A stretch of 64,000 bases of DNA, taken from assembly GCA_965235115.1 (NCBI GenBank), contig OZ249436.1:19408001-19472000 (forward strand), given 5' to 3'. Every line of letters starts with the position of its first letter. Positions within the stretch are counted from its first letter, which is position 1. The notes beneath the pieces were generated by a model. That model was not told the DNA's origin and did no database searches. It saw nothing but the letters and a program-made list of their open reading frames with translations. Below are positions 1 through 64,000 of this stretch, piece by piece. The DNA comes from Laetmonice hystrix (lineage: Eukaryota). The position numbers and the translations under genes were made by a program.

Positions 1-164
1 AAAGAAAGTGCGACTTTCTGTATGTAGAGAAAGGCTGAGCCGTCGCTTGGCTTCCCAGTCGACTTAACCTCGGATACGCAATCCATCAGGTCGACTTTTG
101 GCTGGGTGTTTTTCTTGCTTATATCGGTACTCAGAAGGAGTCGTGTTGTGTGTCCATGGGAGGG

Positions 165-183
165 GCTCTCTCTCTCTATCTCT

Positions 184-226
<43 letters not shown>

Positions 227-307
227 TTCTCTCTGTCTACGTAGAACTGTACAGTATGCCTTTTTATCTTTCCCTGTCTCTCGGTCTCTCTCCCTGTGTC
301 CCTGTGA

Positions 308-366
<59 letters not shown>

Positions 367-372
367 CTCTCT
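165..372. repeat. Interrupted (CT)n microsatellite
   Basis: Direct reading. Confidence 0.95.
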
Positions 373-1405
373 CCTCACGTGGACCCTCTGCCATCGTTCA
401 CACACACACCTAATTCGTGTCCCTGATGTCCTGCCGAGGTCATCCTGAGACCCACGTTGTCACTGTTAGTCCAGTCAGTGGGAGGATTACTGACAACCAT
501 GTGGCCATGGTTATTCCATGAAGCCCGTGTCAGTCCATCAACAGAGAGAATTATTCGGTGATAAACCTATAAAACTTCCTAGAATCAGAGCGTCATGATC
601 GTTCCACCTAGGAACATGTTAGGGGGTGGTAACAGCGTGTTTATGTCCTGGGGTATATGTTTGAACGGGCCGTGTGGATCAGCGAGGTGAACCCCGACAG
701 GTTGTAACGGAGGGAGTCAACCCCCCTCAGAGGGTGATTCCCACGCCCTGTTTACAGCAGACAAACCCTGGTTCCCAAACGAACCTGTTGACCCTGTCCC
801 ATTTGTTGATACCAAGGTGTACCTCAGTTTTACCTCTATAACTTTCTTTACTCCACGGATGTGGTGGTGGAGGGGTATGTGAAGGACTTGAGAAGGTAAT
901 GGTGAATTATTGCCATCTTACATGGCGGATTTCCGCTGGTTTTAACAATGAGTAGTTATCACTCCCCCTATCAGTGCTCCTAATTATCTTATCCTTCTGG
1001 TTGGATATTCTAACATCGTCTAACATCGTCCGTCCATGGGCAAGGTCTAGTTATGTTTATATGGGTTCGGGAATAGCATACATTATTATTATTATATATG
1101 CGCATTCTATCTGCCAGTGCCATTCAGGGTGTTCCATACGGACTGATTTGATTGTACACGTTACGGGGCAACGTTAACTCCTATGGAAGCGCCGGAACAT
1201 TTATTATAAATTACGCTAGGCTGTTCCAACAGCAGGCCCCAACCCACTCAGTTTGCTACCACTTTGTAAGCACCGTGTAGAAAAAATTGGGGAGGGTGTC
1301 CACTTAACAAACATCCCCGTTCGAGGCCCCATGAATAAATGTTTATTTGTTGTTAATTCTTGTTTACTCTTCGCTCTTATCCTCAAATAGGAAATAATCC
1401 CAGCG

Positions 1406-1622
1406 AATATAATAAACACGTCACGAGATGAGGGTCCTTCTTCACCTGTCGTGCCGTATTCATGCGCCAGGCATCGCGCCATGCGCCAGGCACCTTCGGT
1501 GTCGTGCCATATTCATGCGCCAGGTTTCTCGCCATGCGCCAGGCCATATTTATGCGCCAGGTATCTCGTTCCATATGTTCCTCCAGTGAAGGACCCTCGT
1601 TTCGTTACGTGTTTTTAGTATT
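1406..1622. mobile_element. MITE-like element with ~35-bp imperfect TIRs and internal ATGCGCCAGG repeats
   Basis: Left AATATAATAAACACGTCACGAGATGAGGGTCCTTC versus right GAAGGACCCTCGTTTCGTTACGTGTTTTTAGTATT; a related copy lies at 35681-35775. Confidence 0.65.
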
Positions 1623-1726
1623 GGGTTCCTGCCATGACGTATAGGTTAGTCAAGCACAATCTTATCTCAACTTTATACTCCTCAGTATTATCACCATGGT
1701 TATAGCATATCATTATATTCATCCAC

Positions 1727-1862
1727 GAAGAAGAAGAAGGAGAAGGAGAAGGAGAAGGAGAAGAAGAAGAAGAAGGAGAAGAAGGAGAAGAAGGAGAAGA
1801 AGGAGAAGAAGGAGAAGAAGGAGAAGAAGGAGAAGAAGGAGAAGAAGGAGAAGAAGGAGAAA
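1727..1862. repeat. (AGA/AGG) purine microsatellite, mostly AGAAGAAGG 9-mer
   Basis: Direct reading; explains the poly-Arg ORF. Confidence 0.95.
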
Positions 1863-2536
1863 CTGCTTCCCGTCGGTCCCCGGTGAAATGTTTTAACCAC
1901 GTTCATACGAGACGGAAACTAGTGAAAGGAGGATTCGGTTCTGTTCCCAAGGCTGAGCCGTGTACAATCTCTCGCATCTTTCGAGTAGGAAAAAATAAAG
2001 CGCTCTTAACACAAGGAAAATGTTTATCTTGTCGACACTTGTGTATTGATTTGTAAAACAAATCTAACAGAGAAAAATATAATAATGCGATTTACTGTGT
2101 GGAGAATTTAACGAGACACACTAAGCGCCTTAAGTCATGGTAAGACCATTGGGGTGGGAGTTGGGTAAGAGGCATATCGCCGGGCTGTGGCAGCGGGTGG
2201 GGGTGTTACCCTTAGCCCCAGTCTCAAGAGACAGCCAACTTTCACAGTAAGTCCACCTCGCAGCCAGCTTCCACATTAACGGAGCCCGCTGAAAGCTGTT
2301 TGAGCGGCCGCTCCGAGTCTAAACGGTTTATGTTGGAGTTCAGACGCTCAGCCTTTGTGTGATCGGAGATCGAAGGGGTAGGGGCGAGCAAGGGGTGGAG
2401 TAAAGGGGCGGGATGGTGTGACATGAGGGGTGGAGTATGGGGTGGGGTGATTGGGGGGGGGGGTAAGATGGTTGGGGTAAAATGACTGATGACGCTGATG
2501 TTGATCTGCTTGGACAGCTTTGGTGATATCGTGGTC

Positions 2537-4338
2537 AGCCAGCCACCACTGACTCCAGCCACCACCCACCACTGCCACCACCCACCACTGCCACCACCCA
2601 CCACCCACCACTGACTCCAGCCACCACCCACCACTGCCACCACCCACCACTGACTCCAGCCACCACCCACCACTGCCAGCACCCACCACTGACTCCTGCC
2701 ACCACCCACCACTGCCACCACCCACCACCACTGACTCCAGCCACCACTACCACCACCCACCACCACTGACTCCAGCCACCACCCACCACTGTCACCACCC
2801 ACCACTGTTACCACCCACCACTGACTCCAGCCACCACCCACCACTGACTCCTGCCACCACCCACCACTGCCACCACCCACCACTGACTCCAGCCATCACC
2901 CACCACTGACTCCTGCCACCACCCACCACTGCCACCACCCACCACCGCTGACTCCAGCCACCACTGCCACCACCCATCACTGACTCCAGCCACCACCCAC
3001 CACTGACTCCTGTCACCACCCACCACTGACTCCAGCCACCACTGACTCCAGCCACCACTGCCACCACCCACCACTGCCACCACCCACCACCACTGACTCC
3101 AGCCACCACTGCCACCACCCACCACTGACTCCTGCCACCACCCACCACTGACTCCTGCCACCACCCACCACTGCCACCACCCACCACTGACTCCTGCCAC
3201 CTCCCACCACTGCCACCACCCACCACCGCTGACTCCAGCCACCACTGCCACCACCCACCACTGACTCCAGCCACCACCCACCACTGACTCCATCCACCAC
3301 CCACCACTGACTCCTGCCACCACCCACCACTGCCACCACCCACCACTGACTCCTGCCACCACCCACCACTGCCACCACCCACCACCACTGACTCCAGCCA
3401 CCACTGCCACCACCCACCACTGACTCCATCCACCACCCACCACTGACTCCTGCCACCACCCACCACTGCCACCACCCACCACTGCCACCACCCACCACCA
3501 CTGACTCCAGCCACCACTGCCACCACCCACCACTGACTCCTGCCACCACCCACCACTGACTCCTGCCACCACCCACCACTGCCACCACCCACCACTGACT
3601 CCTGCCACCTCCCACCACTGCCACCACCCACCACCGCTGACTCCAGCCACCACTGCCACCACCCACCACTGACTCCAGCCACCACCCACCACTGACTCCA
3701 TCCACCACCCACCACTGACTCCTGCCACCACCCACCACTGCCACCACCCACCACTGACTCCTGCCACCACCCACCACTGCCACCACCCACCACCACTGAC
3801 TCCAGCCACCACTGCCACCACCCACCACTGACTCCATCCACCACCCACCACTGACTCCTGCCACCACCCACCACTGCCACCACCCACCACTGACTCCTGC
3901 CACCACCCACCACTGCCACCACCCACCACCACTGACTCCAGCCACAACTGCCACCACCCACCACTGACTCCATCCACCACCCACCACTGACTTCAGCCAC
4001 CACTGACTCCAGCCACCACCCACCACTGACTCCAGCCACCACTGACTCCTGCCACCACTGACTCCAGCCACCACTGACTCCAGTCACCACTGACTCCAGC
4101 CACGACTGCCACCACCCACCACTGACACCACCCACCACTGACACCAACCACCACTAACACCACCCACCACTGACACCACCCACCACTAACACCACCCACC
4201 ACTGGCACCACCCACCACTGGCACCACCCACCACTGACTCCAGCCACCACTGACACCACCCACCACTGACACCAACCACCACTGACACCACCCACCACTG
4301 ACACCAACCACCACTGACACCAACCACCACTGACACCA
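2537..4338. repeat. C/A-rich minisatellite of 16/23-bp modules (CCACCACCCACCACTG[ACTCCAG]) with a 408-bp higher-order duplication
   Basis: Rare variants (CCTCCC at 3201/3609; CGCT at 3227/3635) recur 408 bp apart. Confidence 0.92.
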
Positions 4339-5450
4339 GTCATGGATCTGTGGACTGAAACGGGTTACGTACGGAGGTAGTCTGTAAGTCATGGATCTGT
4401 AGACTGAAACGGGTTACGTACGGAGGTAGTCTGTAAGTCATGGATCTGTGAACTGAAACGGGTTACGTACGGAGGCAGTCGGTAAGTCATGGATCTGTGG
4501 ACTGAAACTGGTTACGTACGGAGGCAGTCTGTAAGTCATGAATTCAGATCTGTGAACTGAAACGGGTTACGTACGGAGGCAGTCTGTAAGTCATGAATTC
4601 AGATCTGTGAACTGAAACGGGTTACGTACGGAGGCAGTCTGTAAGTCATGGATCTGTGAACTGAAACGGGTTACGTACGGAGGCAGTCTGTAAGTCATGG
4701 ATCTGTGGACTGAAACGGGTTACGTACGGAGGCAGTCTGTAAATCATGAATTCAGATCTGTGGACTGAAACGGGTTACGTACGGAGGCAGTCCGTAAGTC
4801 ATGAATTCAGATCTGTAGACTGAAACGGGTTACGTACGGAGGCAGTCTGTAAATCATGAATTCAGATCTGTGAACTGAAACGGGTTGCGTACGGAGGCAG
4901 TCTGTAAGTCATGGATCCGTGAACTGAAACGGGTTACGTACGGAGGCAGTCTGTAAGTCATGGATCTGTGAACTGAAACGGGTTACGTACGGAGGCAGTC
5001 TGTAAGTCATGAATTCAGACTGAAACGTACGGAGGCAGTCTGTAAGTCATGAATTCAGACCTGTGAACTGAAACGTACGGAGGCAGTCTGTAAGTCATGG
5101 ATCTGTGAACTGAAACTGGTGACGTACGGAGGCAGTCTGTAAGTCATGAATTCAGATCTGTGGACTGAAACGGGTTACGTACGGAGGCAGTCTGTAAGTC
5201 ATGGATCTGTGAACTGAAACGGGTTACGTACGGAGGCAGTCTGTAGGTCATGGATCTGTGGACTGAAACTGGTTACGTACGGAGGCAGTCTGTAAGTCAT
5301 GAATTCAGATCTGTGAACTGAAACTGGTGACGTACGGAGGCAGTCTGTAAGTCATGAATTCAGATCTGTGAACTGAAACTGGTGACGTACGGAGGCAGTC
5401 TGTAAGTCATGAATTCAGATCTGTGGACTGAAACGTACGGAGGCAGTCAG
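4339..5450. repeat. 49/55-bp minisatellite (GTCATGGATCTGTGAACTGAAACGGGTTACGTACGGAGGCAGTCTGTAA), ~21 copies
   Basis: Direct reading; abuts the preceding array. Confidence 0.95.
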
Positions 5451-7217
5451 CCGTGACGGCTGCCTTCGGCCAACGAAAGCTAACATTTGTACAAGCTTCT
5501 GTTTCTCTACAAATCACCATTAACGCCTTTCAATTTAGCGGTGAGTGGAGGTTGATGAGTTCGAGGTGTGAGTCGCGACCCCAGGCCGGTGGTGGACGCC
5601 AGCGTTTCCCGGTGCGTCTTCCGCTACTCCACCCTCTCCTCCCCAAACAAACCCCCGCCGAGCGCCCAACGAATACCGATGAAATCCTTAAAATATGCTC
5701 GGCGTTTTAAATCCAGCTTTGTTCAAACACAGCTCGAGAAATATAAACGCTCGGGACACACATGAATGTTAATACGGGTATTAGCTGTTGGTGTGTTTAG
5801 GGAAAATATAAGCCAGGATTTGCCCGCCATATTACATTATCCACTTGGAAGGGATTCGTAATTAACTTTTTTTTCTTCACGACAATGCGGCTGGTTTAAT
5901 ACGAAGATTTTGTCAGCTTAAACTTGATCGTGGTCTGTTTATCTTTCGCTGTTTCCTCAGATTTAATTAATTCCCACAGCTGGCAAACTTCACGGCCGAG
6001 TTTGAGAAGTAAAAGTTTTCTTGTACTAGCATGGCTTCGAACGTAATGCACTTAGAAGCAGCGTCTAAGTTTGCCAGTTCTAAGGCTTCTGTTGACTGCC
6101 GCTCAAACTCCGCACAACTTCCCACTAAGGTAAACAGCCGAGAGCCGTCCCCAACTTCTATGGTAAAGGAATTAAGTAGCGGCACTTTGTTAATTACGGG
6201 GAAAATAATACAAACCCAAACATCGGCAAAAGCAATTTCCGACGTTGGCGCGTTGGTATTTACATTTGCGAGATTCGCCGATCGCTGGTGGGTAGAGTTT
6301 GGAAATCAAAGCTTGACGCTGGGCGGGTTCTAAAGACGATCACGCGGGAGGCGCACCTCGCTGGGCGGCAACGTTTGATTGTCCCGGCCCTAGCTCCGGC
6401 GGACATTTCCCGTACCTGTGAAAACGACAACCCTTCATCGACCGCTTCATCCAACCACAATCACCCAGATTAAAGGTAATTTTTCTTGTTCGTCACGAGC
6501 GCAGGAAAAGTTGGAGGCGATGTCTTTTGGCGAGTGGTGATAGATCTATAATCGGTACGGGACGTGGCGCACACTCCCATTGAAGTGTTGTGAGAGTGAG
6601 CCGCGAGCCACGCGCTCGGTAAACGCAGCCAGAAATTGGCTGTTGGTCGGGAAAACATCGTCTACAATGGCCACCTCGGCACGCCGAGCGACCGCCCGCC
6701 CGCCAAGAACGGCACTAGGAGGCATTAGAACCTTCTGATCCCGCGGAGAATGGCTTAAAGTGAGCGCCGTGGAGGCGGCAAAGCGGACACTTTGGGCGGT
6801 TATACGGTCGGGTGGGACAATGATCGAGGAGGAGGAGGAGGAGGAGCAGGAGGAGGGGAGGAGGAGGAGGCTGAGTGCAAGCGGCGGCTACGGCGTCGGC
6901 GACCACCCGGGCGGGTGGGGCCAGTGTGACCGGGGCCGGGGCCGGGGCCGGGGAGACCGAGGAGACCGGGGCCGGAGAGACCGGGGCCGTGCACGGTCTA
7001 CAACCGAGAGGAGGAGGCGGAGAAAATGGTCTTGAGATGGAAGGGGAGAGAATCATGAGTAGGGCTATATGCCAGCAGTCTATGCTCAAGCAGCGTTACG
7101 ATACAAGCTGCCATTAAAAGTGGTGAAAATACTTGGTATGTGTAGTGCCTCCAGAAATAATGAACGGCCTGAGTGTTGAGGGCGCCGCGTAAATCACTTA
7201 ACGCGGTAGGAACACTT

Positions 7218-7780
7218 GAAACTGCAGACCAAAGAAAGAAAGAAAGAAAGAAACTGCAGACCAAAGAAAGAAAGAAACAAACAAAGAAAGAAAGAAAGAA
7301 AGAAAGAAAAAAAGAAAAAAAGAAAAAAGAAAAAAAGAAAAAGAGAAAGAAAGAAGAAAGAAAAGACAGAGAGAAAGAAAGAAAAAGACAAAAGAAAAAA
7401 AAGAAAAGTTATACCTTGGAAATGACTTTTGAGTGGATAATATTTTCTCTGTGATTTTGTAATTGTTAAATAATCTGTTGATGCCGTCCTGGCCGAGTTA
7501 CGGTGCCGGGAAAGAAAGAAAGAAAGAAAGAAAGAAAGAAACTGCAGACCAAAGAAAAAAAGAAAGAAACAAACAAACAAAGAAAGAAAAAAAAAAGAAA
7601 AAAAGAAAAAAAGAAAGAAAGAAGAAAGAAAAGACAGAGAGAAAGAAAGAAAAAGACAATAGAAAAAAAAAGAAAAGTTATACCTTGGAAATGACTTTTG
7701 AGTGGATAATATTTTCTCTGTGATTTTGTAATTGTTAAATTAATCTGTTGATGCCGTCCTGGCCGAGTTACGGTGCCGGG
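7218..7780. repeat. Tandem duplication (~270-290 bp) of an (AAAG)-rich tract plus a ~105-bp unique segment
   Basis: GTTATACCTTGGAAATGAC...TTACGGTGCCGGG is present at ~7408 and ~7677. Confidence 0.9.
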
Positions 7781-8294
7781 ACCCTTGTGTATAGAGATAG
7801 AATGGGTAGAGTTTGTTTGACCAGCACACCTATAGACACCTCGCTCTATACCCTTCTCGGCTGCCTACCTGCCGCAGGTACGTATCACTTACCGGCCCTA
7901 GTGGTGCCAGTAAATAAACGAGCAAATCCAATTGACGGCTCGGACAAAGGTGGGCCCTATCGGTTACTATATGGAGGACCGGTGGCCGTGTGTGTGGGGC
8001 CGCCAGCGGCAGCCCGGGCCCAGCGGCGAGTCGGTCGGGGGAAGGCCCGCCCAACCCCGGACCATACAGCCACGGACCCCATGAAAGCTAATGCCCGGTG
8101 TTTAGCAGGGTTGATCGCCGCGGTGCCGGTGTCGGACGACCGGGATGAAAGGCGGTGACTTACGGCCGGGGATTGGTACCGGGGCCGGCGATGGTTAATC
8201 TCATCGGGTTCTTAGAGTCAGGATAAGCAGGGCAGGCGAGGGCATTCAGCGAAACTCGGCGGGAATTGATCTACCATCAGCTCATGTAGTGGTC

Positions 8295-11200
8295 CCTACA
8301 ACCCGCTCTGACTGTACCCTCTACAAGTAGCTCTCTACCCCCTGTACCCCCTACAACAACCAGCTCTCTACCCCCTGTACCCCCTACAACCCGCTCTGAC
8401 TGAACCCTCTACAAGTAGCTCTCTACCCCCTGTACCCCCTACAACCCGCTCTGACTGTACCCCCTACAACAACCCGCTCTCTGCCCCCTGTACCCCCTAC
8501 AACAACCAGCTCTGTGCCCCCCTGTACCCCCTACAACAACAACCTCTGTGCCCCCTGTACCCCCTACAACAACCCGCGCTCTGCCCCACTGTACCCCCTA
8601 CAACAACCAACTGTATGCCCCCCTGTACCCCCTACAACAACCACCTCTGTGCCTCACTGTACCCCCTACAACAACCACCTCTGTGCCCCACTGTACCCCC
8701 TACAACAACCACCTCTGTGCCCCCTGTACCCCCTACAACAACCCGCGCTCTGCCCCCCTGTACCCCCTACAACAACCACCTCTGTGCCCTCCTGTACCCC
8801 CTACAACAACCCGCTCTCTGCCCCCTGTACCCCCTACAACAACCAGCTCTGTGCCCCCCTGTACCCCCTACAACAACAACCTCTGTGCCCCACTGTACCC
8901 CCTACAACAACCACCTCTGTGCCCCCTGTACCCCCTACAACAACCCGCGCTCTGCCCCACTGTACCCCCTACAACAACCACCTCTGTGCCCCCCTGTACC
9001 CCCTACAACAACCCGCGCTCTGCCCCACTGTACCCCCTACAACAACCACCTCTGTGCCCCCCTGTACCCCCTACAACAACCCGCGCTCTGCCCCACTGTA
9101 CCCCCTACAACAACCACCTCTGTGCCCCCCTGTACCCCCTACAAAAACCACTTGTATGCCCCCTGTACCCCCTACAACAACCAGCTCTGTGCCCCCCTGT
9201 ACCCCCTACAACAACCACCTCTGTGCCCCCCTGTACCCCCTACAACAACCAACTGTATGCCCCCCTGTACCCCCTACAACAACCACCTCTGTGCCCCCCT
9301 GTACCCCCTACAACAACCAACTGTATGCCCCCTGTACCCCCTACAACAACCACCTCTGTGCCCCACTGTACCCCCTACAACAACCACCTCTGTGCCCCAC
9401 TGTACCCCCTACAACAACCACCTCTGTGCCCCCTGTACCCCCTACAACAACCACCTCTGTGCCCCACTGTACCCCCTACAACAACCACCTCTGTGCCCCA
9501 CTGTACCCCCTACAACAACCACCTCTGTGCCCCCTGTACCCCCTACAACAACCACCTCTGTGCCCCCTGTACCCCCTACAACAACCAACTGTATGCCCCC
9601 CTGTACCCCCTACAACAACCACCTCTGTGCCCCACTGTACCCCCTACAACAACCACCTCTGTGCCCCCTGTACCCCCTACAACAACCACCTCTGTGCCCC
9701 ACTGTACCCCCTACAACAACCACCTCTGTGCCCCCCTGTACCCCCTACAACAACCCGCGCTCTGCCCCACTGTACCCCCTACAACAACCACCTCTGTGCC
9801 CCCCTGTACCCCCTACAACAACCCGCGCTCTGCCCCACTGTACCCCCTACAACAACCCGCGCTCTGCCCCACTGTACCCCCTACAACAACCACCTCTGTG
9901 CCCCCCTGTACCCCCTACAACAACCACCTCTGTGCCCCACTGTACCCCCTACAACAACCACCTCTGTGCCCCACTGTACCCCCTACAACAACCACCTCTG
10001 TGCCCCACTGTACCCCCTACAACAACCACCTCTGTGCCCCCTGTACCCCCTACAACAACCACCTCTGTGCCCCACTGTACCCCCTACAACAACCACCTCT
10101 GTGCCCCACTGTACCCCCTACAACAACCACCTCTGTGCCCCCTGTACCCCCTACAACAACCACCTCTGTGCCCCCTGTACCCCCTACAACAACCAACTGT
10201 ATGCCCCCCTGTACCCCCTACAACAACCACCTCTGTGCCCCACTGTACCCCCTACAACAACCACCTCTGTGCCCCCTGTACCCCCTACAACAACCACCTC
10301 TGTGCCCCACTGTACCCCCTACAACAACCAACTGTATGCCCCCCTGTACCCCCTACAACAACCACCTCTGTGCCCCACTGTACCCCCTACAACAACCACC
10401 TCTGTGCCCCACTGTACCCCCTACAACAACCACCTCTGTGCCCCACTGTACCCCCTACAACAACCAACTGTATGCCCCCCTGTACCCCCTACAACAACCA
10501 CCTCTGTGCCCCCTGTACCCCCTACAACAACCAACTGTATGCCCCCCTGTACCCCCTACAACAACCACCTCTGTGCCCCACTGTACCCCCTACAACAACC
10601 ACCTCTGTGCCCCACTGTACCCCCTACAACAACCAACTGTATGCCCCCCTGTACCCCCTACAACAACCACCTCTGTGCCCCCTGTACCCCCTACAACAAC
10701 CAACTGTATGCCCCCCTGTACCCCCTACAACAACCACCTCTGTGCCCCACTGTACCCCCTACAACAACCACCTCTGTGCCCCACTGTACCCCCTACAACA
10801 ACCTCCTCTGTGCCTCACTGTACCCCCTACAACAACCAACTGTATGCCCCCCTGTACCCCCTACAACAACCACCTCTGTGCCCCCTGTACCCCCTACAAC
10901 AACCAACTGTATGCCCCCCTGTACCCCCTACAACAACCACCTCTGTGCCCCACTGTACCCCCTACAACAACCACCTCTGTGCCCCCTGTACCCCCTACAA
11001 CAACCACCTCTGTGCCCCACTGTACCCCCTACAACAACCACCTCTGTGCCTCACTGTACCCCCTACAACAACCACCTCTGTGCCCCACTGTACCCCCTAC
11101 AACAACCACCTCTGTGCCCCCTGTACCCCCTACAACAACCAACTGTATGCCCCCCTGTACCCCCTACAACAACCACCTCTGTGCCCCACTGTACCCCCTA

Positions 11201-11358
11201 CAACAACCACCTCTGTGCCCCCTGTACCCCCTACAACAACCACCTCTGTGCCCCACTGTACCCCCTACAACAACCACCTCTGTGCCTCACTGTACCCCCT
11301 ACAACAACCACCTCTGTGCCTCACTGTACCCCCTACAACAACCACCTCTGTGCCCCCT
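8295..11358. repeat. 33/34-bp minisatellite (CTGTACCCCCTACAACAACCACCTCTGTGCCCC[A/C]), ~90 copies
   Basis: Direct reading; produces three parallel ~950-aa ORFs. Confidence 0.97.
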
Positions 11359-11751
11359 GGGCCCCTCCCCCCCCCCCCACAACAACCACTTCATATCCGA
11401 ATGTTATTTTACACGTGCTATTTATGACCATGAAGTTGTTATAATAAACATATAGCTCATGCTCTGCTATCTCTAAAAAGACCCGTGTTGTGTAATACCT
11501 CATGATTTGTCGGTTGGACCTGGCATGAATTATCTCATTATTTTACCAGACAACCCGTTATTACTATGTTTGATGATGTAGCATTGACCACCCTATCCCC
11601 TCATACTTCACGCCATAATACCTAAGCTTTGTGTATGTAATGTGATGCCTCGATGTGCTAGATCTCGCATGTAATGACACGATGTTCTATATGTAATGAC
11701 ACGGCTTGGCGTATTATGACATACAAACTTTCGGACTCAAAGTAATATATC

Positions 11752-12118
11752 CAGAGTGTCCCAAATCAGGATTTAAATTGTAAATCATTGAAATCTGGAA
11801 GCCCTGAAACACCATTTCCAGCACTCTCAGACGAATATTTCTGTCAGAAAGACTCGGTAAATTGATGGTCGTGTTCGGCTTGTTTTTTTTATAACTGCAA
11901 CCCTGACTTCACCAGTCCTGGATAATCAAACTAAGTATATCGTTTCCTCGTATGACAAGGATTATGAGAATTTTACGAAAATATCTTTCTGAGCTCGTTA
12001 TACTTGTGGGAGCAGATTTTCAAAATTGGGATTTTTCCTGTCTCGACATTGTCGGCATTCGGGATTTTCAAGCAAAACCGGGGAAATTCCGACGAAATCC
12101 AGATGGTTTGGCACTCTG
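11752..12118. mobile_element. Putative hAT-type MITE
   Basis: Short imperfect TIRs CAGAGTGTCCCAAATC / GATGGTTTGGCACTCTG with subterminal GGGATTTT-like repeats. TSD is degenerate or not clear. Confidence 0.45.
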
Positions 12119-14035
12119 TATTATCCAATGTATAGGCTATAAACACTAACTTATATCAAAGGCCTCTTCAAGTGGATCCGATCAGTCATTCACTCCACCG
12201 AAACAACCCTTGATGTGCATGTGTATATAACTATACGAGCCGTTAATCCCCCTCGGATCACCCCCTGATCCGTCTGACTTAGATACCACCCCACAATAAC
12301 AGATTATCCCACACGTTAGAGCCCCTCCTAATTCCCAAATCGGGGATTTGTGGAGTTCGGGATGGCAGAATATCAGACCGGGGTGGCCTTACCCGAGTCT
12401 GCCAACAGACGCACCTCGGCCGGTTTACCACATTCTGTGGGGGATTATCCTAACTTTAGAACCCCCTTTATCCAGTGGTAATCTCGTTTGGTGGATCCTC
12501 CGCGCCTCACACGGAGTTTATGCACGCAGTTGTAGCGGTGCACTCAGCGCGTGTTCAATTATTAATACTACAATAAGCCGGCGATAAATCCCATTTGCCG
12601 GCGGTCTACTTGACTCCTGCTGGGAGTTTGTACGCCGTTCATTATAGAAATTAATTCACTAAGTCCTGCCGTAATCTCGTTTTGTTCACGTTTGGCGTGA
12701 CACCGCGAGGTTTATCAAACGTAAGGCGAGACTCGAGTTGGGTCAACTCCTGCCGTCATTCTTATACATGGTACCTGGCTCGGTATCATACCAACACACA
12801 ATCTGAACTTTTGTGGAAGGTTTCCATCGACCCCCGACACGCGAACATTGTTACCTTGAAGTTTAAGTTAAGTTAAGTTTAAATTAATTTTTTTTTTCGG
12901 TTTTCTTTTCGGCGAGGTACGTTTTAACATATTTGGGATCAAAGGGGCTGTGGTATATAGATCTACTAGTATATTACACGTTAATTTAGTCGACGAAAAC
13001 CCCCTAGAACAGTGCATAATTCATTTATATCAGACATGCACAACCTGAGGTATAGGCTACATGCCGTATCGACAATAACATATTTTTAGCCGTAGTTATC
13101 CGTCTAGTATACCTACTATATTGCGGGTATATATTTTCAACTTCACTTTTCATTTGAACGTAACCATGCAATATTACCTAGCGAGACCTAACGCGAGCAA
13201 TAACAAAATGACATGTAGAAGGATGTTCCATAGTTTTAGATCAGGAGCACACTCCGAGATTGTGTGCATAATTTACCCGGTTTTTTATCAGAGACTTGTG
13301 ATGTTATACGTGATGTGTGTGTATCCCATGAATCCGATCTGAGGTACAGAGTATACCGGATCTCACAGAACACGCGAGATCACGGACGCCACATTGAGTA
13401 GCCAATCGAAAGATAAATTAATATTAAATTTACACTGGGGCTTCATGTACTTCCCGTATCTATGACAACAGGAGCTAGGTATCATCTATACGAGGAAGTA
13501 AAGACGATGTTTGCATGTTCTTTGTCTGTAGCTCCCAGTAAGAAAAAAAACCCTGAAGTTGGATTTAATGCCATCTAATCGTTGCCGCGCTTCTAACGAC
13601 ATCCCCGGTTACGATTTCACGAGCGACTGATCGCTTAAGGAGCCCAATTCTATTATCCGCGCATCAAAATCAATTTAGCTTTGCCCTTAACCGAGGATGA
13701 TGGCCGCTTCACGCCGCCATGCTGTCTTTGTCCTCCACCGGGTCAGGCCAGCTTGATCCTCATGCAAACAAGTAAGGAATATGACAATTTAATCTCTTTT
13801 GTGTCCGCTATTAATTTGGATTAAACAATGGAACTGAGAGAGTGTTTTGGTAGGCGGGGAGTTAAGTGAGTCATCAAGGCGTTGGCGGGGTAAGAGAGCG
13901 GTCTCACGCGCAGTGCACGCGCCGGGTTTTAAGATGAGATTACTTTGGGAAACTGTTCCAGGCGTGCTGATACAAACCGTACTTACGTACACGTGGTACG
14001 TACATCATGGCACACCGCCGCCAACGTTAAGTCAT

Positions 14036-14206
14036 GTGTTAACACATGGGCAGGGGGCTCTATATACACATGGGCAGGGGGGGCTCTATATCCCAGCAGG
14101 CTGACTTACTGCCCCCACCGTTAACACATGGGCGGGGGGGGGGGGGGGGCTCTATATCCCAGCAAGCTGACTTACTGCCCCCACCGTTAACACATGGGCA
14201 GGGGGG
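14036..14206. repeat. Short tandem duplication (TTAACACATGGGC...GCTCTATATCCCAGCA.GCTGACTTACTGCCCCCACCG)
   Basis: 2-3 copies visible. Confidence 0.75.
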
Positions 14207-14212
14207 TGTCAA

Positions 14213-14290
14213 TGACGTCACACCATTGGGGTGGCGGTTTGGGAACGACGCTGTGACGTCATCCAACCCCCGCCTGTATCGGTATATAGA
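14213..14290 (+). promoter_or_regulatory. Promoter/enhancer-like module: two full CRE palindromes, ATTGG, GC-rich boxes and TATATAG
   Basis: TGACGTCA at 14213 and 14254; ATTGG at 14225; TATATAGA at 14283. No transcript evidence. Confidence 0.35.
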
Positions 14291-16489
14291 AGGGTAACTT
14301 CTCATCCCCGTGACTGCCAGCAAGTGTATTAAAATTAACGACACACTATTTAGATAAGTAGTCTTTTTAAAAAAATAATTTGTTGTACTACCTCATTTGC
14401 GTTTCTCAAACTTGGTGGTGATTTTCCTTCTTGTCGATTGTTCATTCGTAGGCGTCGGCCGTGGAGAGATATGTACCATAGTGTACATTGTTTCATATAA
14501 CATGGAATTTCCATTTTCACGATGTTATATTCATCAAATAGACATAGTTTGTAAACACTTTTACTCCATATAGTTCCAGTTAATTAAGCAACTATCGATT
14601 GCGATTGTGAAAATAAACAGACATGTCATGCAGAGATAATAATTTATGTGAATCGCTGATTATTACATTTTTCTGGTGAGTGTCCGACCCCCTGGTCACC
14701 CCACCCCCGGGTAGCCCCCCCCCCCCCACCCCCACCCCGGTTTGAGAACATCGGGACTGAGGTCCTGTGTTCACATATCGTCAGTCTGTTATACAGCCAT
14801 GAAGGTGAAGTTTTTACTCGAGTCGACGTTACAGGACATCCACTGTCAGGATGGTGTCGGCTTCGGTCAGCCGAGGAGTGGGGGGTTTGAAACCTGCCAG
14901 TGGGACTCTCAGGACCGTGTCCAAGGTGCTCCTTTGTACGAGTCACACCCCAAGTGCGAAGGGGGCGGAATCTCCCACCCCTGTCGATGGGACTTAACCC
15001 CCCCTCCCTCAGCTGGGCAAACAGCAGAGGCAGACGGCAATGCCATTTTTCCTTTCATACCCTTCCACTCGGCCATGCTCCAAACGTGGCCAGTAAATAC
15101 CAAATATCTTTCGTTGCTTCTAAGTCTTCTATTCAGCCTATTGTGACGACCATGCCAAAATGGTCCGGTATGAAATTTCAGACCTACCCCCCTTAATCAG
15201 GGATTTGGTGGCCTCCGACACGTTCCCTGTGTGCGGGAAAAACGCCGCTGTTGTGACGCTATAAGCCGGGACATCTCCCCTGTACGGCCTCCCCCGGCGA
15301 GGAGTCACCTCTTCGATGGGTTTATGCAAACAGATTAACTTTTGGTGCCGTATGGTCATGATGGTCCTGCCAAAACGGACAGTGCATGATCTCACTTGGT
15401 GTCGCTCCCATGTGGGCGGGCGGGGGTCGGCCGGGGGGGGGGGACATAACATACTCAGCAGGAGCTACACTGGGGGTTGGGGGTATACCTTTTTATTATT
15501 AATACCCTATATAAGTTACCATTTTTCGTTAGCCGCTGTCGTTATGATCTCGTTGGCGGCCGTGTAGACCAGCAGGGAGCAGTCCGTAATTGCCCCAGGA
15601 CTATGGTTGACGGTCACCGATTACATTAATCAATTACAGTTTTCAATTTCCCGTCGGTGCCCGTCCCACGACCATGTAATCATCATCGCCCACCAGTCCC
15701 CGGTGTCGCTGTCCATGTCGCAAAGAGAACAAATTTGCACAAACGTAATTATGATCCAGTGGGCCGGTCGTTTTGTTTAGCCCTCAATATCCGATCAAAC
15801 GCCGCCGATTTCAGCACCACCACGCACCTCGCTCGCTCAGCAAGCAGACAGAAAACCACCCTAATGGAGATGGTATTTCCAGCGAAAACGCACTCGATTG
15901 TATTTGGAGCCTTTTAAACTGTGAGCAAACGGAGTGTTTGCCCGACTTAGAATAGTTAATATGTGACCCTGAGGCGGTGGATGGAAGCAGGCCACTCCGG
16001 GCCTCTCGATCGTTTACTTAGACGGCCGCCAGGGGGCCATGATGAAAGCTCTCCTTCATTGACTTTTCTCCCCGACACCGATTTCACATTTTGCAATGCT
16101 GATTTGCGAGCTAAATTAGAAGTGCAGTGTCAGAGAGTGTTTGAGATGGATGTTAATTGTGTGGAATGTCTCTCCGTCCTAGCCCTACCCCGCCGGGTCC
16201 GGCGGCACGACCTGCCTATACCGTCCCTCGTCCTGAGCATGCGCGGATCCTGAGAACCTGCGCGCGCATGCTGTGTGGTCGGAGTGGGGCCGGACGGTGT
16301 GCTAACATCGCGGCGACCGTCCGCCGTCCCTCCCTCCGTCCCTCCCTCCCTCCGTCCCTACCTCCGTCCGTAAGTCGGAGAGTGGGGGCGATGAGAGGTG
16401 TGAGGAGTCCAGAGTCAGTCAGTTAGTTCTCGGGAACCAACGACCGCGGTCTCACACCGTGCAGCCCCTGCTCGGACGACCGCTTCCCA

Positions 16490-17270
16490 ACAGTCCTGAC
16501 CCAACACGAGGCCATCCCCCACTCACACGGCGACCACGACCTGAGGACTGCCTCCCAGCAGTCCTGACCCAACACGAGGTCATCCCCCACTCACACGGCG
16601 AGGCCACGACCTGAGGACTGCCTCCCAACCGTACTGACCAACACGAGGCCATCCCCCACTCACACGGCGAGACCACGACCTGAGGACTGCCTCCCAGCAG
16701 TACTGACCCAACACGAGGCCATCCCCCACTCACACGGCGACCACGACCTGAGGACTGCCTCCCAGCAGTACTGACCCAACACGAGGCCATCCCCCACTCA
16801 CACGGCGAGACCACGACCTGAGGACTGCCTCCCAACAGTACTGACCCAACACGAGGCCATCCCCCACTCACACGGCAGGACCACGACCTGAGGACTGCCT
16901 CCCAGCAGTACTGACCCAACACGAGGCCATCCCCCACTCACACGGCGAGACCACGACCTGAGGACTGCCTCCCAGCAGTACTGACCCAACACGAGGCCAT
17001 CCCCCACTCACACGGCGAGACCACGACCTGAGGACTGCCTCCCAGCAGTACTGACCCAACACGAGGCCATCCCCCACTCACACGGGGAGACCACGACCTG
17101 AAGACCGCCTCTCACCGCGGGGCTGTCCCCCACTCACACGGCAGGACCACGACCTGAGGACCGCTTCTCACCACTCCTGGCCCACCGCGGGGCCGTCCCC
17201 CACTCACACGGAGAGACCACGACCTGAGGACCGCCTCTCACCGCGGCGCCGTCCCCCACTCACACGGTGG
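16490..17270. repeat. 68-70-bp minisatellite (CTGACCCAACACGAGGCCATCCCCCACTCACACGG...CAGTA), ~11 copies, degenerate at the 3' end
   Basis: Direct reading. Confidence 0.93.
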
Positions 17271-18431
17271 GACTCTCCTCATCCCCGTCTCAGCGGTCGC
17301 TGTGAGTGGGACAGCTGACAGCGGTCGCTGTGAGTGGGACAGCTGTCCTCACTCGGACTGCTCGACTCCACGGCACGCTTACAACACGGCACGCATACAA
17401 CGCGGTGTAAGAAGTAAGTTACAACACCAATTATAAAGTTAGATATTTTAGTTACACCACTTTTCAACCAAAGACTCAGGCTATGATAAAGCCAGACATT
17501 TTGGCAGTTATTATACAGATCACGAATATGCACGATACTATGTTCAGTTAAAATTCTAATTACGTAATTCTTCCTAAATTCTTAAGGTGATGCTCTCAAA
17601 GTTTCTTCTATATATGTATGCATGCAGAATGAGATATGGCTAACAGAATTGCAATATTTCATAATCATATATTAAAACAGCTGTTGGATATTGTTTTGTA
17701 TCTAGACATCATGCAGGTATACATTCTTGTTTTAATGCTTCACCTCCAATTAATCTATCAATTGATTTTTCTCATATGTCAAAAAAAAAGAAGAAGAGGA
17801 AAATGGTGAAAAAATAATTGCCCCTATAACATAATAGGAAAATTAGTAGAGCTCATCCGCATACATATATGTAAAGCATCAAGTTCTGTTGTAGCATTCG
17901 TTATATTCGTTGTGCCGTTGTATAGAGGTAGATATTTGTAATCCTACATGCCTAATTAACATACAATATACTATATTTTATATCCCACATATAAATCCTG
18001 ACCTATGTATGGAATATACAGGTACTCAAATATTAATATACACCGAATTTAAACGTTAGTTAAGAGGCAAACTGGTGATGTTGTATAATATTTTGACGAT
18101 TGTATTCTTCTCCTCCGTCATCTTTCAGCCTGTCCTTTGATATAACGCATTTGTTGAGCTTTATTGACATTTTCCATTTTGTGCATAATTTATAGAAAGT
18201 TACTTAACACTTTTCTCCACCACATCATCGTCCAGTAAATTTATACCTACGATAAACAGTCGATAGGTCAATCCGTGGCATTAATCCACTAAAAATATAT
18301 GCGTTTTTGATATACATGTACTTCTTCATTATGACTAACATGATAAAATCACTTCAGTTATCGGTAAATCGTTGATATATTACTATATTTCACACTTGAC
18401 TTGACATACATTTTTCTTGTCGTGTATATCT

Positions 18432-19682
18432 GAACGGAGGAACTCGGGGCCGAATGGACTCTAGACTTGTAACAGAGGAACTCGGGGACGAATAGACCCT
18501 AGACTTGTAATAGAAGAACTCGGGGACGAATAGACCCTAGACTTGTAACAGAGGAACTCGGGGACGAATAGACCCTGGACTTGTAACAGAGGAACTCGGG
18601 GACGAATAGACCCTAGACTTGTAATAGAAGAACTCGGGGACGAATAGACCCTAGACTTGTAACAGAGGAACTCGGGGACGAATAGACCCTGGACTTGTAA
18701 CAGAGGAACTCGGGGACGAATAGACCCTAGACTTGTAATAGAAGAACTCGGGGACGAATAGACCCTAGACTTGTAACAGAGGAACTCGGCGCCGAATAGA
18801 CTCTAGACTTGTAACAGAGGAACTCGGGGACGAATGGACCGTAGACTTGTAACAGAGGAACTCGGGGACGAATGGACCCTAGACTTGTAACAGAGGAACT
18901 CGGGGACAAATAGACCCTAGACTTGTAATAGAAGAACTCGGGGACGAATAGACCCTAGACTTGTAACAGAGGAACTCGGCGCCGAATAGACTCTAGACTT
19001 GTAATAGAAGAACTCGGGGACGAATAGACCCTAGACTTGTAACAGAGGAACTCGGGGACGAATAGACCCTGGACTTGTAACAGAGGAACTCGGGAACGAA
19101 TAGACCCTAGACTTGTAGTAGAAGAACTCGGGGACGAATAGACCCTATAGACTTGTAACAGAGGAACTCGGGGACGAATAGACCCTGGACTTGTAACAGA
19201 GGAACTCGGGAACGAATAGACCCTAGACTTGTAGTAGAAGAACTCGGGGACGAATAGACCCTATAGACTTGTAACAGAGGAACTCGGGGACGAATAGACC
19301 CTAGACTTGTAATAGAAGAACTCGGGGACGAATAGACCCTAGACTTGTAACAGAGGAACTCGGCGCCGAATAGACTCTAGACTTGTAACAGAGGAACTCG
19401 GGGACGAATGGACCCTAGACTTGTAACAGAGGAACTCGGGGACGAATAGACCCTAGACTTGTAACAGAGGAACTCGGGAACGAATAGACCCTTGACCGTA
19501 ACAGAGGAATTCGGGGACGAATAGACCCTAGACTTGTAACAGAGGAACTCGGGGCCGAATAGACCCTAGACCTTATAACAGAGGAACTCGGGGCCGAATA
19601 GACCCTAGACCTTATAACAGAGGAATTCGGGGACGAATAGACCCTATTTGTAACAGAGGAACTCGGGGACGACCCTTGACTT
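18432..19682. repeat. 38-bp minisatellite (GACTTGTAACAGAGGAACTCGGGGACGAATAGACCCTA), ~32 copies
   Basis: Direct reading. Confidence 0.96.
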
Positions 19683-19932
19683 GCCCTATAGACTTTATTC
19701 TGAAGGGTCGTTATATTTACACGATCGAATTGAACCGATTTTTATGAGTGTGTATACCTACACTATAAACTATCACACCTAACATAAGTATCAGACGAAT
19801 ATATATCAGTAAATATATAATTATGTCATTTTGAACTTTATCTTCGACATGGTCAGAACAAACTCCTCAACTTGGCCTTTGGCAGCGATATCGCCCAAGG
19901 CTGAGATCACGAATGTATGTTATCCGCCATTA

Positions 19933-20500
19933 GTGGATCTGACCCACCGGCCGGTGGATCTGACCCATCGGCCAGTGGATCTGACCCATCGGCCGGTGGA
20001 TCTGACCCATCGTCCGGTGTGTCTGACCCATCGTCCGGTGGATCTGACGCATCGGCCGGTCGATCTGACCCATCGGCCGGTGGGTCTGACCCATCAGCCG
20101 GTCGATCTGACCCATCGGCCGGTGGGTCTGACCCATCGGCCGGTCGATCTGATCCATCGGCCGGTGGATCTGACCCATCGGCCGGTGGATCTGACCCATA
20201 GGCCGGTGGATCTGACCCATCGGCCAGTGGATCTGACCCATCGGCCGGTGGATCTGACCCATAGGCCGGTCGATCTGACCCATCGGCCGGTGGATCTGAT
20301 CCATCGGCCGGTGGATCTGACCCATCGGCCGGTGGATCTGACCCATAGGCCGGTCGATCTGACCCATCGGCCAGTGGATCTGACCCATCGTCCGGTGGAT
20401 CTGACCCATCGTCCGGTGGATCTGACCCATCGGCCGGTGGATCTGACTCATCGGCCGGTGGATCTGATCCATAGGCCGGTCGTTCTGACCCATCGGTGGA
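19933..20500. repeat. 21-bp minisatellite (GTGGATCTGACCCATCGGCCG), ~27 copies
   Basis: Direct reading; explains the VDLTHRP ORF. Confidence 0.95.
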
Positions 20501-21356
20501 TAGTTTGGGGAACGGAAGCAGAACAAAAATATTAAAGAAAAACTTGGAAAGTATAAGAAAGAACGATATACTGCTTTAGATTTTCATAAAACTAGCTTTT
20601 AGTGTAAATACTTAATTTATCCCTCCCCCTTCTCCCTGCCGGTTGTAGCAGGTTATTTTGGTGCAGTGCAGGTTTCGTGCAGCTTCCATTCAGGGGATTG
20701 TATAAAGTGCATGGGGAAGTTACTGTTGTATTTTCTAGTAATAAGTTTTAGGTATGACCCCATGGCATCACAGGAAGCTGGACAAAATATACGCTTCTCC
20801 CAATTATTGACATAGGGTATACTTTGGTGGCGGTACATGTTCCGTAAGAGTGAATTAAACAGAACTAGTGGAAGAGATGAAAACGCAGCTTAGATCAGTT
20901 ATTGGGGATCTACAGGACGGCCCTGGCAGTGATACAATGCTCACGTTGTTATAAGGACAGATGAATTAGGACGTATAAAGTAATAACGTAATTATCTGGT
21001 ACGACATCCGTATACGGAAGTTTAAAAAACAGTGCTTGTTATAAATCTCGGAGCAAACAGGTACTCGCGAGGAAAAATGCGATAGTTAACTCACTATTTT
21101 ATCTGATGTTTATTAATATTTATTAAATAAACAGTAATTTGACTCAAAAAGGTGTAATTATTCGGCAGAACTTCTTCCACAATTTTGGACGAAATGACAC
21201 TTTTGAGATGACACAATTTTAATGCTACGCTAATTGATCATTTATCTCGAGCATGTCTATAATTACAAAAACTATTCTTTGACAGATATCATCAATCATC
21301 ACTCAAATCTAGTCCTTATCAGATCCTTATCCTTATCAGATCAATACGGCGCTGGT

Positions 21357-22543
21357 CACCCCACCCCAACTTCCAACATCTCACCCCTTCTCGCGACCCC
21401 ACCACTCCTTTACTACCCCACCCCATCTTCCAGCATCTCACCCCTCCACCAGCACCCCACCCCATCCTCTAACATCTCACCCCTCCACCAGCACCCCACC
21501 CCATGCCCCAACATCTCACCCCTCCTCCAGCACCCCACCCCATGCCCCAACATCTCACCCCTCCACCAGCACCCCACCCCATCCTCTAACATCTCACCCC
21601 TCCACCAGCACCCCACCCCATGCCCCAACATCTCACCCCTCCTCCAGCACCCCACCCCATCCCCCAACATCTCACCCCTCCACCAGCACCCCACCCCATC
21701 CCCAACATCTCACCCCTCCACCAGCACCCCACCCCATCCTCAACATCTCACCCCTCCTCCAGCACCCCACCCCATGCCCCAACATCTCACCCCTCCTCCA
21801 GCACCCCACCCCATGCCCCAACATCTCACCCCTCCTCCAGCACCCCACCCCATTCTTCAGCACCCCACCCGTGCTCCAGCACCCCACCCTATCCTCAGCC
21901 GTCCTCCAGCGCCCCACCCCATTCTCCAGCACCCCACCCGTCCTCCAGCACCCCACCCCATCCTCCAGCACCCCACCCTCCAGCACCCCACCCCATTCTC
22001 CAGCACCCCACCCTCCAGCACCCCACCCCATCCACCAACGTCTCACCCCTCCACCAGCACCCCACCCTATCCCCCAACATCTCACCCTCCTCCAGCACCC
22101 CACCCCATCCCCAACATCTCACCCCTCCTCCAGCACTCCACCCCACCCTATCCCCCAACATCTCACCCTCCTCCAGCACTCCACCCCATCCCCCCAACAT
22201 ATCACCCCATCCTCCAGCACCCCACCCCATCCTCAGCCCTCCTCCAGCACCCCACCCCATCCTCCAGCACCCCACCCCATCCTCAGCCCTCCTCCAGCAC
22301 CCCACCCCATCCTCCAGCGCTCCACCCCATTCTCCAGCACCCCACCCCATCCTCCAGCGCCCCACCCCATCCTCCAGCGCCCCACCCCATTCTCCAGCAC
22401 CCCACCCGTGCTCCAGCACCCCACCCCATCCTCCACCACCCCACCCTCCAGCACCCCACCCCATTCTCCACCACCCCATCCTCCAGCACCCCACCCCTCC
22501 TCCAGCACCCCACCCCTCCTCCAACACCCCACCCCATCCTCCA
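21357..22543. repeat. C-rich minisatellite (CCTCCAGCACCCCACCCCAT modules, 20/39 bp)
   Basis: Direct reading. Confidence 0.92.
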
Positions 22544-23515
22544 TGAATATCAATGACAATTTTAGCGAGCAGGAATTTATGCAACGTGCCCTGATCCAAT
22601 CACAGACAGGTTCCATTGATCGCCGTTTGGTGGCGCCCCAGTTTGTGTAAGTTTGAAAGGCTATCGATGAAACGCTATCACTTTCCCACACTGACTTCCC
22701 GGCACGGCCCATTGTACGACCTTGGAGAGCCGCACTGACAAAAGCTCCAGAATCAATTTGTGCTCTGCTTGGCGGCCGGTTCTGTTCCGACCTCACACTT
22801 CACGGCACCATTGTCTGCCCAAATACCCGGACTCCGACAAACATGGAGTGCTATCCCAGCATATGCTCGGGGAGAGGTTGCCACCACGGCCGCCACCCTG
22901 CTCTAAGCCGGGCTCGGGTGTCGCCGGGGCCCACGAGTCTGTGTCTCCCGTCAAGTCGTACCTTTGTCAAGTATTTAGTCGGACGGATGACACGAACGGA
23001 CGATTAACACCACTCACCGACCATATGTTCGCCCGCGCTATTGACCGCATCGCCGATATTCCTCCGCCAGCCCGTGTTGGTTTTGACATTCATCGGTAGC
23101 ACGGTTAAAAGTCGGTGTGGCCGTTAAATATTTAACGTAAAGTGCGCCCTCTGTTGGGTTTGACACGTAGCAATCGCACATTATCGTTATTGACAACGTG
23201 TTCTAATTTGTATGAAGGAAAAACAGAGTCTCGTTTTCGTGATTGCTGTCGGCATCCGCACGTCGCTGGGGTGTGTGTGTGTGGGGGGGGGGGGGTGCGG
23301 GGATTCGATTTGGAGGATTATCTCATGGAGGCTGAATGTGCGCACCCCATCAGCGGAGGGGGGGGGGGGGGTATGACCGAATGTACCCTCCTATTTCGAT
23401 ATTATACTAAGTGACGTTAAAGCAACCCTAGGTCTGCTAAAGGTCGGCATCGAAGTTTTCCATTAAGTGATAAGAAAGCAATAATTAAAAAAATGTACAA
23501 AACCCCACCGGATGA

Positions 23516-23519
<4 letters not shown>

Positions 23520-23601
<82 letters not shown>
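23520..23601. repeat. (CT)n microsatellite, ~40 units
   Basis: Direct reading. Confidence 0.97.
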
Positions 23602-23603
<2 letters not shown>

Positions 23604-23604
<1 letters not shown>

Positions 23605-24310
23605 GAGCTGTTTAATACGTCAGTGATAGAGCTGTTTTATACGGGAATGATGATCAGTGATAGAGCTGTTTTATACGGTAATGATGATCAATGATAGAGC
23701 TGTTTTATACGGGAATGATGATCAGTGATACAGCTGTTTTATACGGGAATGATGATCAGTGATACAGCTGTTTTATAAGGGAATGATGATCAGTGATACA
23801 GCTGTTTTATACGGGAATGATGATCAGTGATTGAGCTGTTTTATACGGGAATGATGATCAGTGATAGAGCTGTTTTATACGGGAATGATGATCAGTGATA
23901 GAGCTGTTTTATACGGGAATGATGATCAGTGATAGAGCTGTTTTATACGGGAATGATGATCAGTGATGGAGCTGTTTTATACGGGAGTGATGATCAGTGA
24001 TAGAGCTGTTTTATACGGGAATGATGATCAGTGATAGAGCTGTTTTATACGGGAATGATGATCAGTGATAGAGCTGTTTTATACGGTAATGATGATCAGT
24101 GATAGAGCTGTTTGACACGGAGGTGATGATCAGTGATAGAGCTGTTTTATACGGGAATGATGATCAGTGATAGAGCTGTTTTATACGGTAATGATGATCA
24201 GTGATAGAGCTGTTTTATACGGGAATGATGATCAGTGATAGAGCTGTTTGACACGGAGGTGATGATCAGTGGCAGAGCTGTTTTGTACGGGAATGATGCT
24301 TAGAGCTGTT
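23604..24310. repeat. 34-bp minisatellite (GATCAGTGATAGAGCTGTTTTATACGGGAATGAT), ~20 copies
   Basis: Direct reading; ~2.1 kb upstream of the Dmbx ATG. Confidence 0.95.
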
Positions 24311-25884
24311 AGATGCAGGGGTCACACTAACGGATATAGACGGCCCCATGTCAGGCTGGCATTATCTCACCAATTCTTACCAATTCTCGCCATTCACCGG
24401 CATATATTACATGAAACCCCTCCGCCAAGGCCACACGTCCACGGGGGTATGTGAACGCCGGGGTTAACCGGTGCAGTAAAGGTTTAGCGGCGGTGTCAGG
24501 GGACATATATGTGGTGGCGGTTTTATCCCCCAACACCTGTGACAGACAATAACAACACAGAGAATATCAATATTGTCCAGATCAGTCAACACAGCGCACC
24601 GCCGTCAAATCCGACCAAAGTGGCTAAAATCACATAGTTATCGTTCAGATCAAGGGCCGCATGAAAGCCGTTCTCGCCCGGTTAGGATAAAAAATTAAAG
24701 GACAAACAAGTTGTATTGATGTTCGATTTTAGCGCTGTTGAATGTAGTTTGCGTTGGCCGTCGCCTTACCCAAACAGCTGCTGAAGAGCCGCTCTTTAGT
24801 GGGGAGCGCGCGCACCCGTGCGAGTCTTCCCAAACATTGTTCCTCCGTTTGGCCCCCCTAAGAGTTTAATCCGAAGTTGGAGGGGGAAGGACTAGGTGGA
24901 CTGAGAGGAAGACGATCCGGTGTCAACACACCTGTGAGGGTCGACACAACACTCGGTCCGCCGCCCTCGACACTCGCTCCCTGCTTTCAGTAAGTCGTCT
25001 GTTGACAAAGTTCTCCATTGTGTCACACCGTGGGTGGGAATGGGGGTGGGGTGGGGTGCGTCCAATGGGGTTCGAGGGGTGGATGATGGGAGGGGGGTCG
25101 GCTACAGGGGGCGGTACTTTTTCACACCTCGCTGACTGGCAGCACGATGCTCGTTCAAACACCCGCCTCGATCGAGTAAAACGGACGGCTACGTCCCGCG
25201 TACACTCACTGAAACCTCGGCGGCTCTCGGCGGCGGTCGGTGACGCGACGTGAAACGGTCGAGAAACGTTCCGTCGTCGGCGTCGTAACGTAACGTAATC
25301 ACGTCATAAAACGTCATACAGCGTCCGTCCACGGCGGAGGGGATGAGTCTCTCCGGGAACGCTGTCAGAGAACGCTGTCAGAGAACGCCGTCAGAGCAAG
25401 TTGTTATAGCCGGACAGTGGCAATCACAATCAGAACGCCGAGACAATATGCCGACTTACACCACGTGATTGAGGAGTAACTTATACACGGAGTCAAAGAA
25501 TAGTGACGTTTCATCTTTGACAGCGCCGTCGTGGAGCGGTGGACTGAAACACTGGAAGGTCCGTGTCACCCTCTCTATAGTTTAACCTCATCTTCATGGT
25601 GAGATAAACAACAAAAACATCGAGAGCCTTTTCTCTGGAGTCTGGCGGCTGGCTTTCATCGTATGCTATCTGAGACCTCGCTTTAAGTAGGAAACCATGG
25701 ACCCTCGGCCATGGTAACGTAACTATAGAAACCGGGGATCAAATCGACTTAACGAAAGATTGGCCTCTTTTGGCAATCACCTTAGTGCTGGTATTGACAC
25801 AGCCTCCTGGGCGGCTACTGTGATGTATGTCATCCTGGTCAGGATCAAAAGGCACGTTTGCCGTTACTTACGGGGCTCACGTGT

Positions 25885-26220
25885 TAATCCCCGCGTAATC
25901 AATTTGATGGTGTCGGATTAGGGCGATGTGGGCTACCTGAATTAGTCTGTCAATTAGAGATAGCGCCTCGGACAGCGCCGTCTGGCGGGCGCGGGTCACA
26001 CTGTCTGCTGTGATAAGCACAAACGATAAATCACCCGAAAATGTAATCCGATCAGAAACTGATATTGAGGGATACTGCATATCTTAGTCAGGTATTAACG
26101 GTACGCTGGGGTTCCTGGGGGACGCTGGGGGGACGCTGACATGCGGTGGGATGATGCCGTGCTGGCTGCGGGCGGTGTGCGGGGGGGGGGGGGGGCAGTA
26201 CGGGGGGGGCGTTTTAATCC
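25885..26220. promoter_or_regulatory. Cluster of four K50-homeodomain (bicoid-type) TAATCC sites just upstream of Dmbx coding exon 1
   Basis: TAATCC at 25885, 26044, 26215; GGATTA at 25915. Confidence 0.5.
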
Positions 26221-26455
26221 TCATCAGTCCGTCACGGGGTCCGTTTGTAATACAGACGTCTGGGTTTATTACCTGCAGGTCCAGTGATCAGTGAGGATCT
26301 CCACACGGGAGTGAGACGTCCGTCCTGTCTGAGCGGTCCGTATCAACCGGCCACGTGTACGGCGGAGCACGGGGCGAGGTGGTAGACAGCGCCCGGCGAT
26401 ACCCGCTCTCCCTCCCGGCAATCTTTCCCACACCCACCGACCGCCAGCCAGGCCG

Positions 26456-26660
26456 ATGATGCAGCACTACGCGGCGGCTGCGGCCGCGGCGGCCGGCGGG
26501 CTGGGCGGTCCGGGACCCGGTCACTCAATGTTCGGGCTCCCGGCACCGCCCCAGCTGTCCCCGCACCCGTCAATGCTCAGCCCGGCCCAGTGTCTACCTC
26601 ACCTCGGCCCCAACATGGCCCCCTCCGCTCATACCGTGGCCCTGGCTGAACGACTCGCAG
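26456..26660 (+). CDS. DMBX1: Dmbx homeobox gene, coding exon 1 (MMQHY...HTVALAERLA)
   Basis: ATG at 26456. The MQHY N-terminus and ALAERLA motif match DMBX1 (MQHY...[16 protein letters not shown]). Ends at GCAG|GTAAGT donor (26661), phase 1. Confidence 0.93.
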
Positions 26661-27147
26661 GTAAGTCTACCTTCATAATACCTCACATTCTCACAATCAC
26701 AATCACATTGCCTCTTATACAAGTATCTGCCTATACTTTCTACCAGGAAATACGACTATTAGCGCGACTCTCTACGACATGTGTGCACTTTTTTTATTTG
26801 AAATATTTACCCTGCTATAATGTAGGCTACTAGACCTATATATTATATCAGAGCATAATGAAAACTAAAACAAAGCTAAACATAAGCCTGTAGGCGAATC
26901 CATCATCTTGAAAAAAGCTAGGCGGTAGTGCGACTGCGACAGCTGCCGAAGACGGTCCACCTTAAATGAATCCGGGGACTCAAGTAGAAATGTAAGGAAA
27001 ATATAATAAAAAAAAAGGAAGTGGCCTGCGGGGGGCGAAGGGTAGAAAATATTAAGCCCTCGCCCCCCCCCCCCCCACCGGAACAGACGGGGAAAGGCGC
27101 CGCGTTCGGTCCATTAAATTGTTTCCTGGAACAACGCCGAACAATAA

Positions 27148-28059
27148 TCACCCGCGCCCTGTGATAATACCACCCGCGCCCTGTGATACCCGACAATATA
27201 CCACCCGCGCCCTGTGATACCCGACAATATACCACCCGCGCCCTGTGATACCCGAACAATATAGCCTACCACCCGCGCCATGTGATACCCGACAATATAC
27301 CACCCGCGCCCTGTGATACCCGACAATATACCACCCGCGCCCTGTGATACCCGACAATATACCACCCGCGCCCTGTGATACCCGAACAATATACCACCCG
27401 CGCCCTGTGATATACCCGAACAATATACCACCCGCGCCCTGTGATACCCGAACAATATACCACCCGCGCCATGTGATACCCGACAATATACCACCCGCGC
27501 CCTGTGATACCCGAACAATATACCACCCGCGCCCTGTGATACCCGACAATATACCACCCGCGCCCTGTGATACCCGACAATAATTATACCACCCGCGCCA
27601 TGTTATACCCGACAATATACCACCCGCGCCCTGTGATACCCGAATAATATACCACCCGCGCCCTGTGCTACCCGAACAATATATACCACCCGCGCCCTGT
27701 GATACCCGAACAATATACCACCCGCGCCCTGTGATACCCGACAATATACCACCCGCGCCCTGTGATACCCGAACAATATACCACCCGCGCCCGGTGATAC
27801 CCGAACAATATACCACCCGCGCCCTGTGATACCCGACAATATACCACCCGCGCCCTGTGATATATACCACCCGCGCCCTGTGATATATACCACCCGCGCC
27901 CTGTGATATATACCACCCGCGCCCTGTGATACCCGAACAATATACCACCCGCGCCCTGTGATACCCAACAATTTACCACCCGCGCCCTGTGCTACCCGAC
28001 AATTTACCACCCACGCCCGGTGATACCCGAACAATATACCACCCGCGCCCTGTGATACC
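27148..28059. repeat. 31/32-bp minisatellite (ATACCACCCGCGCCCTGTGATACCCGA[A]CAAT) in Dmbx intron 1
   Basis: Direct reading. Confidence 0.95.
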
Positions 28060-29349
28060 AAAAGTCATACCCGGTCTGGTTGTTGAATGCACGCGTGTTA
28101 CTCAGTGAGAATTAGGATCTATCGAAACAAATGTTACGCCGGATTAGAGATGGATTAGGAGGGTGGGGATATCTTTGAAAAAAGTACATAAGATGTAGAA
28201 TATTGTGCATTTGTTTTCCTCGGAACCTTTGCCTGAGCTATCAACTAAAATGCTGCAGGAAGTAGAATTTTACTTCTACTTTATATTTATAAAACCGAAT
28301 GCCGAAACGAAACAAACGCAGGTCTAAAACACTTGGAAAATTATAAATGAAGTTTTAGGAGTCTTTGTTTCACAGATCGCAGACCGTACACGGCTGTGTG
28401 AGAGCCATGTTAACCCTCATTGTGATCATTCTATACGTGATGAGATGACCGGAGGATTCAAAACACCCCCAAAACATGACGTCTCATAATCCGGGATCAC
28501 CCCCAGAGTAATCCCAGGACAAGGCCATACATGTTCAACCATGCATTGGCAAACCTTGGCCGTAGGCCCCGAAAACTGATCAGAAAAATAAAGCACAGTT
28601 GGTATTTCTATATATTTTAATCTTTATTTGAAATTTCTTGTCCCCCTCCTTATACGTCCCTGGTCGCTGGCCAGCCCGGGGGGGGGGGCTGCGGGGGGTT
28701 GGGGGGGGGGGGTTGGTCGGGGGTGCAGCCGGTCTAATCGCCGTGTTGGCGAGGAAAAATCGACAATCCAGTGGCGTGGAGAGGATTTGTGTTTGATCGG
28801 CGGTTTCAGTTCGATCCTCAACAATTAAGTCTAATCCTTTAATGGTAATTGGATGGGGCTTTGGTTACTCGCATCGTTAGTGTTTTTATCTCGACAAAAC
28901 TCGCCACACATAATGGGCCAAGTCTAAGCGAATTACGTACACAGTACAGCCGGGCCGAGTGGAGATAGGAGACAGGTACAAGTCATCAAAGTGTGTTCGT
29001 TAGGTCGAGCAAATTGTTCCCACCATACGCAATGTATAGCTTTCTTTGAGTTATGTCAGAAGTTGATACAAAATGCGGCATGATGATGGTGGTTATACGG
29101 AACGGCCATGTTGGTAGGATGAGGTTCAATGAGTTCAGCCGGAGGGTAGGGGCCGGGTAGGAGGGAGGGGTGGATGGGGGGGGGGGGGTGTATGGCCGGA
29201 AATTAACGCTCTGATCCAGAGCTTTGTGATGAAGATGATCGTACACGGCCCGTGGCAAAACACAGCATCCCGGGATCGGTTAAACTTGTGTGTCAATACG
29301 TCTGCATGTTAACAGTTACACAGGCTCGAACGGGGGTGTCATCATTGGG

Positions 29350-29930
29350 GGTATCACAAAGGATATCATAGAGGATATAGATGATATCATAGAATATCAC
29401 AAAGGATATCATAGGATATCTCAAAGGATATCATATGATATCGTAGATGATATCATAGGATAACACAGAGGATATCATAGGATATCATAGATGATATAGG
29501 ATCTCACAGAGGATATCACAAAGGATAGCATATGCTATCATAGAGGGTATCATATCATATAAGATATCATAGAGGATATCACAGAGGATATCATAGGATA
29601 TCATAGAGCTTGGTTATCATAGGATATCACTATATATCACAAAGGATAGCATATGATATCATAGACGATATCATAGAGGATGATATCACATAGAATATCA
29701 CAGAGAATATCACAGAGGTCAGAGGATATCATAGAGGATATCCCCTGCTCCGGTCGGTCCGGTTAGACGTTGTATCCAGGTCCACCATAGCCCCGAATGG
29801 AAGATACTACAGAGAATATCATAAGGGATATAAAAATATATCATAAAATTTTATAGATGATATCAAGATATCATAGAGGATAGATCTATAACAGAATATC
29901 AGAGTATACTATAGACGATACCACAGGATA
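29350..29930. repeat. Degenerate GGATATCATA/GATATCACA short-period repeat, interrupted at ~29742-29810
   Basis: Many GATATC units. Confidence 0.8.
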
Positions 29931-32900
29931 CCAGGTTTAGGGGTACGGGTCTGGGTAGGGGTAGGTTGGATTTAATGTCGTTTCCCATAGTCCTGGCTTA
30001 GAAAATACAACATAGTTTCTAGGCCTAGACCTACTCCGATACGATGGACTGGGACTTTGGTTTGATTTCGTAACCACCCTCTCCGTCCCCGTAACCCGAT
30101 AGAGATATGATAATCCCAAAGATGAGCTGGTTACATTGGATAATCCACCAGCGAACAGATCTGTGTTGACGTGCTCAGTTTAGTAAGACATGTCAATATC
30201 ACCAGCTATGAGATCAACCACTCCGTCACTCATCATTATGTCATCTCAACATCCGCCGGTAGTTGGAGTATCCCATAATCCATACATTGTGACGTCATAA
30301 TCCACACATTGTCTGACGTTATAATAATCGCAGGTCAATGTTGTGTGTATCGCAATTATGGATTGCCCCATGTATAGGCATATTTCTTGGGAGTTATATA
30401 TTCAGATAGTTAATCATATTGAATACAATATACACTGTAATGTAGGCCTATATTAGGCACTATAATGTAGCCATAATTATTATAATATCTAATTTTATGT
30501 AGGCCTAGATTTATACGCGTTGCAAGGATAGGCCTGCGTGCATGGAGGGCTTCCACATAGGCCTACATGTTTAAATGTGCACCTATTACACATAGTGCCT
30601 ATTGACCACAACCCACACAAATATATACACACAACTGTAGCAGGGTCTATGCTCATGTACCTTTGTGGCTCGCCCGCCATGGATGTCGACGTGTGTACAC
30701 ACACTTAGCTGATCGCTCATACACATATAACAAGATCCTCGCTACTGTTTCCAAACAAAGTGCCCACCTGACAATGATAATCAAACACCAACGTTTTTAA
30801 CCAGCCCCTAAAAACATCTCCACCGACTGAGAGGGTGCAGACCGGCCTGGCAGCGACCCCTACCGGCCTTCTGTTTGTCCGGGCCTGCCGTAATGTCTAA
30901 GACGGTTTTTGGGGACTCATATTGAAAGTATTGTCATCGCTCACCCCTCGCTCTCTGCCCGTGTCGATTAACAAAGGATCAAGGGTTTGATCTATGCTGA
31001 GGTCTGCGGGACAAACAACTGTGGCCATTCTCACTCAGGTCACACATGTCGGCCACAAACGTCGGCAATCCTGCCAGATCTACGCCGATCGTCGTGAGAG
31101 GGCGCTGTGAGCGGGGCAGGGTTACCATCCGGGTCTCGCGCGGCCAGATAATGACCCTTCAGATACCAGTTAAAGGCGTGAGAAAAAAATGGCGCCAACC
31201 AGAAGCTTGCCAGACGCTGGCGCCATGTGTGTGCTGTTCATGACGGAGCTATAGGAATGGGACGCTTGTAGAACAGGAGGACTGCTCCCACGCTAACAGC
31301 CATCACGGGGGGGGGGGGGGGGGTACCTAGAAACATAATGTGTGGGTATGTGTGACAGGTTTGCTCAGACAAAAGTGCGGTAATATGAAAAACATATGAA
31401 ACAGGGCCAAAAAACGGCCACGTTTGTGATTTCTGATAATAAAATAAAAAGACAGAACACCTTTGTTGCCATCCGATGATAAAAAAAAGTTTCCCGTGTT
31501 CTGAAGAAACAACACTTTATTACGCGTGGGTGTTCTAGCTGGGAAATGTAAAGTTACATCTATATTTTACTATGTCTTGATGTGCCGAGATAAGTCGCTA
31601 TTAGACGGTCCACTGCTCACAGTCAGGGTGAGACAGGAGAAGCTGATGTCTATACAAGTCGAGAGTTGTACTGGCCTGTGTCCGTGGTGGTGGTGGTGGT
31701 GGTGGGGGGGGGGGGGGGGGCATTTATACTGTAATACGATCGTCTTTAAGTTATGGAAGCTACCATTGAGGTAGCAGGGCCCGTGCCCCCTGACACCCCC
31801 GGAGGTCGGTGCTCATTCTCCCCCCGACCAGCACCTTGACATGTCCGCCGGCCTTGAGGGCACCTTGTCCAGGGCTCAGGTAGCCCGCTCAACGCTCTCA
31901 TTATGGTAATGTAATCGAGGTGTTAGTCAGCAAATCTCAGGTGGGTATCGCTCAGGTAAATAAACGTCGCTGATCGTCACTTGATGCGGCACTGATCCCA
32001 GGGCTTGTATCCGCGGACCGAGCACTTAATCTGAGAAAATCTTCCCCGGAAATATTGACCCCCCGACCTGGTCATCACCAGGGGGCGCTCTGCGATGTAC
32101 CCAGGACAAACACCTATTAACACCCGTGGGGATTTTAACGAAGAAAGGGACAAATATCATTGACTGATAGAACAACATATTAATGCTGATCCAGGAGGGG
32201 TTAGTTTAGAGGGGCCGTCTCATGAATTATGTATTGGCATACATTGCAGGCGGGAAGGGCCTGGCCCACTGACTGTGACTATTGTGGACGCGGCCCCCCA
32301 CCCAGCATATATAATAACAGTAGCGTGCGCAATGTCTGACGACGCATCGCGGGAGTTTCTTAGGGTTGAGGTGGTATCATCCTTTGGGTCAATACGATGG
32401 ACACCTGCAGGTGTGAAAGTTCGTACCTTGATCTATGGGAATGCGACCTTGGAGGGGTTTAAAGGGCACCCGGTGTGAGGAAGGGGGGAACCTGGCGGAC
32501 GCGAGGGGAACTTCAAGTAACAATTTGCATATCTTCCTTTACAGCACCTGCCGAGTGTTGGGAGGGCGAGGACTCACTTGGCTAGGGTCATTATTAACTA
32601 GCTCACAAGGGTTGCCGGATGTTTCACGTAAAATGGTTGCGCAAAATATTATTGTCAAATAATGCTCCTTTGGTGTGTTTTTACTCTTGGTGAGGGACTC
32701 AACTTGGACACTGAGACAGTGAATTATTTGAGACTTGACTTCCAACTCTCTGTTTTGAGATTGTCAGTGTTATCTTAGTACATCGATGGGGACAGGTATA
32801 ATGTGTAGAAGTAGTGCTCGTTTACTTGTTGCCAATTTTAAAATGAAACATACCAGTTAAATAGAAACTATATCGAGCAATGTTAACAAGAGGTGCATGA

Positions 32901-32939
32901 TGTTTTGTACCGCTGTCTTACCGTTGTTTTTGTGCCGAT

Positions 32940-33574
32940 GTCTTAGTTTGGAACCCTTGTCTTACCGTAGTTTGGAACCCTTGTCTTACCATAGTTTGGA
33001 ACCCTTGTCTTACCGTAGTTTGGAACCCTTGTCTTACCGTAGTTTGGAACCCTTGTCTTACCGTAGTTTGGAACCCTTGTCTTACCATAGTTTGGAACCC
33101 TTGTCTTACCGTAGTTTGGAACCCTTGTCTTACCGTAGTTTGGAACCCTTGTCTTACCGTAGTTTGGAACCCTTGACTTACCGTAGTTTGGAACCCTTGA
33201 CTTACCGTAGTTTTGAACCGCTGTCCTACCGTAGTTTGGACCCCTTGTCTTACCGTAGTTTGGTACCCTTGACTTACCGTAGTTTGGAACCCTTGACTTA
33301 CCGTAGTTTTGAACCGCTGTCCTACCGTAGTTTGGAACCCTTGTCTTACCGTAGTTTGGAACCCTTGACTTACCGTAGTTTGGAACCCTTGACTTACCGT
33401 AGTTTTGAACCGCTGTCTTACCGTAGTTTGGACCCCTTATCTTACCGTAGTTTGGACCCCTTGTCTTACCGTAGTTTGGTACCGCTGTCCTACCGTAGTT
33501 TGGACCCCTTGTCTTACCGTAGTTTGGTACCCTTGCATTACCGCAGTTTTGAACCCTTGTTTTACCGTAGTTTA
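32940..33574. repeat. 24-bp minisatellite (TTTGGAACCCTTGTCTTACCGTAG), ~26 copies, ending just upstream of the Dmbx exon 2 acceptor
   Basis: Direct reading; explains the SLEPLSYR ORF. Confidence 0.95.
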
Positions 33575-33596
33575 TAGGCCTACGGCTGTGTTTCAG

Positions 33597-33772
33597 ACAT
33601 TATTCTGGAGGCGCGCTACGGGGCCCACCGGAAGCAGCGGCGGTCACGGACAGCGTTTACCAATCAGCAGCTGGCAGCGCTCGAGAAGACCTTCGCCAAG
33701 ACGCACTACCCGGATGTAGTGATGAGAGAGAGGTTGGCAATGATGACCAACCTCCCGGAGGCCAGAATCCAG
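33597..33772 (+). CDS. DMBX1: Dmbx coding exon 2: [59 protein letters not shown] (homeodomain 1-46)
   Basis: TTTCAG| acceptor; phase 1 joins exon 1 (G|AC=D); CAG|GTACGC donor at the canonical PRD-class Q46/V47 intron position. This frame is not shown in the ORF track. Confidence 0.96.
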
Positions 33773-33802
33773 GTACGCATCCACGCTCTCTTCTGGATGT
33801 TT

Positions 33803-33913
33803 TCAGTACTTGCTGCAATGTCGCTATTTTTTACCCGGGTATTCCAGTTTGCCCCGCCAGTAAAGCTGACCTCTTGAATATGATCTGGTTCTTGTTGTGG
33901 CGTATAAACCCCA
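33803..33913 (+). mobile_element. Degenerate 3' half of a V-domain-type SINE inside the Dmbx homeobox intron
   Basis: CCGGGTATTCCAGTTTGCCCCGCCAGTAAAGCTGACC...GTGGCGTATAAACC resembles, from memory, the CCGGGTACTCCGGTTTCCTCCACCAATAAAACTGACC...GTGGCGTTAAAC tail of mollusc SINEs. Not checked against a library. Confidence 0.45.
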
Positions 33914-34076
33914 AGGTCAAATCATTGTAACTGACTGATAGGTGTCATCAAAATACTGTCCGTAGACAGTAATGTTTGCTACAGGGCCACGCCAAAAAAC
34001 TGACCTACTGATAATCCCTGTTATTTGTTTGTTGCTGTATGTTACTGTTGATACATTGATTTATGTTTTATTGTAG

Positions 34077-34365
34077 GTATGGTTCAAAAACCGTCGTGCA
34101 AAGTTCCGAAAGAAGCAGCGTGCTCTCAAGGTCAAGGTCAAGGACACAAAGGTCAAGGACGTTAAAGACGACGAGAAAGAGGCTGCGGACGGTCACGAGT
34201 CGGCTGCCAACGACGACCCGACCGACGACGACTGCGGGTGTCAGATTGACGTCGACGATGACGTCACGTCAGTGAGCGGTGAGGGTGGAGGTGAAGAGGT
34301 CAAGGACACGACGTCCGACTGGGAGGGGACTGGCGGACAGGGTGGCAACGCTGATGACGTCACAG
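34077..34365 (+). CDS. DMBX1: Dmbx coding exon 3: VWFKNRRAKFRKKQR (K50 helix 3) plus acidic linker
   Basis: TTGTAG| acceptor; WFKNRRAKFRK; open to ACAG|GTATGT donor, phase 1. Confidence 0.94.
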
Positions 34366-35455
34366 GTATGTGCATGTTCCCGTCGCCGGTTAACGTCTTT
34401 AGGGCCTGAATACTGGGGGATTGTTTCACAAACAACGAGAGGTGGTCCGACGAACCAATAATAGGCCTACTAGGCCCTACAACCAGGCCATAGACACCCA
34501 GAGACGATGCGTGTCCGGTTGGAGTGTTTGAATCGGCCCCCAGACTTCAACCAATTCACTTCACACTAGTGCAACCATGATGTTGTGACTGAGATCAGAA
34601 GACAATGTAGTACTAAACAAAAAACATTGCCCTGTCCTTTTCATGGGGTTATTTTCATTATTATAATCCCAGGCCCGTACGACACTTTTCAAAAAGGGGG
34701 GTGGCATGACTTGGAATTAATTCGCGCAAACGTGGCAGTGCACGTTTTGCGGCGTGTGCCCAATGATACACGTGTGTTTGCAACCCTCGTAACCCTCGTC
34801 AAATGGGGTAGGAGCAATCTCTCGCTTTGAGAAGTTCTCCCCCTTTTTCTCCCATTTCGAGTTCTTCGATTGACCTCAAAAGTAGTGAGAATGAGAGGAA
34901 AAGTGTGCTAAATGGCGTCAAAATTAATGGCGGAGGAGCAATCTCTCGCTTTGGGAAGTCTTCCCTCTTTATCGCCCATTTCGAGTTCACCATGCATGCA
35001 TTGTTTTTGGGATGTACATGTCCTCACAAAATGCTATTAAGTCTGTACCATCTATATTCTTACCATTATGACCTGCTTATATCATATCTAATGTCATATA
35101 GGGGCATACATAGAAATCGAGGTAAATCTGACAGAAACGGGGTGTGTGACCGCGCCATATCCTATATTATTAACACTGGTTCAGCATGAGAGGAGAGAGG
35201 TTGTTTTTCAATATTCGGAATGAGGAGCATAGGTAATTATGAAACATTTCGTGACTGTAGGGCTACCATTGAAGCATTATCTCCACCAACGACTGCGGTA
35301 GAGATTAGTTAGCGTCAGCCCCAGCTCATCCCATGATTGCTCCAGATTTCTGTTGATCCCAAACTTTACATTCCTGCATAGACGTAGGGGATTACATTAT
35401 AGCCCAGGTGATGACGAACCCCCTTTTTTGACGACCTGATGTTTTGTTTTGACAG

Positions 35456-35650
35456 GACCAGCCGACCGGCTTGGTGGCCATGATGACACGTGCTGCCCAG
35501 CGGCAGGCGATGACGGAGGTTACCGGCAGCCGGGGCCTACTCCCCGGCCTCCCAGTCGGTCCCCGAGCCGGTGTACGGACCCCGGTCCTGCCTCCCCGCT
35601 ACACCGAGACAGCAAGGATGTCCTGGCCGACTTCCCGGCCCAGTTCTCAG
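35456..35650 (+). CDS. DMBX1: Dmbx coding exon 4 (Pro/Ser-rich linker, GPADRLGG...DFPAQFS)
   Basis: GTTTTGTTTTGACAG| acceptor and CAG|GTGAGA donor; 195 nt, phase 1-1, open frame compatible with flanking exons. No homology evidence. Confidence 0.75.
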
Positions 35651-35680
35651 GTGAGATATACCGGGTGCAGCCACTGAGAT

Positions 35681-35775
35681 ACACTACAAACACGTAACAG
35701 GATAAAGGTCCTTCATGGCGCATGAATACGGCACGATACCGAAGGTGGAGTGCCGTATTGATGCACCAGGCATCG
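35681..35775. mobile_element. Truncated relative of the 1406-1622 MITE, inside Dmbx intron 4
   Basis: AAACACGTAACAGGATAAAGGTCCTTCA resembles the TIR; TGGCGCATGAATACGGCACGATACCGAAGGTG resembles the reverse complement of the element interior. Confidence 0.55.
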
Positions 35776-36236
35776 AGTTACATTATACTTTCCTGTCGCG
35801 AAGGAGCCGGATCCCGTTAGGTGTTATTATGTGCCTGGATTATTTCTAATTTAAGGAAAACGAACAACATTTAACAAGACTTCCAGATCCTCTGAGGGCC
35901 TAATTTATAATATGGCCCAAAACGTGTATAATAAAGGTCTCCGCTCTTGGTGCGTAATTTATAATAGACCTTCCATTGGGCCACATAGTTAACGTTGCGT
36001 CAACTCGAAACGTGTATCTCAGTCGTATAGAACACGCATTCCATACCAATCACCATAATGGCACCCCCTGAATGACACTGGCAGATTAAGGCGCATATAA
36101 TAAAAATGTATTAGTCATGTACGGCCTATACAGTTTCCTCATATTTATATACAGTGTACTAGTAGCCCATACAAGAAGCAATTGTACATATTTTATTGGG
36201 CTATACAATGCATGTTCAAGTCGTATTCCTCTTCAG

Positions 36237-36730
36237 TTTCAGAGGGACTCGGTTCCAGTTTGGATTCCAAGGCCCATCTAATGTCGTTTGCTGGGTTTCC
36301 GTCACCGTCCCTAAGTTCGTCTCTAAGTCTGCTCCAGTTCCAACACCAGCTCCAGCAGCAAGCCACCTCCGTCGGACCGCCCGTCTTCCAGCGTCAAAAC
36401 CTCTCCATGCCGTATTCCGCTCAGTCCCACTTCCAGCGTCCCGTCTTCCCGGCGAACAGCTCACTTCCGTCCCTGTCGGCGGCTGCGCCCTCCTCCTGGT
36501 CACCCTACTTCCTGTTTGCACGCGGCCCGCAACCATTTATCTCAATGGCCGATACGCATGCGTCGACCGGACTTCCGTCTACGTCACGCAGTATGAGTGG
36601 AAACATGACGTCAGGCACGTTTGGAGTCAGTAACCATGGTAACCACAAGGACAACATGTTAAACAGCAGCATCGAGAGTCTGAGGATCCGCGCTCGGCAA
36701 CACTCGGCCTCGCTCGGCTACTACGAGTGA
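36237..36730 (+). CDS. DMBX1: Dmbx terminal coding exon with OAR domain (NSSIESLRIRARQHSASLG)
   Basis: CTCTTCAG| acceptor (alternative in-frame AG 6 nt downstream), phase 1; OAR motif; TGA at 36728-36730. Summed exons are 1359 nt = 452 aa + stop. Confidence 0.9.
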
Positions 36731-37227
36731 CGGCCCAATGGGCAACCTGACGGAATCATGCTGTGGAATATACGCTACCTGTGTTGTCATAATAAGTCTA
36801 TAGGTCTTTATGCGTAATGCATGCAGGCACCGCATACCTGCATGGAAACATTACTTTGTATTCATGTATGCAGACACGGACATACTAGGCCTACATACAG
36901 AGACCTAGGCTACAACTGCACACTTCACGTCAGTGAAAGCACGCAGTCATTGTCAAACATTGCTACTTATCAGACACCAGGTCAGGTACCTCGTGCCATA
37001 CTGTAAATTAAACTGTACAGTCAATCAATGATTATAATCAATCTGAGAATCTTTGTTTAACACATCACCCCAACATTCTGAGTATACCGGACGTGTGGCG
37101 GTCATACAGAACTTGGTCGGATCTTCCCTAAGGACTCTTACTGTTTGAACACTGTGAATTTCAAAGTCTCGGAATGTTGTATTGTTGTTGTGATTAGGGG
37201 GGAGGGAGATGCCTTAATTATTTGTTT

Positions 37228-37233
37228 AATAAA
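37228..37233 (+). terminator. Probable Dmbx polyadenylation signal AATAAA
   Basis: AATAAA in AT-rich context ~500 nt after the Dmbx stop codon. Confidence 0.5.
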
Positions 37234-38388
37234 ATATAAATATTACCTGTACATAAAATGTTACTAGTTATGGTTTGAGATGTCTCCTTGATGGACGAGA
37301 GTCTACCTTAGATAACTGAAGAAATGAAGGAAGGTCGAGAGACATGGAGGACACATTCTGTCAGTGGTCAAGTCATCCGATTTTACCTTAAACATTCCTT
37401 TCCCCTTTACTAGCTAACTGTTATCCTAATTAAGAATGAAACTATCTCCTGTGTTACTGTAAGTCTGGTATTTGGAACATTCGGGAACCCTCGGGAAAGT
37501 CCGCCACCTTCCGGTGGGTTCGGATTTTCACCTCGGGTGTAATGGACAGATTTGTGTGACTTTGTGATGCGGCGCGAATGAATATGAGTAAGCAGGCAGG
37601 GGGCACAATGCGCGCTGACCAAGTAATCCCTACAGCGTAATGGCAGTGGTTGATGAGTGTTTGCATTATGCACTTGAAAACTGTCCGATAACCAAAGGAA
37701 AGTCGCGGCAGTTAAACCAAAACAGAGAGAAACATGCTCAACTCGGAAATGGCTTATGCCTCCATTCGTCCCATCATCGGCCACCAACACTCTGACTCCC
37801 CGGCGCAGCTACCGACAGCGGCGAGACAGCGGCGACACGGGCCGCCGCTGCTACTGCTAGCGCGAAGCGCTCGGAAACTGGTGAGGCAGTCTAGGCGAGA
37901 TACAAATTAAGGAGGACGTTATTTCACATCACTCTGATCACCGTCCCTTCCGTGAACACCCACTAGAATTTTTTTTATAGCGACAAAGGCCAAGATGGGA
38001 GCTGTGGAAAGCACATGGGTTTGTTTAGTTGTGTGACTACTTTCAAAAATGGCGACCTGACCTTTACGGCCGAGACATGATCTGCCATCTGTCGAGGTAG
38101 CGCCAAGTGATTTGGAACTGGCCGGTGACAGTTTCAGTGCTGCCATCTAGCGGATCTTTCTCAACATTGGTTAAAATGACAGACGGTAGGTGCCAGCACT
38201 GTACAGGACCTATTGATTGAATGCGGGTGGGCAGGGGTTTCATTGAACGGGATGAAGAGAAACAAGTCTGACAAGAGAAAAATTGGAATCTGGGGAACTC
38301 TCTTCTAGAGTTTTGCGTTTTCTTAATATGAACAAAAATAATTATAGCCATGTTTATGGTAATAATCAATGTCAACGAAGATGACGAC

Positions 38389-39205
38389 TAAAGCCGGCCA
38401 CACACCAGAGAAACTGGGTCATCCGACCCGACCGGACTGGACAGTTTCCCCCGGTGTTTGCGCGCCTACGACCCGACGAGACGGTTTTTGCCAGTCGGCG
38501 ACGGCCAGTTTTTCAGATTAAACATGTTGAATATGAAAGACTGCGACTCCCGACTCCCGACTCGGTGTGTGTTGACAGTCGGCAGTCTTTAGTCGGCTGA
38601 GAGGCAAAAGCCAATCAGTGCTCCGCAAAGTACCATGTGGTGATTCGTGTCATGTGATCCATATAGGCCTAGTGTCCATACGGACATGGAGAGGCATGGA
38701 AGAAAGTAGCAGCAGAGTTTGAGGAAAAGTGGAATTTTCCTCATTGTGTTGGAGCACTGGATGGCAAGCACATGCATCAGACTCAAACCACCAACAAATT
38801 TCGGGTCCATTTTCCATAATTATAAACTAAATTATATTATTGAAGGACTATTTCAACTCAACAGCCGGGGCAGTATCATGGCAGGATAGCATGATTTGTT
38901 CAAGTGCCACTCATTTCACCTGGATGGATTTGATCAATTTTCGATCCTGTACGACCTACTCGAAGTTGCGCAATCCCAAACTGCTTACTTTGGTGGTTTG
39001 AGCAAAGTTCCACATGTCGCGCTGTAGTTGCATGCTTAGTATGGAAAATTTCCGGGTGGGGCGCATCCATCGCATCAACGACTGTCAGTCGGAAGTCGGC
39101 TCGGTGTGTGCGGGGGGCACACACCTAGTCTTAGCGCCATAAAACTGGTCCCGACTGGTCAGTCTCTGCGACTGACCCAGTTTCCTTGGTGTCTGGCCGG
39201 CTTTA
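38389..39205. mobile_element. Internally deleted non-autonomous PIF/Harbinger DNA transposon
   Basis: ~33-bp TIRs TAAAGCCGGCCACACACCAGAGAAACTGGGTCA / TGACCCAGTTTCCTTGGTGTCTGGCCGGCTTTA, plus an internal transposase remnant. Confidence 0.85.
38691..38826 (+). pseudogene. Harbinger/HARBI1-type DDE transposase fragment, frameshifted
   Basis: Translates [27 protein letters not shown], then a 4-nt insertion, then [17 protein letters not shown]. This is the conserved FP-C-GA-DG-H...NYK block around the first catalytic Asp. Confidence 0.88.
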
Positions 39206-40879
39206 TCAAACTGCGGCCAATGAGTGGCATTCTAACAGAGTATAAGAATTAAAACATAGAACCTTTTGAAAATGTCCAAATTCGTTTTTTTAGAATGTGT
39301 TTTCCCGATTAGGGAAACCAACGGCTAAACCAAATCTTCCGAAAAGTTTACGCGATCCAAATTGGTTTCTGAACCCTCATCAATGTTCTCATTGGGGGAA
39401 TTCAGGTTCAGATTTCACTACAGACGAATAGGACCCCCGCCCCCCTCCCCAACGGGCCGAGGTCCATTTTTTCGATCAAAGAAGTAGGGGTCTATAGACC
39501 TAGATCTATATGCCTACAGCAATTTTCTTGTCAGTTGTCTGTTGAGTGCAAACCCGCCTTCAATGGAAAGCCTGGTTGTAGGCCTCAGTCTATGCCTAAT
39601 AGATAAATTGGACAGAGCCTAGTATCGATCAAATGCCCAAATAAACTTTCCTTTATTCAGGGCATGCATAGATCTATAGGGCCTATATTATGCCCTAGCC
39701 TAATATGTTTCACATTCCGCTTCAGCTCACTGACCGGTAGCCTACGCTAGCCTAAACTAAAGACCCTATTCCCGCTATAAATTCATAAATGCACAGTTTT
39801 AGGCCTAAATTGAGAATCTAGGGGGTGCTGGTTGATAGTCGCCAGGTGAATGCCACGGTTTATCAATTTAGGCCACACGAATTATCAGTTCATTAGGTTT
39901 ATCAGTGTATCACCACAAACATCCAGCTACAAGCACCAATCTTCCGAGATTTCCCCCCTTAAGTTTGGAATCAATAAGATCTCTGCTTCCTCCGTCAAGT
40001 GATCCAGGCACGGAGGGGGAGCCGTCTACCCGACAGATGGCAGCACACGTACTTTAGTTAGTTCATCGTCTCACAGATGGCGCTCGAGGAAGAGGGTTCA
40101 TTTCATGAGCCGATTAAGTTGGACACCTCGCAGTTATATTATCTAATTTATATATTATAATATATATTATATTATATAATTATGTTATTTAGTATTTATT
40201 CGTAAAATGTGGTATAATACAGTTTGGATGTCAGAGGAAAATAAATTAAATAAAATCACGTTCAGAGCCGACGACATCACCGTGGTGATCGTGGCGCCAT
40301 CTGGCGTATTCCCAGGCCATGCTCCTCGTCTGGATGTGATGTGGTTACCATGGTAATATTCCCACGGTCTCGTGAAGATGTTACCATGGATACCTATATG
40401 TTTTGGAGATTTACTTATTACGTCATTACACCAATGTATTCGACCTTGGTTTTCATTACTGGTGGACAATCGATCACCTGAAAAACAGAAATCGGGAAAT
40501 CGGCAAGTTCTAGGGCTTACTACTTTCTGTTGATTCCGTGGTCCTACTGTTGGACATTTAGAGGGATAAGTCAGGCATACGTAGCTAACCCTATTTCTGA
40601 ATCCAATTTCAATTTGGAATAATAGATAATTTCCTATTTATTAGAGAGCAATGGGACTATTTGGAGTGACGGCCCTCGGCTTGGATCAAACTTGATTGCT
40701 TTCATCGCACACATACTGACAATACAAACTAGTATGGCTAGTAACCGTTACGTGTATCCCTCAGACTGACCCCGGTCATAGAGGATAGCTGGTATGTATG
40801 GCATGTAGTCAATCTGACCTCGGTCATAGAGGATAGCTGGTATGTATGGCATGTAGTCAATCTACTCACCATGTGTCAT

Positions 40880-42288
40880 CACACTTACCATACTGAACCT
40901 GTGCCACACACCCCACTTACCATACTGAACCTGTGTCACACGCCGCACTTACCATACTGAACCTGTGTCACACACCACACTTACCACACTGAACCTGTGT
41001 CACACACCACACTTACCACACTAAACCTGTGTCACATACCACACTTACCATACTGAATATGTGTCACACACCACACTTACCACACTGAACCTGTGTCACA
41101 CACCACACTTACCACACTGAACCTGTGTCACACACCACACTTACCATACTGAATATGTGTCACACACCACACTTACCATACTGAACCTGTGTCACACACC
41201 ACACTTACCACACTGACCCTGTGTCACACACCACACTTACCATACTGAACCTGTGTCACACACCACACTTACCATACTGAACCTGTGTCACACACCACAC
41301 TTACCACACTGAACCTGTGTCACATACCACACTTACCACACTGAACCTGTGTCACACACCGCACTTACCACACTGAACCTGTGTCACACACCACACTTAC
41401 CATACTGAACCTGTGTCACACACCACACTTACCATACTGAACGTGTGTCACACACCGCACTTACCATACTGAACCTGTGTCACACACCGCACTGAACCTG
41501 TGTCACACACCGCACTGAACCTGTGTCACACACCACACTTACCATACTGAACCTGTGTCACACACCACACTTACCATACTGAACCTGTGGCACACACCAC
41601 ACTGAAGCTGTGTCACACACCGCACTTACCATACTGAACCTGTGTCACACACCGCACTTACCATACTGAACCTGTGTCACACACCGCACTTACCATACTG
41701 AACCTGTGTCACACACCACACTTACCACACTGAACATGTGTCACACACGACACTTACCATACTGAACCTGTGTCACACACGACACTTACCATACTGAACC
41801 TGTGTCACACACCACACTTACATACTGAACCTCTGTCACACATGACACTTACATACTGAACCTGTGTCACACACCACACTTACATACTGAACCTGTGTCA
41901 CACACCACACTTACCATACTGAACCTGTGTCACACACCGCACTTACCATACTGACCCTGTGCCACACACCGCACTTACCATACTGAACCTGTGTCACACA
42001 CCGCACTTACCATACTGAACCTGTGTCACACACCGCACTTACCATACTGAACCTGTGTCACACACCGCACTTACCATATTGAACCTGTGTCACACACCGC
42101 ACTTACCACACTGAACCTGTGTCACACACCACACTTACCATATTGAACCTGTGTCACACACCACACTTACCATACTGAACCTGTGTCACACACCACACTT
42201 ACCATACTGAACCTGTGTCACACACCGCACTTACCATACTGAACCTGTGTCACACACCACACTTACCATACCGAACCTGTGTCACACA
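40880..42288. repeat. 32-bp minisatellite (CACACTTACCATACTGAACCTGTGTCACACAC), ~44 copies
   Basis: Direct reading. Confidence 0.95.
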
Positions 42289-42481
42289 TAAACATTCCTA
42301 TCTTAGGTCAATCATATTGGCGACCACCTACTTCAAATCGGAATGGCATGGTGCTGTCTGTTTAACGTGTCAGTTCTGTTGTTAGCTATCCCCGGTCTAT
42401 GATGGGATCGGATCTCAATCTAGACATGAGTCGACGCTGATCCATCCAATCACGGTACGACCAAATCCCTGGTCATCAAGC

Positions 42482-43320
42482 GGTACACTGGCGACTGTGT
42501 GGTGTTGGTGTGGTACACTGGCAACTGTTTGATGTTGGTGTGGTACACTGGCAACTGTGTGGTGTTAAACAAGTATGGTACACTGGCAACTGTGTGGTGT
42601 TAAACAAGTATGGTACACTGGCGACTGTGTGGTGTTAAACAAGTATGGTACACTGGCGACTGTGTGGTGTTGACCAGTATGGTACACTGGCGACTGTGTG
42701 GTGTTGACCAGTATGGTACACTGGCGACTGTGTGGTGTTGACCAGTATGGTACACTGGCAACTGTGTGGTGTTGGTATGGTACACTGGCGACTGTGTGGT
42801 GTTGGTGTGGTACACTGGCATCTGTGTGGTGTTGGTGTGGTACACTGGCAACTGTGTGGTGTTGGTATGGTACACTGGCAACTGTGTGGTGTTGGTGTGG
42901 TACACTGGCAACTGTGTGGTGTTGGTGTGGTACACTGGCAACTGTGTGGTGTTGGCATGGTACACTGGCGACTGTGTGGTGTTGGTGTGGTACACTGTCA
43001 ACTCTGTGGTGTTGGTGTGGTACACTGGCATCTGTGTGGTGTTGGTGTGGTACACTGGCAACTGTGTGGTGTTGGTGTTGAACACTGGCATCTGTGTGGT
43101 GTTGGTGTGGTACACTGGCAACTGTGTGGTGTTGGTGTGGTACACTGGCATCTGTGTGGTGTTGGTGTGGTACACTGGCAACTGTGTGGTGTTGGTGTTG
43201 AACACTGGCATCTGTGTGGTGTTGGTGTGGTACACTTGCAACTGTGTGGTGTTGGTGTGGTACACTGGCAACTGTGTGGTGTTGGTGTGGTACACTGGCA
43301 ACTCTGTGGTGTTGGTATGG
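42482..43320. repeat. 30-bp minisatellite (TACACTGGCAACTGTGTGGTGTTGGTGTGG)
   Basis: Direct reading. Confidence 0.95.
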
Positions 43321-43326
43321 TCAACT

Positions 43327-44631
43327 CCCTATCACTACCATTTCATATACTACTCACTCACACATGGCCACACTAAACCGTGGGTTATACCTGCCCTATC
43401 ACTACCATTTCATATACTACTCACTCACACATGGCCACACTAAACCCTGGGTTATACCTGCCCTATCACTACCATTTCATTTACTACTCACTCACACATG
43501 GCTACACTAAACCCTGGGTTATACCTGCCCTATCACTACCATTTCATATACTACTCACTCACACATGGCCACACTAAACCCTGGGTTATGCCTGCCCTAT
43601 CACTACCATTTCATATACTACTCACTCACACATGGCCACACTAAACCGTGGGTTATACCTGCCCTATCACTACCATTTCATATACTACTCACTCACACAT
43701 GGCCACACTAAACCCTGGGTTATACCTGCCCTATCACTACCATTTCATATACTACTCACTCACACATGACCACACTAAACCCTGGGTTATACCTGCCCTA
43801 TCACTACCATTTCATATACTACTCACTCACACATGGCCACACTAAACCCTGGGTTATACCTGCCCTATCACTACCATTTCATATACTACTCACTCACACA
43901 TGGCCACACTAAACCCTGGGTTATGCCTGCCCTATCACTACCATTTCATATACTACTAACTCACACATGACCACACTAAACCCTGGGTTATGCCTGCCCT
44001 ATCACTACCATTTCATATACTACTCACTCACACATGGCCACACTAAACCCTGGGTTATACCTGCCCTATCACTACCATTTCATATACTACTCACTCACAC
44101 ATGGCCACACTAAACCGTGGGTTATACCTGCCCTACCACTACCATTTCATATACTACTCACTCACACATGGCCACACTAAACCCTGGGTTATACCTGCCC
44201 TATCACCACCATTTCATATACTACTCACTCACACATGGCTACACTAAACCCTGGGTTATACCTGCCCTATCACTACCATTTCATATACTACTCACTCACA
44301 CATGACCACACTAAACCCTGGGTTATGCCTGCCCTATCACTACCATTTCATATACTACTCACTCACACATGGCCACACTAAACCCTGGGTTATGCCTGCC
44401 CTATCACTACCATTTCATATACTACTCACTCACACATGACCACACTAAACCCTGGGTTATGGCTGCCCTATCACTAACATTTCATATACTACTCACTCAC
44501 ACATGGCCACACTAAACCCTGGGTTATGGCTGCCCTATCACTACCATTTCATATACTACTCACTCACACATGGCCACACTAAACCGTGGGTTATACCTGC
44601 CCTATCACTACCATTTCATATACTACTCACT
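43327..44631. repeat. 67-bp minisatellite (CCCTATCACTACCATTTCATATACTACTCACTCACACATGGCCACACTAAACCCTGGGTTATACCTG), ~19 copies
   Basis: Direct reading; abuts the preceding array. Confidence 0.96.
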
Positions 44632-44961
44632 CTAACACTAACAAGCAATACTGCAGCGGGGGTTCCGTTCTCTTAACCCCGAAAATAAAACGCAGGCAGG
44701 GAGGGCGGACAAGGCTACCCCCCCCACCCCACCACCACCACGGGTGGACTGGACGCAGGGAGGACGGGCAAGGCCTAACCCCCTCCCATCCCCACCCCTG
44801 TGTTATTCTCAAATCAGAGCCACAGACTGCGGTCCAAGACGCGAGCCCCAATAACGTTCATGTTGATTTATATAGGCCAATTGGTTCCTGGTGGGGGGGG
44901 GGGGGGGGGGGGGGCTAGCGGGTCATTGGTCCGGAGGGGATGTTTGGGGGTGCAATGGTGT

Positions 44962-45575
44962 CAGCAGAACGAATACCGGGAGGGTCAGAGAGGGTTTCAG
45001 CAGGACGAAGGCCGGGAGGGTCAGAGAGGGTTTGAGCAGGACGAAGGCCGGGAGGGTCAGAGAGGGTTTCAGCAGGACGAAGGCCGGGAGGGTTAGAGAG
45101 GGTTTCAGCAGGACGAAGGCCGGGAGGGTCAGAGAGGGTTTCAGCAGGACGAAGGCCGGGAGGGTCAGAGAGGGTTTCAGCAGGACGAAGGCCGGGAGGG
45201 TCAGAGAGGGTTTCAGCAGGACGAAGGCCGGGAGGGTCAGAGAGGGTTTCAGCAGGACGAAGGCCGGGAGGGTTAGAGAGGGTTTCAGCAGGACGAAGGC
45301 CGGGAGGGTCAGAGAGGGTTTCAGCAAGACGAAGGCCGGGAGGGTCAGAGAGGGTTTAGCAGGACGAAGGCCGGGAGGGTTAGAGAGGGTTTCAGCAGTA
45401 CGAAGGTCGAGAGGGTTAGAGAGGGGTTCAGCAGGACGAAGGCCGGGAGGGTTAGAGAGGGTTTCAGCAGGGTGAAGGCCGGGAGGGTTAGAGAGGGTTT
45501 CAGCAGTACGAAGACCGGGAGGGTTAGAGAGGGTTTCAGCAGGACGAAGGCCGGGAAGGTCAGAGGACGAAGGTC
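44962..45575. repeat. 39-bp minisatellite (CAGCAGGACGAAGGCCGGGAGGGTCAGAGAGGGTTT..), ~15 copies
   Basis: Direct reading. Confidence 0.95.
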
Positions 45576-45924
45576 GTGGTCTGAGCTCAGCTCCTGGAGA
45601 GCGGAATGTCGTTAGTGTTGATGGGGTAGATTGAATCCCTCCGGGGTTGAACGAGATGGGTGGGGGTGGGGTGTGGACGAGACGCAGCAGTTAGTCCCCG
45701 CGTGTCGTAACTCTACCCTGTACTTAAACCCTCTCAGCAGACGCCACTAGCAGTGTCCACCATGAAGATAGAGCGCGGTGTATGCACGGATAGAGCGCGG
45801 TGTATGCACGACTATATATAAATAACCCAGACGAGACCCTGGAGGATGATACTGTCGGCGTTCAGACCGGGCAGATCACTGGAAGGATGAGATGACCCAC
45901 CCATCGTGACATGACCCATAGTCA

Positions 45925-46660
45925 GAGACACTGGACGGACAGCTGCCGCGTACAGTACGTCACTGGGCATGGACAGGAGGCGATTATAGTATAGAGGAGA
46001 TACTGGACGGACAGCTGCCGCGTACAGTACGTCACTGGGCATGGACAGGAGGCGATTATAGTATAGAGGAGATACTGGACGGACAGCTGCCGCGTACAGT
46101 ACGTCACTGGGCATGGACAGGAGGCGATTATAGTATAGAGGAGATACTGGACGGACAGCTGCCGCGTACAGTACGTCACTGGGCATGGACAGGAGGCGAT
46201 TATAGTATGGAGGAGATACTGGACGGACAGCTGCCGCGTACAGTACGTCAGTGGGCATGGACAGGAGGCGATTATAGTATGGAGGAGATACTGGACGGAC
46301 AGCTGCCGCGTACAGTACGTCACTGGGCATGGACAGGAGGCGATTATAGTATAGAGGAGACACTGGACGGACAGCTGCAGGATACAGTACGTCACTGGCC
46401 ATGGACAGGAGGCGATTATAGTATAGAGGAGACACTGGACGGACAGCTGCAGCGTACAGTACGTCACTGGGCATGGACAGGAGGCGATTATAGTATAGAG
46501 GAGACACTGGACGGACAGCTGCCGCGTACAGTACGTCACTGGGCATGGACAGGAGGCGATTATAGTATAGAGGAGATACTGGACCGACAGCTGCCGCGTA
46601 CAGTACGTCAGTGGGCATGGACAGGAGGCGATTATAGTATAGAGGAGATACTGGACGGAG
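45925..46660. repeat. 72-bp minisatellite (CTGGACGGACAGCTGCCGCGTACAG...ATAGAGGAGATA), ~10 copies
   Basis: Direct reading. Confidence 0.95.
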
Positions 46661-46699
46661 AGCAGTCTGTGTGGACAGACACGCTAGAACTGACTGGTA

Positions 46700-47137
46700 C
46701 CACAGTCTGTTGTCCGCTGACTGACTGTCTGACTGACTGACTGAGGAGAAAAAGGCACTCAGATTGGTGGTAGTCTGCTGTCCGCTGACTGCCTAACTGA
46801 CTGTCTGCCTGACTGACTTACTGACTGAGGTGAAACAGACACTCAGATTGGTGGTAGTCTGCTGTCCGTTGACTGTCTGTCTGTCTGACGGCGGTGAAAG
46901 AGACACTCAGTTTGGTGGTATGAATTAGACTATATACCAGAGTCTGCTGTCCGCTGACTGACTGACGGAGGTGAAATAGGCAGTCAGATTGGTGGTATGA
47001 ATTAGACTATACCACAGTCTGCTGTCCGCTGACTGCCTGACTGACTGCCTGCCTGCCTGACTGTCTGTCTGATTTACTGACTGTCTAACTGTCTGACTGA
47101 CTGACGGAGGTGAAATAGGCACTCAATGGTGGTATGA
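46700..47137. repeat. Degenerate repeat with (CTGA)n/(CTGT)n cores and GTCTGCTGTCCGCTGA modules
   Basis: ~5 diverged copies. Confidence 0.7.
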
Positions 47138-47686
47138 ATAAAGGGCCATCATAGGCCTACTACACTGGACCTTAGAGACTAGCAATAAAGAATGCATAAG
47201 GAGCCTATTCAAAGGCATCCTGGTATCCACCCATAAAACTGTTAATTTCAATAGGAAGCTAATTTCACCAGTATACGAATACCAAGAATCCTGTACCGGT
47301 ACTTCTTATTTTCTATTACCACGGCCAACCATACCCGTACAACGCCCAAACCGGCCGGCCGGGCGGACCAGTAAAAACCGACTATAGTACCTTCAGACTA
47401 TCCTACAGCCTGCTGCCCGCTGCAGACACCGCCAACGCTGCCGCTCTGCTCACCGTTTTTCTTGCAGGCGCAGGGGACGGCTCGGCTGCTGCTGCTTCTG
47501 CTGCTGCTCCTGCTGCTATAGCGTCACTCCAGGCGGGCGTATCGAGGAAGTGCATACTGATGGCACGACGCTAGCCGTCGGGGTGCGAGTCTTTCATTGA
47601 CAGAATCTCGACACCCTGACAACGTCAAGCTGTGATTGTGCCCATCTAGTAGTTCCACACGACCGCTGGCTCAGACAGCAGTCAGC

Positions 47687-49186
47687 ATGGCCTCTCCGAG
47701 GATCACCAAGGCGACAGGCTGTGTCAGACTTAAGGGAACCAATCGACTCCTCGTCTGCGCTGGCCTCCTCATATTCACGTGCTATTTTATGTCCGAGTTA
47801 GCGTTGAGGTCGTGGACTCTGGATGATTCGTACCACGGTCAGGCACCGCTCTGTGGCGGTCAACATGACGGATCGCTACGATTCCAGGCCATGCCATGTG
47901 CTCCAGTACGAGTTACCCCCAGGAGTTATGAACTGCCACCTGGAAGAGAACTGACCGCTCAGCCCACCGAGGACGCCAGCTGGAATGAATCGCAGTTCGT
48001 CTCGTGGATGGCGCCCTCTGAGATTGGAGTTGACAGAGCCGCCGTGCAGGCTCGTGCCCGGCCCGGAAACCCTCATCACCCTCGGGGTCGGCAGGTGACC
48101 GGCGGAGGTCTACAGGTGGAGCGACCACCACCCCTCGGCCGGGCCTTTCATAGACCCCACAACAAGGGGCGGCCGGAGGGGGCAGGTCACGGGGTCAAAG
48201 CCCTGGAGGGCACGCCCAGTAAACACCAGGGGGAAGGTGTTACACGACCACCATCCTCCAGCAAGCGGCCTGGAGTGCAGGGGGCCCTAGAGAGGCGGTT
48301 TTACAGCCGTAGATTTACCAGGGTAAATCCGCACGACTTCACGGTGGTGTACAACGCCAGCGGGGTCTGTGCCCAGCCACCCTACCTCATCATTATCATC
48401 CCATCACTGCCCAGCGCACGGGACAGGAGGAACGCCATCCGGGACACCTGGGGCGGCGTCTCCAACTCCTCCAGGTGGCTAGACATCGAGCTCAGTTACA
48501 AGGTCAAGGTCGCCTTCCTCCTGGGTCGGACCGAATCGGAGCGGTTGAGGTACGCCTTACAGGAGGAATACGCCCAGTTTGGGGACATCGTACAGGAGGA
48601 TTTCCTCGAGTCGTATAGGAACCTGAGTCTGAAAACGGTGATGGGTCTGAAGTGGGTGGTAAAGTTTTGTAGCGGTGCGCAGTACGTGATGAAATGTGAC
48701 GATGATATGATCGCTCACATCCCGATGATCGTTGACCTCCTGACCCGGAACAGCTACCGGCGGTCGGTGGTGGGGCATGTTAACAGGGGCGCCGTGGTAC
48801 AGCGCCAGGGGTTGTGGCGTCTGTCGCACGGCGAGTTTCCATTCCACTACTTCCCGCCATACGCCTCGGGTAGTGCCTACATCCTGTCGGCGGACGTGGT
48901 GGGGGCTCTGTACACAACCTCCGAGTATATCCCACTCATACCCATCGAGGATGTCTACGTCACAGGCGTCTTGGGTAAAATGGTAGGGGTCAACCTGGTG
49001 CACGAAGACGGCTTTACGTCATGGAACGCCTTCTCGCCCAGGACATGCGATCTCGCCCTCGGCAGAATCTACACTGGAACTAAAATGACGTCAAATTCTC
49101 TCCGCCGGATGTGGCGGAGGTTGCGCAGCGGTGGTTTAAAATGTAACCGTGACGCGCACCAGCTCGCCATGCGCAGTCAGTACTGA
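47687..49186 (+). CDS. Beta-1,3-galactosyltransferase-like glycosyltransferase (CAZy GT31), type II membrane protein, 499 aa, single coding exon
   Basis: First in-frame ATG at 47687. N-terminal TM LLVCAGLLIFTCYFM, long stem, then GT31 motifs RNAIRDTWG, EDFLESYRNLSLKT, KCDDD (DxD), FPPYASGSAY, IEDVYVTG. An upstream acceptor TTTTTCTTGCAG| at 47467 implies a 5' UTR intron. Confidence 0.93.
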   Translation: MASPRITKATGCVRLKGTNRLLVCAGLLIFTCYFMSELALRSWTLDDSYHGQAPLCGGQHDGSLRFQAMPCAPVRVTPRSYELPPGRELTAQPTEDASWNESQFVSWMAPSEIGVDRAAVQARARPGNPHHPRGRQVTGGGLQVERPPPLGRAFHRPHNKGRPEGAGHGVKALEGTPSKHQGEGVTRPPSSSKRPGVQGALERRFYSRRFTRVNPHDFTVVYNASGVCAQPPYLIIIIPSLPSARDRRNAIRDTWGGVSNSSRWLDIELSYKVKVAFLLGRTESERLRYALQEEYAQFGDIVQEDFLESYRNLSLKTVMGLKWVVKFCSGAQYVMKCDDDMIAHIPMIVDLLTRNSYRRSVVGHVNRGAVVQRQGLWRLSHGEFPFHYFPPYASGSAYILSADVVGALYTTSEYIPLIPIEDVYVTGVLGKMVGVNLVHEDGFTSWNAFSPRTCDLALGRIYTGTKMTSNSLRRMWRRLRSGGLKCNRDAHQLAMRSQY

Positions 49187-50031
49187 ACGTTATACGTGGG
49201 ACAGTGAAGGTCACACTTTGGTCACTGAAAGTCACACTTTGGTCACTGAAGGTCACACTTCGGTCACTGAAGGTCGCACATCAGCCATTCAGAAACGGGA
49301 CCAGAATTATATAGGCCTACTGCTATATTATATTATAGGCTGTAACATGTGATAGTCTGTGGAAACTATTCGTCATGTAAATTAAGTACGCAAATTTATG
49401 AAAATTATGTACATTTATGCATTTTATATACATGTGTCGTACATTGAGTTTCCAATGATAACACAATCAAGGACACTGTTATACTATAGTATTGAATTTG
49501 TAAAAAGGCAAGGATTGTGCATATCATGTTTGTGGAATGTCAAACAGCAAGAAAGTCGTTTAGCTTACACACGGCCTGGTAATTAATCATTATTTTCTGA
49601 CAGTAAAAACTGGCGTATACACAAATATTGGTAGTGACAGTGTTGTCGACATAATGATATCGTTTATCTCAAGAGTTCACACCCTGAATTTACATCCAGA
49701 CATTCGCTATCAGGTTATATTTAGGTCAGAACTGTATTGACCACGAAACGAGGGCCGTTCAAGGTCTAGTGATGGTTGGAGGGGGGGGGGCGTTGTTACC
49801 CTGACCGGGGGCAGGGTACTAAACGGGTTGTCGCGTACCGGGGGGGGGGGGTCGGAACTAGGGGGCAGTAATTTGTAAATAATTGGCCCTGCAATTAAAT
49901 GTTCCTGCACTGACCTAAAAAAATCAATGGTGACACCGTGTACTGTTATTATCATATTAACGTTATTAAGGTTATCATTCTGATTGTATTATTGTTATAA
50001 TCACTGGGAGAGTTATACTTATATTTAAATA

Positions 50032-50357
50032 TACCGGGTGGGCATAAATAAAACTTGTCGAAGTGTGACGTTCAATAATTCAAAAACCCTATGTCACAAG
50101 CTTCTGAAAGATTACAGGAGTAACCACCTCGATGTCTGTTAATATCTGGTGCAATTTTCTTGTTTTTTCTTGCACAGGTAGTCAATTGGACACACTATTA
50201 ATTTTGGTATCATGTAATGACTATTTGTGAGATCAACTTAAAATGGTAACAATATCAAGGTGTTTGCTCTGTAACTTCTCAGAAACTTGTGACATAGGGC
50301 TATTGAAATATTTAACGTCAAAGTTCGACAAGTTATTTTCATGCCCATATCCTAGTA
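50032..50357. mobile_element. Foldback MITE with ~110-bp imperfect inverted arms (Tc1/mariner-like end TA-CCGGGTG)
   Basis: GGGCATAAATAAAACTTGTCGAAGTGTGACGTT...CCCTATGTCACAAGCTTCTGA is mirrored by TCAGAAACTTGTGACATAGGG...AACGTCAAAGTTCGACAAGTTATTTTCATGCCC. Confidence 0.7.
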
Positions 50358-51705
50358 GGCCTACGTATTAATCAGCCGGGTTTGTCGCTTCCTCTCCATG
50401 ATAACATATCGGTTTCTATATCAACTCATCCCGTATGCCATCCCAGCTAACAACGGTTCACATTTGTTTGTTTCTCTATGTAAACAAAATACCGGTATCC
50501 CCTACTTACCTGTCCTATTAGCAGTCCAGAAAGCCCTATAATACTGAATGGGTCGGAGAGCAATGGATGGAACAGCCATGGGACCGTCTGAAATACTGAC
50601 GTAACAGCTCAGCATGTCCAAAATGTGACGGATACACCAACAGCTGTTCTGTTAACGGTCGTTACCCCTGACCAATGTAGTACCTTTTCGGACTCTGGAC
50701 AGGTAAGTGAGGGATTAAAGTACTTTTGTAACTTTTTATTCTGGTTCGGTGGGAAAAGGAACGTTGTATGGCCGGGACAAATCAATGAACATATCGTCAG
50801 TCATAGTAACCTGCTATTACTCACTGTGTGATAGGGTAAGATGTAGATCGACCTCCAGGGGTAATGGAGTATACCCCACAGTCCTGACCTGAGCCCAAAC
50901 CTGTCCGCTGACCGGTTAGATGAACCCAGTGTGAACGGTCTGAGGGGTTAAACATGATGACGGCGAGTTATTACATGTATGAGATTTATTTTGAAGGAAT
51001 GTCGTTCATTATTTCCATTCAGGGACGTGAGAAGTGAGCGGAGCGAGCAGGACTTGTCCCATTCATTTAAACACGATTAGGAAGGTTAATCCTACAGGGA
51101 GGATGTCAATAATCAAAATGTCAATGTCCACTGTGTTAGGGTTAATAATATGTACCATTTGGTCCCGCCCACGTTACACAAGATTCCCAGACCCGTGCCG
51201 ATTATTTTAACTTTACTTGTAATAAATCTAGATACAGTACATAGTCGTGACATAGACTATTAAAATTACATATATGTCGGTATAATAGAAGGATGGACCT
51301 CAGCTGGACAATACATCCGATAATCGAGAGCCAATATTGTGCTTAGACCCCCGCGCAATGTTCAATTACTCACAGATCCCCACTTTTCACCGTACGGCAG
51401 GCATGTGGCGCCCCCTGTTGAGGCTTTTAGAACTCATCTGTGTGAGGCCATCTTGGGTGCCCGTCGGACAAACCGACATTATGTTTCGAAATCAATAACA
51501 GTTCATATTGCCAAAAGGTCTTTCCTTTGCCCGATTGCAAAATATTGCCCATAGTTTTAGGGTATCTGACCAAATCCATTAAATTATATACGGTTTCAGA
51601 AACATTGGAAATAGACGGGAAGATGCAGGGACGTGTGTCAACTATGGTGCGACATTAGTAAGAGTTACGGGGGGGGGGGGGGCGAGGAAGATTTGGCATC
51701 GGGCG

Positions 51706-53498
51706 GGTACTGCACTAACCATCAATGTGGGGGCACTGCACTAACCATCAGTGTGGGGGCACTGCACTAACCATCAGTATGGGGGCACTGCACTAACCAC
51801 CAGTATGGGGGCACTGCACTAACCATCAGTATGGGGGCACTGCACTAACCACCAGTGTGGGGGCACTGAACTAACCATCAGTATGGGGGCACTGCACTAA
51901 CCATCAGTATGGGGGCACTGCACTAACCACCAGTGTGGGGGCACTGCACTAACCATCAGTATGGGGGCACTGCACTAACCATCAGTATGGGGGCACTGCA
52001 CTAACCATCAGTGTGGGGGCACTGCACTAACCATCAGTTTGGGGGAACTGCACTAACCATCAGTGTGGGGGCACTGCACTAACCATCAGTATGGGGGCAC
52101 TGCACTAACCATCAGTATGGGGGCACTGCACTAACCATCAGTATGGGGGCACTGCACTAACCACCAGTATGGGGGCACTGCACTAACCATCAGTATGGGG
52201 GCACTGCACTAACCATCAGTATGGGGGCACTGCACTAACCATCAGTATGGGGGCACTGCACTAACCACCAGTGTGGGGGCACTGCACTAACCATCAGTAT
52301 GGGGGCACTGCACTAACCATCAGTATGGGGGCACTGCACTAACCATCAGTGTGGGGGCACTGCACTAACCATCAGTTTGGGGGAACTGCACTAACCATCA
52401 GTGTGGGGGCACTGCACTAACCATCAGTATGGGGGCACTGCACTAACCATCAGTATGGGGGCACTGCACTAACCATCAGTATGGGGGCACTGCACTAACC
52501 ACCAGTATGGGGGCACTGCACTAACCATCAGTATGGGGGCACTGCACTAACCATCAGTATGGGGGCACTGCACTAACCATCAGTATGGGGGCACTGCACT
52601 AACCACCAGTATGGGGGCACTGCACTAACCACCAGTATGGGGGCACTGCACTAACCACCAGTATGGGGGCACTGCACTAACCATCAGTATGGGGGCACTG
52701 CACTAACCATCAGTATGGGGGCACTGAACTAACCATCAGTGTGGGGGCACTGCACTAACCATCAGTATGGGGGCACTGCACTAACCATCAGTATGGGGGC
52801 ACTGAACTAACCATCAGTGCGGGGGCACTGCACTAACCACCAGTATGGGGGCACTGCACTAACCATCAGTGTGCGGGCACTGCACTAACCATCAGTCTGG
52901 GGGCACTGCACTAACCATCAGTGTGCGGGCACTGAACTAACCATCAGTGTGGGGGCACTGCACTAACCATCAGTGTGCGGGCACTGCACTAACCATCAGT
53001 GTGCGGGCACTGCACTAACCATCAGTGTGCGAGTACTGCACTAACCATCAGTGTGCGAGTACTGCACTAACCATCAGTGTGCGAGTACTGCACTAACCAT
53101 CAGTGTGCGAGTACTGCACTAACCATCAGTGTGGGGGTACTGCACTAAACATCAGTGTGGGGCTACAGCACTAACCATCAGTGTGGGGGCACTGCACTAA
53201 CCATCAGTGTGGGAGAACTGCACTAACCATTAGTGTGGGGGTACTGCACTCACCATCAGTGTGGCGGCACTGCACTAACCATCAGTGCGGGGGCACTACA
53301 CTAACCATCAGTGTGGGGGAACTGCACTAACCATTAGTGTGGGGGTACTGCACTAACCATCAGTGTGGGGGTACTGCACTAAGTAACCATCAGTGACGTG
53401 TGGGGGTACTGCACTAACCATCAGTGTGGGGGCACTGCACTAACCATCAGTGTGGGGGCACTGCACTAACCATCAGTGTGGGGGCACTGCACTAACCA
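51706..53498. repeat. 26-bp minisatellite (GGGGGCACTGCACTAACCATCAGTAT), ~68 copies, with a 338-bp (13-unit) higher-order duplication
   Basis: Variant CAGTTTGGGGGAACTG recurs at ~52035 and ~52373. Confidence 0.96.
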
Positions 53499-56400
53499 GT
53501 CATAAAGCTGCAGTTTACAATTTACTTTGCACTTTTCTCTTTTTTATTGAAACATGAAATGGATATGATACATTATACCGACATTTTACATTACTCCAAT
53601 ACAGGACATAAAGTCTGAATCTCAGTGGTAGGCTATATCTGTTGGTTAAGTATATGTAATGTAATGAAAAACACTTGGGATTTTTTGTCTACCTGAGCAT
53701 TTCGTTACGCAACACATGGGATTTTTTTCTGTCTACGTGAGCATTGCGTTACAAGGCGTGTGGTCTACAATGGAATAAAAACAAAGACTTGGTTTTTCTA
53801 TGCATCTTTCTCTATCTGAGCATTGCGTTTTATTTCGCAGTACATTGTCTAGTCACTGTTTGAAAGGAAAACGGTACCATTTCCCTACGACCAGCAACTC
53901 GGCGAGGACTTAATACAACAGTACTGTTTGCGTGGCCTGTTCCTCACACAGTTCCTGTTCCACTACAGTGGTGGTCCCCATAAAAATATACACTCATCTA
54001 GGAAGATTGTACATCATCAGTTCTTCACATTTGATATAACAACCTCTATAAACAATTACACGTCATACTTGATCTGTTTAGCTTTGTGTGTGTACATTAT
54101 ATATAATTGTATACATCAGCTGTACATATCTATAGTACCGCTACCACTACATGCTAATCTACGTCACGATGTACCTGTACGTACATAGTACATATAATAT
54201 AGTGTCCTAGAACCCCCGTCCATGCTGGGGACCCGTCCGTAATGAACCTATACCCCCCATCGATCGCATGGACCCGTCCGTAATGCACTTCTAGCCTATC
54301 GATGTGCCACAACAATTTTACAAGTTTGGCCTATGCAATAACAGTAGATATATTTAGGTAAGATTTATTGCATGCCACACGTTCTGGCAGACCAGTCGAT
54401 TGGTGCCTGACATACCTCGACGGCCACAACACAACGTCTTCACAGTCACCTGTATCAGGCAAATAAACAGATAACTCAACAAGTTTGCAACACGTGTGGG
54501 GAGTGGGCAGCAGCAGATAGTTACAACAGCCTACCTCCCCTCTCGTTCGGAATGGTTCAGTCCAGAACGTCCTGCCAATACTCGCCGTCATAAACGCACG
54601 TGGACGCACACAGACTAACGAGATCCCCCATCTGACCCCCGATGTCCACATGATGGACAGGTGCTGACGTTTCTCGACTATAATATATACCACAGACCAG
54701 CGTCGAGAACAGAAACTCTAGTGCAACGTAGCAGGATCTAGCCTGACTGCATATATCACATCGTATAGGGCCTACTTCCCGGTGAATCAGAACTAATTAA
54801 TTATCAAACGTGTAACATTACAATTAACGTAATCTTGGACTGTACAACTTTACAACAAATCAATATTGACACTGACAGGAGTATTTCACTTATAACCTTG
54901 TCAGGAAGGTAGTGATGTGCATTCAAAATCAAAATGGTTTCGTTGTTTCCTAAAACATTGGTAGTTCTATCGTTTCATTATTCAGTGTCATTACATGTCT
55001 GACAATTGTAGATAGATGCCCCCGTTGAAGAAGGTAACAGTTTTCCTTTAGGGCGTAGTTGTACTTTTGTTCCCCTCAAACCCCCTGTTCAGCGTACTAT
55101 CTTCAAGATTTAATTCAAGGTATACAACAGCCTGATGTATATTTTACTGACGATTGAACTCTTGGCGTCTCTAGGTGTAGATTCGATCGTCTCTCCAACA
55201 TTGAGCATGAAGTCATGACACGGTATTTCCGGTCTGCGAATTCTTTCTCCGGTATAAATATATGTTAGAGGCACCTTGGCCGAACATTGCCGCAGGTTCA
55301 CGCTAGAGGTCGCGATCTACCGTTCAAGCGCCGGGCAAACGGCAACAGTAGTTTGCCATTCGGAACTCGTCGGGCATTTCCGACAGGAAACAACATGGCA
55401 GGCCCAGAGGTGCCATGGTTGCGTATGGATACCTGGGTAAAGCTGTACCGAGGCAAACCGTCCCATCCGACCGACTGAAGTTATAGTCCTCCTCTTTGTA
55501 TTGAATTCGTTGTGTATCGTAGGTTCCCGTCTCAGATAATTCAACACCCCTCTCAGACCTACAGGAGAATGTGACAATAACTAAGGAACTTTTACTATCG
55601 AGAATGGCGCTCATCAGAAAGACTTTGAAAACAGTTCACATATCCCCAGTTCCGCGTGAGTTTGAAAACGGAAACACCAAAAAGGTATTACGTCGGAGGT
55701 TAGGCCGACCTCTTATTTACGGAAACAGAGAGAAATGTCCGAAGAGTTGCGAATGTCGTTCTGAATGAGAACGAGGCCCTGAAAGGGCGGGAGATGTCCG
55801 AAGGCAGCAGTGTTGTTGGAGGCGAGACCGGCGTAATCTGATCACAAACTGTACTGACGTCGGCTCGAGTCAGACACAGGGTCCTATAGGGCAAGGGTTT
55901 ACTGTAGTAGGCCAGCATTATTTCATAGTGTAAAATGATTATACCTGTTGGTTTTATAACGTATACTCGAAGGAATAAGTCCGTGGTACTTCCATCACTT
56001 TCTCGGTTTGTGATCTTTCAATTTTGTTAGTAGAAAATAAATCTAGGAGGGAACTGTATCGGTGGAAGTATGTCCGAGTGTCCAAGATGACATGAGAGAC
56101 TGGGTGGTGGAACATGTTCACGGCTGTGAGGTGGGGTACCAAAACATTGAGACTTAGAGACCTTGGCCTCCACTGCCTTCCCACCCTCCCTGCACGCTGT
56201 ATCGTGTGTGGCAGTATTTTAAAGTATGGCACCGCTTCTATTGGCAGATGACCAAGACGGATGATTTAACTGGCAGTTATCTTAAGGCCACTATCACCTG
56301 TTTGTATACATTGTTACCATTATTATTTTATAGGCCACAGATATCGGCAATTATGACGAAACTGTATCAGTTCAAATGGAGAAAAACAAAGTGGTTTCAA

Positions 56401-57085
56401 TGTGAGAAAACCCCAGTAATTCGAGGGTACTACTTACTATTAACAGATACCACGGGTAGTAAATACTGCCCTGTATAATTCCTCCGTTTGATTTTGATTA
56501 GATTTGCTCACTTTGATTCTGTTCACATTGACTCAGTTTGTACTCTCCTGTGTAAAATGTGTCGGTAACGAGCTAGATTCGAAGTCCTAGAAAACAAGTG
56601 GACCGACCGGTGACGACACAATCACACCCTAGAGAAGGTATAATGTGTTACGTGCTACACGTGTGTACATGCATGAAGACATTCATCGTCCCATGCTATC
56701 AACCATTTCGGTTTTCTTTTCATTAATATTTTCGGTGCTGACGAAGGTTAACAGTAACTGGATCTGCAGCCCCTAACATTCACCGACTAATCGTCAACGT
56801 GTATAATCTATAGAATCTAGAGAACAACTGACCTACTCTGGCACTTTCTGTCAATTATATCAGCGAGATGACGTCATAGAAAACAACCACTGTCCACCCG
56901 ACTCCAATATTAATAATAACATCAACATTATCGCCATCACCACCATCATCGTCATCATCCCACATCATTATTACCACTTCTATCTTCTGAGATCATCACT
57001 TGTGACCTTGAACCATGCAGAGGTCATTCCATGACCTCCTAACGGATCCCTTTACCTTCTAGATTCTGAACAACAAGGAGACTGC

Positions 57086-57490
57086 TCTATACCCTCTCAA
57101 TGACAGACACATGTCTATGCCCTCTCAATGACAGAAACATGTCTAAACCCTCTCAATGACAGAAACATGTCTATACCCTCTCAAGGACAGAAACATAAAT
57201 ACCCTCTCAATAACAGAAACATGTCTATACCCTCTCAATGACAGAAACATGTCTATACCTCTCAAGGACAGAGGTAGCTCTATACCCTGTCAATGACAGA
57301 CACATGTCTATGCCCTCTCAATGACAGAAACATGTCTATACCCTCTCAAGGACAGAAACATGTCCATACCCTCTCAAGAACAGAAACATGTGTATACCCT
57401 CTCAATGACAGAAAGATGTCTATACCCTCTCAAGTACAGAAACATGTCTATACCCTCTCAAGGACAGAAACATTATCTAGACCCTCTCAA
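57086..57490. repeat. 28-bp minisatellite (ATACCCTCTCAATGACAGAAACATGTCT), ~14 copies
   Basis: Direct reading. Confidence 0.92.
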
Positions 57491-58441
57491 AGCCGTCGAT
57501 TTCATTCCAACAGAACATTCCTCATGGACAGTATCAACCACTGAAGCTATCACAACCTAATAACCAGGCCATGGTAGCTGCCTACAATTTATACGATACT
57601 CTAAACGTGCTGACATTTATTATTACATGAAGTGACTCCAACCTTTGGAAATAAATATGATCTTCTTGTAGCTTATTATAGACACCGGTTGAGTGAGCGA
57701 AATCTAGAGTCTAGTTCTCGGAACCTAGTCCCTATATCCTAATCCCACATTGGACATAAAATGCTGAGGTTGAGTAGACGTCGAGTATAGGAGGGGCGGT
57801 GCCCCTCATTCTGTCATTCATTTAATTACATGTATGTACATAATGCACGATATATTGATACACCCGTCCATGATTCGTAGTTAGGGTCCGACAGGAGAAC
57901 TCTTCATTGACATCAACGACGACAGAATTAAACCAAGACGTCTTTTCTCTTTTTAAAGATAGTATGATGCTTTCACTTTGTAAAACAGGTAGGCCCTACC
58001 CATGACCGGTATCAGCAGAGTTAACTTAAAAGTAAGTACTCCAGTCTCTGCCGTCGTCCGTATAAGTACAGAAAACTGGGGCTGGTATCTGGCGCCCCCT
58101 GGCGGGGTATTTGTTAACCTGGTGCAGAGACTGAAGGTCATTTGATGGTGATTATTTGGTCTGTCTGGACTAAACCCATGATAACTGTGTGAATATTGGC
58201 GTCGTCATGACTGGGCCTTGATGGACCCTGATGTAGGATGGCCGGTGGTGCCCCCTAGGGGGCCAGGCCACAGTCTACCTACCAGTAGGGATAAAGTATG
58301 GTTGTTTGCGGTATCCACTGCCTGTACGTGCACCTTAGTAGGGCAAGGTGAAGTTTATACACTCGCATTCTCTCAGGTATGCATAGATACACTAAATACC
58401 TAAACAAGTACACAATGCTAACAGCTCTTAGACCTCCCAAA

Positions 58442-58785
58442 GCCTGGCCCCCACCGCCACAGTGGGGTCGAGGGGGCCTGGCCCCCACCCCCCACAGTGG
58501 GGTCGAGGGGGCCTGGCCCCCACCCCCACAGTGGGGTCGAGGGGGCCTGGCCCCCACCCCCCACAGTGGGGTCGAGGGGGCCTGGCCCCCACCCCCCACA
58601 GTGGGGTCGAGGGGGCCTGGCCCCCACCCCCACAGTGGGGTCGAGGGGGCCCCCACCCCCCACAGTGGGGTCGAGGGGGCCTGGCCCCCACCGCCCACAG
58701 TGGGGTCGAGGGGGGCTGGCCCCCACCCCCACAGTGGGGTCTAGGGGTCTGACCCACCCCCCATCAGTGGGGCCATGGGGGCTGG
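58442..58785. repeat. ~34-35-bp GC-rich self-complementary minisatellite (GGCCCCCACCCCCCACAGTGGGGTCGAGGGGGCCT)
   Basis: Direct reading. Confidence 0.92.
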
Positions 58786-59873
58786 CATAATTCGTATTGC
58801 CTCGCGATATTGCTCATGGAAAAACCTGATCCGAATTTCTGTGAGACCTCAGTAAGGCCCAAAATAAATACTTTACCACCATTGCATGAATACTATAACC
58901 GTTCACATCAGCCGAACTCCACATCACCGCGGCTCCTTATGTCACAACCATAATATACATCATCATAATCTACGATTTGAGCCTGTCGATTGCGTGCTGT
59001 CAATAACTCTAGAATCTTTCATTTTTTCCGGCCCATAATACACTACGTGACTTGGGGATAATTATAGTCCGACTCTCGGTAAATAGTCTCATCTAAATCA
59101 TCTCACCTACTGGAAGCTGTGAGTCTAGCTGAAATCACTTCTCCTAAGGTTCTCTTTATAACACATTTACCATTACACATGCAAGTAAAAAAAGCCACTA
59201 AACTTCTCCTATACAGATTTCATTATTGATCATATCGTATCGAAGTATCACTAGGTCTAATTTCACATGAGCGTCTCTAAGAGATTCTGGTGTCCTCTCA
59301 GTTCTATACCTCCTCCTCAGTATGTAATGATGACGCCCTTTCCGACTAACACTTCAACCCGTTCAAACGTCAGCCAGGACTTCCGATTTTTACACCATTT
59401 GTACCTAATACCATGTTTCCCAGTAGATGGCGCAACTGTTGAATTTTGACCCTTTTATGAAGAGTGCAGCAAATTATGTTCACGATATCATGCATAACCA
59501 GGCAAGTTCACCGATGTTTAAATGAATGCCAATCTGACCCGGGATCTGTGAACGCACCACCTAAGTGTGTTTCCATGGTAACTGAGACGAGATTTACAGT
59601 TGGTTCGTGGTATAGTCTGTTCGTGGTAGGCTAAGTAACCTGGCCCTCTCAGCAACGTCATAATTCTGTGTAGAACTCAAACCATCGTGCTTGTATCATT
59701 ATGATCCTACCTTTGATACGACTCCTGTGTAGTCATCTGTGACTGGTTGATATAACCACTGCCTAACCCAATCAAACCGGAACATTGCCTGGTTGCTGAC
59801 GTCCCACCCCCATACCGAGTGTGCCCATCCGTGACGAGCTTAGGGTCCCACAACCACATGGTCACGTAGACCG

Positions 59874-60545
59874 TTACAGGCCAGTGTTGTTGTATTCCGG
59901 AGGTTTGGGGGGAGGTTCCTCCACCACTGGAGATATCTCCAGGGCTTTGTTCTCCTGGCCCTGGCTGGGATCCAACAAGTCATCTTTGGAGAACTTGAGA
60001 GCCGGGTTTATCTGGCCGTTCGACTCGGCCTTCTTGGTGTTCAAAACAGTCATCTCACCCTCCTCACCGTTACCGCTGTGTTCTTTCAGAGCAATCACTT
60101 CGTCCGGTATGTTGACGACACACATGAAAATATCATAGTTCTTGGGGAGCACTCCGTTCTCAAAGATGTATTTGGTGCTGTAGGACGCGATGAGGATCAC
60201 GGAGAAACTGACGAGCATGCAGAGTGTTTTATACGGGAAGGTTTGAATGTCGTTTTCGTAATCGTAGCCGGGGTATTTGATGACTGATGGGAGGAAGATG
60301 AGCGGTTCTCCGCCGAGTAGACGGAAGAATAGGCCGAGAAGGTAGCCGGCCAGCGAGCCGTAAGTGTTGGTATCACGTAAATAGACCACAGATACCAGCT
60401 GAGGGAAGAGGATGACAAAGACAAGGTCGGCACACAGGTACCACAGGCCGTAGATGGTCGTTATGGTGATTCCCATTACCGTCGCTAGGGCACCCACGCC
60501 AAATATACCCACACGCATGACCCAGATTACTTCACGCTCGGAGGC
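59874..60545 (-). CDS. SLC5A7: High-affinity choline transporter, last coding exon ([18 protein letters not shown]...NNTGL*)
   Basis: Contains [37 protein letters not shown] and FPYKTLCML typical of CHT1; acceptor TCTTCCAG|GCC, phase 0. Confidence 0.95.
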
Positions 60546-61774
60546 CTGGAAGATTGAAACAGAACACGTGCTTATTATACATAGTTTTACTCAAAACAAC
60601 TACTGGCGCCTCTTCTTCTTACTTGGTCCAATTCTTAAGAGCTTAAGATCTTGGCTAATCTTAAGATGGAGCAAGATCCTAAGTTGAAGAACTTAATTGT
60701 TCCTGGAACCCCCTGTTCTGTGGCTTCTATTTTCAGAACAGTCGCTGTTTGTAAAACATGCCTCCATCGCCCTTCATCTCAAAAATAAGCCTTCTTGTCA
60801 AAACTGTTTGGGTTTAGGCCTACTGACACCTCTATATCCAGCAAGATTTCTTAACGGAGAAGACCAGTCAAAAATCACATTTGGACAGCTGCAAGGCCTC
60901 TATATATACTCACCTTTCAGAGTAGTGGTTGGAAATAAATGTCCCCCTATTCCAAGAAGTCATATATTGAACATGACAACCGTGTCAAAATCACTGGCTT
61001 CAGCAGCGCAGCCATTTGTTGCTATTGGGCTGACCGGAAGTGACGTTCCAGGGCTAATCTTTTGCATGCCAGGGCTAGGCTATACTAGGCTAAAGGCAGC
61101 CGAGGCGGGTGGCAAATCGACGGGGGTCAGTCCCACAGTCACAGTCACAGTCACAACTAAACGCAGCAGGTCTGTGCTGACTATGCTGACACTAGCTGCC
61201 ATTGCTCGCGGTCGTAGTCAGAGTGGCGCCGGGCCTCAGGGGCCAGAGCTCCCGTCAACATCCCACGCATGCACGAATCCAAGTGGGACGAATGCAGGCG
61301 GCCGAAACCCACGGCTGCCCAGATCCGTGTCCACCCTGATATGTCCCCTGACATCGGTAGGCTTTTCCTAGCCATTCCTCATCACTATCGATGGTTTTCG
61401 TCTATGTTCTAACAAATTTTGCTTATAAGCTGTCAACGTTCGCTGCCTTCCAAATCGATCAACGCAACAGGTGCGTCAGCTTTCAGTTCCTCCCAAACTG
61501 GAGAGCAGTCGTGCTGCGCATGCTCGCCTAGGGCGAGCATGCGCACTTTGAGATTAGCCCAAGGAATGGCGGCCTTCACCAGCTGAGCAGGTTGTAAGAA
61601 GCCTCCGGCCTATATCTTAACCATCTGAGCACCAATTGTGTTCAAATATTTTTTAACTTGCTTAGAATATCACGGCATGTGTGCCTGGCCTATACAGACT
61701 GGCGATGGTCTTTTCTTTTAACGTTCCCTATGTTTTAAGCGTGTATAAGAAGATCAAAGTTTTCTAATGCTCAC

Positions 61775-61989
61775 TTTTTGTCGGAAGATGAGTTTGTAGA
61801 CGTTGCGAGCGAACATGGAGCTGGCAGAGAGCACGGAGGAGTCAGCTGATGACATGACAGCCGCCGACACGGCTCCCAGTCCGATAAATGACACCCAGTT
61901 CGGACAGAGGTGCTGCATGACCATGGGTAGGATCAACTTCTGGTCTTCTGGAGGAATATCAGGCCGCCCCCACTCTGTCTGATTCCAAT
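61775..61989 (-). CDS. SLC5A7: High-affinity choline transporter internal exon (DWNQT...[36 protein letters not shown])
   Basis: Signature [10 protein letters not shown]; acceptor GTGACAG|, donor AAA|GTGAGC; phases 1-0 fit neighbours. Confidence 0.95.
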
Positions 61990-62240
61990 CTGTCACAACA
62001 CACAACATCCGCAGTTAGTAACAACATGCACACATTTCATTAATCTGGTAGAAATAAACAAATAATTATTAATAAGATATCTCACAGATTCTTAAGTCTT
62101 TTTGGGTTTTTTTCGTTGTTTTTTTTCTGTTTTTTTTTTTTTTTTTTTTTTTTTGGGGGGGGGGGGGGTTGTGGGTGGGGACATGCATGATGAAGGATTT
62201 CTATGTTCATGTTGCCGCTGTGTGGCGCTGTTGTACGTAC

Positions 62241-62370
62241 CTGCGTTCTTAGCGATAGCTCCGATGATTACTGCAGGGATAGCCATCACCACACAGCCGA
62301 AGGCTGCGATATATGAGAGGAGCTGGGCTCTCAGTGCCGACTTGGACGACAACACACGCTGGAAGTATAC
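62241..62370 (-). CDS. SLC5A7: High-affinity choline transporter internal exon ([11 protein letters not shown]...IGAIAKNA)
   Basis: YFQRVLSS motif; acceptor GTTTCAG|, donor CAG|GTACGT; 130 nt, phase 0-1. Confidence 0.95.
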
Positions 62371-62769
62371 CTGAAACACCACCAGGGGGCAGGCCAATCG
62401 GCATCAGTCACGTCTTTATACAAACAGCGCGGCTTGGGCCTACAGGGGTGTCAGAAAAAGGGGCAGGGCAAGGGGGTATGCCTGCCACAAATATTTGAGG
62501 TGCCCCCAATTAACTAGGTATTTTAAGACACTTTTTAAACCTCTTGAAGTAGGCCCCTAAAACACTTATCTTCAGTCGTACTCTGCTTCATATTTTTGGT
62601 GAATTGTTCTAACAGATTACCCACATTTTCTAATATGGTGGTCCCATAATCTGCTACTGGCTGGTGAGGGATGTGGTGTGGGTGTGGGGTGAGGGGGTGG
62701 GTGTGAGGTTGAGGGTTGGGGTGAGGGGGTGGGGGTGGGGTGAGGCGGTGAGGGTTGGGGTGAGGGTCT

Positions 62770-63100
62770 GGGGTGGGTGTACTAACCTGCCACGGTATCC
62801 CCCCCAAAGATGAGCAGTAGTGCCGTGTCCAGCCAGGTGTCGGTGTGAGTGACGAGGTTGGGGTGGGGTGTGGGTGTGGGGTGAGGGGATGGGGTGGGGG
62901 TGAGTACTAACCTGCCACGGTATCCCTCCAAAGATGAGCAGTAGTGCCGTGTCCAGCCAGGTGTCGGTGTGAGTGATGAGGTTGGGGTGGGGTGTGGGTG
63001 TGTGTGGGGTGTGGGTGTGGGGTGAGGGGATGGGGTTGGGGTGAGTACTAACCTGCCACGGTATCCCTCCAAAGATGAGCAGTAGTCCCGTGTCCAGCCA
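62770..63100. repeat. Triplicated SLC5A7 exon 3' end plus donor and G-rich intron start (141- and 125-bp spacing)
   Basis: ACTAACCTGCCACGGTATCC..CAAAGATGAGCAGTAGT..CGTGTCCAGCCAG occurs at ~62781, ~62906 and ~63047. Confidence 0.93.
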
Positions 63101-63202
63101 GATGCCCGTGTCGCTTACATTCAGTTCACCGATCCATTCCGTGGCGTTAAACCGGATGTCCTGAACCAAAGGGTTCACCATAGCAAACGGCACGGTCAGC
63201 CA
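63053..63202 (-). CDS. SLC5A7: High-affinity choline transporter internal exon (WLTVPFA...[16 protein letters not shown]); upstream exons lie beyond the window
   Basis: GGIPWQ motif; 150 nt, phase 0-0; acceptor GGATTCAG|, donor CAG|GTTAGT. Both junctions are tandemly duplicated. Confidence 0.92.
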
Positions 63203-63932
63203 CTGAATCCGAGACAAACAACGTGAACAACACAAGTCATTTAGGTAATCGTGAGATATAGCAAACGGCACGGTCAGCCACTGAATCCGAGACAAACAAC
63301 GTGAACAACACAAGTCAGGTAATCGTGAGATATAGCAAACGGCACGGTCAGCCACTGAATCCGAGACAAACAACGTGAACAACACAAGTCATTTAGGTAA
63401 TCGTGAGATATAGCAAACGGCACGGTCAGCCACTGAATCCGAGACAAACAACGTGAACAACACAAGTCAGGTAATCGTGAGATATAGCAAACGGCACGGT
63501 CAGCCACTGAATCCGAGACAAACAACGTGAACAACACAAGTCAGGTAATCGTGAGATATAGCAAACGGCACGGTCAGCCACTGAATCCGAGACAAACAAC
63601 GTGAACAACACAAGTCAGGTAATCGTGAGATATAGCAAACGGCACGGTCAGCCACTGAATCCGAGACAAACAACGTGAACAACACAAGTCAGGTAATCGT
63701 GAGATATAGCAAACGGCACGGTCAGCCACTGAATCCGAGACAAACAACGTGAACAACACAAGCCAGGTAATCGTGAGATATAGCAAACGGCACGGTCAGC
63801 CACTGAATCCGAGACAAACAACGTGAACAACACAAGTCATTTAGGTAATCGTGAGATATAGCAAACGGCACGGTCAGCCACTGAATCCGAGACAAACAAC
63901 GTGAACAACACAAGTCAGGTAATCGTGAGATA
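63181..63932. repeat. 74/78-bp minisatellite, 10 copies, each containing the SLC5A7 3' splice site and the first 22 exon nt
   Basis: Units start at 63181, 63259, 63333, 63411, 63485, 63559, 63633, 63707, 63781 and 63859. Confidence 0.96.
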
Positions 63933-64000
63933 TCTAAATCTGGCTGCTATTACAAGGTGATCACAGTTCTCACAGCAAGTGTACGCTCTTCTCTCGCCTT

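Follow-up and report, generated by a model that had tools for sequence, protein, structure and literature searches.

Introduction

Does the direction of CTCF-type motifs divide a lophotrochozoan locus into domains, in the manner of the divergent, clustered CTCF sites at vertebrate TAD boundaries? The question is raised by a 64,000-nucleotide stretch of Laetmonice hystrix DNA (hereafter, the window) that encodes Dmbx, a GT31 and SLC5A7, and in which a sequence-only reading had listed eleven close matches to a CTCF consensus and had taken their order to partition the three genes. CTCF orthologues have been reported from annelids and molluscs (PMC10658182), and reviews describe the data on spiralian CTCF orientation as fragmentary (PMC10658181; PMC10658182); PMC9977687 makes no mention of CTCF. 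A literature search covering mainly open-access papers and the main text of preprints turned up no study whose subject was CTCF orientation across the genome of an annelid or a mollusc.

Results

Genes of the locus

The gene names given earlier, and the assignment to a lophotrochozoan animal, probably an annelid, are borne out by Pfam matches and by the identity of the Dmbx protein. Exon 2 of Dmbx (33597..33772, plus strand), which holds the first part of the homeodomain (PF00046), is 97–100% identical to named lophotrochozoan Dmbx proteins. It lies between coding exon 1 (26456..26660, plus), whose ATG and GT donor could be read, and exons 3 (34077..34365, plus) and 4 (36237..36730, plus), the last with the OAR motif (PF03826) and the stop codon; the four-exon frame is open over 385–387 amino acids. 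Exon 4 has a second in-frame acceptor at 36243. The GT31 galactosyltransferase is a single-exon open reading frame on the plus strand (47636..49186; PF01762) with its first ATG at 47687, and the 3′ exons of SLC5A7, the high-affinity choline transporter, occupy 59874..63238 on the minus strand, the gene extending past them. An Rfam scan of 49–63 kb returned no matches. In a search for related loci, 81 stretches fit the patterns and three were confirmed as SLC5A7 relatives; these can be aligned in exons only and are too distant to bear on motif conservation, and their 17.8 kb contain four matrix matches at p<1e-4 against 3.5 expected.

CTCF-type motifs exceed chance expectation

All eleven listed sequences are present at the positions and on the strands reported, but only four fit the consensus exactly. 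One mismatch separates four others from it, two mismatches a further two, and 40070 departs at more than two positions. Motifs were counted with that same consensus and with working versions of the vertebrate and fly CTCF matrices, neither taken from a database, the matrix scans covering 41 kb of non-tandem DNA. A minisatellite at 8342–11357 was left out of all matrix and core counts; it holds 20 core-only matches, all on the minus strand and below 2 bits.

By each of these measures the motif count lies far above shuffled background. The consensus has four exact matches against 0.14 expected and 15 matches at one mismatch against 4.1, numbers reached in none of 100 shuffles. With the vertebrate matrix there are 28, 12 and 3 matches at p<1e-4, 1e-5 and 1e-6, where nine shuffle schemes gave means of 9.8–14.7, 0.9–1.9 and 0.05–0.22; none of 540 shuffles at any threshold, and none of 1000 column-permuted matrices, reached the observed count. 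The fly matrix gave 20, 9 and 4 matches against 9.2, 1.0 and 0.11 expected at these thresholds, the 10-nucleotide 3′ core 18 against 2.1–3.3, and AGGGGGC-type sites, which are dispersed, number nine against 0.7. GC content and G-runs were ruled out as the cause by local k-mer shuffles, and permutations that keep G-blocks reached the observed count once in 1000 at 1e-4 and never in 1000 at stricter thresholds. The CpG and GC-rich context of the sites, viewed without a formal test, falls mostly inside the background range, and hairpins at 32075, 58247 and 37499 are unremarkable (z about −1.5).

Several sites also share a 3′ AC extension adjoining the core. Among the 18 unselected core sites, AC occupies positions +2/+3 past the core in seven (P=6e-5) and C occupies +3, which lies outside both matrices, in ten (P=0.003); in the core matches omitted by the sequence-only reading, the AC extension occurs in one of seven, which is no enrichment. 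Invertebrate CTCF motifs are described in a preprint as having a weaker 5′ part and a 3′-terminal C (10.64898/2026.10.19.759930), and the +3 C in the window may be that nucleotide. The several-fold motif excess makes it likely that CTCF would bind at this locus.

Distribution of the sites

The first 32 kb had been thought to contain only weak matches. This asymmetry holds for the 10-nucleotide 3′ core alone, with 3 matches on the left and 15 on the right (P=0.016), but not for the vertebrate matrix (5 vs 7 at p<1e-5, P=0.78; 11 vs 17 at p<1e-4, P=0.57) or for the consensus at one mismatch (5 vs 10, P=0.44). Five left-hand sites outscore five of the listed ones with the vertebrate matrix: 15566..15584 (plus, p=4.6e-6), which was absent from the list; 16023..16041 (plus, p=4.1e-6), which had been called weak; 25973..25991 (minus, p=9.3e-6), about 470 nucleotides upstream of the Dmbx ATG and divergent with an intron 1 site of Dmbx at 27022..27040 (plus, p=6.7e-6, found by the vertebrate matrix only); and, in the same intron, 30851..30869 (minus, p=2.0e-6). 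The last is divergent with 32072..32090 (plus; listed as 32075), another intron 1 site and the top vertebrate-matrix match (p=2.5e-7). A further unlisted site lies at 23142..23160 (minus; vertebrate 1.4e-5, fly 2.6e-6).

Toward SLC5A7 there are minus-strand sites at 51406..51424 (listed as 51407; vertebrate 2.6e-5, fly 2.0e-6), 58090..58108 (58091; strong with both matrices) and 58246..58264 (58247; p=4.9e-6), the last with a palindromic core that scores 6.8 bits on the opposite strand. The plus-strand site at 59417..59435 (59420), also strong with both matrices, lies about 440 nucleotides past the SLC5A7 stop and is likely inside the 3′ UTR; the first minus-strand poly(A) hexamer is at 57821. 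The site at 62376..62394 (62379; plus, p=6.4e-7) covers the stretch from −6 to −24 at an SLC5A7 splice acceptor, where the minus strand carries the pyrimidine tract. The motifs thus far described and those below are spread over the first intron of Dmbx, the 3′ end of SLC5A7 and the DNA between genes. Among the 12 strong sites, Dmbx intron 1 holds three and an SLC5A7 intron one.

The remaining sites lie 3′ of Dmbx. Two were not listed, 37499..37517 (minus, p=6.7e-6, partly palindromic) and 37590..37608 (plus, p=4.9e-5), the latter convergent with 38080..38098 (minus; listed as 38082), a weak match (p=1.6e-3) of AGATGGC type with the E-box CAGATG. Of the same type are 38138..38156 (38137; minus, p=5.5e-6) and 40027..40045 (40030; plus, p=1.7e-5), the latter again with an E-box. 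The site at 40067..40085 (40070; plus) is weak with the vertebrate matrix (5.8e-4) and strong with the fly matrix (8.4e-7), and 40292..40310 (40293; minus) is the top fly-matrix site of the window (5e-8). At p<1e-4, 38082 and 40070 are missed by the vertebrate matrix, and 38082, 38137 and 40030 by the fly matrix.

Orientation of the sites

In the sequence-only reading, divergent pairs at 38–40 kb and 58–59.5 kb would halt cohesin loop extrusion and so isolate Dmbx, GT31 and SLC5A7, a proposal that we regard as very improbable. The 58091(−)/59420(+) pair, divergent and strong with both matrices, does speak for it, as does the twofold occurrence of the order −−++ among the listed sites (P=0.039), but that P value belongs to the hand-picked set only; it is 0.25–0.87 in unselected sets, and the pattern arises because the sites were picked by eye from a longer mixed series. 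In unselected sets the order of orientations is at chance level and shifts with the matrix used, and a check against random order (9–28 sites, low power) revealed divergent arrangements without excess, the best unselected P being 0.057. Even the listed set has two divergent adjacencies against 2.5 expected and five runs against six (P=0.38). The site at 40293, which had been treated as an exception, scores highest of all with the fly matrix and points toward 40070 in a convergent pair; with the unlisted 37499(−) and 37590(+) it turns the first cluster into one of mixed orientation.

The value of 0.057 comes from the 12 strongest vertebrate-matrix matches (p<1e-5), whose close pairs are divergent in three cases and convergent in none, a weak hint that leans toward the vertebrate pattern. 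However, two of these three pairs lie on or inside Dmbx, one straddling exon 1 and one within intron 1, both as strong as the pairs originally singled out; the three do not include the pair at 38/40 kb. With the fly matrix, moreover, the order is +−−++−−−+, with 40070/40293 convergent. Convergent pairs are not spaced more widely than divergent ones as a rule, the ratio of their distances being 2.0 in the listed set (P=0.40), 0.55 in the core set and 0.17–0.32 in the fly-matrix sets, although such a metric is meant for whole genomes and the window falls far short of that scale. The divergent pairs originally proposed are 1.2–1.9 kb apart; according to PMC7422557, the orientation bias of human sites is non-significant below a 4-kb window. 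No pattern is detectable in the motif directions, and vertebrate-style domain boundaries find no support here, nor does orientation-dependent insulation of the Dmbx domain from its neighbours, given the chance-level order, the pairs inside Dmbx, the short spacing and published invertebrate data, which suggest no rule of orientation. A dozen sites are too few for a test of genome-wide grammar, and a weak genome-wide bias is compatible with them.

The cluster 3′ of Dmbx

Five of the six AGATGGC-type sites fall within 2.5 kb at 38.1–40.3 kb, 1.35–3.6 kb past the Dmbx stop (P=0.0008, post hoc, for one of eight patterns tried). Clustering of the general motif sets is non-significant (P=0.07 or more), and significance is confined to this post hoc subtype. 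From its sequence the cluster may be an insulator or enhancer that works independently of orientation. If any element of the locus insulates Dmbx locally from GT31, this one is the likeliest, and it would do so by how many sites it has, whatever way they point.

The cluster could instead be a 3′ neural enhancer of Dmbx in which CAGATG E-boxes overlap the CTCF core by accident, an explanation that we consider unlikely. We take CAGATG to be preferred by proneural bHLH factors of the NeuroD/Atonal type, and it is present in four of the five clustered sites, although the fifth, 38137, has TAGATG and thus no E-box. All four occurrences of CAGATGGC and all three of ACAGATGG in the window are inside the cluster (P=0.001 and 0.009, both post hoc). 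The 5′ parts of the clustered sites fit the vertebrate CTCF matrix poorly, but A is frequent at that 5′ position in the fly matrix, and every clustered site carries the CTCF 3′ part GGC(A/G)(C/G), for which an E-box has no need. Furthermore, the nine dispersed AGGGGGC-type sites are left unexplained by an E-box enhancer.

Repeats and transposon relics

It is also worth considering that the motifs may have been carried in by several old DNA transposons or dispersed repeats and be largely unbound or neutral, with the divergence at 38–40 kb due to a single decayed element and its inverted ends; we find this doubtful, if somewhat less so than the enhancer. Tandem repeat makes up 36% of the window, and a Harbinger/PIF-like transposon, likely internally deleted, with 33-nucleotide terminal inverted repeats (38389..39205), lies between the 38082 and 40030 sites and hence between the two site pairs, yet it contains none of the listed sites. 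Within it there is a DDE transposase relic near 38676–38816; the element has an Atlas lead to DDE_Tnp_4 on 15–19% of cluster members and no Pfam match. The best inverted match between both zones joins 38082–38100 and 40026–40043 over 18 of 19 nucleotides and scores 31, against a mean of 22 and a maximum of 32 in 300 shuffles, but its ungapped length of 15 nucleotides equals the best of one among five control zones. A transposon bounded by this match (38082/40043) was rejected, there being no target-site duplication and no excess over controls; an old decayed element is compatible with these results.

The sites are not copies of one repeat inside the window: none of 210 site pairs share 40-nucleotide flanks above the 99th percentile of the null, and with flanks unrelated among all 21 sites a single dispersed repeat is ruled out as the motif source within the window. 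Single sites could sit in different dispersed repeats, each present once in the window. Against the passenger view, a motif kept among unrelated flanks is the trace expected from selection on binding.

Discussion

The best explanation, which we hold to be reasonably probable from the motifs themselves, is that about a dozen enriched CTCF-type sites of mixed orientation are ordinary sites of the host CTCF, used in an invertebrate, orientation-independent mode. The host species would then have a CTCF whose zinc fingers bind these cores, and binding would keep local chromatin open or block enhancers locally, as in flies; it would not halt cohesin by polarity.

It is informative to examine this explanation in light of other systems. 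Drosophila CTCF sites, which are orientation-independent, resemble those in the window in their AGATGGCGC-type cores and relaxed 5′ part, consistent with the nine fly-matrix matches at p<1e-5 where 1.0 was expected, but fly insulators rely on insect-specific partners. In the lophotrochozoan Dimorphilus gyrociliatus, PMC7854359 describes abundant CTCF motifs in open chromatin, neighbours having no clear directional arrangement, much as in the window; those motifs are ATAC-supported, mostly single and promoter-based in a compact genome, while ours are predicted, mostly intronic or intergenic, and include one five-site cluster. Similarly, echinoderm TAD-like boundaries are enriched for CTCF motifs that are unoriented (PMC13317027), and thus share motif enrichment without an orientation pattern; they are defined by Hi-C, unlike the window sites, and echinoderm CTCF has lost zinc fingers. 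The window has in common with vertebrate boundaries the core motif, local clusters and some adjacent divergent pairs, and differs from them in showing no orientation bias, in its uninformatively short spacing and in having pairs inside genes. Insulation does not strictly depend on divergence even in the mouse (PMC7422557; PMC9279147).

Squid (Euprymna) and amphioxus TAD boundaries are invertebrate cases for which CTCF with loop extrusion has been proposed (PMC9023564; PMC10013865). For squid, the former reports enrichment of a CTCF-like motif at TAD boundaries, which favors cohesin-halting pairs in the window, as do the retention of the YxF cohesin-binding motif in most surveyed taxa and the fact that annelids and molluscs are unnamed in the main text of two 2026 preprints that assign loop-barrier function to the chordate or vertebrate line. 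For amphioxus, just over 52% of pairs are convergent (PMC10013865), and a later preprint obtains neutral values; protostome CTCF spacing and loop metrics are near neutral there too (10.64898/2026.10.19.760054). Against such pairs stand the pair spacing and motif order described above, the undirected Dimorphilus motifs, and an implied GT31 loop of 11–18 kb where invertebrate domains are roughly 200 kb (PMC13317027). In addition, CTCF of fly, sea urchin and sea squirt is unable to form TADs in mouse cells. KTYQR, a vertebrate N-terminal addition to CTCF, is reported as confined to jawed vertebrates. We give very little credence to a large, repeat-rich lophotrochozoan genome with polarity-dependent CTCF barriers to cohesin, of which the dense motifs around Dmbx, and the three divergent but no convergent close pairs of the strongest vertebrate-matrix matches, would be the trace in sequence; such a loop-extrusion grammar would be either ancestral or independently evolved outside chordates.

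As it stands, the finding is an ordinary one, CTCF motifs in a bilaterian, and an annelid and echinoderms are already known to have undirected motifs; the window leaves the spiralian orientation question unanswered. Nonetheless, the motif stands out clearly enough in Laetmonice hystrix DNA that its orientation could be tested cheaply across the whole genome, and one concrete candidate element is at hand in the cluster of five sites 3′ of Dmbx.

The Dmbx–SLC5A7 locus

The window is animal DNA with a GC content of 49.7%, and tandem repeats account for 22,961 of its 64,000 bases. Within the non-tandem DNA, both strands counted, the E-box CAGATG is rarer than expected (11 versus 22.8) and CAGCTG commoner (30 versus 18); the commonest 8-mers of this fraction include TAGGCCTA and ATGACGTC. 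Dmbx occupies four coding exons on the plus strand (26456–36730), with an open frame of 385–387 amino acids containing a homeodomain and an OAR motif, the two lengths corresponding to in-frame exon 4 acceptors 6 nt apart (36237, giving 387, and 36243, giving 385). Its exon 2 is 97–100% identical to named lophotrochozoan Dmbx proteins. A single-exon GT31 gene (47636–49186, plus strand) is followed on its 3′ side by a MITE-like element of ~310 nt (50039–50347) with 79-nt inverted arms (84%), and SLC5A7, which is transcribed from the minus strand, has its 3′ exons in the window as far as 59874. The best named matches of SLC5A7 are to annelids (Lamellibrachia, Capitella), then to a nemertean and molluscs; judged by these gene matches, the source animal is a lophotrochozoan and probably an annelid.

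SLC5A7 has some local peculiarities. The 3′ end and splice donor of one exon recur in ~3 tandem copies (62663–63101, period ~124 nt), which may be alternative donors or intronic relics, and a 74/152-nt tandem repeat (63180–63933) overlaps the other end of the same exon. The last intron holds a 31-nt near-perfect palindrome containing TGCGCATGC (61515–61545).

CTCF-type motifs exceed chance

All eleven CTCF-like sequences listed by the sequence-only reading are present at their positions. Their description as close matches to CC(A/G)(C/G)(C/T)AG(A/G)(G/T)GGC(A/G) holds for the four that are exact; four others carry one mismatch, two carry two, and the site at 40070 carries more than two. Across the window, this consensus has 4 exact matches (0.14 expected) and 15 with one mismatch (4.1 expected), each count being reached in 0 of 100 shuffles. 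Vertebrate and fly CTCF matrices give the same picture. In the 41 kb outside tandem repeats, the vertebrate matrix has 28, 12 and 3 matches at p<1e-4, 1e-5 and 1e-6, where nine shuffle schemes (60 shuffles each, preserving 2- to 4-mers locally or globally) predict 9.8–14.7, 0.9–1.9 and 0.05–0.22 and never reach the observed counts (0/540). Column-permuted matrices likewise fail to do so (0/1000), and with the G-block preserved a single one in 1000 succeeds, at the loosest threshold only. The fly matrix has 20, 9 and 4 matches against 9.2, 1.0 and 0.11 expected. Furthermore, beyond the searched 10-nt 3′ core, AC stands at +2/+3 in 7 of the 18 core matches taken without selection (P=6e-5), in 6 of the eleven listed sites, and in 1 of the 7 core matches that had been passed over.

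The 40-base flanks of 21 sites are unrelated in all 210 pairs, and a recurring motif within unrelated flanks is the pattern of independent protein-binding sites; we infer that these CTCF-type motifs are bound by protein. The same flanks, compared within the window, argue against the motifs being neutral passengers of repeats, which we consider unlikely. Two sites in the cluster discussed below form an 18/19-nt inverted match to each other, as repeat-borne copies might, but no target-site duplication accompanies it, and one of five control zones yields an ungapped match just as long (15 nt).

The listed sites are a selective description. Only weak matches had been noted in the first 32 kb, yet five of the 12 vertebrate-matrix matches at p<1e-5 fall in the left half, outscoring 38082, 40030, 40070, 40293 and 51407, and the division of 5 versus 7 shows no significant asymmetry (P=0.78). 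The 10-nt core alone is the only measure favoring the right half (3 versus 15, P=0.016), and this is probably what had been noticed.

Several repeats touch on these motifs or on Dmbx. A minisatellite (8342–11357; 34-nt unit, ~86 copies) holds 20 core matches, all on the minus strand and without the CTCF 5′ part (under 2 bits); they do not enter the matrix and core totals given above. Weaker CTCF-type sites at 25084–25116 and 49838–49870 have in common an upstream G-run and TCGG directly 5′ of the core, and are possibly remains of one repeat family. Dispersed short repeats link the window start to Dmbx intron 3 (1355–1622 with 35716–35882, inverted; 1078–1137 with 36058–36111).

Orientation is at chance level

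The order of site orientations is that expected by chance. The listed string, +--++----++, has two divergent adjacencies (2.5 expected) and five runs (6 expected), and its two --++ blocks have P=0.039 in the hand-picked set and P=0.25–0.87 in unselected sets. The string also varies with the matrix, being ++-+-+----++ for the vertebrate matrix at 1e-5 and +--++---+ for the fly matrix, which loses 38082, 38137 and 40030. The minus-strand site at 40293, set aside earlier as an exception, is the strongest fly-matrix site in the window and is convergent with 40070(+). Ratios of convergent to divergent distances come to 2.0 in the listed set (P=0.40), 0.55 in the core set and 0.17–0.32 in the fly-matrix sets. 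With 9–28 sites these tests have little power, and their outcome is an absence of support rather than proof of absence. The proposed orientation-based partition of Dmbx, GT31 and SLC5A7 rests on an order that is matrix-dependent and at chance level.

One hint points the other way: among the 12 strong vertebrate-matrix matches, close pairs are divergent in three cases and convergent in none (P=0.057), as boundaries formed by vertebrate-style extrusion might be. However, two of these pairs lie on or in Dmbx itself (25973/27022 across exon 1; 30851/32072 in intron 1), the third is 58246/59417, and the pair at 38/40 kb is missing; we regard such boundaries as very improbable here.

Individual sites also sit within gene features. 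The site at 32075 is within Dmbx intron 1, and that at 62379 overlaps a splice acceptor of SLC5A7 (positions -6 to -24), its C-run doubling as the pyrimidine tract. Those at 58091, 58247 (which has a palindromic core) and 59420 fall past the stop codon of SLC5A7 but short of the first poly(A) hexamer (57821), and so probably lie in the predicted 3′ UTR.

A cluster at 38.08–40.30 kb

General motif sets show no clustering in the window (P of 0.07 or more). YAGATGGCRS has five of its six window sites inside 38.08–40.30 kb (P=0.0008, post hoc, as one of 8 patterns), in the orientation - - + + -, and the nine YAGGGGGCRS sites are dispersed. Between the pairs at 38.1 and 40.0 kb lies an 817-nt transposon-like element (38389–39205) with 33-nt inverted ends and a broken DDE-transposase-like relic near 38676–38816; it is likely an internally deleted Harbinger/PIF-type transposon, although a Pfam search of it returned zero matches. 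Once it is removed, the pairs stand ~1.1 kb apart. The E-box CAGATG occurs in four of the five clustered sites, which is consistent with a bHLH E-box enhancer, an explanation to which we give little credence. This cluster is the only locus-specific feature deserving experiment. The reading we favor, with moderate confidence, is that these are CTCF sites of the ordinary kind, working as in other invertebrates, and that the cluster may act as an insulator independent of orientation.

Comparison with known systems

In the annelid Dimorphilus gyrociliatus, CTCF motifs are reported to be abundant in open chromatin, with neighboring motifs following no clear directional rule (PMC7854359). Echinoderm boundaries are reported to be enriched for CTCF motifs without orientation (PMC13317027); the motif excess here is also unoriented, being read from sequence where theirs is at boundaries. 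Squid boundaries are described as bearing a CTCF-like motif (PMC9023564; PMC13652810), convergent pairs in amphioxus are given as just over 52% (PMC10013865), and spacing and loop metrics in protostomes are reported as neutral (October 2026 preprint 10.64898/2026.10.19.760054). Fly, urchin and sea squirt CTCF were reportedly unable to build TADs in mouse cells (October 2026 preprint 10.64898/2026.10.19.759930). Even in mammals, human orientation bias is reported as non-significant in windows below 4 kb (PMC7422557), and divergence as not strictly required for insulation in mouse (PMC9279147). The main text of neither preprint names annelids or molluscs, so the question of a vertebrate grammar appears still open for spiralians (PMC10658181, PMC10658182); the prior runs against it. 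Overall, the original observation is partly confirmed and its interpretation partly supported, with support for CTCF-type sites and none for an orientation-based partition. These candidate sites would bind CTCF as those of other invertebrates do, their direction irrelevant, and the 38.08–40.30 kb cluster might insulate whatever the orientation of its sites.

Follow-up and report, generated by a model that had tools for sequence, protein, structure and literature searches.

The 64-kb window, by which we mean the whole stretch of Laetmonice hystrix DNA that was analysed, holds on its minus strand four exons of the choline transporter gene SLC5A7. These are a 150-nt exon at 63053-63202 (50 codons, phase 0/0), a 130-nt exon at 62241-62370, a 215-nt exon at 61775-61989 and the last coding exon at 59874-60545 (672 nt with the stop codon); the window does not reach the exon upstream of these. 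Compared with human CHT1, the 150-nt exon aligned to residues 200-255 (E = 3e-9) and the last exon to residues 373-519 (E = 4e-45). The 215-nt exon gave a match to the Pfam domain SSF, while Pfam searches with the 50-aa, 43-aa and last exons returned no match. When joined, the four exons form 388 codons with 0 internal stops. The best named SLC5A7 matches came from the annelids Lamellibrachia and Capitella, followed by a nemertean, another annelid and molluscs. The gene had been called SLC5A7 in an earlier note on this DNA, and the CHT1 matches together with the SSF domain bear this out.

The splice sites of the 130-nt and 215-nt exons are single-copy; the repeats described below lie at the borders of the 150-nt exon. 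This exon includes the position of the choline-binding tryptophan W254, which aligned within it and which is described as one of the residues of TM6 that cage choline (PMC11589582). In six of 120 homologs (P0017, P0030, P0054, P0059, P0073 and P0088), the gene model breaks exactly before the tryptophan with which the array exon starts, and a seventh homolog, P0070, carries a 5-residue insertion exactly before the same residue. Such breaks and insertions would be expected at a conserved phase-0 intron. Because the models of these seven unrelated animals break or carry an insertion there, and because the joined exons keep a 388-codon open frame, it is very probable that the repeated acceptor is the authentic one of SLC5A7, in agreement with the earlier reading of the site as a real 3' splice site.

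Ten acceptors and three donors at one exon

On the minus strand, 63181-63932 consists of ten head-to-tail units of 74 or 78 bp, each composed of the SLC5A7 intron end (52 or 56 nt) followed by 22 nt of exon (WLTVPFA). TRF described the array by a period of 74, 10.0 copies, 96% matches and a score of 1393, which is far above chance, and a script run on the minus strand likewise counted ten acceptor copies, with exon starts at 63880, 63802, 63728, 63654, 63580, 63506, 63432, 63354, 63280 and 63202. The ten tandem copies reported before the SLC5A7 exon were thus recovered in both ways. The longer form, 78 bp, is that of units 2, 8 and 10; the remaining seven have the 74-bp length. The units differ by just one substitution and one 4-bp indel and fall into three types, which follow each other in irregular order along the array. 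The AG is kept in 10/10 copies. The earlier description of the acceptors as sequence-identical holds from -34 to +22 and fails further upstream, where unit 3 carries a single A>G at -35 and the 74- and 78-type units diverge from -38.

The tenth unit contains the authentic acceptor, and the script confirmed that this last copy (63202) is the only one that leads into the true 150-nt exon. The ninth acceptor, at 63280, lies 78 nt upstream of it; the earlier frame arithmetic was correct in that the segment added by its use (63203-63280) would be in frame and without a stop and would add 26 aa. The other copies had been described as unproductive, and each of acceptors 1-8 (63281-63880) indeed hits the TGA in GGCTGA within the first 74-bp unit that is read through. 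For acceptor 8, the stop falls at codon 27, 221 nt before the exon end. As judged by reading the frames in the sequence, 8 of the 9 decoy acceptors would introduce a premature stop with further junctions downstream of it. Transcripts in which a premature stop lies well upstream of later junctions are subject to NMD.

The donor of the same exon is repeated as well, a feature absent from the earlier description of the locus, and ten acceptors and three donors therefore border one exon. In each of the three donor copies (62787-63111, minus strand), C-rich intron follows some 59 nt from the end of the exon. The exon-like part stops at 63053, 62912 and 62787, respectively; the copies are spaced 141 and 125 bp apart at 81% matches, and the GT is kept in 3/3. 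Use of the second copy (exon end at 62912-62970) would add 141 nt, in frame and stop-free, and thereby 47 aa. The third copy (62787-62846) is decaying: it has an additional substitution and one inserted base, the latter also present in contigs assembled from public sequencing runs, and its use would shift the frame. Divergence is greater among the donor copies than among the acceptor units, so the donor duplication is probably the older of the two. Of the 30 possible pairings of an acceptor with a donor, four preserve the frame and contain no stop. Both properties hold for the decoys closest to the exon on either side (63280 and 62912); that both of these decoys should be in frame is expected by chance in about one case in nine, before stops are considered, and with two cases viewed post hoc this is a hint only.

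The earlier note had asked for raw reads as a check on a single-copy artefact. We used three public runs from one sample, possibly the sample behind the window's assembly. No RNA run with this locus was listed, which carries no information on expression. The kind of the runs is unrecorded; they behave as DNA, because the intron is covered. Run contigs were compared over 63030-63300, a region containing the 150-nt exon, all of unit 10 and a portion of unit 9. All three runs yielded a 104-base contig with one 74-bp unit and the beginning of the next, which we read as a closed loop of 74 + 30 bases in a graph of 31-letter words. Its depth was 366, 852 and 702, while the contig that flanks the third donor copy reached 17.6, 65.1 and 46.4. 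Because the head-to-tail joint is present at high depth in 3/3 runs, a single copy is excluded; the run contigs neither confirm ten copies nor show a longer second allele. The unit/flank depth ratios were 20.8, 13.1 and 15.1 versus 8.0 predicted from the window's haplotype, contig depth being no copy number, and a haplotype-specific flank would halve them to 6.5-10.4. The excess of unit depth (13-21 times the flank versus 8.0) could arise if the second allele is longer, if the assembly was collapsed or if the flank is specific to one haplotype. Contigs were missing from 63112-63179 and 63260-63300, and none extended across 63030-63300, which carries no weight either way.

Border-spanning repeats in other animals

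Tandem repeats across intron-exon borders have been described in amphioxus under the name 'mirages'. They occur at 5' and 3' borders, with splicing reported as undisturbed, and affect Adh3, troponin C, the globins BflGb6 and BflGb9, and PGBD5 (PMC3087553, PMC3902484). Mirage units measure 10-160 bp and their copies are 81-100% alike (PMC3087553, with alignments in its additional files 4-6). The same anatomy is found at the SLC5A7 exon, namely a border-spanning head-to-tail unit, AG and GT kept with the authentic site next to the exon, and a corresponding unit size and likeness; the array and the donor repeat belong to this known repeat type. As in BflGb6, intron end and exon start are tandemly duplicated, and as in BflGb9, exon end and donor are. 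Splice signals are kept in both species, the unit length is in the amphioxus range and the copy next to the exon holds the authentic site. In contrast to the amphioxus mirages, both borders of one exon are amplified here (10 acceptors and 3 donors), the host is Laetmonice hystrix, and the case is known from its sequence. That the situation is new could not be supported, given that the same anatomy has been published as mirages (PMC3087553, PMC3902484) and that human cases in CBS and F7 have been dissected. No report of an annelid mirage was found in the part of the literature that was searched. Intronic minisatellites and silent exon duplications described in an earthworm metallothionein gene (PMC12783039) have an arrangement different from that of the SLC5A7 array.

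Several human loci provide parallels. In CBS 844ins68, 68 bp across an intron/exon junction, a length close to that of the units here, are duplicated upstream of the exon body; splicing strongly prefers the more distal of the two sites and yields normal mRNA (PMC2630376). This source terms the CBS sites 'donor', while the title of Romano et al. 2002, which it cites, says 3' splice site. In contrast to the ten copies found here, CBS 844ins68 has two, and it is a human polymorphism with measured splicing. Splice sites that are identical and tandemly reiterated are also found in F7, 6-16, CBS intron 13, LAMIN B2, PDGF and ABCA7; these are donors, unlike the acceptor of the main array, and thus directly parallel the triplicated donor. 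The authentic, exon-adjacent site is reported to be used alone in the donor minisatellites of F7 IVS7, LAMIN B2 and PDGF, whereas two further copies are used besides the authentic site in 6-16 and CBS intron 13 (PMC1557585). Overall, the exon-adjacent site dominates in the human border minisatellites described, and leakage reaches at most the nearest one or two copies (PMC1557585, PMC5954066). For the ABCA7 intron 18 VNTR, length is reported to track exon skipping and lower expression, not the isoform that retains one unit (PMC5954066). This VNTR is the best precedent for the idea of a copy-number tuner, with the difference that its length effect is demonstrated and that of the SLC5A7 array is hypothetical. 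A catalogue of human repeats linked to splicing lists 9537 cases (PMC10078293).

Splice-site choice and alternative readings

Conservation of the protein points to use of the innermost sites. Among the 108 homologs that have both conserved anchors (12 of the 120 lacked one), the spacing across the acceptor position was 61-63 aa in 106 and at most 70; across the donor position it was 8 aa in 116 of 116. An insertion comparable to decoy use was seen in 0 of the 108. Since the spacing is conserved among homologs, the innermost pair would be required for the transporter. The true acceptor itself does not stand out. A branch-like CTGAC at -35 occurs on 74-type decoys and is missing from the true acceptor (3 of 6 sites inspected), and in RNA folding the true acceptor had a mean unpaired value of 0.33, compared with 0.41-0.53 for decoys. 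As the true acceptor is neither stronger nor more accessible, position is the remaining discriminator. Masking of the decoys by RNA structure was rejected, the true acceptor being the least accessible in folding.

The introns flanking the exon measure 682 and at least 798 nt, both above 250 nt. At introns longer than 250 nt, human splice sites are described as being paired across the exon, with shorter exons preferred (PMC9225289). If these human rules extend to an invertebrate, exon definition would pair 63202 with 63053, which are 150 nt apart and the closest pair across the exon, while decoy acceptors, which lack a close donor of their own, would create exons of 228-828 nt if used. Two observations speak against this explanation: the cross-exon rule is weaker for acceptors, with upstream 3' sites favoured overall and long introns merely lessening that preference (PMC9225289), and some human border minisatellites leak. 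Leakage to acceptors 1-8 would bring a premature stop upstream of three further junctions and lead to NMD, and would represent noise rather than control. The locus had been put forward as a test of exon definition against intron proximity, and it does separate the two rules: across-exon pairing predicts the 150-nt exon (63202/63053), and across-intron pairing predicts a 1094-nt dead exon (63880/62787).

The left flank, the unit joints and the right flank have only about 2 bases in common, which is consistent with one local duplication. The array would thus have arisen by a single local duplication at about 2 bp of microhomology and expanded recently by slippage or unequal exchange; the near identity of the units indicates that it is young. 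We consider it likely that the locus is a neutral mirage minisatellite of which the spliceosome uses only the innermost copy, and that the array leaves with the intron and has no function. The decay of the third donor copy and the single-copy state of 13 of the 15 splice sites located in the window also favour this reading; the mild excess of two border arrays on one exon, and the open frame of the nearest decoy at either border, speak against it. The locus would then be a clean further example of a known and tolerated repeat type, of use chiefly as a caution to those annotating genes in invertebrate genomes rich in repeats.

A less probable reading, which we hold possible but doubtful and whose likelihood overlaps with that given to the neutral mirage, keeps the neutral origin and adds unselected leakage: acceptor 9 or donor 2 would be used in a few percent of transcripts, adding 26 or 47 aa and escaping NMD, with some exon skipping. 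It draws on the nearest copies that leak in 6-16 and CBS intron 13 (PMC1557585) and in ABCA7 (PMC5954066), on the size of the acceptor 9 exon, which at 228 nt stays below 250 nt, on the CTGAC that this acceptor carries at -35, and on the 4/30 pairs that remain open. The regular splicing reported at mirage loci by RT-PCR (PMC3087553) argues against it, as does the fact that no homolog contains such insertions; moreover, the form with 47 additional aa would double part of TM6 at the choline site. Far less credible is the proposal that the array tunes gene output, according to which its length varies among individuals, more decoys cause more NMD and the resulting choline-transporter dosage is under selection. 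We give an equally low chance to its extended form, in which ten acceptors combine with three donors and polymorphic array length determines how much leaks into longer in-frame forms and into forms destined for NMD, so that choline uptake is tuned. Points in favour of a tuner are the premature stop reached from eight decoys, the dependence of ABCA7 splicing and expression on VNTR length (PMC5954066), haplotype differences in amphioxus mirages (PMC3087553), and the unit depth of 13-21 times the flank versus the expected 8.0, which may point to a longer second allele. However, depth is no copy number, and a haplotype-specific or under-covered flank would be a simpler cause; in ABCA7, the isoform retaining one unit was reported constant with VNTR size and it was exon skipping that changed (PMC5954066). 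The array's presence is also accounted for by the local repeat density given below, and its near-identical units indicate a young array, which makes conserved control unlikely. Elements of regulated unproductive splicing (AS-NMD) are typically conserved across species; among the windows indexed for comparison, 0 resembled this one. Nothing that we tested supported the earlier suggestion of a copy-number tuner acting through NMD, mirages being reported as splicing-neutral and the human CBS and F7 cases having been dissected. If copy number did alter transporter output, mirages would no longer be neutral curiosities but a source of variation in expression, and the SLC5A7 array would be the first of them with a role in dosage. 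With its 10 x 3 sites it would also form a natural grid on which exon definition could be tested in an invertebrate.

That the array is really a single copy and was misassembled appears extremely improbable, an assessment that applies to the single-copy version of this reading. Nearly identical units, an amphioxus mirage that was misassembled in a draft genome (PMC3087553), the lack of a contig across the stretch and a depth not exactly matching ten copies would fit an artefact; the joint recovered from every run at a depth far above the flank, and the irregular order of three unit types, do not. Equally remote is a role of the units as micro-exons or recursive-splicing points, which the complete acceptor and the GT dinucleotides in each unit might suggest. 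In a recursive splice (ratchet) site, the AG is directly followed by GT and a donor is regenerated. All ten acceptors instead read AG and then TG, which regenerates no donor, and no GT in the units has both a purine at +3 and a G at +5, whereas 6 of 7 real donors in the window have both as judged by eye. With these donor motifs missing, the micro-exon and ratchet readings were rejected.

Repeat load and other genes of the window

In total, 28 arrays with a period of at least 20 occupy 21,641 bases, or 33.8% of the window. They are unrelated to each other and several of them abut, for example at 40880-44632. Fifteen splice sites were located in the window's two multi-exon genes; 13 of these are single-copy and two are repeated, both on the array exon. 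Under uniform seeding, 0.29 arrays would be expected on 15 splice sites, with P(>=1) = 0.26 and P(>=2) of about 0.04, figures that are rough and post hoc. One border array therefore requires no special cause, two on one exon represent a mild excess, and the presence of the array is explained by local repeat density. With regard to a general targeting of splice sites, this window taken by itself (2/28 arrays, 2/15 sites) shows a weak excess at most.

Two further arrays contain words that resemble splice sites. In the 49/55-bp array at 4338-5435, the plus strand of the consensus includes a donor-like GTAAGT, and its minus strand contains words resembling acceptors; no host gene for this array was identified among the nearby open frames scanned. 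The 24-bp array at 32944-33573 (plus strand) contains, 20 times without change, a pyrimidine-rich word that ends in TAG. These acceptor-like decoys are not copies of the real site, and the array ends 23 nt before the acceptor of homeobox exon 2 at 33597.

The homeobox gene to which this exon belongs, at 26455-36727 on the plus strand, is of the paired type and has five exons, an OAR motif (Pfam) and an open frame; all eight of its splice sites are single-copy. From its N-terminal motif, it may be Drgx/Prrxl1-like. Pfam searches with four other open frames in the window gave no match. A single-exon open reading frame of 498 aa at 47687-49183 on the plus strand encodes a galactosyltransferase domain (PF01762, E = 3e-44).
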